A DNA stretch of 64,000 bases from a virus. Taxonomy: Duplodnaviria; Heunggongvirae; Uroviricota; Caudoviricetes. Under the pieces are notes generated by a model. The model was not told where the DNA came from, searched no databases, and saw nothing but the letters and a program-made list of their open reading frames with translations. The position numbers and the translations under genes are program-made. Each line of letters opens with the position of its first letter. Positions within the stretch are counted from its first letter, which is position 1. The DNA is taken from the IMG/VR virus record IMGVR_UViG_3300037466_000352; one strand, written 5' to 3'. This document shows positions 1 to 64,000 of this stretch, in pieces.

Positions 1-260
1 AAGTTGACGGCGAAGATGCGTGGTGCGTCAAGATCAGGGTCGGTGAGTACGCAGACGTGGTGTACAAGTACAACCATGTCCGTGTCATCGAGCCTGATAC
101 TCAAGACGGCTACGCTACGCTGAAGTACAACTATGAAGTTCTGTACCACGCAGAACTACCCGAAGAGAAGTTTGCAAAGAACAGTGCGTTCGAAACTCTG
201 ATCGGGGACATTCTTTATGATTTGATTATGTCCTTCGAAGAGAAGCAAGACAACGAGTAA
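1..260 (+). CDS. C-terminal part of a gene that begins upstream of the window (hypothetical protein)
   Basis: Open frame runs from position 3 with no stop until 258-260; the track ORF 57..260 is its tail. Confidence 0.4.
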   Translation, partial: VDGEDAWCVKIRVGEYADVVYKYNHVRVIEPDTQDGYATLKYNYEVLYHAELPEEKFAKNSAFETLIGDILYDLIMSFEEKQDNE

Positions 261-262
261 CA

Positions 263-1675
263 ATGGAACGCATAGAAAAGACTATCCTGCAAAGTCTGAT
301 CTATAACGAAGCGTACATGCGGAAGGTCTTCCCCTTCCTCAAGTCCGAATACTTCACAGATCAGATCGATGCCAAGATGTTCAGTACGATTGCCAAGTTC
401 ATCGCCACGTATAATTCGTGCCCGTCGAAAGAAGCAATCGAAATCTCTCTTCAGAACGACAGCACTGTTGGTGAAGACACGTACGAACAGTGCATCAACG
501 AACTGCGTGAGTATTCGGCATCCGAATCGGTAGATCAATTCCTGATCGACGAGACGGAGAAGTTCTGTAAAGACAAAGCCGTGTTCAACGCCATCACGCG
601 GGCCATCAAGGTCATGGATGGCAAGGACAAGGAAGTCTCAAAAGACGGGTTGCCGCAACTGTTGCAAGATGCCCTGGCTGTCGGGTTCAATACGAACGTC
701 GGCCACGATTACTTCGAGGACGCAGAATCGCGCTTCGAGTTCTACAACAAGGAAGAAGAGCGTATCCCTTTCCACCTTGAATTACTGAACAAGGTGACGA
801 AAGGTGGACCACCAAAGAAAACCCTGACGTGCGTGCTTGCGCCGACAGGTGCAGGCAAGTCGTTGTTCATGACCGATTGGGCTTCGTACCTTGTCAGTAT
901 CGGCTACAACGTCCTGTACATCACGGCGGAAATGGCAGAAGAGCGCATCGCAGAACGTAACGATGCGAACCTGTTAGATGTGCCCCTTGACCAACTGAAG
1001 AAGATGGACAAGGACGCGTTCCTTGGTCGCATGGGTAAGATTCGTGCGAAGACCCAAGGCAGGATGTTCATCAAAGAGTATCCGACATCAAGCGCACATG
1101 TGGGCCACTTCAAGGCGCTACTGAACGAACTGAAGATCAAGCAACGGTTCGTCCCAGACATCATCTTCGTGGACTACATCAACATCTGCCTGTCGCAGCG
1201 GTATCGCGCTGGTGGTAATGCGAACAGCTACACGATCATCAAGGCAACCGCAGAAGAACTTCGCGGTATGGCGGTCGAATACAACGTCCCGGTCGTCACG
1301 GCCACGCAGGTAAATCGTGATGGTATGGACAACAGTGACATCGACATGACCAACACATCGGAATCTATGGGCTTGCCTATGTCTCTTGATATATTTTTTG
1401 CACTGATCCCTTCAGAAGAGTTGGAGAAGATGAACCAGATCATGATTAAGCAGTTGAAGAATCGGTTCGGTGACATCAACTACTACAAGCGCTTCGTCGT
1501 TGGTATTGATCGAAGTAAGATGCGTCTGTACGACGTAGAGACATCGGCGCAAGACAACATCGTGGACGCAACGAAAGAGAAGGAACGATCAGCGTACGAA
1601 TCCGAGAACTTCAAGGCAGCGATGGTTGCAGCTAAACCGAAGACTGGATTCGACTTTGGATCGATCAAGTTCTGA
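263..1675 (+). CDS. Replicative DNA helicase, DnaB family (T4 gp41-like)
   Basis: 470 aa. Walker A APTGAGKS, and DnaB-type motifs (ITAEM, VDYINI, QVNRDG). Confidence 0.9.
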   Translation: MERIEKTILQSLIYNEAYMRKVFPFLKSEYFTDQIDAKMFSTIAKFIATYNSCPSKEAIEISLQNDSTVGEDTYEQCINELREYSASESVDQFLIDETEKFCKDKAVFNAITRAIKVMDGKDKEVSKDGLPQLLQDALAVGFNTNVGHDYFEDAESRFEFYNKEEERIPFHLELLNKVTKGGPPKKTLTCVLAPTGAGKSLFMTDWASYLVSIGYNVLYITAEMAEERIAERNDANLLDVPLDQLKKMDKDAFLGRMGKIRAKTQGRMFIKEYPTSSAHVGHFKALLNELKIKQRFVPDIIFVDYINICLSQRYRAGGNANSYTIIKATAEELRGMAVEYNVPVVTATQVNRDGMDNSDIDMTNTSESMGLPMSLDIFFALIPSEELEKMNQIMIKQLKNRFGDINYYKRFVVGIDRSKMRLYDVETSAQDNIVDATKEKERSAYESENFKAAMVAAKPKTGFDFGSIKF

Positions 1676-1720
1676 CCTCGAAGTCCTAAATATTCCGTCA
1701 ACAACTTCGGGAGTTGCGGA

Positions 1721-2395
1721 ATGTTTCTGGCACCAAAAATCAACAAGTGTGTCGCGCAACTACATCATGAGTTGTCCACCCGATCTGTGATCGGACACGA
1801 CGAACTTCGTCAGGTCTTCTATGATGCAATCAAGCCACTAGGTGTTCGTGTGGCACTCATCAAAGATGATCTGCCGAAGAATGCTTTTGCGATGGGCGGT
1901 TTCTTCGAGATTGATAGGAAACGTCAACCGATTTGTGTCGAACTATTCGTTTCGAAGAAATCTGATTCGCTTCGGATTACCAAGAAATGGGTAGCTAACA
2001 CGATGTTCGTGTTGTACCAGACCCTTAGTCACGAACTGATTCATAAGCAGCAGTATTGCCATCGCAAACCCGATTCCGTGGTTTGGTTGATCCCGTTAGG
2101 GGATGGCGCAGAGATGGACGAACAGCAAGCCTATCTGGCCGAACTGGACGAGATTGATGCCTATGCGCACGACATCGCCCTGGAACTGGTCTTCTACCAT
2201 CCCGACGATCACATGGAAGTTCTCAGAACCATGCGGTCGCCCAAGATTTCGTCATGGTTGCTGTATCTAACAACCTTCGAAGGAACAGAGTGGACAGAGA
2301 TTCATCACCGCCTGTTGAAGAAGGTATTCGAACATCTCACCCGGATACGGGATAACGGAGAACAATACGCATGTACGAAAACGTCTTCTCGTTGA
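1721..2395 (+). CDS. Hypothetical protein with an HExxH motif (putative zinc metallopeptidase-like)
   Basis: 224 aa. LSHELIHKQ (HExxH). RBS gggag at 1709; CTAAATA motif about 30 nt upstream. Confidence 0.55.
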   Translation: MFLAPKINKCVAQLHHELSTRSVIGHDELRQVFYDAIKPLGVRVALIKDDLPKNAFAMGGFFEIDRKRQPICVELFVSKKSDSLRITKKWVANTMFVLYQTLSHELIHKQQYCHRKPDSVVWLIPLGDGAEMDEQQAYLAELDEIDAYAHDIALELVFYHPDDHMEVLRTMRSPKISSWLLYLTTFEGTEWTEIHHRLLKKVFEHLTRIRDNGEQYACTKTSSR

Positions 2396-2602
2396 TGGAC
2401 CTCATACAAATCGTCAGCATTGTGTTTGTGTGCTGGTTCTGTTACCGTACCGGCGTACAGAACGGAGCACGCGCAGTCTTGTTGAAGCTTGAGGAAGCTG
2501 GTGTTGTGAAGATACAACGACCGGAAGATTCTGAAGAAAGTGATTGACCAAGGTTGGGAATACGTGTACAATGTAGTTTCAGTAGTTGATTGTTAGAGAA
2601 AC

Positions 2603-2675
2603 GGGTTGATAGTTTATCTGGCTAAAACACCGGACTCCAAACCCGGAGTGCAAGGTTCAAGTCCTTGTCGGCCCG
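2603..2675 (+). tRNA. tRNA-Trp (anticodon CCA); a genomic CCA follows at 2676-2678
   Basis: Hand-folded cloverleaf. Acceptor GGGTTGA/TCGGCCC with two G-U pairs; D-stem GTTT/AAAC; T-arm CAAGG-TTCAAGT-CCTTG; anticodon loop CTCCAAA. The anticodon stem has one A:C mismatch. Confidence 0.65.
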
Positions 2676-2923
2676 CCAAGATCATTCACAACTGCCGCTT
2701 GATGGCTAAGGAACTATCGTGTAACACGATCTGTATCACCATAGACATTTGAGAACACAGAACAGCAGTACCATTTCCCGTTGGTGGTCGGGATATAGTA
2801 ACCGCCTTCGCCCTGCAACCTTAACGGGTCGCGAGAGAACACCACACGGAGAGACGCAAAAGTTCGTCGATAGTCCGTGCAGCACGCAGGCAACCTTGAT
2901 AAACCTGAAGAGAAGTAGAGAAG

Positions 2924-3184
2924 ATGACGAAACAAGTTGCACCCCTGTCGCAAAAGGCACAAATCGAAAAGCTGCTTCGCCGTGGTCGTGTCCTGACCGC
3001 AGCGCAACTGCGTGAACTCGGTGTCACCAAGCCGAGCGCCCGCATCTGCAATCTGCGCAACGATGGCCTGAAGATCGTCAGCACGACGAACCGTCAAGGC
3101 ACCCCGGCATGGAAGCTGGACAAGTCCCTGTCGGTCGCGAAGACTGCATACGCAGCACCGCGCGCATTCGGTTTCAGCTACTAA
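2924..3184 (+). CDS. Small putative winged-helix DNA-binding protein
   Basis: 86 aa, basic. LTAAQLRELGVTKPSARICNLRNDGLKI resembles an HTH plus wing. GC-rich region with overlapping spurious ORFs on both strands. Confidence 0.4.
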   Translation: MTKQVAPLSQKAQIEKLLRRGRVLTAAQLRELGVTKPSARICNLRNDGLKIVSTTNRQGTPAWKLDKSLSVAKTAYAAPRAFGFSY

Positions 3185-3250
3185 GCTAACACCAACCGAT
3201 CAAACATCCGTGGGCTTCGGCCCACTTGAGAACTGTCTAAGACATCCTAC

Positions 3251-3724
3251 ATGCACGCAGACAACCTGAAAGCCCTTCTTTTCGCACAACTTGACGCATG
3301 CGAAGACGCCACAACCCTTCGCACGCTAGTAAAGATCGCTGACGAAGTGATCGAGCATCAAGGCAACGAACTCGATGCCACACGCGAAGTTCTTTATATC
3401 CTGCACGCACAGGCTGTAGAAAGTGATATCGATGCAGACCGCTATCGCCTTCTGAAGCTGATTCTGCCGTCGATGCTCGAAGTCGCCGCGTTCACTGGCG
3501 CACAGGCTGGTGACAAAGCAGTCAACCTGTTCTCGATCCTCGATCCGATGAAGTTGGACGAAGTTCTTGACGCACAACTGGCCGCAGGCGCACTCGAAGA
3601 ACTTGAAGCTAAGATCGAAGAACAAGCGCTGGCAGCACAGGCCGAAGACGATCAACAATCTGCGTACGGCGCACCTTTCCGCGAAGAATGTTTGCCTCAA
3701 GGCGTCTTGTCGGACGAGTACTGA
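3251..3724 (+). CDS. Hypothetical acidic protein
   Basis: 157 aa, D/E-rich, coding-like periodicity. Confidence 0.5.
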   Translation: MHADNLKALLFAQLDACEDATTLRTLVKIADEVIEHQGNELDATREVLYILHAQAVESDIDADRYRLLKLILPSMLEVAAFTGAQAGDKAVNLFSILDPMKLDEVLDAQLAAGALEELEAKIEEQALAAQAEDDQQSAYGAPFREECLPQGVLSDEY

Positions 3725-3815
3725 TTCACGCGTGACGTGTAGGTAGGGAAAGAAAACGGAGCATGGGAAGCGAAAAGGAACTGAAGCCCTAGTAGCGGAT
3801 ACCGCACCGGCCTAT

Positions 3816-3877
3816 ACAAGCCCAACGTTGGACATCTGAAAAAGGTGTTGACAACGTTGGGCTTTTTCGTTTATGAT
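3816..3877 (+). promoter_or_regulatory. Hairpin (AAGCCCAACGTTG...CAACGTTGGGCTT + T-run) acting as a terminator, overlapping a TTGACA-N18-TATGAT promoter for the 3911 gene
   Basis: 13-bp inverted repeat with TTGACA (3848-3853) in its loop. -10 TATGAT about 3872. Contains the CCAACGTTGG palindrome twice. Confidence 0.5.
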
Positions 3878-3910
3878 TCACGCATTGGTTCACGAAACGG
3901 AGTGTCGGAC

Positions 3911-5125
3911 ATGAAGATTGCTCAATACCGCGTCGAAGAATTCCTGAAGAAGATCGCTACGTTCAACCGCAAGGCGGTGAAGCTGGGTCTACCGGAAGTC
4001 AAGGCCGTCAAGATCGGTTCCGAACTGAAGGAAATAAAGGATAAGGACGATGCGGGCAATCATGTCACGTACTACATCGAAATCGAAGAGTACGACATTC
4101 AGGGTGAAATCCCGCGCATCGGCGGTTGGGCTATTCACTCGAAGGTCGAACCCGCCATCGAAGGCCAAGGAAACTTCGTCTACACGAACAAGGGTTTTAA
4201 GCCAGTCGAACGTCTGCGTACGACGAAGCTGATCTGCGAACATTGCAATATGGCACGTGCCCGTTCGCTGGTGTACTTGCTTCAGAACATGGAGACGGGC
4301 GAACAAAAGCTGGTCGGTAAGTCGTGCCTGAAGGACTTCTTGCCGAACCTGAACGTCACAGAAGTGCTTGGCTATCTGGAATCGCTGGAAAAGCTGAACG
4401 CACCGTACAGCCACTACGACGAAGACGGTGAGTACATCGAAGGTTCGAATCTTCCCCGCGCTGCATGGGTGTACCCGGTGTCGATGTTGGTTGCTGAATC
4501 GCTGATTCTGATTCGCAAGTACGGCTACGTTTCGCAAAAGGCCGCTCGCGAATACTTCGAGAAGTCGGCTGGTGAAGGCGAACTGTGCCCTACCTCTTCT
4601 CTGTTGGCAAACACGTCGCGTCAACGCGAAAAGCTGTACAGCAAGGAAGAAATCGCCGAAGTGTTTGGCGATGGCAAGGTTGACGCCTGTATCGATTGGA
4701 TCAAGGCACAACCGGCCAAGACGGACTTCTTCTACAATCTGCAACTGGCTATCGGTCAACAGGGCGCACCGTGGAAGATGTTCTCGTTCGTTGCAGCCGG
4801 TGTCAACATGTGGCTGCGTGCCGTCGAAGGCGAAGTCGCCAAGAAGCTGACGAAGGCTGACAAGAAGAACGAGTACATCGGTGAAGTCGGCCAACGACTG
4901 GTGTTCAACGACCTGATTATCACCCGCGAGTATGTGAGCGAAGGCCAATGGGGTTCGACGTTCATCACAACGTTGGAAGATTCTGAAGGTCGGTCGCTGG
5001 TCTGGTTTGCCTCGAAGCGTGTCGGTGACATCGGTGCGAAGGTCAGCATCAAGGCCACGGTCAAGGAACACAAGCAGTACAACGACCTGAAGCAAACGGT
5101 CATTACGCGCGGCGCGAAGATTTAA
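3911..5125 (+). CDS. Hypothetical protein (about 404 aa)
   Basis: The track ORF 3845..5125 is trimmed to the internal ATG (MKIAQY...) with RBS ggag. No family recognised. Confidence 0.55.
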   Translation: MKIAQYRVEEFLKKIATFNRKAVKLGLPEVKAVKIGSELKEIKDKDDAGNHVTYYIEIEEYDIQGEIPRIGGWAIHSKVEPAIEGQGNFVYTNKGFKPVERLRTTKLICEHCNMARARSLVYLLQNMETGEQKLVGKSCLKDFLPNLNVTEVLGYLESLEKLNAPYSHYDEDGEYIEGSNLPRAAWVYPVSMLVAESLILIRKYGYVSQKAAREYFEKSAGEGELCPTSSLLANTSRQREKLYSKEEIAEVFGDGKVDACIDWIKAQPAKTDFFYNLQLAIGQQGAPWKMFSFVAAGVNMWLRAVEGEVAKKLTKADKKNEYIGEVGQRLVFNDLIITREYVSEGQWGSTFITTLEDSEGRSLVWFASKRVGDIGAKVSIKATVKEHKQYNDLKQTVITRGAKI

Positions 5126-5147
5126 CGGGGGTAGTGCAGGGAGGTTT

Positions 5148-5175
5148 AGGGGGACTTCGGTCCCCTCTTTTTTTG
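5148..5175 (+). terminator. Rho-independent terminator
   Basis: AGGGGGACTTCGGTCCCCT stem-loop followed by a T7 run. Confidence 0.8.
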
Positions 5176-5460
5176 ATAGGGGTGAAAGATGCTGAGAAAG
5201 GTGAAGATCGAGTGCGAGAACTGGTACTGGAACCGAAAGTTGCAGCTACGCCTGTTCGAACTCGGAGTGGCGTGGCCGATGGGTACAGATCGATGTCAGA
5301 CGGTCTGGAACAGTCGGAGAAGGGGCAAGTACCTCTTCCTACAACAGAACCCTCAGAACGGCTCATTTTGGCTTGGATGGGGTTCAGAACGTGACTTCCA
5401 AGACTGCCCGTTTGAAGCGGTGACGGCCAAGGGATTTCTGAACGAACTGACGGAGAAACA

Positions 5461-5871
5461 ATGATCGTCAAAGCAGTGGATCGTGCATACCGGGTGATGC
5501 ACGAACGGGGCTATAACCGCGTGTATTGGGCTATAGACCTTCACGGGGTATGCCTGCATTCAAACTACGAGACAGGCGGTTACGCGTGGATTAACGAAGA
5601 CGCACCGCGTGTCCTGAAGCTTATCTCGGATCGACCGGAATCCGTCATCATCCTATGGTCATCGGTACATGATCGCGAGAAGTCCGACATCATGCAGTTC
5701 TTTGGGAAACATGGGATTGCCGTTCACGGCATCAACGCGAACCCATATGAAGGTAATGATGTCGTGTGCGTTGAAGAGAAGTTCTACTTCTCGATCCTGT
5801 TGGACGACAAGGCAGGGTTCGATCCGAAAACTGACTGGAAGTCCATCGAAGACTACCTGAAGTGGGTGTGA
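5461..5871 (+). CDS. Hypothetical protein
   Basis: 136 aa. RBS ggag 8 nt upstream. Confidence 0.55.
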   Translation: MIVKAVDRAYRVMHERGYNRVYWAIDLHGVCLHSNYETGGYAWINEDAPRVLKLISDRPESVIILWSSVHDREKSDIMQFFGKHGIAVHGINANPYEGNDVVCVEEKFYFSILLDDKAGFDPKTDWKSIEDYLKWV

Positions 5872-5877
5872 AGACGA

Positions 5878-5913
5878 GGGAACGCTAAATAGTAGGACAT
5901 CCTATGCGTTCCC
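5878..5913 (+). promoter_or_regulatory. Inverted repeat GGGAACGC/GCGTTCCC enclosing a CTAAATAG late-promoter-like motif
   Basis: 8-bp arms flank a 20-nt loop that contains CTAAATA (5885-5891) and a nested AGGACATCCT palindrome. Confidence 0.4.
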
Positions 5914-6056
5914 GTTGTTGACTTTGAGTTACGGGACACCGGGTGTTGTTGTACATAGTTGTTTCATATGTCTGCGCTGCGCGCATCTCGCTTCGCGAGA
6001 ACAACTTGTTCGTGGATTAGTAAATAACCATGAACCCCGAAAACCATTATACCAAG

Positions 6057-6084
6057 CTCCCAAAGTTGTGTCAAGCTAAATATT
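6057..6084 (+). promoter_or_regulatory. CTCCCAAAGTTGT box followed by AGCTAAATATT (putative late promoter of the 6114 gene)
   Basis: AGCTAAATATT is identical to the 11-mer upstream of the endolysin gene (52573). It lies about 31 nt upstream of the ATG. Confidence 0.5.
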
Positions 6085-6113
6085 GACACTAACACACTCA
6101 AGGATTCCCAACA

Positions 6114-6635
6114 ATGTCAAATTGGTCCCTCAAGAACCCACCTTCGTACCGCACCGATGCTGTTGCTGGTCCCGAGGGCTGGAAAGACCCGGTAACGGGT
6201 GAAGTGCTGGTCGCAATCGGTGGTCTGACGACCAAGCAAGTTCCGTTGGCAAGCTGGCCTACATTCACGCTGGCAGTCCCCGCAAACGGCACGTATCCGG
6301 CTGGTACACAACTGACCTTCACAGTCACTGCATCGGCGGCTGTAGCTGTGGCTGGTACTCCGTCTATCGACGTGACGTTCGGCACCACGGTTCGCCAAGC
6401 ACAGTTCACCGGTATTGACGTGACGAACAAGATTCTCACGTTCGAATACACGACTGTTGCTGGCGACGACGCACCTAGCGGTATCGTGGTCAACAACACC
6501 ATCGATCTGAACACAACTGGTAAGGGCAAATCTCGCGTCGTAGACGAATTGTCGCTGAACAGCGGTGAAACGATCCCTGGTGCTTCCCTGACGTTCACGG
6601 TTCCGGCTACGACTGGCATCATCACTACGGGCTAA
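6114..6635 (+). CDS. Putative virion/structural protein, beta-rich and Thr/Val/Gly-rich (Ig-like)
   Basis: 173 aa. Strong RBS aagga. Low-complexity beta-strand-like composition. Late-type motif upstream. Confidence 0.55.
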   Translation: MSNWSLKNPPSYRTDAVAGPEGWKDPVTGEVLVAIGGLTTKQVPLASWPTFTLAVPANGTYPAGTQLTFTVTASAAVAVAGTPSIDVTFGTTVRQAQFTGIDVTNKILTFEYTTVAGDDAPSGIVVNNTIDLNTTGKGKSRVVDELSLNSGETIPGASLTFTVPATTGIITTG

Positions 6636-6642
6636 TTGAACG

Positions 6643-7077
6643 ATGGATCAGAAAGTTAGCGGGCTTCCTCAAGCCACGTCAGTGATGGCGGCTGACAGCC
6701 TGATCCTGAACCAGAATGGAGTTACCAAGCGTATCGCCATTTCTGATTTCTATGGATCAGGAATCCCGGTCACAATCAACGCAAAAGGCGCTGTTCTCTT
6801 GGGTTCGACACCCGAGAACGTGTCTACTGGCGCTGTCTCACTGGCTGTTCTCCGAACGCACATCGATCTAACAGGCTCGCAAGCTATCACGATCCCAAAC
6901 GGCACTGATGGTCAAATAAAGGTCATCATCGCTGCAACGGGTACGGGTGGCGTCACGACCCTGACCGGTTCTTTGTACGCAAACACAATTCAGTTCTCCA
7001 AGGTTGGCGATACCGCAATGCTGCTATTCACTGGTGGTAAATGGGCGCTGATTGGCGGAACTGCTGCATCACTGTAA
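6643..7077 (+). CDS. Putative structural protein (beta-rich)
   Basis: 144 aa, immediately downstream of 6114..6635. Similar composition. Confidence 0.5.
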   Translation: MDQKVSGLPQATSVMAADSLILNQNGVTKRIAISDFYGSGIPVTINAKGAVLLGSTPENVSTGAVSLAVLRTHIDLTGSQAITIPNGTDGQIKVIIAATGTGGVTTLTGSLYANTIQFSKVGDTAMLLFTGGKWALIGGTAASL

Positions 7078-7080
7078 AGA

Positions 7081-7485
7081 ATGATTAAAGTCGATTTGAC
7101 CGAAGACAACTTCGAGTATTTCGCGATCAGGCACTACGATGACCCGAATTGTCAAGGACTGCAAGAATTCCGTGAGGATATGCAGCGGTTCAAGTACCTG
7201 AATCGACTCTTGAACAAGTACGAAGAGTGCGGCGAGATGCGTACCAACCTTGTGTTGAACCATATCGTCGTTCTCTACAATATCTTCAACGAGGCGGCAA
7301 CTAACATGCTGTTCTACCGCGTCGCTGAAAAACATTGGCCGATCTTGGTCCCATTCTTGATCTATATCAACCGACTTCCTTCAGACATCTATCTGTCGTC
7401 GAAGCGCTCGATCAAGGACAGTGATATTCCCATCGACATGCAAGTGGTCAAGATTCTCCGCGAATTCAACCGGCAAGGTTGCTAG
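7081..7485 (+). CDS. Hypothetical protein
   Basis: 134 aa ORF. Confidence 0.5.
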   Translation: MIKVDLTEDNFEYFAIRHYDDPNCQGLQEFREDMQRFKYLNRLLNKYEECGEMRTNLVLNHIVVLYNIFNEAATNMLFYRVAEKHWPILVPFLIYINRLPSDIYLSSKRSIKDSDIPIDMQVVKILREFNRQGC

Positions 7486-7492
7486 GATAACC

Positions 7493-8035
7493 ATGCAAGA
7501 TGCAATTGACACCGCGATCACGTATCGCATACTGCGGATTCTCACGAAACCGTGGACTGAACAAGACGCGTACAAGATGGGGATTGTCGATGCACACGGA
7601 AATCCTCTGCGTAAATACTCAGACCTGACACAAACTGAAAAGAATTGTTACACGATTCTTGTCCGACTGGTATTTCGTCTTAAACGATTGATCGAAAAGA
7701 TTCCGGTCGGCAACAAACAGTTGTTGTCGTATGCGGCGGCACTCGCACTTATCAAAGAGTGTCGCGACCTCGATCATGAACCGGTGGACCTCGAAGGCAT
7801 CTTCTACGAGGTTCGCGAGATGGAAGGACTGGACGTAAAGCTGGTCGAAGCATTCCTGAACGATGATCTGCCGATGAAGAACTTTAAACAGTTCTGTGAG
7901 GACGGTGGTGTGGCTGGTGCTGCACCTGTCGCCGCAAATAGTACTGGCCCCGCTGTCGCTGGCACTGGTGATGACAAGCAGACAGTGGTGGTCAAGAAGA
8001 AACCGAAGATCATCACAAGGAACATGCCGAAATGA
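7493..8035 (+). CDS. Hypothetical protein
   Basis: The track ORF 7421..8035 is trimmed to ATG 7493 (MQDAIDT...) with RBS agga, which removes the overlap with the upstream gene. Confidence 0.5.
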   Translation: MQDAIDTAITYRILRILTKPWTEQDAYKMGIVDAHGNPLRKYSDLTQTEKNCYTILVRLVFRLKRLIEKIPVGNKQLLSYAAALALIKECRDLDHEPVDLEGIFYEVREMEGLDVKLVEAFLNDDLPMKNFKQFCEDGGVAGAAPVAANSTGPAVAGTGDDKQTVVVKKKPKIITRNMPK

Positions 8036-8301
8036 AACTGATCCACAAGATCAAAGAATGGTTTAAGCGGTCACACAATGCAGACACCAAATCTGAACTG
8101 AAAGAAATCGAGAAGTATGAGACTGAAGTTACTCTTGATGTCACACCAGTTCCGAAGCCTGCGCCGAAATCGAAGTCAAATCGCAAGCCGGGTCCAAAGA
8201 AGCAAGTTCCCGGTCAGCCCTCAGTGAAACCAAGTACGCGCAAATCAACGCAAGCAGGAAAACCGAGGACCTATAACAAACCAAAGCCAAAGAAGGTGTG
8301 A
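8032..8301 (+). CDS. Hypothetical basic Pro/Lys-rich protein
   Basis: 89 aa. ATGA overlap with the upstream gene. Confidence 0.5.
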   Translation: MKLIHKIKEWFKRSHNADTKSELKEIEKYETEVTLDVTPVPKPAPKSKSNRKPGPKKQVPGQPSVKPSTRKSTQAGKPRTYNKPKPKKV

Positions 8302-8302
8302 G

Positions 8303-8809
8303 ATGCCCGAGAACGATGACGTAACGATTGCGCTTCTTCAACGGGACTACCAACAGACGGCCCAAATCGTGTCCAAGATGGACACTGCTATCGAGAAACT
8401 AACCGATCTTGGGACCGACATGAAGCAGATGTTGGCTCTTCACGATCAGCGAATTAACCGGCTTGAACAGATCGACAACGAAATTCATGGACTTGTTGAA
8501 AAACGTCGAACGGAACTACAAGACGACATCAAGGACTTGGATGGCAAATTGGCCTCAACTATCAAGGAAATCATCGGCGATCTTGCGAACGTCGAAACGC
8601 GAATCATGAAGGCGATTAGCGATGTGAAAGACGAAATCAAGAGCGACATCAAGACGGACAACGAAGAGCGCAACAAATCACACAACGATCTTGTCAAGCG
8701 GGTAGAGACGTTGGAGAAGTGGCGCTGGATGATGCTTGGTGGCGGCTTCGTCGTGGGCTTCATCATCGAGAAGGTCCTACCCCTCATCTTGCACGTGGCA
8801 ACAGGCTAA
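8303..8809 (+). CDS. Coiled-coil protein with a C-terminal transmembrane helix
   Basis: 168 aa. Heptad-rich, then WRWMMLGGGFVVGFIIEKVLPLIL. Confidence 0.55.
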   Translation: MPENDDVTIALLQRDYQQTAQIVSKMDTAIEKLTDLGTDMKQMLALHDQRINRLEQIDNEIHGLVEKRRTELQDDIKDLDGKLASTIKEIIGDLANVETRIMKAISDVKDEIKSDIKTDNEERNKSHNDLVKRVETLEKWRWMMLGGGFVVGFIIEKVLPLILHVATG

Positions 8810-8831
8810 CCCTATGTTGGGAAAACGCAAC

Positions 8832-8860
8832 AGGCGACTTCGGTCGCCTTTGTCGTTTCT
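8832..8860 (+). terminator. Rho-independent terminator
   Basis: AGGCGAC-TTCG-GTCGCCT followed by a T-rich tail. Confidence 0.7.
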
Positions 8861-8865
8861 AGGGC

Positions 8866-8894
8866 TTGCAAAATTCCCAAGGTTGTGAGATAAT
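8866..8894 (+). promoter_or_regulatory. Sigma70-type promoter (TTGCAA-N17-GATAAT) with an ATTCCCA spacer box
   Basis: TTGCAAAATTCCCAAGGTTGTGAGATAAT. Confidence 0.6.
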
Positions 8895-8920
8895 GCCGTT
8901 ACTGACCTAGCTCGACCCGC

Positions 8921-9256
8921 ATGAAAGTACATTCCATCTACCGCATCCTGAACCTTGTGAACGGGAAGTCGTACATTGGCTACACCAGTAAGCCGCCGAT
9001 CAAGCGGTGGTGGGACCATAAGGCGCAGATTCAGATAAACACCAAACAACGTCTGTACGCTGCTATACGTAAGTATGGCATAGACAACTTCCGCTTCGAT
9101 GTCCTGTATCAGTCGCTCGATGAATACCATGCACATCGTGTCATGGAACCCCACTTCATCCGAGAGTATGACACTTTCGGTAATAACGGGTACACACATT
9201 ACTACATCTGCGCACGTTTGAAAGACGGCAAAGACCAGAACATCTTTTATGTCTAG
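8921..9256 (+). CDS. GIY-YIG nuclease-domain protein (free-standing homing-endonuclease-like, catalytic domain only)
   Basis: 111 aa. SIYRILNLVNGKSYIGYT...RWWDH...E...N matches the GIY-YIG core. Confidence 0.6.
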   Translation: MKVHSIYRILNLVNGKSYIGYTSKPPIKRWWDHKAQIQINTKQRLYAAIRKYGIDNFRFDVLYQSLDEYHAHRVMEPHFIREYDTFGNNGYTHYYICARLKDGKDQNIFYV

Positions 9257-10313
9257 TTTGTACATTGACGTGAAGTACGTTAGCTTCATCGCTTCACGTC
9301 TTCAGAATTTCAAGAAGAAGGACGCTAATCTCTGGAATTGTCGCTGTCCAATTTGCCTCGATTCGAAGACAAACAAAACGAAGGCGCGTGGTTACATATA
9401 CATGCGCGAACAGCGATTGTTCTATCTCTGTCACAATTGTGGCGCATCGATGTCCTTTGGCAACTTCCTCGAATCAGTCGATCCGGTTCTTTATGGTGAG
9501 TACCGACTGGAAGTGTGGCGCGAGAAGAACCAGACGCGCGTTGATCGATCACCTGCCAAGCCACAGGAAGAAAAGGAACCGGACGTAGACCTCTTCAAAA
9601 CGTCTACAGCAACCCGGCTGAAGGCGAAGGTGTCGATCCCTCAACCGACTCTTCTGGACAGCTTGATGGACCGGCTAGACACACTGCCGTTCGATCATGA
9701 AGCTGTGGTCTATGCGATGAATCGGAAGATACCAGAAGACCAGTTGCACAAGATGTATTTCATCCCGAACATGCTGAACATCGTTCAGTTGAACAAGGAC
9801 AAGTACAAAGACCGTATCAAGACTAACGAACCGCGCATCGTCATGCCGTTCTATGACCTCAAAGGACAACTGACCGGCGTCACATGTCGGGCGATCCGTG
9901 GCGAGAAGTTGCGGTACGTGGTCGTCAAGGTGAAGGACGATGCGCCCTTGATCTTTGGTATCAACGACATCGACCGTACGAAGAAGGTGTATGTGGTCGA
10001 AGGTCCGATTGATTCGATGTTCGTTCCAAACTGTATCGCTGTTGGTGGCACGTCGATGGGTAAAATTCGATCCCTTGGTCTGAAGGACACAACCATCGTG
10101 TTCGATAATCAGCCGCGCAACAAGGACGTGTGTCGGATTCAGGAACAGGCGATCAACAGCGGATCAAACGTGGTCATATGGAATCCACGGATCGCACAGA
10201 AGGACATCAACGACATGGCGATGGCTGGTATCGACTACATGAAGGAAATCGATACACGGACCTTCTCTGGGCTACAAGCAAAATTAGAATTCAATGAATG
10301 GAAGAAATGCTGA
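9249..10313 (+). CDS. DNA primase (T4 gp61 / DnaG-like; zinc-binding domain plus TOPRIM)
   Basis: 354 aa. CRCPICLDS...CHNCG zinc ribbon. TOPRIM YVVEGPIDSMF and DNQPRNKD. Confidence 0.8.
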   Translation: MSSLYIDVKYVSFIASRLQNFKKKDANLWNCRCPICLDSKTNKTKARGYIYMREQRLFYLCHNCGASMSFGNFLESVDPVLYGEYRLEVWREKNQTRVDRSPAKPQEEKEPDVDLFKTSTATRLKAKVSIPQPTLLDSLMDRLDTLPFDHEAVVYAMNRKIPEDQLHKMYFIPNMLNIVQLNKDKYKDRIKTNEPRIVMPFYDLKGQLTGVTCRAIRGEKLRYVVVKVKDDAPLIFGINDIDRTKKVYVVEGPIDSMFVPNCIAVGGTSMGKIRSLGLKDTTIVFDNQPRNKDVCRIQEQAINSGSNVVIWNPRIAQKDINDMAMAGIDYMKEIDTRTFSGLQAKLEFNEWKKC

Positions 10314-10510
10314 ATCATAAGCATATAGAAATCCGTCACATCACGACAGAAGAAGATGGTGACGAGTATAACAGCATCGAAATCTACATCGATGGTATGT
10401 TGGCGCAGACGTTCAACCGAGACGCAAGAGTTGACATCGATGCAGAATCAGAAGCTTGGCTTAGTGCGGTATGTTACCTGTGTCCAGGTATTACGTGGGA
10501 ATACACATGA
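10298..10510 (+). CDS. Hypothetical small protein
   Basis: 70 aa ORF overlapping the primase 3' end. Confidence 0.4.
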   Translation: MEEMLNHKHIEIRHITTEEDGDEYNSIEIYIDGMLAQTFNRDARVDIDAESEAWLSAVCYLCPGITWEYT

Positions 10511-10692
10511 ACCTGTGCGCATGTATGGGACCGATCAAGGGCGAACCATATTGTCCTTGTAAGATGCAGACTCTAGGTCTTCGAATAGCCGAGGACTACG
10601 AATGGTCTGCCGAAGAAAAGGAAGCGTTCACCAAGGCGCTTGAACAATACGGCTGGAAAACAGATGCAAGCACGAATCATCAAACACTTTGA
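10507..10692 (+). CDS. Hypothetical small Cys-rich protein
   Basis: Trimmed to ATG 10507 (MNLCACMGPIKGEPYCPCK). ATGA overlap with the previous ORF. Confidence 0.35.
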   Translation: MNLCACMGPIKGEPYCPCKMQTLGLRIAEDYEWSAEEKEAFTKALEQYGWKTDASTNHQTL

Positions 10693-10912
10693 ACGCGACG
10701 AAGAAAGTGGCCGTCTTCTCACCGATAGTGACTACCACTATGTCACGGTAGAGATTCACGGCCACAAGGTCAAGAACTACGGCGACTACTACCACGAAAA
10801 AGGCTTCGAGCGAGCACAGGCATTCATCGAAGGCTACGCACACGCCATCGGAATGACCAAAGGCGTCAGCATCATGTATAGCGAAGCGGAAGTTGAGTAT
10901 GGGCACGCCTGA
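10664..10912 (+). CDS. Hypothetical protein
   Basis: Trimmed to the internal ATG (MQARIIKHF...). Confidence 0.4.
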   Translation: MQARIIKHFERDEESGRLLTDSDYHYVTVEIHGHKVKNYGDYYHEKGFERAQAFIEGYAHAIGMTKGVSIMYSEAEVEYGHA

Positions 10913-10923
10913 ATCTGAAAACA

Positions 10924-11277
10924 ATGATCTACTTGCCTCGCTATTCACCGAAGACGATGCAGTTAAGAAGATCAGGGCTATTCTGCCAGAAAAAATGCCG
11001 TCTCCACGTCAGATACATCGTCCCCACTATGGAATGGCGCATGTATTCTGACGTGGATGGCGCAAAAGAAGATTTCCGTCGATACATCAAGACATCGATG
11101 GCAACCTCTATGGGTCATTTGATTCTCGATGAAAAGCCAGACGCCTTCACGGAAAGTTTTGATTTCGATGTCGGCCAAAGATTTGATGGCGAGGCAATCG
11201 TGTTCAGCCCCAAAGAGTGGCGCGAGTTTCAAAACAAGCTGGCCGAAATAATCACTAACACAAGATATAAGTTCTGA
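10924..11277 (+). CDS. Hypothetical protein
   Basis: 117 aa ORF. Confidence 0.5.
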   Translation: MIYLPRYSPKTMQLRRSGLFCQKKCRLHVRYIVPTMEWRMYSDVDGAKEDFRRYIKTSMATSMGHLILDEKPDAFTESFDFDVGQRFDGEAIVFSPKEWREFQNKLAEIITNTRYKF

Positions 11278-12114
11278 ATGACAATTGAAGCAAAAGTAGT
11301 GGCCGACTCGGTATACATGCACCAAGGCAAGCCGCAACGCATCACCACGCTACAACTGCGATATCCCCGCTTCATCCACGCAGAATTCATGACACATCGA
11401 GTATTCTCGCGCAACGCATCATCGTCGCGTGCGATTCCTGTCATGAAGATTCTCGCGTCGATCTGGAAAGACCCGGCGATGCCGATCCATTGGGGCGCAA
11501 ACCAAGCCGGTATGCAAGCCAAGGCCGAACTGTCGGACTTCAAGGCATACGTCGCTGAAAAGCTGTGGCGTGGTGCTGGCAAGCTGGCCTGTGTGTTCGC
11601 CTATGGTATGACCAAGCTTGGTCTACACAAGCAGGTAGCGAACCGCATCACGGAACCGTGGCAGCATATCTCGGTCATCGTCACGGCGACTGAATGGAAG
11701 AACTTCTTCGACCTTCGCGATCACCCGGACGCACAACCCGAGATTCGTGAACTCGCGACGCAGATCAAGATCGCGATGGAAGAGTCCGAACCGGTCGAAC
11801 TTAGTTACGGACAGTGGCACTTGCCATATGTGACTGATGATGAACTATGCACGTATGACTTGCCGACTTTGAAGAAGATTTCGGCGGCACGCTGTGCCCG
11901 CGTCTCATACTTGACGCATGACGGACTGACGCCAGATGTCGAAAAGGACATCGCCCTTCATGACCGTCTTGTTGGTTCGGTTCCGATTCATGCAAGCCCG
12001 GTCGAGCACCAAGCCACACCAACGAAATCCAACAAGTTCTACAAGAATTTCCGTGGTTGGATGCAGTACCGATTCGAAGTTGAAGCACAACAAAACAGCA
12101 AGAAAACACGATGA
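11278..12114 (+). CDS. thyX: Flavin-dependent thymidylate synthase ThyX
   Basis: 278 aa. ThyX signature RHRVFSRNASSSRA (RHRX7-8S). Confidence 0.85.
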   Translation: MTIEAKVVADSVYMHQGKPQRITTLQLRYPRFIHAEFMTHRVFSRNASSSRAIPVMKILASIWKDPAMPIHWGANQAGMQAKAELSDFKAYVAEKLWRGAGKLACVFAYGMTKLGLHKQVANRITEPWQHISVIVTATEWKNFFDLRDHPDAQPEIRELATQIKIAMEESEPVELSYGQWHLPYVTDDELCTYDLPTLKKISAARCARVSYLTHDGLTPDVEKDIALHDRLVGSVPIHASPVEHQATPTKSNKFYKNFRGWMQYRFEVEAQQNSKKTR

Positions 12115-12335
12115 ACGAACAGCTAGAAGAACTCATTCGACTTTCGGCAAAACGTGACCCGGATCATCCAGGGTACAAGTTTTGTGGCGAAGGTATTCGT
12201 ACCCAATACGAAGCTGCACGCAAAGAGGCTATCGAAAAAGGTTTGCCTGGGTTCACCATCTTCTTTATGCACGAAGAGTTGATTTCGAAGAATCATATAG
12301 AAATTTCAATTAAGAAGGCAGTATTCTCAGTATGA
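12111..12335 (+). CDS. Hypothetical protein
   Basis: 74 aa. ATGA overlap with thyX. Confidence 0.45.
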   Translation: MNEQLEELIRLSAKRDPDHPGYKFCGEGIRTQYEAARKEAIEKGLPGFTIFFMHEELISKNHIEISIKKAVFSV

Positions 12336-12688
12336 CAACACGAACAAAAGAAGACCTCGAAGCAGCCGTGAATTCCGCCCGCAACGCACTCGCGTTTGCC
12401 GAGAAAGAACTACTGGAATTCGAACGCAGTCCCAATAACTTCCGATTCGACAACCTTGACGACGCATTCGAACTCGAATGGGAACTACGCGACCGCGCAA
12501 GCGAAGACTGCGAAGGTTCATACAACGTAGGTGATGACGAGTATCGCCAAGAGTTCTATATCGACGATAAGAAGTACACAGCAGTTCTATTCAACATCGA
12601 ATACAACCGCCACGACAAACGATACTACTACGTCGATTACGCGAAGTTCCGTATCGAAGACGAAGATGGCATCATTCACACTCCGTAA
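12332..12688 (+). CDS. Hypothetical protein
   Basis: 118 aa ORF. Confidence 0.5.
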   Translation: MTTRTKEDLEAAVNSARNALAFAEKELLEFERSPNNFRFDNLDDAFELEWELRDRASEDCEGSYNVGDDEYRQEFYIDDKKYTAVLFNIEYNRHDKRYYYVDYAKFRIEDEDGIIHTP

Positions 12689-12944
12689 CGTTCCGACTAT
12701 TGAAGCGTGCCAATTTAGCGACACTACTGAGTTCTATGAATGGGCGCAGGATTGGGGCTTCGATTTCGAAGTCGTGTTTGACCGCGATGATGTTATGAAC
12801 ATCCGGTTTCGTGTCAAACAAACGATGGCCGCTGAAGAGTGGGCTACAGCGAAACCGGGCGATTGGATCATCCACGGTGTGTTCGACTGCTACGTGATGG
12901 ACGATAAGTCGTTTCGTAGCTACTACAAAGCAATAGACAAATAA
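12666..12944 (+). CDS. Hypothetical protein
   Basis: The track ORF 12531..12944 is trimmed to ATG 12666 (MASFTLRN...). Confidence 0.45.
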   Translation: MASFTLRNVPTIEACQFSDTTEFYEWAQDWGFDFEVVFDRDDVMNIRFRVKQTMAAEEWATAKPGDWIIHGVFDCYVMDDKSFRSYYKAIDK

Positions 12945-12945
12945 C

Positions 12946-13383
12946 ATGGCATACGACGAAAGAAAAGAAGTCAGAGCCAAAATCAACAAAATCATTAAAG
13001 AGTACAGAATGAATCAAGCAATCATCGCCGCTGGCAACCTTATCACCAAAGTGTCGCACGACGCATCGCTGGCCGCTGGCTGGTGGCATGACCTGAAGAC
13101 TGGCGAATTGATCGAACCGAATATCGGCGAGAAGTTGTGTCTGGTCCACTCGGAAATCAGCGAAGCGATGGAAGGCGCTCGCAAGAACCTGATGGACGAC
13201 AAGTTGCCGCATCGCAAGATGATCGAAGTCGAACTTGCCGATGCAGTGATTCGTATCGGTGATCTGTGTGGCCGTTTGGGCTTGGACCTCGGTGGTGCAA
13301 TCGCAGAGAAGCTTGAATACAACGCAAATCGTCCTGACCACAAGAAGGAAAACCGTCTCAAGGAAGATGGTAAGAAGTTCTAA
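12946..13383 (+). CDS. mazG: MazG-like nucleoside triphosphate pyrophosphohydrolase
   Basis: 145 aa. LVHSEISEAMEGAR / ELADAVIRIGDL / EKLEYNANR motifs typical of phage MazG. Confidence 0.75.
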   Translation: MAYDERKEVRAKINKIIKEYRMNQAIIAAGNLITKVSHDASLAAGWWHDLKTGELIEPNIGEKLCLVHSEISEAMEGARKNLMDDKLPHRKMIEVELADAVIRIGDLCGRLGLDLGGAIAEKLEYNANRPDHKKENRLKEDGKKF

Positions 13384-13389
13384 TCGGTC

Positions 13390-13396
13390 CTAAATA
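13390..13396 (+). promoter_or_regulatory. CTAAATAG late-promoter-like motif upstream of the spanin genes
   Basis: CCTAAATAGTC. It is followed by a perfect 11-bp stem hairpin (13411-13437). Confidence 0.4.
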
Positions 13397-13410
13397 GTCT
13401 TCCCAATAAA

Positions 13411-13440
13411 GTCAAAGAAAACAGCCTTTTCTTTGACTTT
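13411..13440 (+). terminator. Hairpin (GTCAAAGAAAA-CAGCC-TTTTCTTTGAC), a terminator or 5' leader structure
   Basis: Perfect 11-bp stem, but only a short TTT tail. Confidence 0.5.
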
Positions 13441-13469
13441 ATGAAGATTTTGAACAAACATCATAGACC

Positions 13470-13853
13470 ATGTTCACACTCTCTGAAATCAAATTTGTCG
13501 TTGTGTCGGCTGCACTGATTGGCGCTATCGGCGGTTCGTTCTTCTACGGTCAGCATACGCAGAAGGAATTCGACGGGCTTCTGGAAGCGAAGCAACAGCA
13601 AATCATGCAGACCAAGATCGACGCCGAGACGGATCGCAGGAACCAGATTGCGAATGCTTTCGAAGACAAGCTGGACAACCTGCACATCGTCAACACGACG
13701 ATCAATCGCACGGTGAAGACCGAACTTCAGAAGCAAATCTACACGGACTGCAAACTGCCGGATTCCGGCGTTGCACTTATCAACAATAATGCTGACCTGT
13801 TGAACGCATCACGTCACGGATCGGCATCTGCACCTGTAGCTGCATCCCAATGA
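13470..13853 (+). CDS. i-spanin (Rz-like; N-terminal TM plus periplasmic coiled coil)
   Basis: 127 aa. N-terminal TM (VVVSAALIGAIGGSFFYG), coiled-coil remainder, directly upstream of a lipoprotein gene. Confidence 0.6.
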   Translation: MFTLSEIKFVVVSAALIGAIGGSFFYGQHTQKEFDGLLEAKQQQIMQTKIDAETDRRNQIANAFEDKLDNLHIVNTTINRTVKTELQKQIYTDCKLPDSGVALINNNADLLNASRHGSASAPVAASQ

Positions 13854-14125
13854 AAAAGCTGATCGCATCCCTTGCGATTTGTGCGGCACTGGCCGCGTGC
13901 GGTACTCAACCGCCAAAGCCAGAACTCGCACCTATCGCGACCCCGGCTGATCTGTCGCGTCAGTGCCCGGACCTTCAACACATCGATCCACAAGCAACAC
14001 TTGGCACGGCGATGACGTACATCACAGACCTTCAAAATCAGTACACGGTCTGTGCTACTCGCAATGACTCCCTTCGTGAAGTGACAACCCCCGCGCAACA
14101 ACCGTCAACTTCACAAGGCAAGTGA
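13850..14125 (+). CDS. o-spanin (Rz1-like outer-membrane lipoprotein)
   Basis: 91 aa. Lipobox LAAC-G after the signal peptide. Pro-rich. Overlaps the i-spanin stop (ATGA). Confidence 0.65.
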   Translation: MKKLIASLAICAALAACGTQPPKPELAPIATPADLSRQCPDLQHIDPQATLGTAMTYITDLQNQYTVCATRNDSLREVTTPAQQPSTSQGK

Positions 14126-15132
14126 TGGCAACACCGAACATTCAAAAGAAGACAGAAAGTCTCATTACGCAGTACCCAGAAGTCGAAGCCTTCACTAAGA
14201 AGCAACTCTCGATCTTCTGGCTTCCCGATGAAGTGAAGGCCGAGAAGGACGTTCAAGATGTCCTGGTCAACATGACCGAATCAGAGAAGCATGGCGTCAC
14301 TACAACCCTCAAGCTATTCACGAAGTACGAACTGAAGGCTGGTGCTGACTACTGGACCGGACGGTTCAAACGCCGTTTCCCGCGTCCCGAGTTTCAGGAG
14401 ATGGCCGCGACCTTTGGTATGTTTGAATTGGCGGTTCATAAGCGGTTCTACCAGAAGATCAACGAACTCACGTTCCTACACACGGACGAGTTCTACAACA
14501 GCTATACCGAAGACCCAACTCTCGCAGCACGGATGCAGTTCATTGATGACATCATCTCCGATAAGGACGATCTGGTGTCGCTGGCAGGATTCTCGCTGAT
14601 CGAAGGCGCGATCCTCTATTCATCGTTCGCATTCCTGAAGCACTTTCAGCAGCAAGGCAAGAACAAGCTTCTGAACGTCGTTCGTGGTATCAACTTCAGT
14701 GTTCGTGATGAAAACTTGCACTCCCTGGCTGGTGCATGGGTCTTCACTAAACTACTCGAAGAACTGAACCCGGATGACGGCTATCGTATCGACCTCGAAG
14801 CGAAGGTTCGCGAGATGGCACGTGCTCTGTACGAACACGAATGCCGCATCGTTGACATGATCTTCGAGAAGGGAAACATCCCCGGTATCACAGCACACCA
14901 GTTGAAGAACTTTGTGATGTCTCGCCTGAACGAATGTCTGAAGAACCTTGGCTACGAAAAGCTTGAGAAGGTCGAGTACAACCCGATTGCAGAGTGGTTC
15001 TACAAGGCGATCAACTCGTACACCTTCAACGACTTCTTTAGCGGTATGGGTTCACAATATCACCGCGACTGGAACGAAGACGCCTTCATCTGGAAAACAA
15101 AAGCACAACGAGAAGCAGAGCAAACAGTATGA
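14125..15132 (+). CDS. nrdB: Ribonucleotide reductase class I beta subunit NrdB
   Basis: Ferritin-like R2 (FAFLKH, NFSVRDENLH, EGAILYSS...). Start taken at ATG 14125 (TGATG overlap); the track gives GTG 14122. Confidence 0.85.
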   Translation: MATPNIQKKTESLITQYPEVEAFTKKQLSIFWLPDEVKAEKDVQDVLVNMTESEKHGVTTTLKLFTKYELKAGADYWTGRFKRRFPRPEFQEMAATFGMFELAVHKRFYQKINELTFLHTDEFYNSYTEDPTLAARMQFIDDIISDKDDLVSLAGFSLIEGAILYSSFAFLKHFQQQGKNKLLNVVRGINFSVRDENLHSLAGAWVFTKLLEELNPDDGYRIDLEAKVREMARALYEHECRIVDMIFEKGNIPGITAHQLKNFVMSRLNECLKNLGYEKLEKVEYNPIAEWFYKAINSYTFNDFFSGMGSQYHRDWNEDAFIWKTKAQREAEQTV

Positions 15133-16826
15133 GCCAGAACATCTATGAACAACTAAGCGAAGAACGCAAGCAACTTCAAACAGAAGGTCTTGTTCCAGAA
15201 TGGTACACGACCGCCGGTTGGCAGATGTTCAAAGACAAGTACATGTACGACACCACGCATGTACGCGGACAATTCGAACGCATCGCCAACACGGCTGCGT
15301 CACATCTTCCGACACACATGGTTAGTGAAGGCCGTGAGTGGTTCTTCAAACTGTTGTGGAATGGTTGGTTGTCACCATCGACACCAGTCCTTGCCAACAC
15401 TGGCACGAATCGAGGCATGTCCGTTTCGTGTTCGGGTGGAAAGATCGGAGACAGCGTGTACGACTTCTACAAGCACAAGCTTGAAGTTGCGATGTTGACG
15501 AAGAACGGTTTTGGCACGTCGGGCTACCTTGGTGGCATCCGCCCGCGTGGTTCGAAGATCAGCACGGGCGGAAAAGCGTCTGGTGTCCTCGATGTCTTCA
15601 CTGGCATCATTGACGACATGCGCAAGATCGCACAAGGTACGGCACGTCGCGGCGCATACGCGGGCTACCTTGAAGCCGATCACGGCGACTTTGATGAAGT
15701 GTGCGACTTCATCTATAACAACCCAGACGATGCGAATATCGGCTGGGTCATCACGGACGAATTCGTTGCACGTCTGGAAGATGGTGACGTAGATACGCAC
15801 CGTCGCTTCCGCAAGATGCTGAAGCTGAAGATGGTGCATGGCAAGGGATACTTCTTCTTCGTGGACAAGGCCAATCGCCATCGTCCCGAGATGTACAAGC
15901 ACTACAACCTGTTCATCAACAACAGCAACTTGTGTAGCGAAATCATGCTGTTCAATGATGAAGACCACACGTTCACATGCGTGTTGTCGTCGATGAACGT
16001 GGCGAAGTTTGACGAGTGGAAAGGTACGGACGCGGTGTATTGGGCGACGATCTTCCTCGATTGCATCGCAGAGGACTTCATCAAGAAGGCCCGTAACGTT
16101 CCCGGCCTCGAAGCTGCTGTTCGCTTCACCGAGAAAGGTCGTGCGCTTGGTCTAGGTCAGTGTGGCTTCCACACGTACCTGCAACAGAACATGATTGCGT
16201 ACGAGTCATTCGAAGCGCACATGAAGAACCTCGAAATTGCGAAGCACATCTGGGACGAAAGTCTGCGTGCTTCGCAATTCATGGCAGTCGAACTTGGCGA
16301 ACCGGAATGGTGTAAGGGATACGGCGTTCGCAACACACACCGCATTGCAATCGCGCCTACGAAGTCTACGGCGAACCTGATGGGCGGTGTGAGTGAAGGT
16401 ATCAACCCGGACCCGGCGTTCGTTTATACGGCCTCTGGTGCAGCCGGTGAGATGGATCGTATCAACCCGATCCTTCTGAATCTGATGAAGGAACGTGGTG
16501 TCTACACCAAGAAGGTCGTTGCAGACATCTCAGACAAACAGGGTTCAGTGCAACACGTCACGTGGTTGAGTGAAGAAGAGAAGGCCGTGTTCAAGACGGC
16601 ATTCGAAATCAACATGAAGGCACACGTGCGGATGTGTTCTACCCGTGGCCGATACGTTGACCAATGGCAAAGCGTGAACATGTTCTTTGCAGCCGAAGAA
16701 GACGAAGAGTGGATTGCAGAAGTCCATCAAGACATCTTCCTTGACGAGAACATGTTGGCGTCCTACTACATCTACACCCAAGCAGGCGTTCAAGCTGCGA
16801 AAGGTGAATGCGAAGCGTGTCAGTAA
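15129..16826 (+). CDS. nrdA: Ribonucleotide reductase class I alpha subunit NrdA (short form without ATP cone)
   Basis: 565 aa. Active-site NSNLCSEI, radical-site and C-terminal CEACQ motifs. Confidence 0.9.
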   Translation: MSQNIYEQLSEERKQLQTEGLVPEWYTTAGWQMFKDKYMYDTTHVRGQFERIANTAASHLPTHMVSEGREWFFKLLWNGWLSPSTPVLANTGTNRGMSVSCSGGKIGDSVYDFYKHKLEVAMLTKNGFGTSGYLGGIRPRGSKISTGGKASGVLDVFTGIIDDMRKIAQGTARRGAYAGYLEADHGDFDEVCDFIYNNPDDANIGWVITDEFVARLEDGDVDTHRRFRKMLKLKMVHGKGYFFFVDKANRHRPEMYKHYNLFINNSNLCSEIMLFNDEDHTFTCVLSSMNVAKFDEWKGTDAVYWATIFLDCIAEDFIKKARNVPGLEAAVRFTEKGRALGLGQCGFHTYLQQNMIAYESFEAHMKNLEIAKHIWDESLRASQFMAVELGEPEWCKGYGVRNTHRIAIAPTKSTANLMGGVSEGINPDPAFVYTASGAAGEMDRINPILLNLMKERGVYTKKVVADISDKQGSVQHVTWLSEEEKAVFKTAFEINMKAHVRMCSTRGRYVDQWQSVNMFFAAEEDEEWIAEVHQDIFLDENMLASYYIYTQAGVQAAKGECEACQ

Positions 16827-16827
16827 C

Positions 16828-17214
16828 ATGATCCTTACCCCAGAAAAGTTGATCTGGGTGAAAGCGCCATTCTCGAAAGAGCGTGGCGCTTTTTCGCTTG
16901 CATCGGCGCAACTTGGCGTGCATGTGGATCATCTGGAACACCAGTACGACGATGCTTCACTTCGACCCCTCACCGATATGATATGGCGTCGCCTAGAGAA
17001 CACGAAGTCTTGGACCGTGCGACGCCCGAATGACACCAAACTGGACCTCTCGTCGATGATCGACACCTTCAATGGCGGTCGCATCCCGGCCCCGGTGGTG
17101 ATTGAGTATGTGCGGGACCGGTACTGGATGGTTGCTGGCGAGCAACAGTTGCAGGTTTCCCGAGTATCCGGCATCACTCCCAAAGTTGTTTTTGTTCGCA
17201 CGAACTACCGATAG
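16828..17214 (+). CDS. Hypothetical protein
   Basis: The track ORF 16687 overlaps nrdA, so it is trimmed to ATG 16828 (MILTPEK...). Confidence 0.5.
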   Translation: MILTPEKLIWVKAPFSKERGAFSLASAQLGVHVDHLEHQYDDASLRPLTDMIWRRLENTKSWTVRRPNDTKLDLSSMIDTFNGGRIPAPVVIEYVRDRYWMVAGEQQLQVSRVSGITPKVVFVRTNYR

Positions 17215-17225
17215 TGTGGTATAAT
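17177..17225 (+). promoter_or_regulatory. CTCCCAAAGTTGT box plus an extended -10 promoter (TGG-TATAAT)
   Basis: TGGTATAAT at 17217-17225. Weak -35. The 13-mer CTCCCAAAGTTGT also occurs at 6057 and 41740. Confidence 0.45.
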
Positions 17226-17261
17226 GCGACATCACAACAACGTAGATGATTCGGAAGTACA

Positions 17262-17810
17262 GTGAAATATACGCAATACATCAACCTTGACATGGACGGC
17301 GTTCTCGTCGATTTCGATACGCACTTCCATGCGCTGCATTGCCGTTGGCCGCGCGAAGTAGGCGAAGAGAACTTCTGGAAAGTCTTCGACACCAAGCGTG
17401 ACGGATTCTTCCGCGACTGCCAACCGTTCGAAGGACATCTCGAATTCGTTCAAGCCGTCGAAGAAGTCGCAGAGATGAAGGGCTACGGTGTCCGTATCCT
17501 GACCGCCCTACCACGTCGATCCACGCATCCTCTCGCCGCGCAAGAGAAGCAGGACTGGTGCAACATGCACGGTCTTGGTCACATCGAGATGTGTACCGGC
17601 CCCTATGCCATCGACAAACAGAAATGGGTCGAGCACCCGCACGACATCCTGATCGATGACAAGCTACTGAACATCCAACAGTGGCGAGCTAAGGGCGCTG
17701 TCGGTATCCACCACGAACCGGGCGACTTCATCACGTCGATTCAAAAGCTGCACCAGTTCTCAAGCTTCAAGGATTGCCCGCTGGTCGGTCAGCACGTCCG
17801 TTTTCCGTGA
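17262..17810 (+). CDS. HAD-superfamily 5'(3')-deoxyribonucleotidase-like
   Basis: 182 aa. N-terminal DMDGVLVDF (DxDxV). GTG start with RBS ggaag. Confidence 0.6.
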   Translation: MKYTQYINLDMDGVLVDFDTHFHALHCRWPREVGEENFWKVFDTKRDGFFRDCQPFEGHLEFVQAVEEVAEMKGYGVRILTALPRRSTHPLAAQEKQDWCNMHGLGHIEMCTGPYAIDKQKWVEHPHDILIDDKLLNIQQWRAKGAVGIHHEPGDFITSIQKLHQFSSFKDCPLVGQHVRFP

Positions 17811-18052
17811 AAACCCTAATCTCATACAACGACGAAGGGACACTTGTCCTCTACAACGAGGAAGGTCTGATCGCGGTCATCAAGAAGTGCCCGTGGCAAG
17901 TGGCCCATCTGATCGGTGATGGGATGAAGGAAGCCTACAACATCACCAGGATGAACACGGACAAGTCTCTGTCCGAGATTCTTTCTCACATCAATAATGT
18001 CCCAACTGATTTTCGAGAATGGGCCGACCAACACCCCGGCCAAACTCCCTAA
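17807..18052 (+). CDS. Hypothetical protein (uncertain)
   Basis: Track ORF 17774..18052. Possible GTG start. Overlaps the next gene. Confidence 0.25.
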   Translation: MKTLISYNDEGTLVLYNEEGLIAVIKKCPWQVAHLIGDGMKEAYNITRMNTDKSLSEILSHINNVPTDFREWADQHPGQTP

Positions 18053-18527
18053 TATCGTCTTCCTAGATATTGACGGCGTTCTGTGCAATCCACGTGCTTG
18101 TATAGCGATGGGTGACATAGGCGGCGTATTTTCGTATCTCGATCCGGTTGCCTGTATGTTGGTTCGACGTATCTGCGAAGAGAAAGACGCCAAACTGGTT
18201 ATCTCTTCGTCCTGGCGTATTTTATACGACCGGTTCTCGATTCAGGCGATTCTAAATGCCGCTTGTCCGAAACTAGGTCGATACATGTTCATGGACGAAC
18301 GCTGGTGTACGCCATCTCATAATGGTGGTGACGGGTTTGAGTTCGGACGTGGCCGAGAAATACAGTCATGGATTCGCAACTATTCCGCAGAGTTCAACCG
18401 GTTCGTGATTCTGGACGACGATTCTGATATGGACCCGTATATGGATTCGCTGGTCAAGTGTGACACATACAACGGCATCGGATTTCATGAGTATCAGTCC
18501 GCATGCAAAATTCTGAAAGAAGAATGA
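17997..18527 (+). CDS. HAD-superfamily hydrolase (phosphatase/nucleotidase)
   Basis: 176 aa. VFLDIDGVL motif I. Confidence 0.6.
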   Translation: MSQLIFENGPTNTPAKLPNIVFLDIDGVLCNPRACIAMGDIGGVFSYLDPVACMLVRRICEEKDAKLVISSSWRILYDRFSIQAILNAACPKLGRYMFMDERWCTPSHNGGDGFEFGRGREIQSWIRNYSAEFNRFVILDDDSDMDPYMDSLVKCDTYNGIGFHEYQSACKILKEE

Positions 18528-19000
18528 AACAGAAAATGATCGAAGCGCATATGGATTGCGCTGAACGCTACGCGCGTCTTTCTACGGCACGTCGGCTGAA
18601 GGTCGGTGCTCTTGTGGTGAAGGACGATAGGGTTATCTCCATCGGTTACAATGGAACCGCACCGGGTGCAGACAACAACTGTGAAATCGAACCCGAGAAT
18701 TGGGACGGTGACATCCGCACGCTACGAACAAAGCCCAACGTGATTCATGCGGAATGTAATGCACTGGCGAAGCTGGTACATCAAACCGCTCGGATTGATG
18801 GCAACTACGCAGTAAGCGTGACTACCGTCAACGAAGCTGAAGGTGCTGACCTGTTCTGTAACTTCGCGTGCTGCAAGCCCTGTGCTGAAGCAATGATCGC
18901 GCACGGCATCAAACGGTTCTTCTACCGGTATGCCTATCGAGATACCGAAGGGCTTGACTACCTAGAACAAAACGGCGTAGAAGTCAAACAGATCGTGTGA
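18524..19000 (+). CDS. dCMP deaminase
   Basis: HAECNAL and CCKPCAEAM zinc-binding motifs. Trimmed to ATG 18524 (ATGA overlap). Confidence 0.8.
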   Translation: MKQKMIEAHMDCAERYARLSTARRLKVGALVVKDDRVISIGYNGTAPGADNNCEIEPENWDGDIRTLRTKPNVIHAECNALAKLVHQTARIDGNYAVSVTTVNEAEGADLFCNFACCKPCAEAMIAHGIKRFFYRYAYRDTEGLDYLEQNGVEVKQIV

Positions 19001-19051
19001 CAGCCATAAATATCGTGAAGATGAACCAATGAATAAGGAGAACATCTTCAT

Positions 19052-19207
19052 ATGGCAACCACACATTACGAGTGCAATGAATGCGAGGCAGTATTCGCAG
19101 TCAAGCACACCCTGGACAAGAACTACTATCGTGTCCTCAATTGCCCCTTTTGTGGGTCAGAATTAGACAACGAAGAATACGATGTAGATGACGAAGTAGA
19201 CGAATGA
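19052..19207 (+). CDS. Small zinc-ribbon protein (51 aa), below the track's 60-aa cutoff
   Basis: ATG 19052 with RBS aaggag. CNECE...CPFCG. ATAAATA motif about 40 nt upstream. ATGA overlap with the next gene. Confidence 0.5.
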   Translation: MATTHYECNECEAVFAVKHTLDKNYYRVLNCPFCGSELDNEEYDVDDEVDE

Positions 19208-19425
19208 AACAAATCAAGAAAGTCGTCGTGTACTACACAGACGGAACATACGAAGAAATAGAGTCTGCTAAAGGTGGCGGTGTAGGAACACCAACACCGT
19301 TCAAACCGACTAAAGAATCACCAACGACTCCCGTCATCCCAGACAATCCGTGGCCGTGGGGTATTCCTGGGGAAGCCGGAAAATGGCCGTACTACCCTGG
19401 TCGTCAACCGTCGATTGTTGACTGA
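19204..19425 (+). CDS. Hypothetical Pro/Trp-rich protein
   Basis: 73 aa ORF. Confidence 0.5.
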   Translation: MKQIKKVVVYYTDGTYEEIESAKGGGVGTPTPFKPTKESPTTPVIPDNPWPWGIPGEAGKWPYYPGRQPSIVD

Positions 19426-19440
19426 AACTACGAAGCATAA

Positions 19441-19476
19441 ATACCCGTACACTCACAATGTACGGGTATTTTCTTA
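19441..19476 (+). terminator. Rho-independent terminator
   Basis: ATACCCGTACA-CTCACAA-TGTACGGGTAT followed by TTTCTT. Confidence 0.7.
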
Positions 19477-19523
19477 TGTGGCTTTATCAAGGACAGGAAC
19501 AAACCGAGATTCCTGAAGGTATG

Positions 19524-19877
19524 GTCGGATTCGTCTATCTGATTACCGATCACGCGAACAACAAGTTGTATATCGGCAAGAAGCTTTACCACTTCCAGAA
19601 ACAGAAGCAAGTCAAAGGTAAAAAGAAGAAGATCAAGGTCGAGTCGGACTGGAAGGAATACTACGGTTCCAATGACGCACTGAAGGCCGAAGTCGAGAAG
19701 CATGGCCCCGAGAAGTTCACACGGGAAATCCTGCACCAATGCCAAGGCAAGGGCGAGATGGGCTATTGGGAAGCCTACGAGCAATTTTCGCGCCATGTCC
19801 TACTGTCTGACGAATACTACAACGGCTGGATCAGCGCAAAAATTACCAAGGCACATGTTGCCAAGTTGCGCAAGTAG
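19524..19877 (+). CDS. GIY-YIG nuclease-domain protein (free-standing homing-endonuclease-like)
   Basis: Trimmed to MVGFVYLITDHANNKLYIGKK (GIY-YIG). Lys-rich linker. Confidence 0.6.
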   Translation, partial: VGFVYLITDHANNKLYIGKKLYHFQKQKQVKGKKKKIKVESDWKEYYGSNDALKAEVEKHGPEKFTREILHQCQGKGEMGYWEAYEQFSRHVLLSDEYYNGWISAKITKAHVAKLRK

Positions 19878-19882
19878 TATGT

Positions 19883-19935
19883 AGAATCCCTCTCACGTCG
19901 TGCTGTGGCGACGGAACCCCACTAGAGAGGGAGTA
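19883..19935 (+). promoter_or_regulatory. Structured 5' leader with nested inverted repeats (CCCTCTC...GAGAGGG)
   Basis: 7-8-bp outer arms with an inner CGTCG/CGACG repeat, just upstream of the RBS ggagt of the 19940 gene. Confidence 0.4.
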
Positions 19936-19939
19936 AAAC

Positions 19940-20461
19940 ATGCAAGTCGTATCAATGCAAAGTCCGATGCAGGCCGCGTTCGCATCTTGGAACGTGGTCG
20001 AGAAGTGGTTGAAGGAAGCCCTATCCCACAAACTTCCCATATCAATCAATGGGTTATATGGATTGGATGAAGTCAAGAAGGTGTGTCGGGACTCCCAACA
20101 AATTCGCGACATCGTGAAAACTTTCATCACGAAAGGGATGGCTACCCAACATGACCTTCCAACCGAGATGCGAACCGGGAACAAACGGGACCGCATAGGG
20201 TTCATGTGGAACCCCGAGTACAAGGGCGAGTCCTACCGGCCATCTGCCCGTGTCATCACCCAGCGGGAACGTCGGGCGAGCAAAGTCACCAAATCCGCTG
20301 CACCCAAAGGACTCACCCAAGTCATCCGATCTGACAAGGCAGTACTGACCGAACTACCAAAGGCCGTCGAACTGGTCTTCCAAGGAATGATGATTACCGT
20401 CAGCCGCAATCCCGAGAACGGAAGTATGAGGCTGGTCATCGATACTACCGACACGATGTAA
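19940..20461 (+). CDS. Hypothetical protein
   Basis: 173 aa ORF. Confidence 0.55.
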   Translation: MQVVSMQSPMQAAFASWNVVEKWLKEALSHKLPISINGLYGLDEVKKVCRDSQQIRDIVKTFITKGMATQHDLPTEMRTGNKRDRIGFMWNPEYKGESYRPSARVITQRERRASKVTKSAAPKGLTQVIRSDKAVLTELPKAVELVFQGMMITVSRNPENGSMRLVIDTTDTM

Positions 20462-20490
20462 CCCATGAGTTACATCACACATCAATAAAC

Positions 20491-20533
20491 AAACGCCCGT
20501 GATCGTTGAAACGATCACGGGCGTTTGTTTTTG
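20491..20533 (+). terminator. Rho-independent terminator
   Basis: 17-bp stem AAACGCCCGTGATCGTT / ACGATCACGGGCGTTT followed by GTTTTTG. Confidence 0.85.
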
Positions 20534-20591
20534 TTGACAAACTCACATCTGGTCCGTAAAATCATTCCCAACTTTGGTAGGAGATTATTTC

Positions 20592-20993
20592 ATGGAAATG
20601 TTTCGCATCTGCATCGTCGGATCGTTCGGCAGTCACATCGAAGAAGTTCCATTCAAGGATCGAGATGAAGCCAGAACGTATGCAAAAACAACAGCAAAAG
20701 AGATGCAGGGCGTCTCGTATGGCTTGGTCAGTCTAGGCGAGGCCGTGTTGATGAAGGTCGAAGTCACTGACACGTTTGGTGGCGAAGCAAACTATTCATG
20801 GGTCGAACGGTACGAGCAGTGGATACCACGTAAGCTGACATCTCGCGCAAAGATTCGCACAGCGAAGCGCTTGGCTGGGTGGACGGGAATGCACTGCCAG
20901 AAGGACGACTTCGGCGATGCCTACACGCTTCATCCGCGCGGAATCTGTCAGGTCATGTTTGTGAATTTCGATTACGACCACGAAAACGGTTGA
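20592..20993 (+). CDS. Hypothetical protein
   Basis: Trimmed to ATG 20592 (MEMFRI...). Confidence 0.5.
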   Translation: MEMFRICIVGSFGSHIEEVPFKDRDEARTYAKTTAKEMQGVSYGLVSLGEAVLMKVEVTDTFGGEANYSWVERYEQWIPRKLTSRAKIRTAKRLAGWTGMHCQKDDFGDAYTLHPRGICQVMFVNFDYDHENG

Positions 20994-21018
20994 CAAGAAT
21001 TCCCAGACCTGTTAGTAT
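20990..21018 (+). promoter_or_regulatory. Conserved promoter TTGACA-N17-TAGTAT with an ATTCCCA box
   Basis: TTGACAAGAATTCCCAGACCTGTTAGTAT. Confidence 0.6.
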
Positions 21019-21045
21019 TCTGCTATCGACACCACGGAGGTTTCT

Positions 21046-21279
21046 ATGATTCTGACCCAAGCCCAAGCCGATGCAGTGTACCGCGCGATGGTTTCTTTGA
21101 ACAACGTGAGCGGCATCGTCGATATTCGTATCCCATGTGGCAACGGACGTTATGCCGTAGTGAAGGAAGAAATCATGTCCGATGACATTATTGTTCAGCT
21201 TCATTGGGGCGGCGCGATGCGCGATTCCGAACGCTACTACAATCAGGTGGCGTTCGCACAAGCGTACGGCGTGGAATAA
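21046..21279 (+). CDS. Hypothetical protein
   Basis: 77 aa. RBS ggagg. Confidence 0.5.
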   Translation: MILTQAQADAVYRAMVSLNNVSGIVDIRIPCGNGRYAVVKEEIMSDDIIVQLHWGGAMRDSERYYNQVAFAQAYGVE

Positions 21280-21313
21280 TAGGTACACCTACAACCTCAA
21301 GACGGAGAACAAA

Positions 21314-21511
21314 ATGTCACTCACACGCTCGGAAAGAGAACTGATGGAAGCCCGTGAAGGCGAACTGAACGATGCCGAACGTGGCGTCATCAACGCGACA
21401 TTCGACGCACTATACGACGCTGCATCGGAACGCGGCGTTAAACTCGCAAAGGATGATCGTGCGGCGGCGCTCGAAGCCGCTCTGGTACGATTCATTCTCG
21501 CGTCTCGATAA
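21314..21511 (+). CDS. Hypothetical protein
   Basis: Trimmed to ATG 21314 (MSLTRSE...) with RBS gagaac. Confidence 0.45.
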   Translation: MSLTRSERELMEAREGELNDAERGVINATFDALYDAASERGVKLAKDDRAAALEAALVRFILASR

Positions 21512-21547
21512 CCCGGCCATAGGCCACAACAACCAAGTGAGGATGAA

Positions 21548-21853
21548 ATGATCCAAGGATTCGTGAGACTCGTCAATTTCGTGTTCTGGTCAATCGTCGC
21601 GATAGTCGCGGCGTGGGCTGGCCTGATGTGGTATCTGGACCACAAGCAGAAGCAGGAACACCCGTTCGCCTACTATCAGGACCATCCGACCGAACGAGCC
21701 AAGGACGGCTATACGCCTACCGATGCCGAACTGGACAAGGAACTCGGTCCCAAGACCGAAGTGACCGAGGACGGGCGCTGGTGCGTATCCGGTCGTTGTC
21801 CGGGCGGATATGCTACCAAGGCGGATTACCTGAAGGCGCACCCCAACAACTGA
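21548..21853 (+). CDS. Hypothetical membrane protein (N-terminal TM)
   Basis: 101 aa. VNFVFWSIVAIVAAWAGLMWYL. Confidence 0.5.
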   Translation: MIQGFVRLVNFVFWSIVAIVAAWAGLMWYLDHKQKQEHPFAYYQDHPTERAKDGYTPTDAELDKELGPKTEVTEDGRWCVSGRCPGGYATKADYLKAHPNN

Positions 21854-21862
21854 GGGCAGACC

Positions 21863-22024
21863 ATGAAAGCGACGAGAAACGTTTTCGACATCGTGCGACA
21901 CATGGTTCGCATCGGTGAACATCCCGAACACAAGGCATTGCGTGAACGCAACGAAGCCCGTCTCGCCGAACTCAAACGATCCAAATCCCTCTACGAGACG
22001 CAAAGGCGACCGAATGTGCGCTGA
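21863..22024 (+). CDS. Hypothetical small protein (53 aa), not in the track
   Basis: ATG 21863 with RBS gaggg. Followed by a terminator. Confidence 0.35.
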   Translation: MKATRNVFDIVRHMVRIGEHPEHKALRERNEARLAELKRSKSLYETQRRPNVR

Positions 22025-22030
22025 CCTCTA

Positions 22031-22066
22031 GCCGATGTTGTGACGATTTCACAACATCGGCTTTCC
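22031..22066 (+). terminator. Rho-independent terminator
   Basis: GCCGATGTTGTGA...TCACAACATCGGC followed by TTTCC. Confidence 0.7.
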
Positions 22067-22067
22067 G

Positions 22068-22096
22068 TTGCACAATTCCCAAGGTTGGTGTATAAT
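22068..22096 (+). promoter_or_regulatory. Conserved promoter TTGCAC-N17-TATAAT with an ATTCCCA box
   Basis: TTGCACAATTCCCAAGGTTGGTGTATAAT. Confidence 0.6.
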
Positions 22097-22159
22097 ACGC
22101 AGTACAGTTGAGCAGTATCTACATGATGACCGAACAACCACAAACATCATGTAACAAGA

Positions 22160-23110
22160 ATGATCGTAGTAGATTACTCTGGCGTCTCGATCACGCAGAT
22201 CATGGGCGCTTTGCAGGGCGACAATACGGCAGTGATTGAACCTGACGCCTTCAGGCATCTCTTCCTCTTCAACCTGCTGGAATACAAGAAGAAGTACGGT
22301 CAGCGCTTTGGCGAAATCGTCTTTGCCGTTGACAACAAGCAATACTGGCGTAAGGCCATGTACCCCTGGTACAAGTGCTATCGCAAGAAGCAGAAGGAAG
22401 ATCAGGGCTTCGATTGGGACATGATTCATCACTGCATGGACGTGGTGAAGGCGGAACTGACTGAGTTCTTTCCGTATCCCGTGATCGACGCACCATTCGC
22501 CGAGGCAGATGACGTGATCGGTACGTTGGCAGAATACAGCCAGACGAGCGACGTGAAGGAAGATATGTTCGGCCAAAGTGAACCCAAGCCGTTCCTTATC
22601 ATTGCGTCCGACACCGACTTGGCGCAGTGTCAGCAGTATCCGAACGTCAAGCAGATTAGCCCGTACACCAAGGAACAAGTCGTTCCGAAGCTTGAGAAGA
22701 GTGGCGAGAAGGTGAAGGTGTCACTCGAAGAGTACGTACTTGACCACTTGCTGACGGGCGATGCCGGTGACTCTATCCCGAACATCCTCACTGAAGACGA
22801 CTTCTTTCAGAAGAAGCTGGACAATCCAGATACGAAGGTTCGTCAGAAGTCGGTCACGGCGAAGGTGAAGGAATTTTATCTGCCGCAGTGGATCGAACAC
22901 GGCGAGATTCGAGAGTTCCGTAACGAGGCCGAAGAGAAGGCATTCAAGCGGAACTTCAAGCTGATCCACTTCGATTCGATCCCTCAACGCGTGAAGGACA
23001 ATGTGATCCGCACGTACGAAGGTCAGCTTGGTAAGGACCGGTCACAACTTCTCGATTATTTCGTGAAGAACCGGTTGAAGAACTTGATGGATGAAATAGA
23101 GAACTTCTGA
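22160..23110 (+). CDS. rnh: RNase H / 5'-3' flap endonuclease (T4 rnh homologue)
   Basis: 316 aa. Matches T4 RNase H: QYPNVKQISP, LIIASDTD, C-terminal IENF. Confidence 0.85.
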   Translation: MIVVDYSGVSITQIMGALQGDNTAVIEPDAFRHLFLFNLLEYKKKYGQRFGEIVFAVDNKQYWRKAMYPWYKCYRKKQKEDQGFDWDMIHHCMDVVKAELTEFFPYPVIDAPFAEADDVIGTLAEYSQTSDVKEDMFGQSEPKPFLIIASDTDLAQCQQYPNVKQISPYTKEQVVPKLEKSGEKVKVSLEEYVLDHLLTGDAGDSIPNILTEDDFFQKKLDNPDTKVRQKSVTAKVKEFYLPQWIEHGEIREFRNEAEEKAFKRNFKLIHFDSIPQRVKDNVIRTYEGQLGKDRSQLLDYFVKNRLKNLMDEIENF

Positions 23111-23112
23111 CC

Positions 23113-23499
23113 ATGAAGACACCCGGAATCCGATACGGCCACGACCGCGATGGCACCGAGATTTACCCAAAGGACGGCGAACGCATTCTCGATGAAGGCG
23201 AACCTCTTCCTGAATTCTATCGACCGTGGCTGAACGGAACGGGCTGGATGGGAGTAAGTAGGCTACATACACATCCGGGTGCAAATCAGACAGCACGCGT
23301 ATTTGGGAATTATTGGGCGTATGCGGTTCCGGCGCGTCAACCTGTGCGTGAGGCTGTCGAATTGGTCGAGAAGCCAACAGAACCGATTCTGGTGGTTCCT
23401 GAAGCCATTCCGCAATCGGAACCCGAACCGGTCACGATCAAAGCGAAGAAGCGCAAGCAGTCGCCCGTGACCAATGCACTTATTTTTGACGAAGAATGA
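23113..23499 (+). CDS. Hypothetical protein
   Basis: 128 aa ORF. Confidence 0.5.
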   Translation: MKTPGIRYGHDRDGTEIYPKDGERILDEGEPLPEFYRPWLNGTGWMGVSRLHTHPGANQTARVFGNYWAYAVPARQPVREAVELVEKPTEPILVVPEAIPQSEPEPVTIKAKKRKQSPVTNALIFDEE

Positions 23500-23699
23500 A
23501 TCGAAAGTACAGAATCGTTCAACGCGGAAACAACCGTTTCTATGCACAAGAGAAGCGGTTCTTTTTCTTCTGGCGCGATGCGTCATGGTCCTCGCCGTCG
23601 CTGTTTCAAACTGGTCCCATGAATGATATCGAAAGACGCATCGACGAAGACAACCGAATCCTCAATTTCAAGACTATCAAGAAGGTAATTCCTGTCTGA
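23496..23699 (+). CDS. Hypothetical protein
   Basis: 67 aa. ATGA overlap. Confidence 0.4.
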   Translation: MNRKYRIVQRGNNRFYAQEKRFFFFWRDASWSSPSLFQTGPMNDIERRIDEDNRILNFKTIKKVIPV

Positions 23700-23802
23700 T
23701 GGATATTCACATTCCTACATGGTTTCTGTGGTTCGCAATGTTCATCTTCGGACATATTACCGGACTTGCGCACGCAGCACTTAACAAAGCAACCAACAAC
23801 TG

Positions 23803-24375
23803 ATGTCAACACAATTCCTCGCAGCCGATTTGCATCTCGGCCACAAGGGTGTCACAACGTTCCTCGCGCCGAATGGCGTAGACAAGCTTCGTCCGTGGGA
23901 TGATCCCGAAGTCATGGATGAAGCATTGATCGAGAACTGGAATAGCGTCGTGCGCCCGACCGACAAGGTGTATGTCCTCGGCGATGTAGTCCTGAACAAG
24001 AAGCATCTTCACAAGGTTGGACGCCTTAACGGTAAGAAGCATCTTATCAAGGGCAACCACGACATCTGCAAGCTGAAAGAATACGAACCGTACTTCTACG
24101 AAGTGTCGGCATGCCGTGCGTTGAAGGATATGATCTTGACGCACATCCCCGTTCACCCGGCCAACATCGGGCGATTCGGTGTGAATGTCCACGGCCATCT
24201 TCACGCACACAAGGTTCGTCTCCCGAACGGCGAAATCGATCCTCGATACCTGTGCGTTTCGATGGAACAGATTGCCTATCATCCGATCACGCTCGAAGAA
24301 GTACGCGAGCAATGCGACCGTCGTCGTCAAGCATTCCCCGAGATGTTCGGTGTGAATGAATGGCATGACGCATAA
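23803..24375 (+). CDS. Calcineurin-like metallophosphoesterase (Ser/Thr phosphatase family)
   Basis: DLHLGH, GDVV, GNHD and GHLH motifs. Confidence 0.75.
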   Translation: MSTQFLAADLHLGHKGVTTFLAPNGVDKLRPWDDPEVMDEALIENWNSVVRPTDKVYVLGDVVLNKKHLHKVGRLNGKKHLIKGNHDICKLKEYEPYFYEVSACRALKDMILTHIPVHPANIGRFGVNVHGHLHAHKVRLPNGEIDPRYLCVSMEQIAYHPITLEEVREQCDRRRQAFPEMFGVNEWHDA

Positions 24376-24409
24376 ATAGGGAATACATTCATTCCCGCAC
24401 ACGAAATAC

Positions 24410-25126
24410 ATGCGACTTCACATTCCAGAAATCCTTGATCTGGTGTCAAAAGCACAACGACACGAAGACAAGGTGCGCTTGCTGCGCGAACACCAATCCC
24501 TTCCGCTTGAACAGGTTCTTCAGTACAACTTCCACCCGGACATAGAAATGAATCTACCCGAGGGAGAAGCGCCGTACAAGAAGGACACGGGCATTCCTCT
24601 TGGCAAGTCGGAAACGAACCTCTACCGCGAAGGCCGTCGTCTCTACGTATTCCTAAAGGGCCAAGCACCGAACCTGAAGCCGTTCAAACGCGAACAATTG
24701 TTCATCGAACTGCTTGAGGGCATCCACTGGTCCGAGGCAGATATTCTTGTCGCAGTTAAGGACAAGCGGCTAACCGATCTGTATCCCGGCGTGACGTACG
24801 AAGCGGCCCGTGATGCGTTTGATCGACTGCTTCCGGCAGAACCGCCAAAGCCTATCGTCAAGGCCGTCAAGCTTGCGATTCCTGATCTGGAAGCATCGCT
24901 CGCTCGCGCTGGCATTGCCGAAAAGGAACAAGGTGAGCGCCCTTTGGCCCGACCGGCTTCTTCTACGAAGACGACAGTGGATTCAGCTTCGGAACAACCG
25001 AAAGAGAAGAAGCCGATGTCAGAAGCACGACGTGCCGGTCTACTGAAGGCGCAAGCCGCACGACGCGCAAGCGCAGCCGCCAAGAAAGCAGCGAAGGAAG
25101 CCGAACAAGCTTCACAAGCCGAGTGA
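24410..25126 (+). CDS. Hypothetical protein with a basic Ala/Lys-rich C-terminus
   Basis: 238 aa. ATAAATA motif about 31 nt upstream. Confidence 0.55.
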   Translation: MRLHIPEILDLVSKAQRHEDKVRLLREHQSLPLEQVLQYNFHPDIEMNLPEGEAPYKKDTGIPLGKSETNLYREGRRLYVFLKGQAPNLKPFKREQLFIELLEGIHWSEADILVAVKDKRLTDLYPGVTYEAARDAFDRLLPAEPPKPIVKAVKLAIPDLEASLARAGIAEKEQGERPLARPASSTKTTVDSASEQPKEKKPMSEARRAGLLKAQAARRASAAAKKAAKEAEQASQAE

Positions 25127-25247
25127 CCGACTGGTTTCTCGAAAAACTGAATTCGTTATTTGGACGGGACGACTGGACAACGGTCGATCCCAATGAAGAA
25201 CTTAAAGAATGGCTTGATAGAAAACATGACAACATCCAAGGCATTGA

Positions 25248-26783
25248 ATGACAACATGTCCACACTGCGACAGCGCACAAGTGCAAAGTCGCGGGACCAA
25301 AACGAATCAAGCGGGGATTACACGTAAGCGGTATCAGTGTATGGACTGCACCAAGTGGTTCAGCCATACCGTCGAACCAGTTGTACAGACGCAATCGAAG
25401 CATGACCGGTTTTCTTCAAAGATGCCGGATGACTTCAAGCGGTACAACAAGTTCGTGATTAGCGCCGTGCAGAACGACACACCTGTGAACGACGAATTCT
25501 TGTTCACGCTTCAATCGTACTGCCGAATGAATCACGCCAAGTTGATCCTGGTCCCGATCAAGTACAAGTACACGCAAGAATCGACGTTTGATGTTGATGA
25601 AGAATTGTTGTACACACGTGATGTTCTGATTGCCAACAAGCTTCGGTTGTTGGCGAACGTGCAGATCACTCCGACCATCGAAACACCACTTGCAGGACTT
25701 GATTATCTGTCGAAGGGAAACAGTCTGATTATCGCGCACCCACAGGTGCAGATGCGGACTATCGCGACGCTAGACAATCACCCGGCGCAACTTCATACCA
25801 CTGGCGCTATCACTTATGCCAACTACGCAGAAACCAAGACAGGCGAAAAGGCTCGGTTCAACCATTCACTCTCTGCACTTGTCGTTGAAAAAGACGGCGA
25901 TCAGTTCTACACTCGCCTTCTCAATTGCGACGACAGCAACGGATTTTACGACATCGACGGCTACTACATGGCCGACGCATTTCGTCCCGGTGCAGAAGTC
26001 GAAGCCCTGATTACAGGCGACGAACACGCTATGTTCGTCGATCCGAAGGTGAAGGCAGCGACGTACACAAGTGACGATTCTATCGTCAATGTACTTCGAC
26101 CAAAGAAGATTGTTCGTCATGACGTGCTGGACTTCTTCAGCGGTTCGCACCATCACCAGAACAGCTTCTTGCTTCAGTATGCCAAGCACAAGACGGCGAC
26201 GAACGATGTCGAGCGTGAACTAGACATCACGATTGAACACATCGCAAACACGACGCCGTTTGGTGTAGAGAACATCATGGTTGCTTCGAATCACGTCGAG
26301 CACATGAATAAGTGGCTGGACTCGATTGATCCGAAGCAAGAGGTATGGAATGCGAAGCTGTACTACCGCATGATGTACTTGATGCTGGAACACATCGACA
26401 AGCATGGCGTCGATATTCCGAACGCGTTCCAGTTGTGGGTCGAGAATACCGAACACTACTTCGATGCACCGATGCCGAAACTTCACTGGCTTGGTCGCAA
26501 CGAATCGTACAAGATTCAAGGTATCGAACTATCGAACCACGGTGACATGGGTTCTAATGGCGCACGTGGTAGTCCCACACAGTTCAGCCGGTTGCCAGAC
26601 AAGATGGTTGTTGGTCACTCGCACTCGCCGTCGATCATGAAGGGCTGCTACACGGTCGGTACATCGACTGGTCGTCTGGAATACACGCGCGGTCCTTCAT
26701 CATGGGCGAACACGCACTGCGTGATCTATGCGAACGGCAAGCGCCAGATGATTACAATTATCAACGGTCGTTGGAAACGGTGA
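25248..26783 (+). CDS. Hypothetical 511-aa protein with an N-terminal IS1/IS1595-type C4 zinc ribbon
   Basis: CPHCDS...QCMDC in the first 40 aa. No DDE motif recognised in the rest. Confidence 0.6.
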   Translation: MTTCPHCDSAQVQSRGTKTNQAGITRKRYQCMDCTKWFSHTVEPVVQTQSKHDRFSSKMPDDFKRYNKFVISAVQNDTPVNDEFLFTLQSYCRMNHAKLILVPIKYKYTQESTFDVDEELLYTRDVLIANKLRLLANVQITPTIETPLAGLDYLSKGNSLIIAHPQVQMRTIATLDNHPAQLHTTGAITYANYAETKTGEKARFNHSLSALVVEKDGDQFYTRLLNCDDSNGFYDIDGYYMADAFRPGAEVEALITGDEHAMFVDPKVKAATYTSDDSIVNVLRPKKIVRHDVLDFFSGSHHHQNSFLLQYAKHKTATNDVERELDITIEHIANTTPFGVENIMVASNHVEHMNKWLDSIDPKQEVWNAKLYYRMMYLMLEHIDKHGVDIPNAFQLWVENTEHYFDAPMPKLHWLGRNESYKIQGIELSNHGDMGSNGARGSPTQFSRLPDKMVVGHSHSPSIMKGCYTVGTSTGRLEYTRGPSSWANTHCVIYANGKRQMITIINGRWKR

Positions 26784-26968
26784 ATCTGACAACAGAAGAA
26801 AAGGCGATCATCGAAAAGCTGGCGGATGCGTTCAACTACTTCGTAGAGTTGGAGAACAAACATCCGTCAGATGTAGGCGAATTCGCACACCACATCCACA
26901 TCCTTCAGCGGCATGTAATGGCACGTCTTGCACGACGCTGTAACCCAGACATATTTCCGCCAAGATGA
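26780..26968 (+). CDS. Hypothetical small protein (uncertain start)
   Basis: Track ORF 26702..26968. A GTG start overlapping the stop is possible. Confidence 0.3.
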   Translation: MNLTTEEKAIIEKLADAFNYFVELENKHPSDVGEFAHHIHILQRHVMARLARRCNPDIFPPR

Positions 26969-27696
26969 CGATCCTATCCCTCAAAGAGTTCAAGACCGGC
27001 CTCGAATACCACGACACGTTGAACCCGGCGCTTTGGAACGGCGACGAACTGAAGCCCGAAGTCTATGCGAAGTTGATGAACGTCGCGAACGACTTCATCG
27101 CTTTCTGTGGCATCGATCCGACCAAGGTGTCAGACATCGTAATGACAGGTAGTAGTGCGAACTACAACTACAGCCCGCAGTCCGACATCGACCTACATGT
27201 GATCGCGGTGTATGAACCCGATCACATGAACGAAGCGGGTATCAGTGTGCAGAATGCGTTCAATGCGTTCAAGACGCTGTACAACGAGTCGAGGCATATC
27301 TCGATCTATGGTTTCCCGTTGGAACTGTACGTGCAACCGACGAGCGAACACTTCACGTCCAACGCGGGCGTGTATTCACTAGAGAAAGAGTCATGGGTTC
27401 AGAGGCCAGTTAAGCAGCACGTCGATCTTGATGATCGAGAGATTGAACTGAAGGCCCAGGCAGTCATACACGAAATCAAACAGATCGTGCATGGCAAGAT
27501 GGCTGGCGTACTCGCAAGGCCAAGGATCGATGCTGTGAAAGCAAAGATTCGGCAATTGCGAGCGGCAGGATTGGAAGCCGGTGGTGAGTTCGGAATCGAG
27601 AACCTTGCGTTCAAGGCAATCCGAAATTCCGGCTATCTGGACAAGCTATCGAAATATGCGAGCGCAGTAAAGGATTCTACGCTGTCGCTTTCATGA
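26965..27696 (+). CDS. Pol-beta-superfamily nucleotidyltransferase-fold protein
   Basis: 243 aa. TGSSANYNYSPQSDIDLHVI (GS-x10-SDID) motif. Confidence 0.6.
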   Translation: MTILSLKEFKTGLEYHDTLNPALWNGDELKPEVYAKLMNVANDFIAFCGIDPTKVSDIVMTGSSANYNYSPQSDIDLHVIAVYEPDHMNEAGISVQNAFNAFKTLYNESRHISIYGFPLELYVQPTSEHFTSNAGVYSLEKESWVQRPVKQHVDLDDREIELKAQAVIHEIKQIVHGKMAGVLARPRIDAVKAKIRQLRAAGLEAGGEFGIENLAFKAIRNSGYLDKLSKYASAVKDSTLSLS

Positions 27697-28189
27697 GTTC
27701 ACTACGTTTTCCTTCGTAGTGAACAGGAACGTCATGGTGGTTCAACACAACTGCCATGCCTCTATTGACGTATCCGCTGTACCCATGATCGACCACGGCG
27801 CGTTCGAATGCGTTGCCGTGGTCTTCTCCGTTGTAGACGTGCTTCGCAGCCGTCTCACGAACTTCTTTGGCATGTTCCTGTGAAGCAGTATCCGGGTTGT
27901 ACATGTTGTGCAGCTTCGCGCTGTACGTGTGTTGCCCAAGTCCCGATTCGTGGACCTTCGATACCTTTTCGCCTTCGTTGGCGTGGTAGAAGTAGACACG
28001 ACTCTTGATGCGTGCGTCCTTCGTCTCCGACAGGCGTTTCGCTTCAGCACCCTTGATTCCCGTCCCATAAATCCGACCGTCGAGACTGGTCAACCCTTCC
28101 TTGTGCGAATAGTGCAGGCCGTGGATCGTCTCGCCCTTGACCGGCGCTGCGACCTCGCGCTCGGTGATGAACTGTTTGAATGATTGCAT
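27677..28189 (-). CDS. Hypothetical protein on the minus strand (putative late gene)
   Basis: 170 aa. Convergent with the NTase gene, overlapping it by about 20 nt. On the minus strand CTAAATAAT lies about 28 nt upstream of its ATG. Confidence 0.55.
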   Translation of the reverse strand: MQSFKQFITEREVAAPVKGETIHGLHYSHKEGLTSLDGRIYGTGIKGAEAKRLSETKDARIKSRVYFYHANEGEKVSKVHESGLGQHTYSAKLHNMYNPDTASQEHAKEVRETAAKHVYNGEDHGNAFERAVVDHGYSGYVNRGMAVVLNHHDVPVHYEGKRSELMKATA

Positions 28190-28227
28190 TGACTGTTCCC
28201 AATGTTGATGGTATTATTTAGACTCAT
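28189..28227. promoter_or_regulatory. Divergent promoter region: + strand TTGACT-N17-TATTAT, and minus-strand CTAAATAAT late-type motif on the same AT tract
   Basis: TTGACTGTTCCCAATGTTGATGGTATTATTTAGAC. Its reverse complement contains CTAAATAATA. Confidence 0.5.
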
Positions 28228-28248
28228 CAACGGTTACGGGAGTGTTCT

Positions 28249-28524
28249 ATGCACCGACAATTCATTCTTTCCGATGTGGGTTCCGACGCACTTGGTAATA
28301 CCAAGACGTGGGTCACGGTCGAAGACACGCTTCGTCCTCTTGGCGGCGTGTGTGTGACTATTTCGACGACCTACAACAAGGCGCGAAAGCCCGAACAACA
28401 CGTGTCCAAGCTGCGTCTGGTCATCGAAGATCGGGCCAAGCTGGCGGAACTCGCGGCCTTCCTGCTGGGTTGCGCCGTATCGACCGAGGGTGTTCCCATT
28501 GACAACATTCCCAAACTTGGGTAA
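28249..28524 (+). CDS. Hypothetical protein
   Basis: 91 aa ORF downstream of the promoter. Confidence 0.45.
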   Translation: MHRQFILSDVGSDALGNTKTWVTVEDTLRPLGGVCVTISTTYNKARKPEQHVSKLRLVIEDRAKLAELAAFLLGCAVSTEGVPIDNIPKLG

Positions 28525-28527
28525 TAT
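28499..28527 (+). promoter_or_regulatory. Conserved promoter TTGACA-N17-TAATAT with an ATTCCCA box
   Basis: TTGACAACATTCCCAAACTTGGGTAATAT. Confidence 0.6.
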
Positions 28528-28554
28528 ACGCATTCCACCAACTTTGGAATCGTC

Positions 28555-28776
28555 ATGAGAACAGAAGACATGCTGGACCTGCGCGAAGGTATGAAGGTGA
28601 TCGTCTCGCCCGCTGCTGGTCTGGCAACTCGCCCGATCCGGGCGCAAGTACGCGGCATTGCGACATCGCCACTACCGGTGATCGGTCGAAACGTCATCGT
28701 CGAACCGGAAGTCAAGATTGGCGGCTTTTCGTGTCATCCGGCCTTCGAAATCCATCTCGCACCGGTCAACGAATGA
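28555..28776 (+). CDS. Hypothetical protein
   Basis: 73 aa ORF. Confidence 0.45.
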   Translation: MRTEDMLDLREGMKVIVSPAAGLATRPIRAQVRGIATSPLPVIGRNVIVEPEVKIGGFSCHPAFEIHLAPVNE

Positions 28777-29291
28777 ACTCAGTTGTTTGTATGCCGCCAC
28801 TGCGCCGATGGAAGAAGGCTGGTGTAGTTGAACGTTCGGTGTTCCTGGCGGGGACTATCGAGATGGGGCAGTCGTGGGACTGGCAATCAGAGATGATCGA
28901 GACGATCAAGGATCGAGCGTCAGTCATCTACAACCCTCGGCGAGCGGAATGGGACGCCACGTGGGAACAGTCGATGATGTCGGTGCCGTTCAATAACCAA
29001 GTGAATTGGGAATTGGACTTCATCGAGTACGCTGACCGGGTGTTGATGTACCTTGACCCCAATTCCAAGTCACCCATTTCTTTGCTGGAATTGGGGTTTC
29101 TTGCTGGCGCTGCACCTGATAAGCTATGGGTGTGCTGTCCCGATGGCTTCTGGCGAAAGGGCAACGTGGAAGTCGTTTGTAATCGCTACGACATCCCGTT
29201 GTATGAATCATTCAAGGTCTTCAAGGAAGCGGCCCGCTGCGACCTGGAACGAGCCTACGACATCTACAAGACCAAAAAGGTGACAGAATGA
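28773..29291 (+). CDS. Nucleoside 2-deoxyribosyltransferase-like protein
   Basis: Trimmed to ATG 28773. VFLAGTIEMG...LELGFLAG motifs. Confidence 0.65.
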   Translation: MNSVVCMPPLRRWKKAGVVERSVFLAGTIEMGQSWDWQSEMIETIKDRASVIYNPRRAEWDATWEQSMMSVPFNNQVNWELDFIEYADRVLMYLDPNSKSPISLLELGFLAGAAPDKLWVCCPDGFWRKGNVEVVCNRYDIPLYESFKVFKEAARCDLERAYDIYKTKKVTE

Positions 29292-29755
29292 AGAAAGGCG
29301 AAGCACTATCAAAAATGCTCAAAATCTGCGTCGAGAAGTTCGATGGGATTTTCGACAAGTCGGGCCAACCGTATATCCTTCATCTTCTGAAGGTGATGCA
29401 CTACTGCAAGACGGATGACGAAGAGATTCAGTGCATCGCCATCGGCCACGACTTCATCGAGGACATCTTCGCAGATGACCACATTGCCGGTTACGCGTAC
29501 CTTCGTCGAGAGGGTTTCTCGGAACGCATCATCAACGGCATCCGCAACATGACCAAGGTTCCGGGCGAAGACGAGAACGATTACATCATCCGCGTGTCGT
29601 CATCCAAGGATTCGACCATCGTCAAGCTGGCTGACCTTCGTCACAATTCCGACATCCGCCGTCTGAAGGGACTTCGCGAGAAGGACTTCGAGCGTATGCA
29701 GAAGTACCATCGCATGTACCTTCGTCTGACACAGGCATTGGAGATGTACCGGTGA
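29288..29755 (+). CDS. HD-domain phosphohydrolase
   Basis: 155 aa. H..H...HD.IED pattern (LHLLKVMHY...IGHDFIEDI). Confidence 0.65.
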   Translation: MKKGEALSKMLKICVEKFDGIFDKSGQPYILHLLKVMHYCKTDDEEIQCIAIGHDFIEDIFADDHIAGYAYLRREGFSERIINGIRNMTKVPGEDENDYIIRVSSSKDSTIVKLADLRHNSDIRRLKGLREKDFERMQKYHRMYLRLTQALEMYR

Positions 29756-29970
29756 AGTACTTATTCGGCTTCTGGGTGTCAGTATGCGTGCTGATTATTG
29801 CGTTCGCGATCTATGAAAAGGTCGAGCACCAACGATTCCTTGAACAACACGGATGCCAGATGTACTTTGACGCTTACACCGGTCACGACTATATTTCAGG
29901 AAAAGTCGTCTATCACGAACACGTCCGTGTCTACGAATGTGCCGATGGTCGTCGGACAGAACTGCAATAG
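29752..29970 (+). CDS. Hypothetical small membrane protein
   Basis: 72 aa. N-terminal TM. Confidence 0.4.
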   Translation: MKYLFGFWVSVCVLIIAFAIYEKVEHQRFLEQHGCQMYFDAYTGHDYISGKVVYHEHVRVYECADGRRTELQ

Positions 29971-29973
29971 GAC

Positions 29974-30002
29974 TTGACTGAATTTCCATGATTGGGTATG
30001 AT
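29974..30002 (+). promoter_or_regulatory. Promoter TTGACT-N17-TATGAT
   Basis: TTGACTGAATTTCCATGATTGGGTATGAT. Confidence 0.45.
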
Positions 30003-30032
30003 TCGTCATGTCAACAACACCGGGAGTCAATC

Positions 30033-30419
30033 ATGGGTCTGACAGCTTCGATCTACGCGAACAAGGAACCTGGATACGAGAATTGCAGCAACAACGGCAT
30101 TTCGTCATTCTTCAATCAGGTGTGCATCATGAACGCGGAAGGTCCGTCTTCGCCGCGTTCAGGGTGTCCTGCCGTAATCATCCAGTCTCATGTTCCTGGC
30201 ATCGTACGAGCGGTCCCGGCTGAACTGAAGGATGGTGAATGGGTCGAGTTCAAGTTCGAACACTGCGTTGGACCGATGTCTGGCGGTGCTTTCATCCACA
30301 CATCGGACAGTCGTTTCGGAGAATTGATCGAGAAGTTGACTGGCGCTCGCTTCTATGGCGCTGTCGCACTCCATGACCGATACGAGTCCACCGAGGACTA
30401 CGAGCGTCTTTCGCGATAA
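30033..30419 (+). CDS. Hypothetical protein
   Basis: Trimmed to ATG 30033 with RBS CACCGGGAGT. Confidence 0.5.
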   Translation: MGLTASIYANKEPGYENCSNNGISSFFNQVCIMNAEGPSSPRSGCPAVIIQSHVPGIVRAVPAELKDGEWVEFKFEHCVGPMSGGAFIHTSDSRFGELIEKLTGARFYGAVALHDRYESTEDYERLSR

Positions 30420-30424
30420 ATCAG

Positions 30425-30473
30425 TTGACAAGTAACCAACGTTGGGATAGTATAACACCTGTCCCAACGTTGG
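30425..30473 (+). promoter_or_regulatory. Promoter TTGACA-N17-TAGTAT flanked by two CCCAACGTTGGG palindromes
   Basis: CCAACGTTGGGA at 30435 and CCCAACGTTGGG at 30461 flank the -10. The same palindrome occurs twice at 3820-3863. Confidence 0.55.
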
Positions 30474-30497
30474 GACTCACTTACAGGAGAGCATCAC

Positions 30498-30809
30498 ATG
30501 GGTACGATCACGCTTCCGAAGTACGCGCTGGACATCTACACGAACAAGAACGTAGGCGGTAAGTGGACCAAGGTCAAGGTCGCCGACTGCTTGTCGTGGG
30601 ACATCAAGCAGTACGGTCGGCCAAACGAAGCGAACCTCGAAAAGTACGTACTCGCGTTCGGTAAGTCGCTCGAATCTGGTGGCACGAATGCCCACCTGTC
30701 GGAGTCCTTCGGTTTCATACCCTATCCGACGAAGGCCGTGATTCGTTACAACCACTCGCACGGCGAGGCAGTAGCAACGTGGGACGCCCCTACCTTCATG
30801 GCTTGGTAA
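30498..30809 (+). CDS. Hypothetical protein
   Basis: 103 aa. RBS aggaga. Confidence 0.5.
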   Translation: MGTITLPKYALDIYTNKNVGGKWTKVKVADCLSWDIKQYGRPNEANLEKYVLAFGKSLESGGTNAHLSESFGFIPYPTKAVIRYNHSHGEAVATWDAPTFMAW

Positions 30810-30819
30810 GGGGACAACC

Positions 30820-31035
30820 ATGAGTGCTCGTAAGGACATTCATCGCAAGGCCCGTGAGAAGGCGAAGAAGCTGGCTGAAGAGAACGACATCCAGATCGAG
30901 AAGACTGACGGCGGGTTCAGTGTGTATCCGCCGTCGCACTGGCAAGGTGATGATCCACACGAAGGACATCGCCATTGCAACGATTGGGAAGAAGTTCTGG
31001 TGATGGTGCAGGAATATTCGAGGGAACTGTCATGA
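30820..31035 (+). CDS. Hypothetical protein
   Basis: 71 aa ORF. Confidence 0.45.
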   Translation: MSARKDIHRKAREKAKKLAEENDIQIEKTDGGFSVYPPSHWQGDDPHEGHRHCNDWEEVLVMVQEYSRELS

Positions 31036-31265
31036 CCTTTCATTATTCGTGTTTGAAGATGCGCCGCATCCTGAAGAAGCACGGGACGCTGAATATCGTC
31101 ACTGGCGATATGAAGATGGAAGGCGAAGAGTGGGTCACAGAGAAATGTGGCATACCGCTCTTCGACGAGAAAGAGCGGACAAGCGGTATTTGTCGATCCT
31201 GCGCCATCGGATGGACTCACCCAAACAACTTCCCGGTCGAAGACGATGATGAACAACAAGCGTGA
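31032..31265 (+). CDS. Hypothetical protein
   Basis: Trimmed to ATG 31032 (ATGA overlap). Confidence 0.4.
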   Translation: MTFHYSCLKMRRILKKHGTLNIVTGDMKMEGEEWVTEKCGIPLFDEKERTSGICRSCAIGWTHPNNFPVEDDDEQQA

Positions 31266-31512
31266 ATATGCAACAAGAACCATTGGCCCGCTGGAACAAC
31301 TTCCCGATAACACGCGAGTCCGTGTCGGAACCAAGATCGGGACAGTCGTGAAATCGAAGATCGTGCCTGCGATCCCTAGCGGGAATATCGTGGTGCATAC
31401 GGTCGCTTTCACGCACAGGATCACACGATGGCCGTCGAAGCGCATAGTGCCTCTCGATAAGACCATCCGATATGATGTCAACTATTCAGGTATCAACGTT
31501 TTCGAGGACTGA
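31246..31512 (+). CDS. Hypothetical protein
   Basis: Trimmed to the internal ATG (MMNNKREY...). Confidence 0.4.
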   Translation: MMNNKREYATRTIGPLEQLPDNTRVRVGTKIGTVVKSKIVPAIPSGNIVVHTVAFTHRITRWPSKRIVPLDKTIRYDVNYSGINVFED

Positions 31513-31524
31513 CCAGAAGGAACC

Positions 31525-31716
31525 ATGCTGCTACGGGTGATTTTGCTTTTCATGCTGTTTGCTGGCGGGTGCTGGGTGTTTCTATCGACATTCCGACACA
31601 TCACCGGCAAACAGTGGTTAAAGGTCGGTGCGATCTTAACCAAGCTTGCGATTTGCGCGATATTCGCGGCTACAGCTATGACAACCATCGCGCTTCTACA
31701 ACACGCAACAAACTGA
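31525..31716 (+). CDS. Small membrane protein (two TM segments)
   Basis: 63 aa, hydrophobic. Confidence 0.4.
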   Translation: MLLRVILLFMLFAGGCWVFLSTFRHITGKQWLKVGAILTKLAICAIFAATAMTTIALLQHATN

Positions 31717-31730
31717 GGAATACCAACAAC

Positions 31731-32528
31731 ATGAAATATCTGAAGACTCTGTTTTTCGTCATGATGATCGCCGCTCTGTCCGCATGCGGACGAATCGACA
31801 CAGGTCATACGGGTGTCCGCACGCATTGGGACAAGACGGTCGATACGCAAGTCGTGCGTCCTGGCCCGTACATCGCAGTCACGGACTCGGTGCAACAGTA
31901 CGTCACCAACGAAGTGACGTTCGAAGTGAAGAACCTTCAACCGCAAACGCTGGACAAGTCGTACTTGAAGGACCTGGACTTCTCGTACACCTACAAGGTC
32001 GATGCGCCCGATCTGCCGAATCTCGTTACACAGTTCAAGAACCGAACACTCGTCATCAATGACGACGATTACCCGATGGGCTTATACGTCGATACGATGA
32101 TCCGTGCAGCCGCGTTCACGGCAGTCTCGAAGTTCAACGCGATGGATGCCAACCCGCACCGCGCAGACATCGAGAAAGACATCAAACAGACCGTACAGGC
32201 CAAGTTCGCCGAAGAACATTTGGACAATGTGATCCGCGTGTCTCAGGTGACGATCCGCAACATCGAAGTCGATCCACAGCTACAAGCCGCAGTGGTTCGC
32301 AAGTTGAACGCCCAGACCGACAACCAGACCAAAGACATCGAAATCGATACGGCACAGAAAGAAGCCAAGCGTATGCAGATGTTGACGGAAAACAGCGGTG
32401 GTCAGACGTACATCAACCTTCTGAACGCACAAGCGAACATGAAGATCGCCGAAGGCATCTCGAACGGTCGTGTGAACACCATCGTCGTACCGACCGACTT
32501 CAAGGGCATCGTCAACACGGCGCACTGA
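31731..32528 (+). CDS. SPFH/Band-7-like lipoprotein
   Basis: Trimmed to ATG 31731 (MKYLKTLFFVMMIAALSACG lipobox). The C-terminal region resembles prohibitin/HflC (AEG...NTIVVPTD). Confidence 0.55.
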   Translation: MKYLKTLFFVMMIAALSACGRIDTGHTGVRTHWDKTVDTQVVRPGPYIAVTDSVQQYVTNEVTFEVKNLQPQTLDKSYLKDLDFSYTYKVDAPDLPNLVTQFKNRTLVINDDDYPMGLYVDTMIRAAAFTAVSKFNAMDANPHRADIEKDIKQTVQAKFAEEHLDNVIRVSQVTIRNIEVDPQLQAAVVRKLNAQTDNQTKDIEIDTAQKEAKRMQMLTENSGGQTYINLLNAQANMKIAEGISNGRVNTIVVPTDFKGIVNTAH

Positions 32529-32529
32529 C

Positions 32530-32808
32530 ATGGGTTATTTCGAACGGTTCGGAACCGACATCACGGACTTCTGGCCGGATGATGACGAAACAACGCTGTA
32601 CTTATCATCCGGCCAACTAACGATGGCTGACCTGATCCAACACGCCAAGGAACACTTTGGCGACGATGTAAAGATCGAAGACATCGAAGTATCGGCAGAG
32701 AAGATTCACACGCATTGCATCTATTATGATCTGTACGATGCCAGCGACTATACCGACTTCGTTGTTCTAACACACAAGAAACAAAATCCCATCGTTGGGA
32801 ATGCTTGA
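32530..32808 (+). CDS. Hypothetical protein
   Basis: 92 aa ORF. Confidence 0.5.
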   Translation: MGYFERFGTDITDFWPDDDETTLYLSSGQLTMADLIQHAKEHFGDDVKIEDIEVSAEKIHTHCIYYDLYDASDYTDFVVLTHKKQNPIVGNA

Positions 32809-32859
32809 CAGAACTCCCGGTTGCGAGTATGATTCAGTTCATACCAACGCACCGGGAGT
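32805..32859 (+). promoter_or_regulatory. Promoter TTGACA-N17-TATGAT whose spacer and leader form an inverted repeat sequestering the SD (AACTCCCGGTTGCG / CGCACCGGGAGTT)
   Basis: The 5' arm lies in the spacer (32812-32825). The 3' arm (32846-32859) contains the SD GGGAG of the 32866 gene. The predicted TSS falls between the arms. Confidence 0.5.
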
Positions 32860-32865
32860 TTTCAC

Positions 32866-33270
32866 ATGAACGCAAACATTCGCAAGATCGTAGATGTCCG
32901 TGTCGAGTCCGACCTGTACGTTGCTGGTCGCGATCCCGAAGAGGGCTACGTTATTCACGGCGAATCTTTCAAGGTCGTGGCAGAGTTCGAAGGCGGCGAA
33001 GCCTATGCACACGAACATCACTTCCGCAACAAATCCTTCGTCGATGTGTGGGCTGACGACCTGAACGAGATGGTTCGCATGTGGGAAGATTCCACTGACG
33101 AATGCGTGGCCCGCGCAGCACGACTCTGTGATCGTGTCAAGGCCCACATCGAGAAAGGTGGTAATCTTGACATGGCACATTGGCACTTTCATCGGACGAT
33201 TTATGGTTCAGCCGCATACCTCGAAGAAGTTGCCTCGATGACACCGGCCCAGCGTGCCGGAGAAGAATAA
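32866..33270 (+). CDS. Hypothetical protein
   Basis: 134 aa ORF. Confidence 0.55.
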   Translation: MNANIRKIVDVRVESDLYVAGRDPEEGYVIHGESFKVVAEFEGGEAYAHEHHFRNKSFVDVWADDLNEMVRMWEDSTDECVARAARLCDRVKAHIEKGGNLDMAHWHFHRTIYGSAAYLEEVASMTPAQRAGEE

Positions 33271-33296
33271 CCCTACCACACTACGGAGTGAAGACC

Positions 33297-33500
33297 ATGA
33301 CATCACACAAAATCACCATCGAAATCGAAACCGGTAACGATGCGTTCAGAGAAAACGGCGAAACGTACGAAATCGGTCGCATCCTGACGGAGTTCGGTAA
33401 GCGCCTACATGACGGTGGGATGAACATTTACACCATGTCATCCAAACTGTACGACATCAACGGCAACGCAGTTGGCATCGTCAAGGTCGAGCCATGTTGA
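33297..33500 (+). CDS. Hypothetical protein
   Basis: Trimmed to the internal ATG (MTSHKITIE...) with RBS ggagtg. Confidence 0.45.
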   Translation: MTSHKITIEIETGNDAFRENGETYEIGRILTEFGKRLHDGGMNIYTMSSKLYDINGNAVGIVKVEPC

Positions 33501-33745
33501 CCTTCGATCAGTGGGGCCAACAGGTCCGAGAACTGTTACCTGACTTCGGGACGGTAGCAGTCAAACATAGCCTATTCCTCAACACAGAGGCCGCAGAACG
33601 GCTTCTCGATGTTGGAGAATATCTCACCGTGTTCGCGATGCTACAAGGCTTCTGTGAGGGATTACAGATCGACCCTAGCGCAGCATTAGAACACGCACAG
33701 CTTTGCGACATCCTCAAGTCATACCCACATGAAGAATCGCACTGA
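33494..33745 (+). CDS. Hypothetical protein
   Basis: 83 aa ORF. Confidence 0.45.
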   Translation: MLTFDQWGQQVRELLPDFGTVAVKHSLFLNTEAAERLLDVGEYLTVFAMLQGFCEGLQIDPSAALEHAQLCDILKSYPHEESH

Positions 33746-34049
33746 CACCAAGTATTTTCAGATCAGACACGAAGCTGGACTCTATGAGTATCGCGGGTTC
33801 CTGATCTGGAAAAACGATGCCCTGAAGAAGTGGGTGATTGATGACAATCGGGGCGAACATTTCAACAAACTTACAACTGCGAAGTCGTATGTGGACGCCA
33901 TCATCGAGCGTCCTCACCTTCGCAACAAGCCTTTACCCAAAGAACAAAAGTGTCAAAGACCAAACTCGGATTCGTCCATCTCAAAGCCAGTGAAGTTGTC
34001 GAACGCGCTGAAGGCGCTCTTAAACGCATCGCAGACAAACGCGAAGTAA
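33729..34049 (+). CDS. Hypothetical protein
   Basis: 106 aa ORF. Confidence 0.45.
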   Translation: MKNRTDTKYFQIRHEAGLYEYRGFLIWKNDALKKWVIDDNRGEHFNKLTTAKSYVDAIIERPHLRNKPLPKEQKCQRPNSDSSISKPVKLSNALKALLNASQTNAK

Positions 34050-34318
34050 GGCGCAAAGAATTCCTCTCTGATTACGTCAATCAGCCTGTCTGCTGGCTCT
34101 TCCGTCTGTTCGGCAAGAAACCCCTCACCGAAGAACAAGCCATCAAAGCCATCGAAGAAGACATGTGGCTTGGTCATCACTATTACTACCTCACTCCCGA
34201 CTTCGAAAGCCCGTGGCAAGAAGGACTTCGGTCGCTCGTCAAGGTTGGGAATGGGTTGCTTGAGAGTGGTGAAACAGAGATGGAAGTTTCCATTGAATAC
34301 GCAGACTTGTTGTTCTGA
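33950..34318 (+). CDS. Hypothetical protein
   Basis: 122 aa. Overlaps the previous ORF in another frame, so its start is uncertain. Confidence 0.4.
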   Translation: MSKTKLGFVHLKASEVVERAEGALKRIADKREVRRKEFLSDYVNQPVCWLFRLFGKKPLTEEQAIKAIEEDMWLGHHYYYLTPDFESPWQEGLRSLVKVGNGLLESGETEMEVSIEYADLLF

Positions 34319-34348
34319 TACAACATCAAACAAAAGTGTCAGAACCTG

Positions 34349-34376
34349 TTGACAAACGCACACACGTCTGTATAAT
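34349..34376 (+). promoter_or_regulatory. Promoter TTGACA-N16-TATAAT with a roughly 100-nt leader
   Basis: TTGACAAACGCACACACGTCTGTATAAT. The leader contains a direct repeat ATGTAGATTTCT / ATGTAGTTTCT. Confidence 0.55.
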
Positions 34377-34483
34377 TCGTTCTCAGGTTGTGACGCGAAA
34401 CGAAAAGCAAACGACCTGAACTTTAACCAACCATGTAGATTTCTACTCTATGTAGTTTCTGCACTTTGAAGAGGACCTTCATC

Positions 34484-34987
34484 ATGAAAAAGACCATCAT
34501 CGCACTCGCACTCGCACTCGCAATCTCGGCAACGGCTGCTTTCGCAGGCAACGGTAACGGCAACCAGGGCAACGGTGTCGGCAATCAAGGCGCTGCGATC
34601 AGCGGTTCGGCCTCGGCCTACCAAGGCACGGTCGTCGGCTCGGTTGGCAGCGTGTCGCAAGGCAACGCCGTGACCTCGGCGGAAGTCGTCGGCAACGGTG
34701 CTTCGTATCAGACGGCACAAAACGTGACGGGTGGCACGGCCACGGTCGGCGGTTCGATCAGCGCAAACGGCGCAACGGTCGGCACGCAGACGACGCAATA
34801 CAGCAACTCGGTCGTGACCGGCAAGACGGTCGGAAACGCACCTGCCATGAACGGCAACAGCATCGTCAACGGCGGCAGCGCGTTCGGCCAGACGCAGACC
34901 TCGGCCACGGGCACGGCGACGTTCGGTTCGGGCGCAATCGGCGGCACGCTGTCGATCCAAGGCATCGGCGCAATCGGCGCTCTGTAA
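34484..34987 (+). CDS. Secreted Gly/Asn/Ser/Thr-rich repetitive protein (Sec signal peptide); GC-rich gene
   Basis: Signal peptide MKKTIIALALALAISATAAFA. Low-complexity G/N/Q/S/T/V repeats. Local GC is much higher than the surrounding phage sequence. Confidence 0.55.
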   Translation: MKKTIIALALALAISATAAFAGNGNGNQGNGVGNQGAAISGSASAYQGTVVGSVGSVSQGNAVTSAEVVGNGASYQTAQNVTGGTATVGGSISANGATVGTQTTQYSNSVVTGKTVGNAPAMNGNSIVNGGSAFGQTQTSATGTATFGSGAIGGTLSIQGIGAIGAL

Positions 34988-35081
34988 TCTGATCGCCGAT
35001 TGAGTCTGGGGTCTGTCGGTCGTCAAATACGGTTGGCAGACCCTTGAGTATCCACTACATGAACTACCGGAGTATCAACAC

Positions 35082-35612
35082 ATGAAGAAAATCCTCGCCG
35101 CAGTCCTGTTCACATTCGCAACCGCATCTGCCTTCGCGCAAAGTAGCGCATCCACGAACACGACGACGAATTCGACATCCGGCGCATTGAACCAGGGCGT
35201 CAGTCAAGGCATCACGTTCAACAGTCCGCCCGAAGTTCACTACAGCGGCAGCTACACGGTACGTTCGACAGGCAACGCCTCGATCAGCGGATTTGCCGGT
35301 TCGTTCTCGTCCGATTACTGTGGCGGCACGGCTGGTGTCGCGGTCGGCGGTCCTGGCTTCGCAGTGAGTGGCGGTGCGCCCAAGATCGATCACGGTTGTA
35401 CGATGTTGCGTGCGTTCGAACGCATCCAACAAGCAGCGGCAGCGGACCCCGCACATGCCACGCAGTTGCGTGCAGCAGCGCTCGATGTTCTGGCCGACAT
35501 CGACCCCGCAGTCAAGGCAGCGCTTGTCAGCCACGGCCTGATCGAGAAGCCCAATGATAAGGTGACGACCAATGAACAAGGCCAGAAGGTGTACGTCACG
35601 GCGCAACCCTGA
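35082..35612 (+). CDS. Secreted Ser/Thr/Gly-rich protein (Sec signal peptide); GC-rich gene
   Basis: Signal peptide MKKILAAVLFTFATASAFAQ, two Cys. GC-rich. Confidence 0.55.
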   Translation: MKKILAAVLFTFATASAFAQSSASTNTTTNSTSGALNQGVSQGITFNSPPEVHYSGSYTVRSTGNASISGFAGSFSSDYCGGTAGVAVGGPGFAVSGGAPKIDHGCTMLRAFERIQQAAAADPAHATQLRAAALDVLADIDPAVKAALVSHGLIEKPNDKVTTNEQGQKVYVTAQP

Positions 35613-35617
35613 TTCGG

Positions 35618-35666
35618 TTGACACAAATTCCCAGACTTGATATAATGTGCGAATTCAAGTCTGGGA
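35618..35666 (+). promoter_or_regulatory. Conserved promoter TTGACA-N17-TATAAT with an 11-bp inverted repeat (CCCAGACTTGA / TCAAGTCTGGG) flanking the -10 and sequestering the SD
   Basis: TTGACACAAATTCCCAGACTTGATATAATGTGCGAATTCAAGTCTGGGAG. The 3' arm overlaps the SD GGGAG of the 35674 gene. Confidence 0.6.
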
Positions 35667-35673
35667 GTCAACG

Positions 35674-35841
35674 ATGAAGAAGAGCAAGAAAAAGAAGAAC
35701 TTCAATAATCACAAAAGCAACACAATTGTGATCGAGTTCGATTCTCCGAAGCCACGCATTGGTGTGATCTTCACCAAGGTCGTGTCTAACAAGAACCTGA
35801 AGAAGCACAAGATCAAGCACAAACACAAGGTTGTAGATTGA
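35674..35841 (+). CDS. Small Lys-rich basic protein (55 aa)
   Basis: ATG 35674 with RBS gggag. The track used the upstream GTG. Confidence 0.5.
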   Translation: MKKSKKKKNFNNHKSNTIVIEFDSPKPRIGVIFTKVVSNKNLKKHKIKHKHKVVD

Positions 35842-36209
35842 AACCTCTGATTCACGCAAAGATTTCGGTGAAGACCTATGGCGGCAAAGTCGAAGATTAT
35901 CTGCCTATTCATAACTTCATCGATAGCAGTAAGTCTGCTCACCCAGACATCCGCCATCGGGCAATTCTGCATTCAGCTTTTGGGTGCTTTATCGTCGAGC
36001 ATGTATTCGGGACCTACCTGACTAACAGCGATGGCAAAGATGTATCCGTTCGCGACATCGCGGAAGAACACATCATACAAGACCTCGGGTTTATCCCGAC
36101 GATGGAACAGTACTTAAACAACATGCAGATTCAACCGTGGATGTCTGGTACTGAAAAGAGAAACAATAAAAGCGAACGGAAGTTCATTTCACTCGAAGAT
36201 GCTGACTAA
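35838..36209 (+). CDS. Hypothetical protein
   Basis: 123 aa ORF. Confidence 0.5.
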   Translation: MKPLIHAKISVKTYGGKVEDYLPIHNFIDSSKSAHPDIRHRAILHSAFGCFIVEHVFGTYLTNSDGKDVSVRDIAEEHIIQDLGFIPTMEQYLNNMQIQPWMSGTEKRNNKSERKFISLEDAD

Positions 36210-36477
36210 AGAGCAATGTGACGTATGGGCGAAGCCCCGTGGCTATTCGCTGCATATGCGTAGTGGCAGCGATACGCTGACCTACAACAAAAGTTTCGAC
36301 AAGTATTTCCTCGCACTGACGTTTGATTTGGTGCGTAAGGAAATGGTTCTTCAAGCTTTCCCTGGATTTTTCACGCTGTCGTCTGGTAAGATGCAGGCGA
36401 TGCACCCCAACTTCGATGAATTGTTCGAAGCGCGCATGGTGCGCATGATGAACGCCATCGAGAACTATAACCAATAA
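36199..36477 (+). CDS. Hypothetical protein
   Basis: 92 aa ORF. Confidence 0.45.
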   Translation: MLTKEQCDVWAKPRGYSLHMRSGSDTLTYNKSFDKYFLALTFDLVRKEMVLQAFPGFFTLSSGKMQAMHPNFDELFEARMVRMMNAIENYNQ

Positions 36478-36941
36478 TGGCAAAGAAAAGCAACATCGAA
36501 AATCTGATTGCATCATTTCAAGAACAGCAAACGAAGTTCCGTGAAATGATGCAAAAGGAATTCAAGAAGACCTTCTCGGAGTTCTTCAAAGAAGTCCCCG
36601 AATGCACGGCAGTGATTTGGACACAGTATTCGCCGTATTTCAATGACGGTGAAGAATGTGTATTCCGTGTTTATTCTTCTACATTCACTAACTGTCCGGT
36701 CGATCAACTCGAATACATCGGTTGCGGCGAGTATGTTGGTGAAGAAGAGAACATCTGGACATATGGTGACGACAGCTATGGCGACGGACCACAACACAAC
36801 ATTCGTCCTGCAATGGATGCACTGGACCGGTTGATTCATTGCCGCGAAATGAGCGGCATCCTTCAAGCTATGTTCGGAAACCACGTCGAAGTCACTGCGA
36901 CGGCAGAAGGCTTTGACATCGACGATTACGATCACGATTAA
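36477..36941 (+). CDS. Hypothetical acidic protein
   Basis: 154 aa ORF. Confidence 0.5.
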   Translation: MAKKSNIENLIASFQEQQTKFREMMQKEFKKTFSEFFKEVPECTAVIWTQYSPYFNDGEECVFRVYSSTFTNCPVDQLEYIGCGEYVGEEENIWTYGDDSYGDGPQHNIRPAMDALDRLIHCREMSGILQAMFGNHVEVTATAEGFDIDDYDHD

Positions 36942-36952
36942 CTGAGACGATT

Positions 36953-37327
36953 ATGAGTGCGGAAGAAGAGAAGAAAGTCAGCAACACGAAGCTGGTAGTC
37001 ATTGACACCAAGACTCTCGTCGCTAAGTCGTTCGAAGGAAATTTCCCATGTGGCGAAGCCCACTTGCCGAACCCGAACGGCGAAGACGAGTACACGGCTG
37101 TCGAAATCACGGAACAGTTGAACGACTTCCTGAAAGCTGCTGACGGCGCTCGATACCGCGCTATTGCCGAAGCCGACAAGAAGGCCGCAATCGGAAAGAA
37201 GCTGGTTGAACTGACCAACGAATACGAAGGTTGGTTTGATCGTCTGGTTCCCGAAGAAGAATTCGATTCGTTCGGTTTTTTGAAAGCAACAAAACAGGTA
37301 GATAGTGAAGATGTCAAAACAATATGA
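36953..37327 (+). CDS. Hypothetical protein
   Basis: 124 aa ORF. Confidence 0.5.
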   Translation: MSAEEEKKVSNTKLVVIDTKTLVAKSFEGNFPCGEAHLPNPNGEDEYTAVEITEQLNDFLKAADGARYRAIAEADKKAAIGKKLVELTNEYEGWFDRLVPEEEFDSFGFLKATKQVDSEDVKTI

Positions 37328-38402
37328 TGTGGTGGTGTATCGCGGTCGGTTCCAAGGTTTCCATAACGCGCACCTTCAAACGATCCTCATGGGACTGAAG
37401 CTGGCGAAGAAAGTCATCATTGTGATTGGTAGTGCGAACGAACCGCGCACCTACTATCGCAATCCGTTCTTTGAGAACGAACGAATCGAGATGATTCGTG
37501 GCGCACTCGAAGAGCACTTCCGTCATGAAGACGTTTCGTTCGTATCTGTCGAAGATCACCCCGACGACGAACATTGGGCGTTCATGGTTCGCAAGGCAGT
37601 TCACGATCACATTCGACATGTATTGGATATCAAAGACCCATACGTGGCGCAGATCGGTTACAAGAAGGACGAGAATTGCGTACGCGATGTTTCACTCTTT
37701 CCGACGTGGGAATACGTCAATACGCCTCAATTCGAACCGCTCGACGCGACACAAGTCCGCGACATCTTCTTCAGCAAGCGTCCGTTGGGATTCCTTCGTG
37801 GCGTGTGTCCTGAATCTGTCATCCAATACCTGAAGGGTTTCCGCACAACGGAAGACTTCGCGAACATGATGGCTGAAAAGGAATACTGCGACAAATACAA
37901 GAAGCAGTTCGAACATCTCGAATATGCTCCCACGTTTGTCACTGGCGACAATATCGCATTCCAAGACGATACGGTGTTGCTGGTCAAGCGCAAGAACTTT
38001 CCCGGTAAGGGTCTGTGGGCGTGGCCTGCTGGCTTCTTCAATGCCGCTGATCGGGTGTCGAAAAGTGGTGAAATCGTGAAGGCCGACAAGTCTGTTTTCG
38101 ATTGCGCAGTTCGCGAACTCAGTGAAGAGACTAATGCCGGTGTCACGAAGGAACAGCTTCAAGAAGCACTGGTCGGCGAACAAATATTTGACGCAGAAGG
38201 CCGCGATCCGCGTGGACGAATCGTCACACATGCGTTCGTCTATAACTTCGACGACCAAGAAGTGTTCGCAGTCGAAGCCGCCGACGACGCGGAAGAAGTT
38301 CGACGCTTCCATATCTCGGAAGTGAATCGCCGCATGATGTACGCCGATCACTACAACATGTTCCTGCTGGCGCTCGATGCGTACTGCGACTCCAAGTTTT
38401 AA
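37305..38402 (+). CDS. nadM: Bifunctional NMN adenylyltransferase / Nudix ADP-ribose pyrophosphatase (NadM-Nudix)
   Basis: N-terminal GRFQGFHNAH (HxGH). C-terminal Nudix box REL-EETNAG. Confidence 0.85.
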   Translation: MKMSKQYDVVVYRGRFQGFHNAHLQTILMGLKLAKKVIIVIGSANEPRTYYRNPFFENERIEMIRGALEEHFRHEDVSFVSVEDHPDDEHWAFMVRKAVHDHIRHVLDIKDPYVAQIGYKKDENCVRDVSLFPTWEYVNTPQFEPLDATQVRDIFFSKRPLGFLRGVCPESVIQYLKGFRTTEDFANMMAEKEYCDKYKKQFEHLEYAPTFVTGDNIAFQDDTVLLVKRKNFPGKGLWAWPAGFFNAADRVSKSGEIVKADKSVFDCAVRELSEETNAGVTKEQLQEALVGEQIFDAEGRDPRGRIVTHAFVYNFDDQEVFAVEAADDAEEVRRFHISEVNRRMMYADHYNMFLLALDAYCDSKF

Positions 38403-38414
38403 GCCAACCACTAC

Positions 38415-39785
38415 ATGATGAACAACATAAACATCAACATTGCACTAGAACAAAACTTCATCCTCGAATCTGACTCGTACAAGTTCAGCCACATTCCCGA
38501 AATCTACCCCGAAGGCGCTGAAGCCCTGCACTCGTATCTGTCGGCCCGCGTGAAGGGTCAACGTGTGGTCCAGTTCGGCCTTCAGATGTGGATCAAGAAG
38601 AAGCTGTTGGCCCCGATCACCCGCGAGATGGTGGACGAAGCTGAAGACTTCATCAACAAGCACATCGGCCCGAACGCGTTCAACCGTCCTTTCTGGGAAC
38701 ACATCCTGAAGAAGTATGGCGGGTTCATTCCGCTGACTATCCGTGGTCTTCCCGAAGGCACGGTCACGAACAGCTACGACACGCTGATTACGGTCGAATG
38801 CGATGACCCGGTGGTGTTTCCGCTGGCGCAACACATCGAAGCTTCGCTGCAATCGGACATGTGGTACAGCACGACCATTGCGACCAACGACCTCGAAAAC
38901 TATGAAGTCGCCAAATCGCACTTCGACCTGTATTCGGACCAACCGTTCCTTCTGCCGTTCATGCTTCACGACTTCGGCGCACGTGGTGTGACCTGTGAAG
39001 AACAACGCCAGATTGGCGGTGCTGCGCACTTGCTGTTCTTCCAAGGTTCGGACACGATCAGCGGCATCCGTGCAGCGAATCTGTTCTATGGTTGCGAAAT
39101 GGCCGCGTATTCGGTTCGTGCCACGGAACATAGCATCCAGTGCGCCTACGGCCCGGAAGCCCAAGAAGCGTACATCTCGCGCGTTCTGACCGCACATGCG
39201 AAACCGGGCAACATCGTGTCGCTGGTGCTGGACGGATACAACGTCTGGCGCGAGTCAGAATTGCTGTGTACGAAGTTCAAGCAACAGATCATCGACAGTG
39301 GTGCGAAGATCGTATTCCGACCTGACTCGGGTGACATGTTCGAAGTGATTCCGCGTCTGCTGGAAATGCAAGCTAACGCGTTCGGCTTCACGGTCAACTC
39401 GAAGGGCAAGAAGGTCATCAACAACGTCGGCGTGATCCAAGGGGACGGTATCGATAAGACGACCTTCATGCTGCTGATGCAAAAGGTCGTGGCCCTCGGC
39501 TATGCCCCAGAATGCGTCGTGATGGGTTCCGGTGGCGGTCTTTTGCAGAAGTGCAACCGCGATACCCTGAAGTTCGCACAGAAGGCCGCAGCGGTCAAGA
39601 TCAACGGTCAGTGGGTTTCGATCTTCAAAGACCCGATCACCGATCCGGGTAAGAAGTCGAAGACCGGCATCCAAGATGATCCGCGATTCATCACGTTCTA
39701 CAACGTCGATGATGGTCTGCTGGTGGACGAATCGTTCGACGTGATCCGCGAACGTGCGTTGGCTGGCGCAGTGATCCGCAAATAA
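38415..39785 (+). CDS. nadV: Nicotinamide phosphoribosyltransferase (NAMPT/NadV)
   Basis: 456 aa. N-terminal DSYKFSH. Typical NAMPT length and motifs. Confidence 0.9.
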   Translation: MMNNININIALEQNFILESDSYKFSHIPEIYPEGAEALHSYLSARVKGQRVVQFGLQMWIKKKLLAPITREMVDEAEDFINKHIGPNAFNRPFWEHILKKYGGFIPLTIRGLPEGTVTNSYDTLITVECDDPVVFPLAQHIEASLQSDMWYSTTIATNDLENYEVAKSHFDLYSDQPFLLPFMLHDFGARGVTCEEQRQIGGAAHLLFFQGSDTISGIRAANLFYGCEMAAYSVRATEHSIQCAYGPEAQEAYISRVLTAHAKPGNIVSLVLDGYNVWRESELLCTKFKQQIIDSGAKIVFRPDSGDMFEVIPRLLEMQANAFGFTVNSKGKKVINNVGVIQGDGIDKTTFMLLMQKVVALGYAPECVVMGSGGGLLQKCNRDTLKFAQKAAAVKINGQWVSIFKDPITDPGKKSKTGIQDDPRFITFYNVDDGLLVDESFDVIRERALAGAVIRK

Positions 39786-39840
39786 ACCCAAGATTGGGTT
39801 GACGTAGCAAGAACCGACAGGTATGATAGTTGCCTGTCGG
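39785..39840 (+). promoter_or_regulatory. Hairpin AACCCAAGATTGGGTT plus promoter TTGACG-N17-TATGAT with inverted repeat CCGACAGG/CCTGTCGG around the -10
   Basis: TTGACG 39799-39804. The -10 TATGAT (39822-39827) sits in the loop of the 8-bp inverted repeat. Confidence 0.5.
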
Positions 39841-39887
39841 TCACTAGGACCGAAGTTCATGATCCACCATATTCGAGTTTCCGATAC

Positions 39888-40241
39888 ATGAAGAATCAGC
39901 TTACACAAGAAGGCATCCAAGAAGCGCGGCGCATCATATCGGAAATCCTTTCCGCATACGAAAACCGCACTAACGAATCTGAGTTTGTCTGCATCAACCT
40001 GATGAACTACGATATGGGTGTACCACTTAGCGGACTCACGTATCAGACGTGCTGGACGATCCGACAGCGGATTCGTCAGTACATCCGGCAGTTTGGTTGC
40101 GTCGAAGAACTTCTGGCAGCGGATATGAAGGGCGTCCAGTCGGCAGACGACCTTGAATGGGACGACCACGATGTTGATCCCGAAGATGCACATTCGTTCC
40201 GAATCGTCATGTTGAAAGATTTTCTGAAGGAACTCGAATAA
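39888..40241 (+). CDS. Hypothetical protein
   Basis: 117 aa ORF. Confidence 0.5.
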   Translation: MKNQLTQEGIQEARRIISEILSAYENRTNESEFVCINLMNYDMGVPLSGLTYQTCWTIRQRIRQYIRQFGCVEELLAADMKGVQSADDLEWDDHDVDPEDAHSFRIVMLKDFLKELE

Positions 40242-40245
40242 GCAG

Positions 40246-40274
40246 TTGACACGAATTCCCAAGATCGGTATAAT
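40246..40274 (+). promoter_or_regulatory. Conserved promoter TTGACA-N17-TATAAT with an ATTCCCA box
   Basis: TTGACACGAATTCCCAAGATCGGTATAAT. Confidence 0.65.
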
Positions 40275-40309
40275 TCTATTGATCGGTTGGACATCACTAG
40301 GAGCGAAAC

Positions 40310-40555
40310 ATGACCAAGTTTGCTGAATGGTTCAAGACCTTCAACGAAGAAAAGGGTATCGACCCGGAAACGGCCATCGAAGTCGAGGGTCCGAGTGGCA
40401 CGAACTTCATGACGCTTCAGAACGTGTTTGACGCAATCTTGTCCACGTCCGAAGCCGAACAGGGCGCGATCAAGGCGATGATCGTTAAGATCGACTTCCG
40501 CAATGGCGACGTGGTTGACTACTACAAGCATCTGGCAAAGGCCATCGCACAATAA
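40310..40555 (+). CDS. Hypothetical protein
   Basis: 81 aa. RBS aggag. Confidence 0.5.
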   Translation: MTKFAEWFKTFNEEKGIDPETAIEVEGPSGTNFMTLQNVFDAILSTSEAEQGAIKAMIVKIDFRNGDVVDYYKHLAKAIAQ

Positions 40556-40666
40556 AGAAGGCAGCGGGTACAACCAGTGAAGTCTGGTCGGGTATGCCGT
40601 GAACAGGGCTACCCGCTACACCCATCATTAACTCAAACCTGAAGTAGAAACTAGAGGAAGTAGAGA

Positions 40667-41728
40667 ATGAAAAAGTGGCTTATTGGTTTCCTGATGGCCT
40701 TCGTCTGGTCCATCGCATTTGCATTGCCCTCGCCTCACCAGATCGAAGACGCTATTGCATCGCAGCACTACAGCGATGCCCGCTCGATGGTTCAACAAGT
40801 CCTCGAAGAAAAGCCGGATTCGGCACGGGCGCACCTGTTGGACGCGTTCATCCTGATCCACGTCGATCACAACAAACAGGCCGCATCGCAAGAACTCGAT
40901 AACGCCCGTCGTCTCGATCAACGTGGCGATGTGAAGAACAGTCCGCTATTTGGCCGCACTGCCGCCGAAATCGACATGACCAAGGTCACGCGACAACCCA
41001 GCTATTCGGCACAGCCAACACCACAAGTTCAGCAGAATGTCGATATCGCGACCGTTCCACAAGAGCCGAAGCATGAAGGTCATCCGTTCCTGATCTTCTT
41101 TATCTTCCTGTTGGTATTCGGCGTCATCGGGTACACGATCTACCGGTATCTGAAGCGTCATCGACAAGTAGTCGAAACGCGTCTGGTGCATACGCCCTAC
41201 ACGGACAGCATCATGCACACGCCGTATGTCGCCCCAAATCGTCTGGTCCAGAACCCGCAAGATGCAGTCACAAAGCACTATGTGGATGCGTCACGTTCGG
41301 GCCTCTCGGTTCAGCAAGCCCCAGTCGTGCATCCGTCGTCGCCAGTCATCATCAACAATAGTGGCGGTGGTTACGGGTACGGTCGTGGTGATGGATTCGT
41401 CGAAGGCATGTTGATCGGTGAGATGATCGAAAACAATCGCGAGACACGCCGCGAACTCGCCGAAGATCGATACGAACGTCGCAACAGCTACAGTTCATCG
41501 AGCTACGATTCGTCACCTTCCTCGTCGGAACCGGTAACGTCGTACGCAAGTGATCGTCAGTCGTTCTCGTCCGGTTCGGATGATAGCTGGTCGAGCCGAA
41601 GCAGTTCGTCGGATTACTCGTCGTCTTCCAGTTCTTCATCGTCGTGGGATTCTGGTTCGTCGTCCTCGTCATGGGACTCGGGCAGTAGTTCGTTCGACAG
41701 CGGATCGTCGTCGGGTAGCGACTGGTAA
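40667..41728 (+). CDS. Membrane protein with N-terminal signal/TM, a central TM helix and an extreme Ser/Asp-rich C-terminal tail
   Basis: 353 aa. TM FLIFFIFLLVFGVIGYTIY. Final 80 aa are more than 50% Ser. Confidence 0.55.
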   Translation: MKKWLIGFLMAFVWSIAFALPSPHQIEDAIASQHYSDARSMVQQVLEEKPDSARAHLLDAFILIHVDHNKQAASQELDNARRLDQRGDVKNSPLFGRTAAEIDMTKVTRQPSYSAQPTPQVQQNVDIATVPQEPKHEGHPFLIFFIFLLVFGVIGYTIYRYLKRHRQVVETRLVHTPYTDSIMHTPYVAPNRLVQNPQDAVTKHYVDASRSGLSVQQAPVVHPSSPVIINNSGGGYGYGRGDGFVEGMLIGEMIENNRETRRELAEDRYERRNSYSSSSYDSSPSSSEPVTSYASDRQSFSSGSDDSWSSRSSSSDYSSSSSSSSSWDSGSSSSSWDSGSSSFDSGSSSGSDW

Positions 41729-41739
41729 ATTCGTACCAG

Positions 41740-41792
41740 ATTCCCAAAGTTGTAAAGCAAGTTGTTGACGTAAATCTGACATCGTTGTATAA
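41740..41792 (+). promoter_or_regulatory. TTCCCAAAGTTGT box followed by promoter TTGACG-N17-TATAAT
   Basis: GATTCCCAAAGTTGTAAAGC...TTGACGTAAATCTGACATCGTTGTATAAT. Confidence 0.55.
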
Positions 41793-41849
41793 TGTTTCAT
41801 AGTTGTACAGCGTTGTCAGTGCAGTAGCTAACACTTCTCGGAGAACATC

Positions 41850-42098
41850 ATGCAATTTCGGTGTAATGACGTTCAAGGCGTCATCGAATACGACTATTCC
41901 TACGGGGCTGGGTGGTCGGAGAAGGTCAAGAACTACTACAACAAAGATGAAATCATCGACGTAGATTTCGATGTGGTCATCGAGAGCTACTTCACGGTTG
42001 ACTTCCTCAACGGGAAGTTCATTCCGGTCGATCAAGAAGCCCAAGATTGGGCGAAAACGCTCCAAGAGTTCATGCAGACGGAAGAGGCTATCGCGTAA
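41850..42098 (+). CDS. Hypothetical protein
   Basis: 82 aa ORF. Confidence 0.5.
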   Translation: MQFRCNDVQGVIEYDYSYGAGWSEKVKNYYNKDEIIDVDFDVVIESYFTVDFLNGKFIPVDQEAQDWAKTLQEFMQTEEAIA

Positions 42099-42153
42099 TC
42101 CCGGTGTGGTTCAGTTGTACAAACGACCCTAAAATTCTCACCGAGACTAAGCA

Positions 42154-42408
42154 ATGATCCTGAACGACTATACCAACGATGAACTTATCGCAGAACTCAA
42201 GGACCGGGGTTTTGTGATCCAAACGAAAGAAGTAGCAGACGAAGTAGAAGATTGTGTCGATTCCGGTATCGCACTTTGCAACCTGATCGACGCGATGAAG
42301 ACCGCAATCGTTCAAGGCAATATCCGGCTTCAACAAAAGATCGTCAGTGCGATGATTTTCGCTGCGACCGGAGACGAGTTCCAGTTCGAAGAACAGGTTG
42401 CGGCATAA
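42154..42408 (+). CDS. Hypothetical protein
   Basis: 84 aa ORF. Confidence 0.5.
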   Translation: MILNDYTNDELIAELKDRGFVIQTKEVADEVEDCVDSGIALCNLIDAMKTAIVQGNIRLQQKIVSAMIFAATGDEFQFEEQVAA

Positions 42409-42739
42409 TTCCTCAACCCGCAGTTTAGAAGCAATGTCAAGCGCAATCCTTACTACACCTGAAGCAAAGCGCCGGATCAACGGCGCATTCCGTGACATCT
42501 CGGACGTTCTCATTAAGATCGAGGCCGGTCGAGATACGATTAAGCAAATCATCGCGGACTTCAGCGAAGAGTTTCAGATCGACAAAAAGCAGTTTCGCAA
42601 GATGGCAATGACCTACCACAAGGGCAACTTCGGCGAAGCAACGAAGCAAAACGAAGAGTTCGAAATCATGTACGAAACGCTCACGGGCGAACGTGCTGGT
42701 GATCCGGGCGATTCAAACAACGGTGAAGACGACGAATGA
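42398..42739 (+). CDS. Hypothetical protein
   Basis: 113 aa. The start may be the internal ATG at about 42434. Confidence 0.45.
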   Translation: MRHNSSTRSLEAMSSAILTTPEAKRRINGAFRDISDVLIKIEAGRDTIKQIIADFSEEFQIDKKQFRKMAMTYHKGNFGEATKQNEEFEIMYETLTGERAGDPGDSNNGEDDE

Positions 42740-42885
42740 AAGTCGAAACAAGTTTTGGCCTCGGTTCAGTAATCGCAGTCGTGATGTCGTGGTCGTGGAA
42801 CCATAGCGTAGCATGGGCCATTCTCCACGCCTTCTTTGGTTGGTTTTACGTGCTGTATGCACTCTTTGCGCATCACATCTTGTAA
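42736..42885 (+). CDS. Small membrane peptide (49 aa), not in the track
   Basis: ATGA overlap with the upstream stop. Hydrophobic, Trp-rich. TAATG overlap with the next gene. Confidence 0.3.
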   Translation: MKVETSFGLGSVIAVVMSWSWNHSVAWAILHAFFGWFYVLYALFAHHIL

Positions 42886-43115
42886 TGAATCGAGAAGAAG
42901 CAACCAAAGCAATTGCGGCCCTCACGGCGGCTGCATACGAGAAGCTTAAAGAGGCAGCAGACCTCGCAGAAGAGCATCAAATCCGTTTTTATTTCGAACC
43001 CGAATACGGGATGGGTGGGACCTATATTCCTGCCTCGGAATACAATGACAACTATCATCCATTTCGCGATGACACAACGCGCGGTGGTTGGTATCCGTCA
43101 TCACAGAGTTGTTAA
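42885..43115 (+). CDS. GW-SSxC tail family paralogue 1 (small helical protein ending ...GGWYPSSQSC)
   Basis: The track ORF 42813 is trimmed to ATG 42885. Shares an N-terminal helical segment and the C-terminal motif with four neighbours. Confidence 0.5.
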   Translation: MNREEATKAIAALTAAAYEKLKEAADLAEEHQIRFYFEPEYGMGGTYIPASEYNDNYHPFRDDTTRGGWYPSSQSC

Positions 43116-43144
43116 GCATTAACCCGCAATCGAGTACTATCTGA

Positions 43145-43513
43145 ATGACGACGAACGGAACTGGCATCACCCGTGAAGAAGCCGAAACCATTTTCAACAT
43201 GGTGAAGCTTTCGAAAGAACACAATGACGGAACAATCGCTGTATTGAAGAAGCTTCAGACTGCGTATCCAGATTTGCTTCACGGTACAGATTTTCCAAGG
43301 CTGATTAGAGAGTATGACGCGCGAATTCGCGTCAACAAGCAAGAAGCCAAGAAGAAGATTGACGCTCTTCTCGAAGAAGCGAAGAAAGCCGTACAAGAAG
43401 CGACTAAGATTGCGAGTGCATCAAAGGTCAGCTTCGAACTTTATGTTGGTGATCCCGACATTAGTCAGTATTACGATGCAGATTACGGTGGTTGGAACTC
43501 GTCCAACTGCTGA
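43145..43513 (+). CDS. GW-SSxC tail family paralogue 2 (...YGGWNSSNC)
   Basis: 122 aa. Helical KKIDALLEEAKKAVQEATKI, then VSFELYVGD...GGWNSSNC. Confidence 0.5.
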   Translation: MTTNGTGITREEAETIFNMVKLSKEHNDGTIAVLKKLQTAYPDLLHGTDFPRLIREYDARIRVNKQEAKKKIDALLEEAKKAVQEATKIASASKVSFELYVGDPDISQYYDADYGGWNSSNC

Positions 43514-43545
43514 ACCCTCAACACGAAGAAGACAAGTAGACAAAC

Positions 43546-43767
43546 ATGACGCAAATCACACAAGAAGAACACAAATCGGCCCTGGCCCGCATCTCGGAAC
43601 AACTCGATGTTGCCCGCGCTGCACTGAAGGCCGCTGAAGCCATCTCCATCGAAACTGGTGTCGGCTTTAGCTTCGAAATCGGCGATGGCTACGGGTATTT
43701 CGAGACGTACGAGTACGACGGCAAGAACGTTGGTTATTGGGACGGTTGGCAAGGATCGTCCTGCTAA
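43546..43767 (+). CDS. GW-SSxC tail family paralogue 3 (...WDGWQGSSC)
   Basis: 73 aa. FSFEIGDGYGYFETYEYDG...GWQGSSC. Confidence 0.5.
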   Translation: MTQITQEEHKSALARISEQLDVARAALKAAEAISIETGVGFSFEIGDGYGYFETYEYDGKNVGYWDGWQGSSC

Positions 43768-43768
43768 G

Positions 43769-44098
43769 ATGGACAAGCAATTCCTGAAGGACCGTCAACT
43801 GGCGGTCAAGACAATCGCGGGTCTGCAAGACAAGATCAAGAGCGCGATTGCAGACATCGAAGAACTGGCTGACAAGTACGGCATTCGCGTCGAAATCGAC
43901 GGCCTTCCGCAAACCGGTTACAACGGTGACGCATGGTACGTGCCGCATCCGCCCGAACAGATGCGCGAAGGTACGGAAGACGAGAACTTCGATCCGGCTG
44001 GAACCGATTGGATGTGGGAGCAATCGGCAACGGAACACATCTACGACCCATACGATGATGGTCCGTTCGGCTGGAAGAACAGTTCTTCAAGCTGCTGA
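43769..44098 (+). CDS. GW-SSxC tail family paralogue 4 (...GPFGWKNSSSSC)
   Basis: The track ORF 43658 is trimmed to ATG 43769 (MDKQFLKD...). Confidence 0.5.
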   Translation: MDKQFLKDRQLAVKTIAGLQDKIKSAIADIEELADKYGIRVEIDGLPQTGYNGDAWYVPHPPEQMREGTEDENFDPAGTDWMWEQSATEHIYDPYDDGPFGWKNSSSSC

Positions 44099-44289
44099 TG
44101 AAAATTAATCTGTCACCTGAACAGATGGAACTGATTCGGAGATGTTCACCGGCATCAATTGCGCAAGAACTGGTTGATGTTCAGCCAATGGACCCGAATC
44201 TGTTCCGCGAACTTCGCGACGATCCACTTGCTAACGCATTGGCAAATAGGTTTGTCGATAGTGCAAAAGGCAACACCAACCCTGAGTAA
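44098..44289 (+). CDS. Hypothetical protein
   Basis: 63 aa ORF within the paralogue block. Confidence 0.45.
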   Translation: MKINLSPEQMELIRRCSPASIAQELVDVQPMDPNLFRELRDDPLANALANRFVDSAKGNTNPE

Positions 44290-44296
44290 TAATTAA

Positions 44297-45223
44297 ATGA
44301 TCGTAATCGGAAGCGAAGCAATTAGGAAGCACGGCGTTCTCGTTGAGCGTCGAAAGCTTGACATCGACGTGGTTGGTGAATACGACGAAATTGTTGAATT
44401 TGCCAAGCAGTGCGGAAACATCAAGGCTTGCTATCCCATCGACGATGGCAAGAAGTTGGTCGTCAAGACGGACAGAATCATCGTCGAAGGCGAAATCACT
44501 TGGGAAGATTCGAACGCGGCACAACTGCGTGATCTTATCCTGAATGATCCGTACACAACCTACGAGAAGCGCCCCAACGGATTCGTGATCCCATCACTTA
44601 ATCTGTTGTACATGCTGAAGATGTCGCATCGCTATCTTCGCAACAGTCCGCATTTTCTCAAGACGATGCGCGACATCCAAATGCTTCGGGCACGTGGCGC
44701 GAAGATCGAAAAGTCACACGAAGAGTTCTATCAAGAGCGCATGCGTGTGACTTACGATTACGGTCATCCGAAACTCGATCAGTCGAAGAAGGACTTCTTC
44801 AGCGACGACGGTATCAAGTACGTGTACGATCACGACTCGATTCACGAAGCGATGAAACATCTTGAAAAGCCCGCGTACAACTACTACAAGCCCGACGAGA
44901 ACGAAGTGTTCTGTTCGAAGGACCTGTTCTTCGCTGCGCCCGAGATGGTTCGCCTTCTCGGTGGTCTTGAAGAATCCTACGTGTTGGCGCTGGAACGGTC
45001 GCAAATTCCATTCATCGGTCGGTGGACGCCGCGTAGGTCCTTCGAATTTGCACTGATGAAGGTCTGCACGTCGATCACGTCGGGCTGGTTCCGCGAGTAC
45101 TGCTGGGAAAACTACGACAAGATTCTTGACCTCTATGACGATGGCTACGTTGACCGATTCTGGCGCGCAGTCGAAGCCGGTGAAGTCAAGCATTTCGACG
45201 TTCAACAACGAGTTTATGGCTAA
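44297..45223 (+). CDS. Pol-beta-superfamily nucleotidyltransferase-fold protein (308 aa)
   Basis: N-terminal VIGSEAIRKHGVLVERRKLDIDVV (GS-x12-DID). Confidence 0.55.
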   Translation: MIVIGSEAIRKHGVLVERRKLDIDVVGEYDEIVEFAKQCGNIKACYPIDDGKKLVVKTDRIIVEGEITWEDSNAAQLRDLILNDPYTTYEKRPNGFVIPSLNLLYMLKMSHRYLRNSPHFLKTMRDIQMLRARGAKIEKSHEEFYQERMRVTYDYGHPKLDQSKKDFFSDDGIKYVYDHDSIHEAMKHLEKPAYNYYKPDENEVFCSKDLFFAAPEMVRLLGGLEESYVLALERSQIPFIGRWTPRRSFEFALMKVCTSITSGWFREYCWENYDKILDLYDDGYVDRFWRAVEAGEVKHFDVQQRVYG

Positions 45224-45505
45224 ATGAACCATCGCGAAAAAGAAGAAGCCGTCAAGATCATCGATTCCAAGCTTCAGGAAGCCTGGAAACTGGTTCAGGA
45301 CTGCGTGAAGCTGGCTGACCATAGTGGTTGCTGCTTCACTCTTCCGTGGGGCGGTGAAGGTGAACATACGCGCGGCATGGGTGCATCGTATGTGCCGGTC
45401 AAAGCAACGCAGACCGACAAACAGTGCTTCATGAATGACCGATGTGGCTATAACGACTACAGCGATGATTACTGTGGTTGGCAACCTTCTGCCGGAACAT
45501 GTTGA
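45224..45505 (+). CDS. GW-SSxC tail family paralogue 5 (...DYCGWQPSAGTC)
   Basis: 93 aa. Helical N-terminus, FTLPWGGEGE...YVP...CGWQPSAGTC. Confidence 0.5.
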   Translation: MNHREKEEAVKIIDSKLQEAWKLVQDCVKLADHSGCCFTLPWGGEGEHTRGMGASYVPVKATQTDKQCFMNDRCGYNDYSDDYCGWQPSAGTC

Positions 45506-45511
45506 CGTGAT

Positions 45512-45832
45512 ATGAAGACAAATAAAGAAGCGAATGTGGTGACGGGTCCACCATCTTTTTACGAAGATTATGGTCTGGTCCGAGACAAATACACGACACA
45601 TCTATCTCTGAAATGCGCTGCGTGTGGTCATGAAAATACGCATCAAAGCAACGTAATCGACACCGAAGACGGAATTCGACTCCCATACACATGTGAAGCA
45701 TGTGATGCTGTCTCTTTTCTCGACATCGTTCAACATAAGGGATGGACAGAACTTTCGGTTGGCGTATTGCCAAATGCAAAGAGAATTGATGGTAGACTTG
45801 ATTGGCTGTACGCGCAAGCAACGAAGAAGTAA
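45512..45832 (+). CDS. Zinc-ribbon protein
   Basis: 106 aa. CAACGH...CEAC. Confidence 0.5.
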   Translation: MKTNKEANVVTGPPSFYEDYGLVRDKYTTHLSLKCAACGHENTHQSNVIDTEDGIRLPYTCEACDAVSFLDIVQHKGWTELSVGVLPNAKRIDGRLDWLYAQATKK

Positions 45833-45833
45833 G

Positions 45834-46178
45834 ATGAATACTACCGAAAGTCGCGATGAAGCTATCGCTAGATCGGCGGTCGGTGCTGGTGAAGTATGGA
45901 TGAATGATGCGTTCGAAATGATGCACCGTTACGCGAGCGAACATCATGAATTCATGACCGAAGATGTGAGGAAGTTCTCCCTCGAATCAGGTCTTCCCGC
46001 ACCAAAAGATAATCGCGCATGGGGTGCAGTTACCATGCGCGCTATCAAGGCCGGTCTTATTCAGAAGAACGGGTTTGGTGTAACGAAGGTTTCGAGTAAT
46101 GCCAGACACATGTTGCAGTGGAAAAGTCTGATTTGTGGTGCGCCGCCGCGCATCAATATCGAAGACCTTTTCAGTTGA
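45834..46178 (+). CDS. Hypothetical protein
   Basis: The track ORF 45693 overlaps the upstream gene, so it is trimmed to ATG 45834 (MNTTESR...). Confidence 0.5.
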   Translation: MNTTESRDEAIARSAVGAGEVWMNDAFEMMHRYASEHHEFMTEDVRKFSLESGLPAPKDNRAWGAVTMRAIKAGLIQKNGFGVTKVSSNARHMLQWKSLICGAPPRINIEDLFS

Positions 46179-46255
46179 CAAAGATGGGAGTCCGTGATAG
46201 GATTCCCATTGTCGTTTATGGGTTAAATAGTTGATCCACATTAACGCATACAAAC

Positions 46256-47134
46256 ATGAAAACATTCCACGAACTTCGGCGCTATCTGAACGATCTGCCG
46301 CTGATTAGCGAAGAGCTTCACCAATCGATCCAGAACGTCCTGAACGCGGATCACATCGAGCCACAGTACAAGCTTCATCATATCACGACTGCGATCCGTG
46401 GCGCGATCAAGCGTGGCGAGGACACTGGCCTCGAAGACGCGAAACCCAAGAAGGGTTCGTCTCGCGCCGTGTTCTTTCCAAAGGAACCGACGAAGCTGAA
46501 GATCGATGGTCATGACACGCAGATGCACACGGCCCTGAAGGTAGCGTTCCCCGGTCAACTGGACAAGTATCGGCACAGTGACGAACCGCTTCTCGGCGAG
46601 GAACAGAACCGCGTGGAAGGCGATCACTGGACCAACAGCCAATACGGCGTCCTGCGCCAAGGTGATCGACACGACGAGTACCATACGAACGAACACGGGT
46701 TCCTTGCGCCGATGCTGCATGCCCACGACGAGGGACACTATGTTCACTTCGGGAAGATCGAACCTGTCAAGGCTGGCGATTTCAAGGCGCACACAAAGGC
46801 ACCTGGATTCGAGAAGGGAATTTCGCACGACGAGATGTTCGATTACCTGAACCATCACTACAGCGAAGCGCACGGCCAGAAGCACTACGGCAAGACAAGC
46901 CCGGAACGTATCGAGCAACTTGAACAGCACCCGATGCTGGAACGTATGCACGATTGGATGCTGAACACGGGCGCGCACCCGGCTGACCTGAACAAGCGCA
47001 ACATGGGTGTCTGGACTCACCCGGTGACTCAGAAGAAGCACATCGTGGTCAGCGACTACGGATTCACTGGCGACGTTGCAAAGATGTACGGCGAGCGCCG
47101 GAAGCGTTCGTTCCAAGCAAACCGAGGTTACTAA
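46256..47134 (+). CDS. His-rich hypothetical protein (paralogue-like to 53133..54410)
   Basis: 292 aa, about 10% His with many HxxH / H-G-H patterns. TTAAATAG motif about 30 nt upstream. Confidence 0.55.
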   Translation: MKTFHELRRYLNDLPLISEELHQSIQNVLNADHIEPQYKLHHITTAIRGAIKRGEDTGLEDAKPKKGSSRAVFFPKEPTKLKIDGHDTQMHTALKVAFPGQLDKYRHSDEPLLGEEQNRVEGDHWTNSQYGVLRQGDRHDEYHTNEHGFLAPMLHAHDEGHYVHFGKIEPVKAGDFKAHTKAPGFEKGISHDEMFDYLNHHYSEAHGQKHYGKTSPERIEQLEQHPMLERMHDWMLNTGAHPADLNKRNMGVWTHPVTQKKHIVVSDYGFTGDVAKMYGERRKRSFQANRGY

Positions 47135-47180
47135 TGGAAGGTTGGGACCTGTAAAAATTTTAGTTGGTGGTAAGTGGGTT

Positions 47181-47210
47181 AGGCCGGTCAAAAAGATCGG
47201 CCTTTTTTTA
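47181..47210 (+). terminator. Rho-independent terminator
   Basis: GGCCGGTC-AAAAA-GATCGGCC followed by a T7 run. Confidence 0.8.
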
Positions 47211-47218
47211 TTTTGCGC

Positions 47219-47271
47219 TTGACAAACATTCCCAGACATGTATAATCCATTCCGTCAACAACGCATCTGGG
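47219..47271 (+). promoter_or_regulatory. Conserved promoter TTGACA-N16-TATAAT with an inverted repeat (CCCAGACATG / CATCTGGG) flanking the -10 and covering the SD
   Basis: TTGACAAACATTCCCAGACATGTATAAT. The 3' arm overlaps the SD GGGAG of the 47282 gene. Confidence 0.6.
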
Positions 47272-47281
47272 AGAGATTCAC

Positions 47282-47497
47282 ATGACGACCAACCTTCTTG
47301 ACACGGCCATCGAAGCAGTACGCGAAGTTCTTGATTGTGACCGCCGTGGCGCACTGGAACACTTGTCGAACCAAATTGACCGCAAGGGCGCATACACCGT
47401 CGCCAAGCTACATGAAGTTCTCGTCAACAACTCGGCAGAGGAATTCATGATCGAGTTCATGACGGCCTACAACAACGAAGTCGGTCACAAGTACTGA
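47282..47497 (+). CDS. Hypothetical protein
   Basis: 71 aa ORF. Confidence 0.55.
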   Translation: MTTNLLDTAIEAVREVLDCDRRGALEHLSNQIDRKGAYTVAKLHEVLVNNSAEEFMIEFMTAYNNEVGHKY

Positions 47498-47589
47498 AAT
47501 GCACGCGATCTTCGAAGGATTCTGCATCGGCGTCGGGTCGGTGCTGTTTCTTCTTGTGCTGCTGATTATGTTGTTTGGGAGGTAACAAA

Positions 47590-47856
47590 ATGAAAACCGT
47601 CTACATCGTTCCCGCATTCTCCGACCAAGCCGGTCAGTGCCGCATCGTTGCCACGGTGACTGGACAGAGGCTTCAAAACGTCTCGCGCGACTATAACCAT
47701 TACCCGGACAAGTGGCGCGAAGTCGGCATCATGAACTCTCAAGGCAAGCTGGTCTGCTATGACGGAAAGTCAGAAGAGTTTGTAGAAATCAAGGCGTGCG
47801 AACCACTCGCCGCTGGTCTGGTCTTCGAGTTCGAAGGCATTCATCATTGGGCTTGA
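47590..47856 (+). CDS. Hypothetical protein
   Basis: Trimmed to ATG 47590 with RBS gggagg. Confidence 0.5.
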   Translation: MKTVYIVPAFSDQAGQCRIVATVTGQRLQNVSRDYNHYPDKWREVGIMNSQGKLVCYDGKSEEFVEIKACEPLAAGLVFEFEGIHHWA

Positions 47857-47881
47857 CAAGTATTCCCAGGGTTGGTAAGAT
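47853..47881 (+). promoter_or_regulatory. Conserved promoter TTGACA-N17-TAAGAT with an ATTCCCA box, followed by the conserved leader CATCGACAACAACTTTGGGGAGTG
   Basis: GCTTGACAAGTATTCCCAGGGTTGGTAAGAT. The leader is nearly identical to the one at 63872-63896. Confidence 0.65.
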
Positions 47882-47916
47882 TCACACATCGACAACAACT
47901 TTGGGGAGTGCAAGAC

Positions 47917-48117
47917 ATGGCAAACTACATCGTCCATCTTCAAAATGAATTGAAGGACGCGAACGCCAAGCTGGCCGCGATGCAGGAAGAGATTCAGAAC
48001 TTCCGCCGTCACCTTCAGTCGTCCAAGTTCCAGAACGTCGAAGGCCAAGACCGCAACGATTGGATCGCGGTGGCTGACGTGCAACGCTGGTTGGATAACA
48101 TCGTCAACGCGGAGTGA
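47917..48117 (+). CDS. Hypothetical coiled-coil protein
   Basis: Trimmed to ATG 47917 (MANYIVHL...). Confidence 0.5.
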   Translation: MANYIVHLQNELKDANAKLAAMQEEIQNFRRHLQSSKFQNVEGQDRNDWIAVADVQRWLDNIVNAE

Positions 48118-48122
48118 TAGAC

Positions 48123-48281
48123 ATGAGAAACGATAAGTTCCCCTTGTGGCAAGTGCAGGAGATGGGTGATGACGAAGATTACCCGGTGTTCACCGGCACG
48201 GAAGCAGAGTGCGAAGACTACTGCAAGCGTCGTGGTCTAAAGTTCACCCGATGGATCAGCCATCACATTCTGATGGTGTAA
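48123..48281 (+). CDS. Hypothetical small protein (52 aa), not in the track
   Basis: ATG 48123. Acidic. Ends just before the next promoter. Confidence 0.35.
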   Translation: MRNDKFPLWQVQEMGDDEDYPVFTGTEAECEDYCKRRGLKFTRWISHHILMV

Positions 48282-48298
48282 AAAAAGATGTGGGATGC

Positions 48299-48327
48299 TT
48301 GACAAGTATTCCCACACTTGGTAATAT
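48299..48327 (+). promoter_or_regulatory. Conserved promoter TTGACA-N17-TAATAT with an ATTCCCA box
   Basis: GCTTGACAAGTATTCCCACACTTGGTAATAT. Confidence 0.65.
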
Positions 48328-48360
48328 CCTTCCATCGACAGCAAAACCGGAGTGCAGAAC

Positions 48361-48678
48361 ATGACCAAGACCGCAAACAAGATCGTTGAGCAAAACTTCC
48401 CGAAACAAGCACTGGCCGACAAGGCATGGGACCGTTCAGTGCTGAACGACTGTGACTGCGATCCGCAGACGCGAGCAAAATCGGCACTGAAGATCGTGGA
48501 AGAAGAGTTCCGTCTTCGTTACTGCTTCGCCAAGGAAAACGGCGATCAAGTCCACATGGAACGCGCCCAGAAGAAGCTGTTGGAAATCCGTGCGGCGCTC
48601 GCTATCATCGAATACGGCCTGAACGATGGCGATTATCCTGTTGGTAAGGCAACGCCTTCGAAGATCGTCATCGAATGA
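48361..48678 (+). CDS. Hypothetical protein
   Basis: Trimmed to ATG 48361 (MTKTANK...) with RBS ccggagtg. Confidence 0.55.
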   Translation: MTKTANKIVEQNFPKQALADKAWDRSVLNDCDCDPQTRAKSALKIVEEEFRLRYCFAKENGDQVHMERAQKKLLEIRAALAIIEYGLNDGDYPVGKATPSKIVIE

Positions 48679-48679
48679 C

Positions 48680-48708
48680 TTGACAAACATTCCCAACTCT
48701 GGGATAAT
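48680..48708 (+). promoter_or_regulatory. Conserved promoter TTGACA-N17-GATAAT with an ATTCCCA box
   Basis: CTTGACAAACATTCCCAACTCTGGGATAAT. Confidence 0.65.
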
Positions 48709-48739
48709 AGTCACACGTTCAACGCACCGGGAGTCCACT

Positions 48740-49258
48740 ATGAGCCAACGTTTCCACCTGATCGACTCGAACAAGGCATACGACCAACTGCTGGCCGAAA
48801 TCGGACGCCGTAAGGCCCGTCTCATGGTTCTGAAGTTGGTCCTCGAATCCCTGAAGGGAATGGAAGGCAAACCTCTCACGTGGCACGTTGCGAAGGCTCT
48901 GTCGAAGAAGCATCCGCACCAGAAGTTCGAATTCGACAAAACGTATTCGTGGTACAGCCTCACCATCACTGGCGAAGGTATGTCTGGTCTGTCTCTGAAC
49001 CTCGGCTACAAGGGTTCGGTGCAAGGTGTGACGTACCAGACCATCGTGGACAACAATCAAGCGTATCTTCTCGACGAGGAACGCATCCCGCGCATGCAAA
49101 GCGAATTGAAGAACATCGAAGAACGCGTGAATCGCTACAACGCGGCCCTGATCGAATTGAAACGGGCACGCGAAGAACTCGGCGAAGGAAGCTACGCATT
49201 CACCGAAGACACGTCGATCAGCCTCGAAGATGCGAACGGACGGTGGTACAGCGAATGA
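48740..49258 (+). CDS. Hypothetical coiled-coil protein
   Basis: Trimmed to ATG 48740 (MSQRFHL...) with RBS CACCGGGAGT. Confidence 0.55.
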   Translation: MSQRFHLIDSNKAYDQLLAEIGRRKARLMVLKLVLESLKGMEGKPLTWHVAKALSKKHPHQKFEFDKTYSWYSLTITGEGMSGLSLNLGYKGSVQGVTYQTIVDNNQAYLLDEERIPRMQSELKNIEERVNRYNAALIELKRAREELGEGSYAFTEDTSISLEDANGRWYSE

Positions 49259-49476
49259 ACCCGACAACAATCCAGTACGTACGCTTTCGAAACGGCGAGT
49301 GGCAATACCTGTTTGAGTCGAATTTCAAACAGGGTGTCACTCTTGTTCCGGTAGTTGGGACCGTCGTCGCCATCCCCTCGATGACTAATGACTTCGTAGT
49401 GACGCGCGTGCGTTTCGACATCTTACACGGTAACGTGGAAATCGAAGTCAGCGAACTCTATGGGACGGCAGCATGA
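49255..49476 (+). CDS. Hypothetical protein
   Basis: Trimmed to ATG 49255 (ATGA overlap), 73 aa. Confidence 0.45.
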   Translation: MNPTTIQYVRFRNGEWQYLFESNFKQGVTLVPVVGTVVAIPSMTNDFVVTRVRFDILHGNVEIEVSELYGTAA

Positions 49477-49667
49477 GAATTTCCAAGATAATTTACGTCG
49501 GCGATCCCGGCGTTATCCGAGAAACCTACTACGATCATCGCTGGGATGTGATTCCGCGAGTTGGGGAATTCGTGAAGTTTCCCCACAAAGGGATGATGCT
49601 GGTTGAAGCCGTGTCGTACAACGTTTCGACGGAGACAGTCACGGTCAATCTTTCTCTCAACATATGA
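49473..49667 (+). CDS. Hypothetical protein
   Basis: 64 aa. ATGA overlap. Confidence 0.45.
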   Translation: MRISKIIYVGDPGVIRETYYDHRWDVIPRVGEFVKFPHKGMMLVEAVSYNVSTETVTVNLSLNI

Positions 49668-49906
49668 AGAAACTGGTATTTCTGCTGCTCTTCGTGTCGC
49701 TCGCCGCATGTCAACGAGAGACGCAACAAGAGCACTTGGCCCGTCAACAAGACGTTAAAAACAAACTAAAAGCACAAGAGAAGTGGATGCACGCGTGCGA
49801 CAACAATGGAGGTGTCGCTGACATCGCCTACAGTCGTTACGACAGCACGCTTGTCTGTGCCAACCATCTCGAAGCGTCACTCTCGACATTTCTGAATAAC
49901 CAATAA
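49664..49906 (+). CDS. Small lipoprotein
   Basis: Signal peptide plus lipobox LAAC-Q. 80 aa. Confidence 0.5.
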   Translation: MKKLVFLLLFVSLAACQRETQQEHLARQQDVKNKLKAQEKWMHACDNNGGVADIAYSRYDSTLVCANHLEASLSTFLNNQ

Positions 49907-49913
49907 CATTCTG

Positions 49914-51290
49914 ATGTCCATCCTTGCAATTCTGAATCGGGTCGCACAAACGACCAAGAAAACAGAGAAAGAAGCGATCCTCAAGGAAAACGCAGGCAAC
50001 GAAACCCTGCAACGCGTCTTCTATCTCGCATACCAACCGACCATCAACTTCTTCATCAAGAAGATTCCGCCCGTCATGCCGAAGTCTGGCGCTGGGTCGA
50101 TCTTTGATGAAGAGGAATTCACGCTCGACCACGCCCTTCAAAATCTCGTCGAAGTCATCTCGAAGCGCAAGCTGACCGGCCATGCGGCGCAGCAGTACGT
50201 CGGCAACCTTCTCGGACAATTGTCGGCAGACGACGCCGAAGTCCTGCAACGCGTCATCGGTCGCGATCTTCGCGTCGATTGTGGCGCAAGCACGGCAAAC
50301 AAGGTCTGGAAGGGGCTGATTCTCGATGTCCCATACATGCGGTGCAGTCTACCCAAGGAAGTCAACCTGAAGGCGTTTCCGTGGGCGCAAGGGCTATTCT
50401 CGCAACTGAAGTCGGACGGTTCGTTCACGAACGTCAACTACTTCGCCGATGGCGGTGTCGAATTCATGACCCGCAACGGCAACGTCTACCCGAATGACGA
50501 GTTCGGTGAAGTGATCGAAGCCGTTCAGCGAGTCCCGGCACAAGCACACCAGTTCCACGGCGAATTACTGGTCCTCGGCCCGGATGGAAACATTCTGGAA
50601 CGTGCTGAAGGCAACGGCATCCTGAACAAGTTGGCGAAGGGCGGCAAGCTTCCTGAAGGCCATAAGATCAAGTTCGTGGCATGGGACATGATTCCTCTCG
50701 ATCAAGCCGTTCCGAAGGGCAAATACGAAGTTCCCTACCGGGTCCGTCTCGCGACCCTCGAAAACCTCGGCCTGACTGGCGCAATCGAAGTAGTTGAAAC
50801 CCGTGTCGTTCATTCGATCCGCGAAGCCTACGAGCACTACCAAGAGATGTTGGCGCTTGGCCTCGAAGGCACGATCCTGAAGCACCCTGACGCGATCTGG
50901 GAAGATACGACCTCGAAGAAACAGGTCAAATTCAAGCTGGACGTTGACCTCGATCTGGAATGTGTCGGCTTCACTGAAGGCAATGGTCGTCGTGCAGAGA
51001 CGTTCGGTGCAATGAAGTTGCGTTCCTCTGATGGCTTGCTGACGGTGAACTGTTCGGGCTTCAAGAAAGACGACCTCGCACGCATCAACGAGAACCGCGA
51101 GGACTACATCGGACGCATCATGACGATCCGTTCGAACGCAATGACTAAGGTCCGCAAGGACGGTACGCGTAGCTTGTTCTTGCCGCGATTCATCGAAGAA
51201 CGCAACGACAAGATGGACGCTGACTCACTCGAAAAAGTCATGCTTCAGTTCGAAAGCGCCGTGACCGATCTGGAAGCACTGTTGGCATGA
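49914..51290 (+). CDS. ATP-dependent DNA ligase
   Basis: 458 aa. Adenylation motif LKSDGS (KxDG). OB-domain region follows. Confidence 0.8.
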   Translation: MSILAILNRVAQTTKKTEKEAILKENAGNETLQRVFYLAYQPTINFFIKKIPPVMPKSGAGSIFDEEEFTLDHALQNLVEVISKRKLTGHAAQQYVGNLLGQLSADDAEVLQRVIGRDLRVDCGASTANKVWKGLILDVPYMRCSLPKEVNLKAFPWAQGLFSQLKSDGSFTNVNYFADGGVEFMTRNGNVYPNDEFGEVIEAVQRVPAQAHQFHGELLVLGPDGNILERAEGNGILNKLAKGGKLPEGHKIKFVAWDMIPLDQAVPKGKYEVPYRVRLATLENLGLTGAIEVVETRVVHSIREAYEHYQEMLALGLEGTILKHPDAIWEDTTSKKQVKFKLDVDLDLECVGFTEGNGRRAETFGAMKLRSSDGLLTVNCSGFKKDDLARINENREDYIGRIMTIRSNAMTKVRKDGTRSLFLPRFIEERNDKMDADSLEKVMLQFESAVTDLEALLA

Positions 51291-51412
51291 TGAACTGGCC
51301 TCTCGTCATCGGTGTAGGAACCATCGTCTTCGGGTTTCTCTTCATCTGCCGGATTGATAACTGGCAGCTTCGATCCCTTGAACGGAATGGCGGCGTAATC
51401 GACCGCTGGTAA
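51287..51412 (+). CDS. Small membrane peptide (41 aa), not in the track
   Basis: ATGA overlap with the ligase stop. One TM. Confidence 0.3.
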   Translation: MMNWPLVIGVGTIVFGFLFICRIDNWQLRSLERNGGVIDRW

Positions 51413-51420
51413 CTATGACA

Positions 51421-51457
51421 GGAAGTGCTAAATAATTTTGTGATGTTTAGCACTTCC
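51421..51457 (+). promoter_or_regulatory. 12-bp perfect-stem hairpin (GGAAGTGCTAAA...TTTAGCACTTCC) containing a GCTAAATAAT late-type motif
   Basis: No T-run follows. The motif lies about 40 nt upstream of the FmdB ATG. Confidence 0.45.
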
Positions 51458-51470
51458 ACCATTCAACCCA

Positions 51471-51731
51471 ATGCCTCTCTACGATTACCAGTGCAAAGAA
51501 TGTGGTCACACATTCGAACGCACACTCCGAATTGCAGACATGAAGCTTCCAGAAAGCGAAACATGTCCTTCCTGTAACAAATCAGACACCGTTCAAAAAA
51601 CTCTTGCCGGTGCGCCGCCGATTGGCGATCCGGTTCGTTTGGGCGTCCGCAAACTTCCAGGTGATTTCAAAGAAGTCCTACAAAAAATACATGAAAGGAA
51701 CTACAGAAGTAACCTAAACCAGAAGTGGTAA
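51471..51731 (+). CDS. FmdB-family zinc-ribbon protein
   Basis: N-terminal MPLYDYQCKECGHTFE...CPSC. Confidence 0.7.
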   Translation: MPLYDYQCKECGHTFERTLRIADMKLPESETCPSCNKSDTVQKTLAGAPPIGDPVRLGVRKLPGDFKEVLQKIHERNYRSNLNQKW

Positions 51732-51773
51732 AGGTTTCGATCATCCAATCTCCCTAAGAAGGAGCAAAGTAGC

Positions 51774-52553
51774 ATGGCAAAGAAGAACAGGACGCAACAA
51801 CGTCCTTCCGCCGTGAATGCAGCACAAGCACAACAAAGTGTTCAACGTCAGTACACCGATAACCCGTCGAACCGCTTGAGGCTGAGAATTGATGATCTGC
51901 ATACCTTCGATCCGTTGACCCAAAATCAACGTGTGTTCTTCGAAGAGTACCATGATGAACAGAACATGGCCTTCGTGCTGCATGGTGTAGCCGGGTCAGG
52001 AAAATCGTTCATCGCCTTGTACAAGGCACTCGAAACCGTTATGGACCCAAGCCAACCGTTTGACGGTGTGGTGATTGTCCGTAGCGCCGTTGCTGGCCGT
52101 GACATCGGTCACTTACCCGGAACGGAAGATGAAAAACTGGCTGTGTACGAGCAACCGTACATCGGAATCTGTACCGACCTATTCGGTCGTCGCGATGCTT
52201 ACCAACGACTGAAGGAACAAGGTGTCATCGACTTTATGTCGTCGTCCTTCATCCGGGGCACTACGCTCGACAACAAGATCGTAATCGTTGACGAGATGCA
52301 GAACTACAGTTGGGAAGAACTCTACACAATCGCCACACGTGTTGGTCATCGCACTCGCATCATCTTTGCTGGCGACTTGCGTCAAACCGATCTTCGTAAG
52401 CGCGGTGATCCTTCTGGATTGGTGAAGTTCCTCGACATCATGGGCACACTGAACAATATCGCAATGGTCGAATTTGGTGTTTCCGACATCGTTCGATCTG
52501 CCTTCGTGAAGGCCGTCATCGTTGCAACAATGGCGTACGACGACGCGCATTAA
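51774..52553 (+). CDS. phoH: PhoH-like ATPase
   Basis: Walker A HGVAGSGKSF. The rest is PhoH-like. Confidence 0.8.
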   Translation: MAKKNRTQQRPSAVNAAQAQQSVQRQYTDNPSNRLRLRIDDLHTFDPLTQNQRVFFEEYHDEQNMAFVLHGVAGSGKSFIALYKALETVMDPSQPFDGVVIVRSAVAGRDIGHLPGTEDEKLAVYEQPYIGICTDLFGRRDAYQRLKEQGVIDFMSSSFIRGTTLDNKIVIVDEMQNYSWEELYTIATRVGHRTRIIFAGDLRQTDLRKRGDPSGLVKFLDIMGTLNNIAMVEFGVSDIVRSAFVKAVIVATMAYDDAH

Positions 52554-52560
52554 AACCTCA

Positions 52561-52607
52561 AGGGTTCCTTGCAGCTAAATATTCATTATTGGCTATGAGG
52601 AACCCAA
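52561..52607 (+). promoter_or_regulatory. SD-sequestering hairpin (AGGGTTCCT / AGGAACCC) with AGCTAAATATT late-type promoter in its loop, upstream of the endolysin
   Basis: The 3' arm includes the endolysin SD GAGGA. The loop carries CTAAATAT (52575-52582). The arrangement matches T4 gene e early/late translational control. Confidence 0.6.
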
Positions 52608-53120
52608 ATGTCCTACTCCCTTTCACAAGCTGGCGCACAACTGATCGGTCAGTTCGAAGGTCTTCGGTTGACCGCGTACTATGACTCGGTAGGCGTCCTC
52701 ACCATTGGCTACGGCACGACGAATGCGGTTCTTCCGCAGTCGATGAAGTTCGGCCCCGGCACGACAATCACACAAGCCCAAGCAGTAGAGTACCTTATGT
52801 ACGGCGTGAACAATGTGTTCGCACCGAAGGTAAATGCTTTGGTCAAAGTGCCTCTCACGCAAAACGAATTCGATTCGCTGGTGTCCTTCGCGTATAACGT
52901 TGGTTCTGGCAATCTCGCATCCTCAACTTTGCTTCGTCTGTTGAACGCGGGCCAGTACGGCGCTGCGCAGAAGCAATTCCTTGTCTGGAACAAGGCCGGT
53001 GGTGTCGCGATGCGTGGATTGACGAACCGTCGCCTCGGAGAAGCCGCGAACTTCGGTCCCCTAACACGTCAGCAACTAATCGACCAGTGCTTGAACGGCG
53101 TCGATCCCGCAAACCCATAA
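52608..53120 (+). CDS. Endolysin, GH24 (T4 lysozyme-like) muramidase
   Basis: 170 aa. EGLRLTAYYDSVGVLTIGYGTT (catalytic E, D, T region). Confidence 0.85.
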   Translation: MSYSLSQAGAQLIGQFEGLRLTAYYDSVGVLTIGYGTTNAVLPQSMKFGPGTTITQAQAVEYLMYGVNNVFAPKVNALVKVPLTQNEFDSLVSFAYNVGSGNLASSTLLRLLNAGQYGAAQKQFLVWNKAGGVAMRGLTNRRLGEAANFGPLTRQQLIDQCLNGVDPANP

Positions 53121-53132
53121 CGAGAACAACAC

Positions 53133-54410
53133 ATGTCAAAGAATTTTTGGCAGATGCGTTCGCAGCTTGACGCCCTGAAGCTGGTCACTGAGGCATTGAC
53201 CTCGGTCGATAAGGGCGATCATCTCGAAATCACGCCGTCACACATGAAGAAGCCGATGTACAAGGGCACGGCTATCGAGCATCGCAACAACCCGGAACAC
53301 TACGGCGCAGATGGTCATGCTGCACTCGATGCACATGTACGCGAAGTCGTGAAGAATCCCGAAAAGAACCAAGCGTTCAAATCGGCAGACAGCTACACGA
53401 AGGAAAACCTCGGCCACGGATACGAGTTCCATGACGACAAGCCGAAGTCATCGCTGCGCAAACAGTATGTGATCGGCAAGACATACGACCTCGCTACGCA
53501 GAATCACCCTGCATACAAGAAGGCCGTCTTTGAGGGCTATGCGAAGCATCGTCCTGACATCGTGAAGCAGACCAAGGCAACGGATTACGACTCATTGGTA
53601 CAGGGTTCGTACAAGCACGTCGCCAAGGAAACCAACAAACAGTTCGAACATCTGCCGGTCAAGACGCAGTTCCACGACGGCCACATGGGCTATCACAACA
53701 GCGGCGAGATGATGCGTGACATTCATGGTCACAATAACCTCACGGTCTATCGTGGTGGAGAAGAGCACGAATTCCTGCATCACAAGGACAAGACCGGTCT
53801 GAATGAGAACGAGAAGTTCCGTGCAGTCCACGACTACTATGGTCACGCGATCCACGGCAACCAGTTCGGCCCGAAGGGCGAAGAAGTGGCGTGGCATTCG
53901 CACCGCAAGATGTTCTCGCATGGTGCAGCAGTTGCAATGACATCCGAGACACGCGGCCAAAACAGCTACGTGAACTACACGCACGCGAACCTCGGCACCC
54001 AGAAAGAGATGGAAACGCATCGTGCAGCCAAGCGTGCATCGCTGAATGCGGGCGATCATGAAGGTGCAGCGAAGGCCGATGAACACCTTCGTGAAGCTGG
54101 TGGCAAGTGGAACTATGCGAAGCAAGCTTCGGTCGCACTGCCACACGAAATGCTGCATCCTCACTTCGACGGTCACGCACCATCGAGCATTGCACACATG
54201 CTGCACGATCCGGCTGCGAAAGAGAATCCGACATATGATGCACACAAGGATCATCTCGGCCTCGTAGACCTCGCACGTCACCACAACACGTCCTCACACA
54301 CGCACATGGGCGGTGGTGTTCTTGACCGCGAGAATGCACATGCGGACCTGAAGCACATTGCCGGTGTCCACGGATACACGAAACTCTCTCACAACCCCTT
54401 CAAGGGATAA
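53133..54410 (+). CDS. His-rich hypothetical protein (425 aa)
   Basis: About 11% His. Repetitive HxxH/HGH segments similar in style to 46256..47134. Confidence 0.55.
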   Translation: MSKNFWQMRSQLDALKLVTEALTSVDKGDHLEITPSHMKKPMYKGTAIEHRNNPEHYGADGHAALDAHVREVVKNPEKNQAFKSADSYTKENLGHGYEFHDDKPKSSLRKQYVIGKTYDLATQNHPAYKKAVFEGYAKHRPDIVKQTKATDYDSLVQGSYKHVAKETNKQFEHLPVKTQFHDGHMGYHNSGEMMRDIHGHNNLTVYRGGEEHEFLHHKDKTGLNENEKFRAVHDYYGHAIHGNQFGPKGEEVAWHSHRKMFSHGAAVAMTSETRGQNSYVNYTHANLGTQKEMETHRAAKRASLNAGDHEGAAKADEHLREAGGKWNYAKQASVALPHEMLHPHFDGHAPSSIAHMLHDPAAKENPTYDAHKDHLGLVDLARHHNTSSHTHMGGGVLDRENAHADLKHIAGVHGYTKLSHNPFKG

Positions 54411-54448
54411 TTGACAAAGCTGGTCGTCTGTGTTACGTTCGGACGACC
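54411..54448 (+). promoter_or_regulatory. Possible promoter TTGACA-N17-TACGTT with inverted repeat GGTCGTC/GACGACC around the -10
   Basis: TTGACAAAGCTGGTCGTCTGTGTTACGTTCGGACGACC. Confidence 0.35.
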
Positions 54449-54473
54449 TAAACCCTTGCAAGGACTCACGAAC

Positions 54474-54650
54474 ATGACAAACAGTACCAACGTTACCCCG
54501 AAGGCGAAGAAGATTCTCGACGACATCCTCGAAGAACTGAAGGATTCGGATGAACCAACAGAATCGCATCTTCCGCAAGAAATTTTCGACCTCGATAAAG
54601 CAACACTGTTGGCAATTGTCTACAGGTTGGTTGCGCGAGTTCGCGATTGA
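54474..54650 (+). CDS. Hypothetical small acidic protein (58 aa)
   Basis: Trimmed to ATG 54474 (MTNSTNV...) with RBS aagga. Confidence 0.4.
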   Translation: MTNSTNVTPKAKKILDDILEELKDSDEPTESHLPQEIFDLDKATLLAIVYRLVARVRD

Positions 54651-54677
54651 TGGTATGATCGCGTTTGTCGATCCGAG

Positions 54678-54706
54678 AAAGGGGGCTTCGGCCCCCTTTT
54701 CTTTTC
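54678..54706 (+). terminator. Rho-independent terminator
   Basis: AAGGGGGC-TTCG-GCCCCCTT followed by TTCTTTT. Confidence 0.85.
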
Positions 54707-54729
54707 CAAGTCTGTAAAATCAAAGAGGA

Positions 54730-55233
54730 TTGATTACGATGAAATCACTACTTGCAGCAATCTTGATGGCCCTGTCGATTCACATCGCAGTGCCGAAAGA
54801 CAACCCGCCACAGCTTCAACCAACGGTTCAGCACGACATCAACTGTCTGGCAGAGAACGTCTACTATGAAGCCCGTGGCGAACCCGAGGCTGGTCAAGTC
54901 GCGGTCGCTGATGTGACCCTGAACCGCACACAGGCCAATGGTTTTCCTAAGACGGTATGCGGCGTGGTTCACGAACAACGTGACCACAAGTGCCAATTCT
55001 CGTGGGTATGCTGGCGCAAGCGTCCGCCTATCGATAAGAATTCCCAACAGTGGGTCAAGGCGAGCAATATTGCCATCACTGTCTTGCTTTTCCGTTCAGG
55101 ATCGGATACAATGTTAAAACAGTCGGCGCTGTTCTATCACGCCAACTACGTTCACCCCGTCTGGGCGAAGAAAATGAAGTTCATCAAGAAGATTGGTGGA
55201 CACCTGTTCTACACGAAGCAAACGAACATCTGA
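54730..55233 (+). CDS. SleB-like cell-wall hydrolase with a signal peptide
   Basis: 167 aa. Signal peptide, then SleB-domain motifs (VADVTLNR, PKTVCGVV, QFSW). Confidence 0.7.
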   Translation: MITMKSLLAAILMALSIHIAVPKDNPPQLQPTVQHDINCLAENVYYEARGEPEAGQVAVADVTLNRTQANGFPKTVCGVVHEQRDHKCQFSWVCWRKRPPIDKNSQQWVKASNIAITVLLFRSGSDTMLKQSALFYHANYVHPVWAKKMKFIKKIGGHLFYTKQTNI

Positions 55234-55907
55234 TGATTTTTCAAAGTGAGATTCAACATCGCGGTACTTTCCCTTGTGAGTACCCCGATAGCGTAGTGAA
55301 GAACGAAACCATGTTCTTCAACTGCGACCTAGATTATGCGTACAAGCACGGGCACGACATCACACGTCACTTCCTCGATGGTCTTCCCGAAGACTGGAAA
55401 TTGGATGATGTCGTGCTCGACAGCCGGGTACATATGCTGATGCCGGGTTGGTATCCGTGCATTCCTGGCTGGCACCATGACGATGTGCCGCGCAGCACGC
55501 CTACCGGCCAACCGAACTACGAGAACCCCGAATATCACGCCGAACACCTGATCGGACTGGTGAACGGAAGTCTCGCGCCGACAGAATTTGCACTCGGTCG
55601 ATTCGAGATGTCTGAACCCGACATCAATTCAACGATCTATCAGGTATGGCACAAGGAAGTGCAACGTCAGCTTCACGTTGCCATGTGTCTCGATTTTAAC
55701 AATCCGGTCGTCACGCAGAAGTTCGCTGAATCTGGTGAGTACATCCAATTCGACGCACACGCGTTCCATACCGGAACCAAGGCAGTCGGCAACGGCTGGC
55801 GCTGGTTCATCCGTCTGTCACGCAATACCGACCGGGTGAAGTACATCACAAACGAAATCCGTCACCAAGTCCAAGTGTACATGGACGACCCGACCCAAGG
55901 CTGGTAA
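55233..55907 (+). CDS. Putative 2OG-Fe(II) oxygenase-superfamily protein
   Basis: Trimmed to ATG 55233 (TGATG overlap). GWHHDD (HxD) and a distal AFHTG His. Confidence 0.4.
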   Translation: MIFQSEIQHRGTFPCEYPDSVVKNETMFFNCDLDYAYKHGHDITRHFLDGLPEDWKLDDVVLDSRVHMLMPGWYPCIPGWHHDDVPRSTPTGQPNYENPEYHAEHLIGLVNGSLAPTEFALGRFEMSEPDINSTIYQVWHKEVQRQLHVAMCLDFNNPVVTQKFAESGEYIQFDAHAFHTGTKAVGNGWRWFIRLSRNTDRVKYITNEIRHQVQVYMDDPTQGW

Positions 55908-56237
55908 ATGACATATCTGACAAAAGAAGAGATTGTAGACGAACTTTTTGCTGCGTTGACCGAAGAAGACAAGCGCTCGCTGAAGACATATTACAAGTCC
56001 GAAGACGAACTCGGAATCTTGCATCACGGCTACGGCACACACATCCGCAACACATACAAGCTGTGGGAAGCAGCGAATCCGCTGACTCACGACTGGTTCA
56101 AAGACTGCGCGTTCGCTGAACGCGATGGTGTCAAGCACGCCTATATGATTGATGGCGTCGATCATCACCCGCAGCATCCCGATCAGGTGTCATTCGACAT
56201 CATCAAGGCCGTTTGGCACAAGGTAGTCGATGTCTGA
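55908..56237 (+). CDS. Hypothetical protein
   Basis: 109 aa ORF. Confidence 0.5.
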   Translation: MTYLTKEEIVDELFAALTEEDKRSLKTYYKSEDELGILHHGYGTHIRNTYKLWEAANPLTHDWFKDCAFAERDGVKHAYMIDGVDHHPQHPDQVSFDIIKAVWHKVVDV

Positions 56238-56454
56238 AGAGAAGTGGATAGAAGCAGGGCCGTTGCCGAACGGGCACTACCTGTTCTACAAAGAAAACGA
56301 AGTCGGTGGTCGCACCTACATGACCGATGAATGTGGTTGTGGTGTCGTGATCTGGGATACGGCGATCACGGATTATCACACCCTGTTGGCCGCAATTGTT
56401 CATGAAGACCATTTGCGTATCAAAGAGTTTTACGAGAAAGAGCATGCAAGCTGA
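56230..56454 (+). CDS. Hypothetical protein
   Basis: 74 aa ORF. Confidence 0.45.
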   Translation: MSEEKWIEAGPLPNGHYLFYKENEVGGRTYMTDECGCGVVIWDTAITDYHTLLAAIVHEDHLRIKEFYEKEHAS

Positions 56455-56719
56455 AGTACAAGAAGTCCACGCAACAGACGAATTTCTGATTACCAAGGAA
56501 TTCGCATCGGCAGAACAGTTCTCGATGTTCATCGAAGAGACAGCCATCAAAGAAGGTATGGACCTGATCGATGTCATTCTGAATTACTGCGAAGAGAAAG
56601 ACATCGACGTTGACGTTACCGCCAAACTCGTCACCAAGTCACTCAAAGAAAAACTCGCCGTCGAATTCCAAGAACGGAAGATGATGCGCTCCGAATCCGG
56701 CACACTGGAAGACCTGTGA
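56444..56719 (+). CDS. Hypothetical acidic protein
   Basis: Trimmed to ATG 56444 (MQAEVQE...). Confidence 0.45.
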   Translation: MQAEVQEVHATDEFLITKEFASAEQFSMFIEETAIKEGMDLIDVILNYCEEKDIDVDVTAKLVTKSLKEKLAVEFQERKMMRSESGTLEDL

Positions 56720-56849
56720 GTTGGAACAACGTTATACCGTGGTCCTATTTCCACAAGTTGGACCATCTCAAACTTGCACACATATCGTGCGCGTTCGTCA
56801 ATGAAGTTGATATTGGTGAACTTCGAAGCGATTGGTGCAACTTCTACTG

Positions 56850-57344
56850 ATGCTTTCATTCAAAGAATTCCTGCAAGAGAAGTACGGTACGACCGGAACC
56901 TATGCAGCCCTGAAGTTCGATCAACCGTCCACGGATGACATCGAAGCTTATCAGGCACACAACAAGATTCCGAACCCGGTCCCAGCGGACAAGCTACACG
57001 TAACATTGCTGTATTCGCGTAGACACATGGCCGGGTTCAAACCGCGCGGGCGACTAGAATCGCTCATAAAGGCTCGCGTCGCCGGGTTCGATGTCTGGGA
57101 TACCCAAGACGGAAAGAAGGCACTGGTGGCCCGTTTGGACGCCCCGGAACTCGTTGCACGCCATCGCGAACTGATGGACAAGTACAACGGGACTTACGAT
57201 TTCCCAGAATACAAGCCGCACACCACGTTGTCATATGATGTCGGCCCAGATTTCGATCACCAGAACCTTCCTCCATTTGGTCCTGTCCTCACGCTCGACA
57301 ACGAGTTCGGTGAAGACCTCGACCTCGATTGGAAGGCTGATTGA
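56850..57344 (+). CDS. 2H phosphoesterase-superfamily protein (LigT / 2',3'-cyclic phosphodiesterase-like)
   Basis: Two H-x-T-x motifs (HVTLLY and HTTLSY) about 80 aa apart. Confidence 0.65.
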   Translation: MLSFKEFLQEKYGTTGTYAALKFDQPSTDDIEAYQAHNKIPNPVPADKLHVTLLYSRRHMAGFKPRGRLESLIKARVAGFDVWDTQDGKKALVARLDAPELVARHRELMDKYNGTYDFPEYKPHTTLSYDVGPDFDHQNLPPFGPVLTLDNEFGEDLDLDWKAD

Positions 57345-57357
57345 ACAAGAAACACCA

Positions 57358-57750
57358 ATGAAACTCATTGAACAAATTCGCCAAGCAGAACGAACCCTTG
57401 AAACACGTCTCGCACAAGAAAAGCGAGATGCAGAAGAATCCCAGAAGAAGCTTGACGACGAAGACCGTCTCGAAGGTGCGAAGCGGGCCAAGACCGATAT
57501 CAAGGAAATCAGCAACAAGATTCTCTGCGCCGTCGATGACCAGTTAAAGTTCTACGTACATCCGATTGGTCGTGGTCGCGACAAACCGATGACACCATTC
57601 GAAGAAGGGTACTCGAATTATCTGATTCAGCACTACCTCTCTGAAGGTGTTCAAGCTGTGCTGACGAAGACTCCGCTACGTCGCAACACACCGGCTGGTC
57701 CATCGACTTCGCACGACTACAACATCCGTTTCTCATGGGATATCGAGTAG
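57358..57750 (+). CDS. Hypothetical protein
   Basis: Trimmed to ATG 57358 (MKLIEQIRQ...). Confidence 0.5.
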   Translation: MKLIEQIRQAERTLETRLAQEKRDAEESQKKLDDEDRLEGAKRAKTDIKEISNKILCAVDDQLKFYVHPIGRGRDKPMTPFEEGYSNYLIQHYLSEGVQAVLTKTPLRRNTPAGPSTSHDYNIRFSWDIE

Positions 57751-58022
57751 TCAACGTCGCGACGACGAGAGACTATGATGTCTATATCGGTCGCGGAACG
57801 AAGTGGGGCAATCCGTTCATCATTGGACGCGATGGTTCCCGCGATGAAGTGATTGCCAAACACGCCGAGTGGATCGAGTACGGTGAAGGGAGTTATCTCT
57901 TGACGCATCTTCATGAACTGTATGGCAAGACCCTTGGCTGTCACTGCGCACCAAAACCATGTCACGGCTGCACTCTCGCGCGACTGGCTATCAAGTATCA
58001 CATCCCAACCTTTTTCGAATGA
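57735..58022 (+). CDS. DUF4326-like protein
   Basis: RGTKWGNPF...CHCAPKPCHG motif pattern. Confidence 0.5.
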   Translation: MGYRVVNVATTRDYDVYIGRGTKWGNPFIIGRDGSRDEVIAKHAEWIEYGEGSYLLTHLHELYGKTLGCHCAPKPCHGCTLARLAIKYHIPTFFE

Positions 58023-58615
58023 CACCATACCAAGTCGGCAAAGCATACATAGCCCTGAAGGCGCACTTCACCAAGGACTCGTATGACGTAATCAAGTCGA
58101 ATGGACGGATCAACTATCCGCGTGCCAAGTTCGAAGAACGGAAGGACCGCCATCGTTGCGAGAAGATGGCTATCAACATGCGCGACGAAGAGATTGTCAA
58201 GTTCTTCGTCGCCAACTTCTCACGCAAGCCAGACTATAGCGGACTGTTTGATGACCAGTCCGAGACACGCTACAGGGAATGGTGCGGCTACATCGAATCG
58301 CTGTCGTACAACTATGGGAATGAAGTCAAGTCATTGCTACTTGATGCAAAAGATTCCCAGATGTGTTATAATGACGTTTTCGTTGGTGCTGAAGGTCAAC
58401 ATCCTCCCGTTCTCAATGCGTACATGGGGAAGCAAATCTCCATCGAGACGTTCATCATTCTGGACCGCCTAAATAGGTTTACGGACAACATAACAGTCGA
58501 TGTGGTGTCAGAAGACACGCTTCGCATCGCTCGCAAGTACAGTCCCTTCCTGAAGGTCGATCTGGAAACCTATGACAACATCACAAGAACCGTCAGAGAA
58601 CAAGTGTTCGAATGA
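58019..58615 (+). CDS. Helicase loader (T4 gp59 homologue)
   Basis: Trimmed to ATG 58019. Matches T4 gp59 segments (YDVIK..., ISIETFIILDRLNRF vs ISFETFILLDSFLNI). Confidence 0.7.
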   Translation: MTPYQVGKAYIALKAHFTKDSYDVIKSNGRINYPRAKFEERKDRHRCEKMAINMRDEEIVKFFVANFSRKPDYSGLFDDQSETRYREWCGYIESLSYNYGNEVKSLLLDAKDSQMCYNDVFVGAEGQHPPVLNAYMGKQISIETFIILDRLNRFTDNITVDVVSEDTLRIARKYSPFLKVDLETYDNITRTVREQVFE

Positions 58616-58640
58616 GGTAAAAGAACTGCAAGAGGAAGTC

Positions 58641-58772
58641 ATGTACTTGCAGGCAGAGAACGACAAGCTGTGGGCCAAGATCGAAGAGATGGAAGGTAAC
58701 TACGCGTCGCTGTTCGACCGCATCCGGTCATGGCCGTTCATTAAGATCAACGTTCCCGCTTTAGCGCAGTAA
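58641..58772 (+). CDS. Small coiled-coil protein (uncertain start)
   Basis: Track ORF 58572..58772. The first ATG after the gp59 stop is 58641. Confidence 0.3.
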   Translation: MYLQAENDKLWAKIEEMEGNYASLFDRIRSWPFIKINVPALAQ

Positions 58773-58939
58773 TGAGTAAGACAAGGCACTACCGTCCCGA
58801 AGAACGAAGCATTCATCGGGCGAAAATGGTCGCAGATAAGGCGACTAAATATAAGCATGACATCTTCAAAGTCACAGAAGAACCAGACGATGAAGACGAG
58901 TACGTGATGATCGCCGAAGATTTTGGCGACATTGAATAG
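58772..58939 (+). CDS. Hypothetical small protein (55 aa), not in the track
   Basis: ATG 58772 overlapping the upstream stop. Acidic C-terminus. Confidence 0.35.
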   Translation: MSKTRHYRPEERSIHRAKMVADKATKYKHDIFKVTEEPDDEDEYVMIAEDFGDIE

Positions 58940-59036
58940 TAGTACAACTCTTTGAGATTTTCCTTCATGAAGACCATACACGTCGAAACATACGTTTCAC
59001 AAATCAAAACACACGTAGACATAGGTAGAAATACAA

Positions 59037-60029
59037 ATGGCAAAGTCCCTCTCGGAAATGCGCAAGTCGCGCGGCAACTTCGAACAACTTACCAAAGAAA
59101 TCGAGAAGCAAGGTAAGAAGAACTACGACAAAGAAGATGACCGCTTCTGGCAGTGCGCAGTAGACAAAGCTGGCAACGGCCAAGCTGTCGTCCGATTCCT
59201 GCCCGCCCCGCAAGGCGAAGACCTTCCGTTCGTCCGTATGTGGTCGCACGGTTTCCAAGGTCCGACTGGCAAGTGGTATATCGAAAACTCGCGTACCACG
59301 CTTGGTGAAAGCGATCCGGTAACGGAACTGAACAACGAACTCTGGGCCTCGAAGGTCAAAGAGAACGAAGAAATCGCTCGCAAACAAAAGCGCAAGCTGT
59401 CCTACTACAGCAACGTGCTTATCATCTCTGATCCGGCCAACCCGGAAAACGAAGGTCAAGTGAAGATTTTCCGCTACGGCGCGAAGATTTTCGAGAAGCT
59501 TGAAGCAGCAATGAAGCCGGAATTCGATGACGATCCGACCTTCAACCCGTTTGACTTCTGGGACGGTGCGAACTTCCGCCTGAAGATCACGAAGAAAGAT
59601 GGTTTCGCGAACTTCGACAAGTCCTCGCTCGCAGAGTCGAAGCCCCTGTCGGATGACGACGAAGAACTGCAAAAGATTTGGGACAAGTGTCACTCACTTG
59701 CAGCGATTGTCGCACCGGATCAGTTCAAGAGCTACGACGATCTGAAGAAGCGCCTGAACTTCGTCCTCGCAACTGGCGCACCCGGCAAGAATGCCGAACA
59801 GTCGGAAATCGATCAAGACGACGAAGCATTCATCCGTCAGCAATCACGTTCGACCGCTGACCGCCTGAAGAAAGAAACCAAGGACGCACCGAACGCAGAG
59901 CAATTCGATGACGTTCCACCGTTCGATACGGAAAAGCCGAAGACGACCGCTGCGAAGTCCACGGCCAAGAAGGTCGAAGAAGAAGCAGACGACGACCTCG
60001 AATACTTCCGAAAGCTTGCTGGTGAGTAA
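59037..60029 (+). CDS. Single-stranded DNA-binding protein (T4 gp32 homologue)
   Basis: 330 aa. KAGNGQAVVRFLPAP...GKWYIE matches the gp32 core. Acidic C-terminal tail. Confidence 0.9.
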   Translation: MAKSLSEMRKSRGNFEQLTKEIEKQGKKNYDKEDDRFWQCAVDKAGNGQAVVRFLPAPQGEDLPFVRMWSHGFQGPTGKWYIENSRTTLGESDPVTELNNELWASKVKENEEIARKQKRKLSYYSNVLIISDPANPENEGQVKIFRYGAKIFEKLEAAMKPEFDDDPTFNPFDFWDGANFRLKITKKDGFANFDKSSLAESKPLSDDDEELQKIWDKCHSLAAIVAPDQFKSYDDLKKRLNFVLATGAPGKNAEQSEIDQDDEAFIRQQSRSTADRLKKETKDAPNAEQFDDVPPFDTEKPKTTAAKSTAKKVEEEADDDLEYFRKLAGE

Positions 60030-60088
60030 TCAACAGGTACAGCCTACGGGCTGTATTTGACAGATACAAATCATAAGCTGTAAAACAC

Positions 60089-60113
60089 AAAAGCCCGCGA
60101 AAGCGGGCTTTTT
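60089..60113. terminator. Bidirectional Rho-independent terminator between convergent gene 32 and the minus-strand operon
   Basis: AAAAGCCCGC-GAAA-GCGGGCTTTTT with T/A runs on both sides. Confidence 0.85.
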
Positions 60114-60123
60114 CTTTGGTGCT

Positions 60124-62040
60124 TTAGAACAGCACCGTATTCATCATCTGCCTGTCGAAGTAGGATTCGCGGGCGCGTGGTTCGGCTTTCACCGGCACTA
60201 CCTTTGGACCCGATTGTTGTGGCTGTGAGATGTTCTGTTGAACCACAACCTTCGGCGCGTCGTGATTCGCGCTATGGTTCGCAACTTGCTGTACGTCATG
60301 TGTCGGTGCTGGCTTCACATCGACCTTGCCATGTGGGCCGCCCATCCATTCCGGCATCCACGACTTATCGATCTTGTTCCAGTTCTCATAGACACCATCT
60401 GCGGCCCCAGCAATACCGCCCACAGCACCGCCGACCATCGTCCCTACACCCGGAATGAACGAACCGACTGCGGCCCCCGTAGCGCCCCAATCTGCCGCTT
60501 TACGTGCGACATCTGCACCGATGGCTAGTTGGTCATGCCCGGTCTTCTCAAGTTCGTCGTGTGCGTATCCGAGTCCCTTGTCTGCTGCGTATCCAACGAG
60601 CGCCGCTGCACCGCCCTTCAGTAGTCCCTTTCCAAGACCCTTCCCTAACTTCGCAAGCTTCGAAAGTGAACGCACGCCCTTCTTTGCACCAAACAAGGCA
60701 GGCAGAAGGCTTGTCGCATCACCGATTACTTCGGATGTTATCGACGAATCGGAACCTTCTTTTGCTGCTGCGTCACCTTGCGGATTGTCATCGATCTTCA
60801 ACGTAGGATCGGCTGACCGAGGACCCACGTCGTTATCAGGAAGGTCCGACTTCGGCTTGAACGCATCCGTGATAGTTGGCTTCGGTACGAACGTCGGATA
60901 CACATCAACCGCACCACGAACTGCCGATGCAATCGGCGATTCTTGCGTCTTCAGTGGCGCATGTGGATTGCGCGGTTTAACCTTGATCGGCGATTCGACT
61001 TCACGATGTTCAACGTCTTGTACAGCGAGTTCCTTGTGCGCGATCTTCGGTGCAGGAAGAAGATGCGGTTCGTGATACTCAAGCGCCTTCTGGTCAAGCG
61101 GTACGTGTGGCTTTGGATCAACTAGCGCACCTGTCGGGCCATGCGGACCCGGCAACTGTGGATGCAACTCTGCGCCAGACGATGAAGGTCCAGGCAACTC
61201 TGGATTGATCGGAACTGCACTGCGACCTTTCGGACCATCGAGACGATCTTGCATGTATCGCGGCGGCTGTTCGTCTTCGGCCTTCTTGACCATCTTCACG
61301 ATCAAGTTTTCGACATGAAGGTTCTCGATCTTCGATGGGAATCCACCCGAACCCTTTCCTTCACCCGAACCGCCCGCGATCTGTGATGCCATCGCGTTTG
61401 CTTTGTCCTTCTCTGCTTCGCCCGTGATCTGTTCACCCGCCTCTCGAATCAGCTTTTCGGCAGTGCCTTGGTTCTGTAGTTCGTGAAGCGGATTCAGTAC
61501 ACCCGCACCGTTCTTTTCAAGACCCGCCAGCTTTCTGAACAAAGGGCTTTCAAGATCGTCTTGTGTCGGCTTGAAGAACTTGGCTGCACGTTGCGAGAAC
61601 TCTTGACGAAGAACACCGCCTTTCTTCTTTGCATTCGGATCGGTGTGCTTCATTCCGATAGATGCAAGATGTTCCAGTTCTCCCTTGGCAGGATGGTCGC
61701 CATCGATTTCGTTCAGGCGAACGACGGCTGCTTTGAATTCCTTGTGAAGTGCATCAAAGTCCTTGGCGTCGGCGCGACGAAGCTTGTAGAAGTTCTCCGT
61801 GATACCACGGAACACTTCACGTTGTTCATCGGTGGCCGTCTTCATCCATTCTTCTTGATCCTTCACCGAGTCAGTGAATTGACGATACGCTTCGTCGATC
61901 TGCTGAACGAATTTGTCATCCTTGCCGTTATTCTTCGACACCTGATTGCGACGAAGCAACGCTCCGATCTTCCCGATGTAGGCATTCATGTCCTCATTCG
62001 AGATTCGAGATGTCTGTAATGATGGTTGCATCGCCGCCAT
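60124..62040 (-). CDS. Large hypothetical protein (638 aa) with a Pro-rich linker and a C-terminal glycine-zipper segment
   Basis: Long minus-strand ORF. GxxxG repeats in GVGTMVGGAVGGIAGAADG. The N-terminal half is helical. Confidence 0.65.
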   Translation of the reverse strand: MAAMQPSLQTSRISNEDMNAYIGKIGALLRRNQVSKNNGKDDKFVQQIDEAYRQFTDSVKDQEEWMKTATDEQREVFRGITENFYKLRRADAKDFDALHKEFKAAVVRLNEIDGDHPAKGELEHLASIGMKHTDPNAKKKGGVLRQEFSQRAAKFFKPTQDDLESPLFRKLAGLEKNGAGVLNPLHELQNQGTAEKLIREAGEQITGEAEKDKANAMASQIAGGSGEGKGSGGFPSKIENLHVENLIVKMVKKAEDEQPPRYMQDRLDGPKGRSAVPINPELPGPSSSGAELHPQLPGPHGPTGALVDPKPHVPLDQKALEYHEPHLLPAPKIAHKELAVQDVEHREVESPIKVKPRNPHAPLKTQESPIASAVRGAVDVYPTFVPKPTITDAFKPKSDLPDNDVGPRSADPTLKIDDNPQGDAAAKEGSDSSITSEVIGDATSLLPALFGAKKGVRSLSKLAKLGKGLGKGLLKGGAAALVGYAADKGLGYAHDELEKTGHDQLAIGADVARKAADWGATGAAVGSFIPGVGTMVGGAVGGIAGAADGVYENWNKIDKSWMPEWMGGPHGKVDVKPAPTHDVQQVANHSANHDAPKVVVQQNISQPQQSGPKVVPVKAEPRARESYFDRQMMNTVLF

Positions 62041-62051
62041 TTAGATAACCT

Positions 62052-62249
62052 TTATGTGTGTTGCTGTTGCTTACGGAGAAGTTCGTTTCGTTCTGCCTCT
62101 TCTCGAATGTGTTGGACAAGCTGACCGACGTAAATTTCTCGCTCCCACGGCAACATCTCGTCCAATTCGGTCAACGAATATTTATGGAACTGGACGAGAC
62201 TGAAGTTCAACTTGTAGTAGTTGAACAAACTGTCATGTGAGAGCATCAC
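62052..62249 (-). CDS. Hypothetical protein
   Basis: 65 aa. Overlaps the upstream gene's stop (ATGA on the minus strand). Confidence 0.45.
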   Translation of the reverse strand: MMLSHDSLFNYYKLNFSLVQFHKYSLTELDEMLPWEREIYVGQLVQHIREEAERNELLRKQQQHT

Positions 62250-62944
62250 CCGAAAAAAGCTTCGATGCCTTCCAGTGTGTATTGTGTATCTTTCTCACAG
62301 TGCGGGCACTTGTCAGTGAACGTATGCTTCAACACCGGCATAGTTGCGAAGAAGTTCTCGATCTGTTCGAACTGCTGCGATGTTAGTGATTCAAGGAAAG
62401 CCCGAACTTCTTCGAGTGGTTCGTCCTTGGTCGGGTGAACTTCTTCGTCAGTGAAAACAGTCTTGATGCACTTCATGATTGTTTCGTAGACCGTCTCGAC
62501 GCTATAGTTCTTGTTCAGATAATCGAGTTGTTCCGTTGTTGGATATTCCATCTCTACACCGAGATTGTCTGCCAACATGATCTTCGTGCTATGTCCATCT
62601 GTCTTGATAACTTTGACATCGGGAAGCTGAAGTCGATAATCGTGCTGCTGTTCACAGTGCCCACAAGTCAGAACCAAGTCAACCGATTCCCCAACTGATC
62701 GAATGCGAATCTGCATGAACATGTATTCAAGGTCGAAGTTCGGCAAACTCTCGATGTCAAGCTTTCCGAATGAACACGTATCGACCACATTACGGACAGA
62801 CAACAGGATGTCCGCGTCGTTGCTCTGAAGTGCCATCAAGAGCGTCTTCTGTTCTCCGACCAACCAGGGACGACACTTGATCTTTTTCCCGGTGGATGGC
62901 AGTGTCAGTTCAAAGATAGGGTAGTTGTTGCGTGGCAGAGCCAT
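62246..62944 (-). CDS. Hypothetical protein with two CxxC pairs (zinc-ribbon); putative late gene
   Basis: 232 aa. CGHC...CPHC. The minus-strand CTAAATAG motif lies about 27 nt upstream of its ATG. Confidence 0.6.
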   Translation of the reverse strand: MALPRNNYPIFELTLPSTGKKIKCRPWLVGEQKTLLMALQSNDADILLSVRNVVDTCSFGKLDIESLPNFDLEYMFMQIRIRSVGESVDLVLTCGHCEQQHDYRLQLPDVKVIKTDGHSTKIMLADNLGVEMEYPTTEQLDYLNKNYSVETVYETIMKCIKTVFTDEEVHPTKDEPLEEVRAFLESLTSQQFEQIENFFATMPVLKHTFTDKCPHCEKDTQYTLEGIEAFFG

Positions 62945-62964
62945 GAAATAGTCCTCAGTGATGA

Positions 62965-63008
62965 TCGACTATTTAGTTGTTGACACGCATTCCCAACCTT
63001 GGTAATAT
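62965..63008. promoter_or_regulatory. Divergent region: minus-strand CTAAATAG late-type motif (62969-62976) and + strand conserved promoter TTGACA-N17-TAATAT (62980-63008)
   Basis: GTTGACACGCATTCCCAACCTTGGTAATAT, followed by CATCGACA and RBS aggagg. Confidence 0.6.
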
Positions 63009-63036
63009 CTTGTTCATCGACACAGGAGGACGCACC

Positions 63037-63333
63037 ATGAACCATCAACAAGCACTCGATCTGGCAATCGACAACAACATCGAAGTCTCGGTGGATCGCG
63101 AAATGCGCGACTGCACGGCGATGCGCCGCATCCTCTCGACGGAATTCAAGGTTGGCGGCTTCCTTCTTGTCCGGGCACGCGGTCAGAACAAATGGTCTAT
63201 TACGTCACCCACTGGCGGCACGTACTGTCACGTGTCGGGTCCGTTGCAAGGCAAGACGATTCTTCTGCCTCGCGGCGATGCAATGAAGTACGCTATCGAC
63301 CTGATCCTTGAACAACGTGCAGCACAACAGTAA
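63037..63333 (+). CDS. Hypothetical protein
   Basis: Trimmed to ATG 63037 (MNHQQALD...) with RBS aggagg. Confidence 0.55.
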   Translation: MNHQQALDLAIDNNIEVSVDREMRDCTAMRRILSTEFKVGGFLLVRARGQNKWSITSPTGGTYCHVSGPLQGKTILLPRGDAMKYAIDLILEQRAAQQ

Positions 63334-63343
63334 GGGGACCGTC

Positions 63344-63634
63344 ATGGACATCAAGGAACTGAAGGCTGCACTGGCCTCGAAGGGTTGGACTGAAGATGCT
63401 TACGGGCACATGAAGAAGGAACTGAAGGTCCAGACCGCAGAGAAGGACGACATGCGTCTGTATCGCGTCAAGATTCAAAAACTATCGGTGAGATTGGAAC
63501 GCCAGTACACCATCGAAGCGACGCAGTATTCACCCGCACACAAGGAATGGACCAAGGTCGATTCGTGCTACCTGAAGGATATCAAGGTACGCGAAGACGG
63601 CTGCATTTTCATCGGCAAGAAAGGAATCAAATGA
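63344..63634 (+). CDS. Hypothetical protein
   Basis: Trimmed to ATG 63344 (MDIKELKAAL...) with RBS aagggga. Confidence 0.5.
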   Translation: MDIKELKAALASKGWTEDAYGHMKKELKVQTAEKDDMRLYRVKIQKLSVRLERQYTIEATQYSPAHKEWTKVDSCYLKDIKVREDGCIFIGKKGIK

Positions 63635-63843
63635 AGTACGAAAAGCTCGCAACGGACCTGATGTTCAGTAAGGTCGCAACGGCAGAACTAGCACCCGTCT
63701 ATGGACTTCAATTCCGCAAGGGAAAGACGGCCGATGACATCGCCAATGCCATCAAGAAAGCCAAGAAGAACGGCCACGCAAAGGTCGAATTCGAACTCTC
63801 TATGCTCGAAGTCTACCTAAAGAAATTGCTGAAGAAGGCTTGA
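63631..63843 (+). CDS. Hypothetical basic protein
   Basis: Trimmed to ATG 63631 (ATGA overlap), 70 aa. Confidence 0.45.
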   Translation: MKYEKLATDLMFSKVATAELAPVYGLQFRKGKTADDIANAIKKAKKNGHAKVEFELSMLEVYLKKLLKKA

Positions 63844-63869
63844 CGAATCACCTTCCAAGTCTGTATGAT
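63840..63869 (+). promoter_or_regulatory. Promoter TTGACG-N18-TATGAT with a CCTTCCAAGTCTG box and the conserved leader CATCGACAACAACTTTGGGAGTG
   Basis: The leader is identical over about 23 nt to the one at 47885-47908. Confidence 0.55.
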
Positions 63870-63902
63870 CTTGAACATCGACAACAACTTTGGGAGTGAA
63901 AC

Positions 63903-64000
63903 ATGGACTTCAAGACGAACGTGCGGGACTTCATGCCACATCTCGAAACGCAGGTGATCGAGTTCCAATTACACTTCCCGGTGCAGAACTTCGCAAATAT
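63903..64000 (+). CDS. 5' part of a gene that continues beyond the window
   Basis: ATG 63903 after RBS gggagtg. Open to the window end. Confidence 0.4.
   Translation, partial: MDFKTNVRDFMPHLETQVIEFQLHFPVQNFAN

Follow-up and report, generated by a model that had tools for sequence, protein, structure and literature searches.

A (C/A)TAAATA motif as the probable late-promoter core in a clade of uncultured T4-like phages

Motif copies in the window and the genes that follow them

The stretch of DNA analyzed here (the window; 64,000 nucleotides of IMG/VR record IMGVR_UViG_3300037466_000352) comes from an uncultured T4-like phage represented by a 172.8-kb contig, of which positions 68–151 kb (83 kb) were read. 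The T4-like genes identified are gp41, gp61, gp59, gp32, gp26, gp51, and gp33; the 83 kb showed no photosynthesis genes. The gp41 protein is 55% identical to that of cyanophage S-SSM7. The nearest cultured relatives are cyanomyoviruses, pelagimyophages, and phages Melnitz and Mosig, with an identity of ∼60% in the MCP (Melnitz, Mosig, and cyanomyoviruses). A megablast of 8 kb against GenBank phages gave no match, and a JGI metagenome scan with the primase returned only one 98%-identical fragment and relatives at 38%.

The heptamer CTAAATA occurs 10 times in the window against an expectation of 1.92, a count reached in none of 100 shuffles, and the relaxed form HTAAATAD occurs 14 times (4.8 expected). 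Eight of the 10 CTAAATA copies are intergenic and oriented toward the next gene, in a window of which just 10% is intergenic DNA. TAAATA is the most intergenic-enriched 6-mer (13 of 17 copies). It also ranks first among all 6-mers for occurrence 18–45 nt upstream of start codons on the sense strand (9/17, P = 2.5e-10); for CTAAATA the corresponding figure is 6/10 (P = 1e-7). The initial annotation had listed copies of this motif as a candidate T4-type late promoter, and each of them is present, including the minus-strand sites before 28189 and 62944, as is the 11-mer AGCTAAATATT (6074 and 52573) that it had noted upstream of both gene 6114 and the endolysin gene. CTAAATA describes most of its sites, although three start otherwise (19006 and 24372 with A, 46223 with T). 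Its range of 27–45 nt to the ATG has to be revised; across the nine first-listed sites, we measure 25–39 nt from the last A of the motif, or 33–46 nt from the first base of the 8-mer. Copies beyond that list are found at 5885 and 19437 and, within coding sequence, at 58469 and 58845.

The first putative late-promoter core, CTAAATA(T) at 1686..1692 (+ strand), directly follows gp41 and lies 28 nt before the ATG of gene 1721–2395 (224 aa). CTAAATA(T/C) is kept 26–28 nt before the orthologous ATG in the related genomes L220, L221, L222, and L087. At 6076..6082 (+), CTAAATA(T) lies 31 nt before the ATG of gene 6114–6635 (173 aa) and adjoins a conserved minus-strand sigma70-type promoter (6074..6046); (C/A)TAAATAT is kept ∼32–33 nt before the orthologous ATG in L220–L222. 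A distal CTAAATA copy at 5885..5891 (+), at the end of gene 5461–5871 and ∼220 nt before gene 6114, has an uncertain target. It sits within a GGGAACG...CGTTCCC hairpin and is invariant in a four-genome alignment. The copy CTAAATA(G) at 13390..13396 (+) precedes the Rz-like spanin gene (13470–13853) by 73 nt, the distance given previously, with a strong hairpin between motif and gene, downstream of the predicted start site. In relatives, (C/A)TAAATA is found 21–63 nt upstream of the spanin ATG, and the hairpin is absent from two of them.

Three of the sites are weak. ATAAATA at 19006..19012 (+), 39 nt before a 51-aa zinc-ribbon gene (19052–19207), is preserved in L220–L222 as TAAATA with a varying preceding base (A, T, G, or C). 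ATAAATA at 19437..19443 (+) lies 14 nt before a SegE-like GIY-YIG gene (19458–19877) and overlaps a terminator-like hairpin; (C/A)TAAATAC is conserved here, but its role is ambiguous because AAATACCC doubles as the left arm of the terminator-like stem. TTAAATA(G) at 46223..46229 (+), 26 nt before gene 46256–47134 (292 aa), starts with T and is near a sigma70-like site at 46175. The same place reads CTAAATAG in L230, and ATAAATAA is found further upstream in L231 and L234.

The sites that follow are further putative late-promoter cores. ATAAATA(G) at 24372..24378 (+) lies 31 nt before a DUF6433 gene (24410–25126), and (C/A)TAAATAG is kept in L224, L226, L227, and L228. On the minus strand, CTAAATA(A) at 28215..28221 lies 25 nt before the ATG of gene 28189..27677 (170 aa); five genomes have the word invariant at 25–26 nt from the ATG, the encoded proteins being 56–82% identical. 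CTAAATA(A) at 51428..51434 (+) lies 36 nt before a zinc-ribbon gene (51471–51731) that is followed by PhoH, and CTAAATA(T) at 52575..52581 (+) lies 26 nt before the endolysin gene (52608–53120), with CTAAATAT kept 26–32 nt before the ATG in L210, L212, L231, and L234. Finally, CTAAATA(G) at 62970..62976 (−) lies 25 nt before gp26 (62944..62246), downstream of which are gp51 (62246..62052) and then a gene of 621/638 aa (to 60124). Although the leader sequence diverges, L004, L210, and L211 keep this site, and L212 has it as ATAAATAG.

Two copies lie inside genes. CTAAATA(G) at 58469..58475 (+), a candidate internal late promoter within the gp59 gene, is 96 nt before a small ORF (58572–58772). 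It is read as CTA-AAT-AGG, codons that account for 6% of Leu (CTA), 24% of Asn (AAT), and 3% of Arg (AGG) in this phage. The word is invariant in five genomes, although synonymous differences occur in the codons around it and an AGG-to-AGT change replaces Arg with Ser. CTAAATA(T) at 58845..58851 (+), a candidate late promoter for gene 32, lies inside a small ORF, 185 nt before gp32 (59037–60029). It uses the minor codons ACT-AAA-TAT and is invariant in four genomes; L212 also keeps it, though in a different context.

Conservation of the motif before late genes of related phages

(C/A)TAAATA stands at the same places in at least seven related ∼170-kb genomes while the flanking bases drift, and orthologous conservation was seen in L004, L087, L210–212, L220–222, L224–234, and L285–287. 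The genes that carry the motif across the clade include gp22, gp23, the tail-tube protein, gp26/gp51, gp48/gp53, gp2/gp4, the endolysin, the spanin, and several uncharacterised genes. In L285–287, the motif is 24–40 nt before gp22, gp23 (PF07068, E = 7e-143), a gp19-like tail tube gene, and an ADP-ribosyltransferase gene. The earlier proposal that the motif marks lysis and structural-type genes is supported by orthologues of classic T4 late genes, the endolysin and gp26/gp51 in the window and gp22, gp23, and the tail tube in relatives. In the right flank, a divergent pair of CTAAATA copies occupies a 43-nt intergenic gap that contains no other possible promoter; each lies 27 nt before its gene, one a gp48-like gene with Trx and gp53 behind it, the other a TnsA-like gene with gp2 and gp4 behind it. 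No TAAATA occurs in 10 kb of replication genes in the left flank (gp43, uvsX, Dda, and RNA ligases).

We collected 61 clade sites, which are not independent (many are orthologues) and in which TAAATA is invariant by construction, to give the consensus (C/G)(C>A)TAAATA(G/T)T. TAAATA is preceded by C at 41 of these sites, by A at 14, by G at 4, and by T at 2, and the distance to the ATG is 16–42 nt with a median of 28 nt.

These data confirm that the pattern is real. The probability that it reflects chance, or arises incidentally from TAA stop codons and from the AT-richness of intergenic DNA, is vanishingly small. The site at 24372, where gene 23803–24375 ends on the TAA of the motif, is of the kind that such an origin would produce. 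However, the shuffles and the positional ranking of TAAATA speak against it, as do the invariance of the motif at orthologous sites with drifting flanks and its retention inside genes despite the rare codons this entails. Statistics and conservation together exclude chance.

Promoter architecture and the late-transcription proteins

The motif shows no sign of an associated −35 element. The best match to TTGACA 15–19 nt upstream is 1–4 of 6 positions at nearly all motif sites, which equals the score at random positions, and no column upstream of −2 is conserved in the 61 clade sites. The phage has a separate sigma70-type family, TTGACA-N17-TATAAT, with about 17 sites and a conserved spacer, which serves early genes. 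This bears on the possibility that host sigma70-type promoters use the motif as their −10 element, without any late specificity. TAAATA is AT-rich and loosely resembles TATAAT, and the sites at 6076, 28215, and 62970 adjoin sigma70-like promoters. Yet these neighboring promoters are on the opposite strand, the upstream −35 scores are those of random DNA, a clear sigma70-type family exists elsewhere, and the motif heads the gp22, gp23, and baseplate operons. We therefore consider a plain sigma70 origin extremely unlikely.

At 28215 the motif overlaps a candidate plus-strand sigma70-like site, TTGACT-N17-TATTAT, recognized by eye, whose −10 could contribute to the conservation of the motif at that position.

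The motif closely resembles known late promoters. That of T4 is TATAAATA at −13 to −6 and is read by gp55 with gp33 and gp45 (PMC2988020), whereas CTAAATA has been predicted as the late promoter of Aeromonas phage Aeh1 (PMC1524935), with (a/g)C at −13/−12 and C a strong determinant at −12 (PMC1524935, PMC2988020). The motif is identical to the T4 sequence at 6 of 8 positions and to the Aeh1 variant at 7 of 7, both the Aeh1 and the clade motifs being in silico predictions. The TAAATA core is shared with T4, as are the lack of a −35, the location close upstream of structural and lysis genes, and the presence of single copies in early regions; T4, to which this phage is only distantly related, has TA at the two upstream positions where this clade has (C/G)(C>A). 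Aeh1 belongs to a different T4-like lineage with a different host, and in this clade A replaces C in about one-quarter of the sites.

A further comparison is with the cyanomyoviruses. The late-promoter consensus of S-PM2-type cyanomyoviruses is similar to that of T4, and CTAAATA itself has reportedly been described for cyanophage Syn9, which we do not use as evidence. In a 50-kb segment of S-SSM7, 10 annotated starts have (C/A)TAAATA 13–36 nt upstream, with C at five of them and A at the other five, and the strand bias of TAAATA is 28:5. Cyanomyoviruses also have the same gene orders as this clade, uvsW-gp55-gp47-gp46-gp45 and gp33-gp59-gp32. The motif stands out far more in this clade than in cyanophages because GC content here is 51%, compared with 35–42% in the cyanophage loci read.

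The initial annotation had reported no recognizable gp33, gp55, or gp45 homologue in the window. A gp33 homologue, the late-transcription co-activator, is in fact encoded at 56444..56719 (+; 91 aa, PF16805, E = 6.7e-17); it ends in ...GTLEDL, and its tblastn matches are annotated cyanophage gp33 genes. In clade relatives, gp55 (phrog_234, E = 1e-47) and gp45 (PF09116; phrog_223, E = 2e-63) were found. The contigs to which L212 and L222 belong show them in the gene order uvsW-gp55-gp47-gp46-gp45-gp44, and three clade genomes with this motif encode both. Neither was seen in the 83 kb read of the window's own contig; since the core gene set of T4-related phages includes gp45 and gp55 (PMC2988020), we expect both elsewhere on it. 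An IMG/VR scan with cyanophage gp55 gave matches dominated by cyanophages, and a DNA pattern encoding the gp55 peptide NPFAYFTQ in biased codons retrieved many high-GC T4-like gp55 genes and none from the clade, in which gp55 reads KYIFSYYTT in place of that peptide. An IMG/VR search with the early-promoter consensus gave few clade matches, one of which carried uvsW and led to gp55 and gp45 of the relatives.

The identity of the factor deserves separate consideration, as the motif might be a late promoter read by something other than gp55, gp33, and gp45, or in a clamp-independent manner. Clade gp55 is just ∼46% identical to cyanophage gp55, and the sequence of cyanophage gp33 does not make clamp binding obvious (PMC2988020). 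Against this, all three proteins occur in the clade, the C-termini of gp55 and gp33 (ITFDEEE and TLEDL) are acidic and hydrophobic, of the type used for clamp binding, and the 83 kb read revealed no further sigma-like gene. We judge an alternative factor highly improbable.

We conclude, with a probability of about 0.88, that (C/A)TAAATA is the −10-type core of the late promoters of this phage, read by gp55-carrying RNA polymerase. The proposal of a T4-type late promoter draws support from the T4 late-gene orthologues downstream, conservation in the clade, the lack of a −35, the absence of the motif from the replication genes of the left flank, the gp33 gene of the window, and the gp55 and gp45 genes of relatives. 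The core of the host RNA polymerase with the phage late sigma factor gp55 would recognize the motif, gp33 and the sliding clamp gp45 acting as co-activator and activator, respectively. Transcription would start ∼6 nt downstream of the motif and yield leaders of roughly 20 nt. Such promoters would head structural operons and would also be embedded singly in early and middle regions, before the endolysin gene, the spanin gene, and several uncharacterised genes.

Predicted leader hairpins and endolysin expression

Several motif copies lie within predicted RNA hairpins. The leader hairpin of the endolysin gene (52562..52605, +; −21.7 kcal/mol, z = −4.29) has an outer 5′ arm, GGGTTCCTTG, upstream of the motif, and the motif itself is in the inner 5′ arm. 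The 3′ arm covers the SD sequence GAGGAA, and the predicted +1 is in the apical loop. The hairpin is predicted in all five genomes; the outer stem of L234 (GATTCTCGC/GCGAGAATC) is wholly different and still pairs. Two-sided, potentially compensatory changes occur in 4 of 15 pairs, a count taken from five sequences in a poor MAFFT alignment. When the RNA begins at the predicted late start, the predicted unpaired fraction of the endolysin SD/AUG increases by 0.32–0.50, versus 0.11 ± 0.14 for 119 control genes. Only for the endolysin is this rise clear; there is none at gp26, gene 6114, or gp22/gp23.

The hairpin of gene 1721 (1688..1726, +; −15.4 kcal/mol, z = −3.97) has a 5′ arm that begins in the motif and a 3′ arm over the AUG, and in relatives a hairpin with different arm sequences covers the SD instead. 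Before the zinc-ribbon gene at 51471, a hairpin at 51421–51457 (+; z = −4.76) holds the motif at 51428 in its 5′ arm and loop, and both motif and hairpin are kept in L231 and L234. A leader hairpin considered for gp26 (AAATAGTC/GACTATTT) was dropped, as it is not conserved in L210.

Given these structures, the motif could act in the leader RNA, as a processing site or the site of a translational repressor, and not as a DNA promoter. Its strand specificity, its fixed distance from the AUG, and its frequent location inside predicted hairpins are features that such a signal would share. Nevertheless, neither the gap before gp26 nor the 43-nt one that separates the gp48-like gene from the TnsA-like gene has space for another promoter ahead of the motif, and a transcript that includes the motif could therefore not arise there. 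By our reasoning, a motif 25–36 nt upstream of the start codon is also outside the ribosome footprint, and its sequence is the late-promoter variant predicted for Aeh1. A leader RNA signal is consequently very unlikely.

With the motif taken as a late-promoter core, the endolysin arrangement recalls T4 gene e, where a hairpin mechanism has been described that also applies to soc, 49, and I-TevI (PMC3014915). In both phages the SD of the endolysin gene is buried in a hairpin (here by prediction only, and with a sequence unrelated to that of gene e), and the promoter lies in the DNA of the 5′ strand, such that late RNA would lack that strand. The gene e structure has been reported only for close T-even relatives; it was found in none of Aeh1, 44RR, 25, and 31, and no gene e was found in the cyanophages examined (PMC3014915). 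We infer from the folding predictions that the endolysin promoter, placed inside a hairpin that hides the SD, would gate translation as at gene e. Read-through early RNA would be untranslatable with the ribosome-binding site buried in the hairpin, whereas late RNA, starting in the loop, would be translated.

A broader proposal can be made only tentatively, and we hold it to be possible at somewhat less than even odds. The promoter-in-hairpin device would be old and general in T4-like phages rather than peculiar to T-even coliphages. The endolysin of this distant, cyanophage-related clade would be gated by it, and so, possibly, would the gene that follows gp41, gene 28189 on the minus strand, and the zinc-ribbon/PhoH unit; such genes, scattered in early regions, would be translated from late transcripts only, and C at −12 would reflect a co-evolved gp55 specificity.

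The motif is almost certainly a late-gene promoter, and as a known variant with C at −12 it is not new in kind; the understanding of late transcription is left unchanged by these results. They extend the C-at-−12 variant, so far predicted for Aeh1, to a cyanophage-related branch, and for an uncultured clade of ∼170-kb T4-like phages they provide a usable model of the late promoter, namely (C/G)(C>A)TAAATA(G/T)T placed ∼28 nt upstream of the ATG. The model allows uncharacterised genes to be assigned by sequence alone to a late or an early class, genes 1721, 6114, 24410, 28189, and 46256 being examples of the predicted late class. The endolysin leader suggests, in addition, that the late-only lysozyme trick of T4 has an older origin or a wider distribution than the literature indicates.

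A T4-like phage and its uncultured relatives

The proteins encoded in the window (GC ∼51%) identify a T4-like phage. Its gp41 helicase (263–1675) is 55% identical to that of cyanophage S-SSM7 and just 53% identical to that of Synechococcus phage DSL-LC03, to which megablast gave no match; no near-identical DNA was found by megablast among GenBank phages. Protein matches also assigned gp61 primase, ribonucleotide reductase, NAMPT, an NMNAT/Nudix protein, DNA ligase, gp59, gp32, Acb1, a T4-type lysozyme, an Rz-like spanin and, on the minus strand, the baseplate hub proteins gp26 and gp51. The nearest cultured phages are Methylophilales phage Melnitz (63% in the major capsid protein), Pelagibacter phage Mosig and cyanomyoviruses (∼60%). 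The window is 78,202–142,201 of the 172,805-bp assembled contig Logan SRR35106392_106749, of which the window and 10 kb on each flank (∼83 kb) were read. Similar contigs of 168–177 kb in public assemblies form a clade, with 64–81% identity in gp26 and primase. A tRNA-Trp (CCA) gene (2603–2678) occupies the gap 3′ of gene 2371–2547. The Acb1 anti-CBASS phosphodiesterase gene (56850–57344; PF23474, E = 4e-38) lies between gp33 and gp59, and the early region of one relative (stretch L087, 5105–5404) includes a gene resembling Acb2/Tad1.

Placement and conservation of the (C/A)TAAATA motif

Six lines of sequence evidence agree with the reading of (C/A)TAAATA as a late promoter, as the initial annotation had proposed. 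Every copy which that annotation located is present at its position; it missed copies at 5885 (an additional conserved copy ahead of gene 6114), at 19437 (before a SegE-like gene) and, within coding sequence, at 58469 and 58845. The window holds 10 copies of CTAAATA versus 1.9 expected, a count reached by no shuffle. Although only 10% of the window is intergenic by our own gene calls, 8/10 CTAAATA and 13/17 TAAATA copies are intergenic. TAAATA has the highest intergenic enrichment of any 6-mer in the window and, among all 6-mers, clusters most strongly on the sense strand 18–45 nt ahead of start codons (9/17, P = 2.5e-10). At the nine sites first annotated, 25–39 nt separate the last A of the motif from the ATG. 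We pooled 61 clade sites, many of them orthologous and thus phylogenetically dependent; the median distance to the ATG is 28 nt, and the base preceding TAAATA is C in 41, A in 14, G in 4 and T in 2. The position one further upstream is mostly C or G, and TAAATA is followed by G or T, then T. Nothing resembling a TTGACA-like element was found 15–19 nt upstream of the motif.

At all comparable sites, (C/A)TAAATA is retained at the orthologous place and the surrounding leader diverges. The motif is kept after gp41 in four genomes, and before gene 24410 and the minus-strand gene 28189 in five, where protein identity falls to 56%. Relatives also keep both copies upstream of gene 6114 and those before the spanin gene, an 86-aa zinc-ribbon gene, the endolysin gene and gp26 (one genome has ATAAATAG at the last). 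The intragenic copies (58469, 58845) use minor codons; that in gp59 reads CTA-AAT-AGG, with codon shares of 6%, 24% and 3% within their families. These copies are invariant while adjacent codons vary synonymously, even through an Arg → Ser change, which suggests that selection acts on the word as DNA.

Within the window, the motif lies upstream of gp26/gp51 and the endolysin gene. The right flank has a 43-nt gap between divergent genes that holds two copies, pointing away from each other and each 27 nt from an ATG. Downstream of one copy come a gp48-like gene, thioredoxin and gp53, in that order; downstream of the other come a TnsA-like gene, gp2 and gp4. The gap offers no other candidate driver for either operon, which speaks against the motif being an RNA-level signal. 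In three clade genomes, the putative promoter motif lies 24–40 nt before the genes for gp22 scaffold, gp23 major capsid protein (PF07068, E = 7e-143), a gp19-like tail-tube protein and an ADP-ribosyltransferase. The 10 kb left of the window (gp43, uvsX, Dda and RNA ligases) contain zero copies of TAAATA. The interval from the divergent late promoter to gp2 contains inserted TnsA-like and GIY-YIG endonuclease genes (clade stretches L002, 2700–3152; L211, 4388–4903; L212, 4678–5370); what is inserted varies across the clade, and every insertion has a (C/A)TAAATA copy that it brought or kept.

The sites at 1686, 6076, 24372, 28215 (minus strand), 51428, 52575 and 62970 (minus strand), together with the right-flank pair, are strong late-promoter candidates. 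Those at 13390 (spanin), 5885, 58469 and 58845 are probable; at 13390, a strong hairpin 3′ of the predicted start is present in two genomes and missing from two others. The candidates at 19006, 46223 and 19437 are weak: at 19006 the first base varies (A/T/G/C) across four genomes; at 46223 it is T in the window and C in one relative, with a shifted A-copy in two others; and 19437 doubles as the left arm of a terminator stem. The minus-strand ATAAATAT at 62178, within gp51, is conserved in place in three relatives, for which coding constraint is also a possible cause. A separate hairpin, GUGAAGAUG...CAUCUUCAU (19013–19054), ends at the AUG of a 51-aa zinc-ribbon gene, with the Shine-Dalgarno (SD) sequence in its loop, and is kept in four genomes with altered arm sequences.

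Late-transcription proteins and predicted early promoters

The initial annotation recognized no gp55 (late sigma), gp33 (co-activator) or gp45 (sliding clamp) in the window. This holds for gp55 and gp45, neither of which was found in the 83 kb read, but not for gp33, which is encoded by ORF 56444–56719 (PF16805, E = 6.7e-17), also matches annotated cyanophage gp33 genes and stands in the T4/cyanophage order gp33-gp59-gp32. Three clade genomes carry gp55 and gp45, in the order uvsW-gp55-gp47-gp46-gp45-gp44. The clade gp55 (212 aa, ending ...ITFDEEE) matches phrog_234, "late sigma transcription factor" (E = 1e-47), and gp45 matches PF09116 and phrog_223 (E = 2e-63); the literature counts both in the core gene set of T4-related phages as a whole (PMC2988020). 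Two of these three contigs also carry verified conserved motif sites (stretches L212 with L287, and L222 with L285). A 74-aa ORF (56230–56454) extends 11 nt into gp33, is kept in relatives and has two CxC-like cysteines and no Pfam match; in T4, dsbA holds the same position relative to gene 33 (PMC2988020).

A separate early class comprises ∼17 predicted sigma70-type promoters in the window, of the form TTGACA-N3-ATTCCCA-N4-TGGTAtAAT, most of them preceding small ORFs in the 20–49 kb region (plus strand; 20534, 20990, 22060, 28499, 30425, 34349, 35618, 40246, 47219, 47853, 48299, 48680 and 62980, among others). Their spacer contains an imperfect palindrome, TTCCCAAnnTTGG(G)AA; TTCCCANNNNTGG occurs 10 times versus 0.39 expected, and the early-promoter element is also found upstream of gp45 in relatives. 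It might serve as the operator through which a regulator turns early transcription off. Paired copies of the self-complementary CAACGTTG (GCCCAACGTTG...CAACGTTGGGC) at 3820–3862 and 30436–30475 form hairpins overlapping TTGACA boxes, the former followed by a T-run. Adjoining the late motif at 6076, a minus-strand TTGACA-N17-TATAAT promoter (6074..6046) points left into ∼190 nt of conserved non-coding DNA with a CUCGC-UUCG-GCGAG hairpin, all kept in three relatives (L220–L222). This region may encode a small RNA; 5872–6113 has no Rfam match. By eye, the minus-strand late motif CTAAATAATA in 28190–28248 is apparently the reverse complement of the TATTAT −10 region of a sigma70-like site (TTGACT-N17-TATTAT) facing gene 28249. 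If so, the palindrome around it would hold the SD sequences of both divergent genes, one per arm.

The endolysin leader and known late promoters

The endolysin leader is predicted to fold into a 44-nt hairpin (52562–52605; −21.7 kcal/mol, z = −4.29), with its outer 5′ arm (GGGTTCCTTG) placed before the motif. Pairing of the motif would form part of the inner stem, the SD sequence would be masked by the 3′ arm, and the predicted late start, 6 nt past the motif, falls within the loop. This design is common to 5/5 genomes, and in one (L234) the outer stem is wholly different yet pairs; putative covariation in the hairpin draws on five sequences in a poor automatic alignment. Predicted SD/AUG accessibility rises by 0.32–0.50 when the RNA begins at the late start, versus 0.11 ± 0.14 in 119 control genes and ∼0 at gp22 and gp23. 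The same arrangement, predicted here, has been demonstrated for T4 gene e; it is also described for T4 soc, 49 and I-TevI, in a review that lists such hairpins solely for close T-even relatives (PMC3014915). Gene 28189 has a weaker predicted version, as do gene 1721 (z = −3.97) and the 86-aa zinc-ribbon gene (z = −4.76).

T4 late promoters read TATAAATA at −13 to −6. Across 50 kb of cyanophage S-SSM7, ten annotated starts have (C/A)TAAATA 13–36 nt ahead of them, and the strand bias of TAAATA is 28:5; on the basis of this placement, the C/A form seems typical of the cyanophage-related branch. In Aeromonas phage Aeh1, CTAAATA has already been predicted as a late promoter in which the C at −12 is a strong determinant (PMC1524935; summarized in PMC2988020). 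The motif type was thus already known, and this clade adds another case.

Follow-up and report, generated by a model that had tools for sequence, protein, structure and literature searches.

A selected, partly palindromic box overlapping the early promoters of an uncultured T4-like myovirus

Why should many early promoters of one phage carry the same short box between their hexamers, where recognition by sigma70 requires no such sequence? The question arises from a 64,000-nucleotide stretch of viral DNA (IMG/VR record IMGVR_UViG_3300037466_000352; hereafter the window), for which the original prediction described a family of near-identical promoters and ascribed the box to a second recognition event during initiation. 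Gp41, gp61, gp32, gp59, gp33, RNase H, gp26 and DsbA, all encoded in the window, identify the source as an uncultured T4-like myovirus.

Box promoters of the window

We found a box promoter at every position at which one had been placed, although the strong copies number 12 rather than at least 13 (8866, 20990, 22068, 28189, 28499, 35618, 40246, 47219, 47853, 48299, 48680 and 62980); the three weaker copies (29974, 30425 and 63840) were also confirmed, as was the spacer of 17 nt in the strong copies, 16 nt at 47219. All are sigma70-type early promoters close to consensus and lie on the gene strand; in the 19 to 59 kb interval, the plus strand holds all 20 promoter-like sites with a score of 10/12 or more. 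The genome carries dozens of such strong host-type early promoters, most of them with the spacer box. The proposed formula, TTGACA-N2-ATTCCCA-N5-TGG-TATAAT, was off by one on either side of the box and had no match even with three mismatches, the usual layout being TTGACA-N3-ATTCCCA-N4-TG(G), and the -10 hexamers are mostly TAAGAT, TAATAT or TATGAT.

Each promoter belongs to a compact cassette that opens with the upstream gene's stop codon, in some cases within the -35, and continues through the -35, spacer box, -10 and a +1 leader (AUCGACAAC) to a strong GGAG-type Shine-Dalgarno (SD) sequence and ATG. An initial transcribed sequence is indeed shared, by five promoters rather than four (ATCGACA at 20990, 47853, 48299, 62980 and 63840). 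Three boxes had been considered detached from promoters, but that at 6057 lies inside the spacer of a perfect minus-strand promoter (6074..6046), and the 17177 and 41740 boxes each precede a promoter, the -10 hexamers being at 17220 and 41788. The features are:

2544-2572, plus strand: tRNA-Trp promoter TTGACC-17-TACAAT (tRNA-Trp gene 2603-2678), with the inverted box TGGGAAT in its spacer (2555-2561, plus strand)
3818-3877, plus strand: composite of terminator-like hairpin and promoter; arms AAGCCCAACGTT (3818-3829) and AACGTTGGGCTT (3853-3864) enclose the -35 (3848-3853), then a T-run and the -10 TATGAT (3872-3877)
6046-6074, minus strand: perfect promoter TTGACA-17-TATAAT with a spacer box
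8866-8894, plus strand: weaker promoter TTGCAA-17-GATAAT, box ATTCCCAAGGTTG (8873-8885), upstream of a GIY-YIG endonuclease gene (8921-9256)
17177-17225, plus strand: box CTCCCAAAGTTGT (17177-17189), about 30 nt upstream of the extended -10 promoter TGGTATAAT (TATAAT 17220-17225) with cassette-type leader CATCACAACAAC
19858-19939, plus strand: promoter TTGCCA-18-TAGAAT, spacer boxless; immediately past the -10, the anti-SD arm CCCTCTC pairs with GAGAGGG of the SD region
20534-20577, plus strand: promoter TTGACA-17-TAAAAT, box ATTCCCAACTTTG past the -10 (20564-20576)
20990-21018, plus strand: box promoter, box 20999-21011; stop codon TGA of the upstream ORF within the -35
22068-22096, plus strand: box promoter TTGCAC-17-TATAAT, box 22075-22087
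28189-28248, plus strand: box promoter, box GTTCCCAATGTTG (28195-28207); GTTGATG/CATCAAC and TTCCC/GGGAG pairing joins the spacer to its own leader and SD
28499-28554, plus strand: box promoter, box 28507-28519; second TTCCCA directly before the -35 (28493-28498)
29974-30002, plus strand: promoter with degenerate box ATTTCCATGATTG (29982-29994)
30425-30477, plus strand: promoter with inverted spacer box CCAACGTTGGGA and, at +8, the perfect palindrome GTCCCAACGTTGGGAC (30461-30476)
32785-32865, plus strand: palindrome AATCCCATCGTTGGGAAT (32785-32802) and promoter (32805-32833), whose spacer arm AACTCCCGGTTGCG pairs with CGCACCGGGAGTT (SD), then TTTT; -29.7 kcal/mol
34349-34376, plus strand: perfect promoter TTGACA-16-TATAAT without a box
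35618-35673, plus strand: perfect promoter with box (35627-35639); 14-bp inverted copy CAAGTCTGGGAGT (35656-35668) over the SD; -23.1 kcal/mol
39784-39850, plus strand: CCCA-N4-TGGG palindrome ACCCAAGATTGGG abutting the -35 of a promoter (39799-39827) whose spacer arm ACCGACAGG pairs with CCTGTCGGT just past the -10
40246-40274, plus strand: perfect promoter with box (40255-40267), no specific partner
41740-41793, plus strand: box ATTCCCAAAGTTG (41740-41752), 12 nt upstream of a promoter (41765-41793) with spacer/leader pairing GACATCGTTG/ACAGCGTTGTC
46175-46215, plus strand: promoter and 10-11 bp hairpin (46183-46210) with the -10 in its 3' arm; arms include GGGAGT and ATTCCC, a T-rich tail next
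47181-47246, plus strand: intrinsic terminator (47181-47203) and T-run, then box promoter (47219-47246), box 47228-47240
47853-47916, plus strand: box promoter, box 47862-47874, stop codon of the upstream ORF in the -35; the spacer pairs with CAACTTTGGGGA, SD included; -20.2 kcal/mol
48299-48327, plus strand: box promoter, box 48308-48320, no specific partner
48680-48708, plus strand: box promoter with local palindrome TCCCAACTCTGGGA, box 48689-48701, no specific partner in the leader
62980-63008, plus strand: box promoter, box 62989-63001; a late-type promoter, CTAAATA (62976, minus strand), stands back to back with it
63840-63902, plus strand: promoter with degenerate box CCTTCCAAGTCTG (63851-63863), complementary to ACTTTGGGAG at the SD

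The box as a selected cis-element

ATTCCCA occurs 18 times on the plus strand of the window, against 3.6 expected. A scan of related phages, as the original prediction had proposed, revealed the same box in five related IMG/VR lineages. Among 111 non-redundant promoters of the phage lineage, the pattern YTCCCR-N4-YG was present in forward orientation in 57 and reversed in 12 (random 29-nt windows: 0.8% and 0.5%), and 84 of 104 gene-strand promoters had a box between -72 and +24, compared to 5.3% of random windows.

The core of the box is a dyad, CCA-N4-TGG, which makes the box partly palindromic, a feature beyond the original prediction. Its weak half is supplied by the TG adjoining the -10 in forward boxes and by the -35 hexamer in inverted boxes, which always sit exactly 4 nt after the CA, or CC plus A, of the -35. 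Position 11, left free by the search, is G in 54/54 copies, A5 and T10 hold in about 85%, and the N4 follows RRYY; the dyad is nevertheless shallow, because copies clear of the hexamers have no more than TG(G/T) as their weak half. The start of the box varies from 1 to 5 nt past the -35 and its end from 6 to 10 nt short of the -10, a register shift of 5 nt, and further copies lie upstream of the -35 or downstream of the -10. In the tRNA-Trp promoter, the CC of the -35 and the next A form the other half of CCA-N4-TGG. The same inverted box and TTGACC occur in four related lineages, two of which have a tRNA downstream, so that TTGACC-A-N3-T-TGGGAAT is conserved in five lineages. The -35 of this promoter is bent to TTGACC in a way that keeps the dyad intact.

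We compared 44 orthologous inter-lineage promoter pairs. The box was 94% identical (5 of its 7 positions being fixed by the search pattern) and the unforced TG 100%, alongside 95% for the -35 and 87% for the -10, whereas the 3 nt before the box and the N4 were only 44% and 56% identical. Since the box is conserved like the -35 while flanking spacer bases vary, it must be under selection, and the claim that these spacers hold more information than sigma70 needs was borne out. YTCCC was kept in 22 of 25 orthologues of window box promoters. At 48680 the box is retained in four lineages with differing flanks and register; the degenerate boxes at 29974 and 63840 are canonical in relatives (ATTCCCA in G1-G3, and in L006, respectively); the box past the -10 at 20534 lies within the spacer in L002; and L033-L036 keep both the box and the perfect promoter of 6046..6074. 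The 22068 box promoter shows 84% identity to L008, with an unusually conserved leader. Boxes are also gained and lost: the perfect promoter at 34349 is boxless, indicating that a consensus promoter does not need the box, and its orthologues in G1 and G2 have one. These results show that the box is a selected cis-element, (A)TTCCCA-N4-TG(GG), which overlaps the core promoter, with a register that can shift and an orientation that can be forward or inverted.

Inverted repeats and their precedents

About 40% of cassettes hold, either in the leader or upstream of the -35, a further copy in inverted orientation or a complementary arm of unrelated sequence. The outcome is a covarying inverted repeat surrounding the -10/+1 or the -35, and the box often serves as one of its arms, which the original prediction had not described. 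The repeats often include the SD and are sometimes terminator-like. Cognate spacer-leader duplexes averaged -11.5 kcal/mol and non-cognate ones -8.9 (z = -7.2), and compensatory changes were found in about ten orthologous groups. The 3818..3877 hairpin has a consensus fold across five lineages of -21.7 kcal/mol with 21 pairs, 4 of them changed on both sides, and the 30425 palindrome exists in four sequence variants across five lineages, all still complementary. Arms are replaced at 19858 (CCTGTCA/TGACAGG and TCCCC/GGGGA in relatives) and 47853 (AAGTGTG/CGCACTT in L005), and at 41740..41793 they are unrelated in three lineages with pairing retained. An A-U to G-C compensation was seen against L002 at 28499, and at 46175 spacer-arm changes track the -10 variants TAGGAT, TAGAAT and TAAGAT. 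In G1-G3, 39784..39850 shows a G-C / G.U / A-U series, U-tracts and ATTCCCA-N4-TGGG abutting the -35, and 32785..32865 keeps its upstream box and long hairpin, with a compensating insertion in G3. Mirrored changes in the two repeat arms, even at box positions (group 8), favour base pairing or templated correction over protein contacts.

The closest known system is the PeSL (promoter-early stem-loop) cassettes of T4-type phages, described for RB49/phi1, T4/PST and KVP40/nt-1 (PMC2839356, PMC4122927). Both systems combine a T4-type genome and near-consensus sigma70 early promoters ending in SD and ATG with a promoter-attached, lineage-specific inverted repeat of G/C core (here TTCCCA..TGGGAA; Gn-loop-Cn in RB49 and A3-4G3-loop-C3T3-4 in nt-1). 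The motif occupies the same five positions (between the hexamers, over the -35, over the -10, upstream, and just before the start site), cassettes accompany small ORFans and the most variable genome stretches, and clear terminator-promoter composites occur here at 3818-3877, 32805-32865 and 46183-46210. In contrast to PeSLs as described there, a local stem-loop is out of reach for most copies here, because the -10 trims the right arm to TG(G); the conserved half is kept as sequence, beyond mere pairing potential; the box is also inverted and partnerless; an AT-rich UP-like region was not seen; and numerous partners are found in the leader, beyond the -10, and include the ribosome site, an arrangement not found in the portions of the PeSL reports consulted. 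This comparison is one of sequence.

In T4 genes e, soc, 49 and I-TevI, the ribosome site is hidden in read-through RNA by a hairpin that contains an internal promoter (PMC3014915). Likewise, 23 of 75 cassettes here have a 5' arm upstream of the internal start site and a 3' arm over the SD, so that folding is confined to upstream transcripts. The T4 internal promoters are late and serve individual genes, however, whereas those described here are sigma70-type early promoters in dozens of cassettes, and in many the 3' arm misses the ribosome site.

Possible roles of the box

Could RNA pairing be all that the box is for? It would then be the 5' hairpin arm of read-through transcripts, paired with a UGGGAG SD region or another leader segment, and the hairpin would attenuate transcription or hide the ribosome site, leaving the gene to be expressed only from its own promoter, which starts inside the hairpin. 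UGGGAGU is the complement of AUUCCCA save for one G.U pair, and strong GGAG-type SDs are nearly confined to promoter-proximal genes (15/18 versus 13/116, by crude gene calls). A box probe paired with its own leader at -10.6 kcal/mol, with other leaders at -8.5 and random genome at -6.0, reaching -10 or below in 22 of 51 cassettes (4.6 expected); 40 of 75 cassettes reached that level, including the 23 with the 3' arm over the SD. The compensatory changes, U-tracts after several 3' arms, the T4 hidden ribosome sites (PMC3014915) and the terminator activity measured for PeSLs (PMC2839356) agree with such a role. However, neither the leader nor the coding start offers a specific partner in 29 of 51 box cassettes (57%), and pairing does not explain these copies. 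Box positions 4 to 11 pair at chance level in the SD-fixed register, yet C4, A5, T10 and G11 are nearly invariant; C4 never varies and is opposite G in only 48% of cassettes. Modelled SD accessibility was no lower with real than with shuffled spacers (0.30 versus 0.31), plus and minus strands fold equally well, and most hairpins would be poor terminators because their loops are mostly 14 to 25 nt without a U-tract. The partnerless inverted box of the tRNA promoter, which has no SD to pair with, is kept in five lineages. RNA pairing only, the main rival of the reading preferred below, is less likely than that reading.

Still less probable is that the box has no direct function, the cassettes being mobile regulatory modules spread or exchanged by recombination, as proposed for PeSLs, and the box persisting through common descent, gene conversion or as homology patches favouring the shuffling of small genes. 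Besides the PeSL precedent, the gene content fits: cassette-driven genes are ORFans (among 20 tested, GIY-YIG was the sole Pfam match above the curated cut-off), their PHROG matches are families of unknown function, and they are poorly conserved or missing in relatives. Gene content differs most at the cassette-dense 20.5-22 kb and 47-50 kb, homology to L008 stops within the 20990 cassette, just past the ATCGACA leader, and paralogues share the whole cassette, leader ATCGACAAC and SD included. Conservation is position-specific, however, with neighbouring spacer bases at 33 to 56% and box plus TG at 84 to 100% among paralogues and orthologues, which argues against gene conversion since conversion would homogenise the flanks too; the box also shifts register and flips orientation between orthologues with its sequence kept. 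Least likely of all, we consider, is the second initiation element originally envisaged, read by a MotA-like activator or appropriator or a modified RNA polymerase, or else a version in which the host polymerase itself would use it as an additional basal element that strengthens these promoters. In favour of such an element, selection acts on the box, which is specific to promoters and usually points the same way as transcription; the most frequent layout places the -35, box and TG on one helix face at 10-bp intervals; three weaker promoters combine a poor -35 with a box (8866, 22068 and 58353); and T4 early promoters have extra consensus beyond the sigma70 elements (PMC2988021). The T4 MotA box, too, is specific to the phage and precedes a -10 of sigma70 type, at about -30 to -20, but it takes the place of the -35, in a single orientation and at 11 to 13 bp from the -10 (PMC2988021). 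Here the -35 is intact, and no activator is needed where both hexamers are near consensus with optimal spacing; the distance to the -10 varies over 5 nt, the box can be inverted or lie outside the hexamers, perfect promoters exist without it, orthologues gain and lose it (34349), and MotA and AsiA families were not found among the approximately 100 window ORFs. Neither a MotA-like appropriator nor an RNA polymerase contact in fixed register is supported.

The reading we tentatively prefer, at a probability of roughly 40%, is that the box is an operator-like duplex DNA site overlapping the core promoter, which would be read by a sequence-specific factor that co-regulates the early promoters. 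Operators between the -35 and -10 include the MerR-family 7-4-7 dyads near -23 and tetO/lacO in engineered spacers, and phage P1 has many asymmetric C1 operators. As in these, the site is short, has partial dyad symmetry, is centred within the spacer at about -19 to -25 and recurs in many promoters, and it has the tolerant register expected of binding that merely overlaps RNA polymerase. The box differs in its shallow dyad and lack of a known cognate protein, and its spacers are 16 to 18 bp rather than the 19 to 20 bp of MerR-type promoters. Enrichment, selection, dyad symmetry, orientation independence and partnerless copies count towards an operator, as does the early promoter shut-off of T4, the mode of which is still unknown (PMC2988021). 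The strong orientation bias, 57 to 12, counts against an operator; compatibility with the -35 and TGn elements can explain it, but shared ancestry would also yield it. Also against an operator count the shallow dyad of hexamer-free copies; the PeSL literature, which takes such motifs as stem-loops with measured terminator activity (PMC2839356); and the window ORFs (approximately 100, with approximately 100 kb of genome outside), where the only recognised sequence-specific DNA-binding candidate is a DsbA-like protein (42398-42736), the role of DsbA being unknown even in T4 (PMC2988020).

An operator factor would probably be dimeric, could be phage- or host-encoded, and, with its site lying between the hexamers or abutting them, would compete with RNA polymerase; early promoters would be co-regulated and, most simply, shut off. 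In a second layer, the repeats would fold in RNA read through from upstream, some acting as attenuators or terminators and some masking the SD, while transcripts from the cassette's own promoter would lack the 5' arm and so remain unmasked. The box cassettes are a new form of the "promoter plus stem-loop" arrangement already familiar from T4-type phages, rather than a new kind of promoter activation.

Layout and conservation of the promoter box

The original prediction had described a family of near-identical promoters across the window, and at every one of its coordinates we found a TTGACA-like hexamer, a 17-nt spacer containing ATTCCCA (16 nt in the promoter at 47219, named like all others by the start of its -35) and a -10-like hexamer. 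These are followed by a short leader, GGAG or GGGAG and then an ATG, and we refer to the whole compact unit as a cassette and to its spacer element, (A)TTCCCA-N4-TG(GG), as the box. The spacing originally proposed, with ATTCCCA two nucleotides past the -35 and five ahead of TGG, was one off and gave no match even when three mismatches were allowed. The usual layout is TTGACA-N3-ATTCCCA-N4-TG(G), and the -10 is usually TAAGAT, TAATAT or TATGAT, not TATAAT. The copy at 6057, thought to be detached from any promoter, in fact belongs to a perfect minus-strand promoter (6074..6046), whose spacer contains it.

The genome carrying these cassettes is a T4-type myovirus. Genes of this type in the window encode a gp41-like helicase, primase, ribonucleotide reductase, ligase and a gp26-like baseplate hub, together with gp32, gp59, the gp33 late coactivator, DsbA and a T4 RNase H C-terminal domain; the baseplate hub is 43% and the helicase 50 to 55% identical to their counterparts in cyanophage T4-likes. 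Among GenBank phages there was no near-identical genome and no cassette-level match, and no cultured relative was found. Relatives were recovered from IMG/VR by a pattern scan and by protein-anchored scans, and all are syntenic. One relative matches the window at 98 to 99% of nucleotides, and a further lineage is about 77% identical. Identity is about 70 to 75% for three complete contigs, each about 168 kb long, namely IMGVR_UViG_3300047444_000069, 3300046477_000062 and 3300046519_000060; contig L034 was also recovered. Beyond this box-bearing group the nearest gp41 sequences are just 56 to 59% identical, indicating that the box-bearing phages form a distinct uncultured clade. A metagenome scan with the ligase returned one near-identical contig and distant relatives and nothing else, and a viral scan with the protein encoded at 3911-5125 gave no match. 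Scanning a genome collection with the promoter and box pattern yielded 48 single matches across unrelated taxa, which is about the chance level by our own estimate and gives no clue to the host. Rfam detected only tRNA-Trp across the window. Accessory or counter-defence genes include an Acb1 (anti-CBASS) homologue (56832-57341) and a nicotinamide phosphoribosyltransferase gene (38415-39785); promoter 8866, a weak one with a box, precedes a GIY-YIG endonuclease gene (8921-9256), and another GIY-YIG gene, this one SegE-like, is present somewhere within 1-38 kb.

On the plus strand of the window ATTCCCA occurs 18 times, compared with 3.6 expected. Our scan for promoter-like sites gave 40 on the plus strand and 18 on the minus strand against 25 +/- 5 in shuffled sequence, and an independent tool run on 19-59 kb returned 20 sites scoring at least 10/12, every one of them on the plus strand. 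Allowing up to two mismatches, we assembled a non-redundant set of 111 promoters across all lineages, of which 104 lie on the gene strand. Within the region from the -35 to the -10, YTCCCR-N4-YG was found in forward orientation in 57/111 and inverted in 12/111, compared with 0.8% and 0.5% of random 29-nt windows; anywhere from -72 to +24, a box was present in 84 of the 104 gene-strand promoters and in 5.3% of random 96-nt windows. When 54 spacer copies were aligned on the box, the resulting logo had A at position -1 in 45, A5 in 46, T10 in 47 and G11 in all 54, these being positions that the search pattern left free, and the N4 showed an RRYY pattern. The logo thus indicates a dyad core, CCCA-RRYY-TGGG, whose right arm is shortened to TG(G) by the -10 hexamer. 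CCCA/TGGG cores occur in three places, namely in the box, in arms flanking the -35 and in arms overlapping the -10. We also weighed the TAATAT -10 as a right dyad half (TGGTAAT), and TAATAT is found in other registers too; the 5' box edge also shows an RNase E-like RNAUU motif, too degenerate to carry weight.

Identity by position class over 44 orthologous inter-lineage pairs
TG: 1.00
-35 hexamer: 0.95
Box: 0.94 (partly imposed by the search)
-10 hexamer: 0.87
N4 of the box: 0.56
3 nt preceding the box: 0.44

YTCCC was retained in 22 of the 25 orthologues of the window's box promoters, the remaining three reading TCCCCA. At the level of sequence, these comparisons show that the box is a selected, promoter-associated element, and at many promoters this conserved, sequence-specific site overlaps the RNA polymerase footprint.

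The box is free in position and orientation. It starts 1 to 5 nt past the -35, its end lies 6 to 10 nt ahead of the -10, and its TG keeps a constant distance to the box, not to the -10. Forward boxes cluster at -28 to -24 and also at -59 to -48 and -7 to -4, while inverted boxes cluster at -31/-30, at +3 to +11 and upstream. Within sets of orthologous promoters (numbered groups), the box of group 2 occupies the spacer in the related locus L002 and follows the -10 in the window; in other groups it abuts the -35 (group 28) or differs in presence and absence (group 11). Inverted boxes are invariably placed exactly 4 nt past the CA (or CC+A) of the -35. In the tRNA-Trp promoter at 2544 the inverted box forms TTGACC-A-N3-T-TGGGAAT, and the same arrangement recurs in four further lineages, in two of which Rfam detects a tRNA downstream; the -35 is TTGACC in 5/5 lineages, so that CCA-N4-TGG is kept and the consensus A is lost. 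Most box copies have a -35 that reads TTGACA or departs from it at one position, and promoters of perfect consensus that have no box also occur (34349). At three sites the TGA stop codon of the preceding ORF falls within the TTGACA of the next promoter (20991-20993, 32806-32808 and 47854-47856), an extreme packing of coding and regulatory signals.

Inverted repeats and pairing between spacer and leader

The box is complementary to the Shine-Dalgarno (SD) region, and at promoter 35618 TCCCAGACTTGA faces TCAAGTCTGGGA. Cognate spacer-leader duplexes in the window were more stable than non-cognate ones (-13.0 versus -8.9 kcal/mol, z = -5.9), as they were across 46 cassettes (-11.5 versus -8.9 kcal/mol, z = -7.2), and a 14-nt box probe paired at -10.6 kcal/mol with its own leader, -8.5 with other leaders and -6.0 with random genome sequence. 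Box partners were not enriched ahead of the -35, nor over the gene's first 87 nt. Pairing of -10 kcal/mol or stronger was present in 40/75 cassettes, mostly across the -10 and with 14 to 25 nt in the loop; in 23/75 the internal start falls downstream of the 5' arm, and the SD is covered by the 3' arm.

Several of these repeats covary among orthologues. The group 8 promoters carry four distinct arm sequences, each complementary, and RNAalifold identified five pairs altered on both sides, with two rows mis-registered by MAFFT. Group 16 has GGGTTG/CAACTTT swapped for AAGTGTG/CGCACTT, group 28 runs through a G-C, G.U and A-U series, and group 9 contains a compensating insertion. In group 32 a 10-bp stem includes the -10, and the opposite arm follows its changes through TAGGAT, TAGAAT and TAAGAT. 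The pairing arms of groups 14 and 28 are unrelated to the box. The class represented by 3848 has a 21-pair hairpin around the -35 followed by a T-run, kept in five lineages, and clear hairpins occupy 3818-3864, 46183-46210 and 32805-32865. Together, the covarying hairpins and terminators indicate that composite promoter/hairpin and promoter/terminator designs are real in this clade; terminator-like sites are not enriched generally. An intrinsic terminator at 47181-47203 (9-bp stem, T7 tail) ends 16 nt upstream of promoter 47219, and this is among the few sites where terminator and promoter are separate instead of interleaved.

Pairing does not account for the box itself. Copy-specific partners are limited to about a third to 43% of the box cassettes, and 29/51 carry the half motif alone. 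In an SD-anchored register, C4 of the box stands opposite G in 48% of cassettes and positions 5 to 11 pair in about 32 to 52%, near the permuted values; despite this near-chance pairing, C4, A5, T10 and G11 are almost invariant. The modelled probability that the SD is unpaired was 0.30 in read-through RNA, 0.61 in RNA from the cassette's own promoter and 0.31 with shuffled spacers. There was no strand asymmetry based on G.U pairs; the plus and the minus strand did not differ in how well they fold, and the stems therefore bear no mark of RNA as opposed to DNA. The inverted box of the tRNA promoter has neither a ribosome site nor a partner. This evidence indicates that the box is kept as a sequence, in either orientation, overlapping the core promoter. 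Masking of the SD as a general explanation was rejected on the basis of the shuffled-spacer control, the fixed-register test and the partnerless majority.

Late-type motif, leaders and gene starts

A second motif, CTAAATA, is strand-biased in the window, with 8 copies on the plus strand and 2 on the minus strand.

Copies of CTAAATA in the window
1686, 5885, 6076, 13390, 51428, 52575, 58469, 58845; plus strand; motif copies
62976; minus strand; motif copy

The eight plus-strand copies lie upstream of genes, and one minus-strand copy stands in front of the gp26-like baseplate gene. In at least 6 of the 10 copies, that of the gp26-like gene included, the motif lies just upstream of a start codon. 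It forms a class apart from the sigma70-type cassette promoters and probably represents this clade's late promoter of the T4 type. A late and an early promoter stand back to back at 62976/62980.

The minus-strand promoter at 6046-6074 (TTGACA-17-TATAAT with a spacer box) runs against the direction of the genes and is perfect in L033-L036, four related lineages, where its -35 starts at about 6220-6280 along the reverse-complemented locus. Downstream lies GGGGTTCATG, with only a 4- to 7-codon ORF; a possible product of this promoter is a small or antisense RNA running opposite both the 5915-6079 ORF and the late-type motif at 6076. The leader 22097-22160 behind promoter 22068 is 84% identical to the related locus L008, compared with about 75 to 78% elsewhere, and an inverted repeat, ACATGATG...CATCATGT, lies within it; this segment might encode a leader peptide, act as a regulatory leader or constitute a small RNA. 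The window's tRNA-Trp gene (2603-2678) has a normal length of 76 nt. In the orthologous place, tRNA-model matches extend over 140 nt in L033 (12388-12527) and 105 nt in L034 (10621-10725) with no ARAGORN call, which suggests insertions or introns in these phage tRNA genes.

With crude gene calls, strong GGAG or GGGAG ribosome sites precede 15/18 promoter-proximal genes versus 13/116 others, and many of the latter overlap or abut the preceding stop codon. Given these missing sites and overlaps, which rest on the same crude calls, downstream translation may depend on coupling.

Known systems and explanations for the box

The closest parallel is provided by the promoter-early stem-loop (PeSL) cassettes of T4-type phages. 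As described in the PeSL reports (PMC2839356; PMC4122927), the stem-loop lies between the hexamers, over either hexamer, upstream or just ahead of the start site, with SD and ATG coming next; PeSLs adjoin ORFans where genomes are hyperplastic, terminator activity has been measured for them, and they are proposed to act in modular shuffling. The cassettes described here share the genomic setting and anatomy of PeSLs, having a T4-type genome, repeated near-consensus sigma70 promoters followed by SD and start codon, and a lineage-specific conserved stem sequence with a G/C core whose position relative to the hexamers varies. Cassette genes match no functional family and are the least conserved of the region or absent in relatives, and one homology break falls within a cassette (20990 versus L008). 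The cassettes are PeSL-type early-promoter cassettes of an uncultured T4-like clade, in a new variant. In contrast to the PeSLs so described, most copies here hold only one half of the motif, this half is conserved as sequence and can be inverted and partnerless, and any partner is usually found on the other side of the -10, in many cases with the ribosome site as part of it. The PeSL authors themselves speculated that a DNA-binding protein might recognise the conserved stem motif (PMC2839356).

We tentatively favour, at a probability of roughly 0.4, the reading that the box is an operator, recognized as duplex DNA by a sequence-specific and probably dimeric factor that would co-regulate the early promoters. 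Because of the location of the site, such a factor would compete with RNA polymerase, and co-regulation would most simply take the form of shut-off. The forward bias would reflect compatibility with the promoter, the weak half of a forward box coinciding with the TG by the -10 (a favourable extended -10), and the inverted orientation would force the TTGACC -35. The inverted repeats would form a second layer, probably as attenuators or terminators in read-through RNA, and in 23/75 cassettes they would probably mask the ribosome site in such RNA, a mask that transcripts from the cassette's own promoter would be unable to form. Masking by the same read-through logic is known for T4 genes e, soc, 49 and I-TevI (PMC3014915); its arm geometry is limited here to those 23 cassettes, and the internal promoters are sigma70-type, not late as in the gene e type. 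The main weakness of the operator reading is the lack of a recognised DNA-binding regulator in the window, where Pfam or PHROG scans of about 100 ORFs found no member of the HTH, RHH, MerR, MotA or AsiA families. The only candidates are a DsbA-like protein (42398-42736) and a highly basic protein of 55 aa (35674-35841) with 17 Lys/Arg (MKKSKKKKN...KKHKIKHKHK) and no family match. The latter is conserved at about 76% in three lineages, is driven by a perfect box promoter whose box pairs with the gene's own ribosome site, and may bind nucleic acid. The DsbA-family gene sits 14 kb from the gp33 coactivator gene (56396-56716); in T4 and many relatives the two genes overlap and dsbA is coupled to gene 33 in translation, and DsbA has no established role (PMC2988020).

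Against this operator reading stands the view that RNA pairing alone explains the box, for which the cognate duplex energies speak; we consider it somewhat unlikely, as the majority of box cassettes are partnerless and shuffled spacers mask the SD equally well. That the box has no direct function and belongs to recombination modules kept by descent appears decidedly unlikely. Such modules would be in keeping with the shuffling role proposed for PeSLs, and the original prediction had itself named shared ancestry as the outcome that would refute it; when checked, conservation of the box exceeded that expected from its surroundings. The original interpretation stands as far as extra selected information in the spacer is concerned. 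Its further proposal, an activator such as MotA or an RNA polymerase contact, is highly improbable, since variable register and orientation combined with an intact -35 argue against a MotA-like appropriator or rigid contact, and box-less perfect promoters exist. In most box copies the -35 is not replaced as it is by a MotA box. Unlike in MotA-box middle promoters, the distance from box to -10 is 6 to 10 nt instead of 11 to 13 bp, and there are 12 inverted copies as well as copies outside the spacer.

T4-type phages are the reference system for viral reprogramming of host transcription, and T4 early promoters bear an unexplained extra consensus and are shut off by an unknown mechanism (PMC2988021). 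Conserved PeSL motifs have so far been interpreted only as stem-loops, and this lineage, with its mostly stemless halves, a minority of covarying stems and a partnerless inverted copy at a tRNA promoter, offers a natural test that separates sequence from structure. In a more specific and unlikely version of the operator reading, an early phage protein, for which the DsbA-like and the basic 55-aa protein are the candidates in the window, would bind CCA-N4-TGG dyads within or adjoining the core at about 60 to 80% of early promoters, silencing them jointly. If so, a dedicated early-promoter repressor would give this lineage an early shut-off mechanism and might supply the first function for the widespread DsbA family (PMC2988020). 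More generally, if a protein reads the box, it would provide a handle on coordinated early shut-off; if none does, the five lineages and about 110 promoters would still constitute a clean comparative set showing how compact promoter/terminator/ribosome-site cassettes evolve and shuffle small genes.
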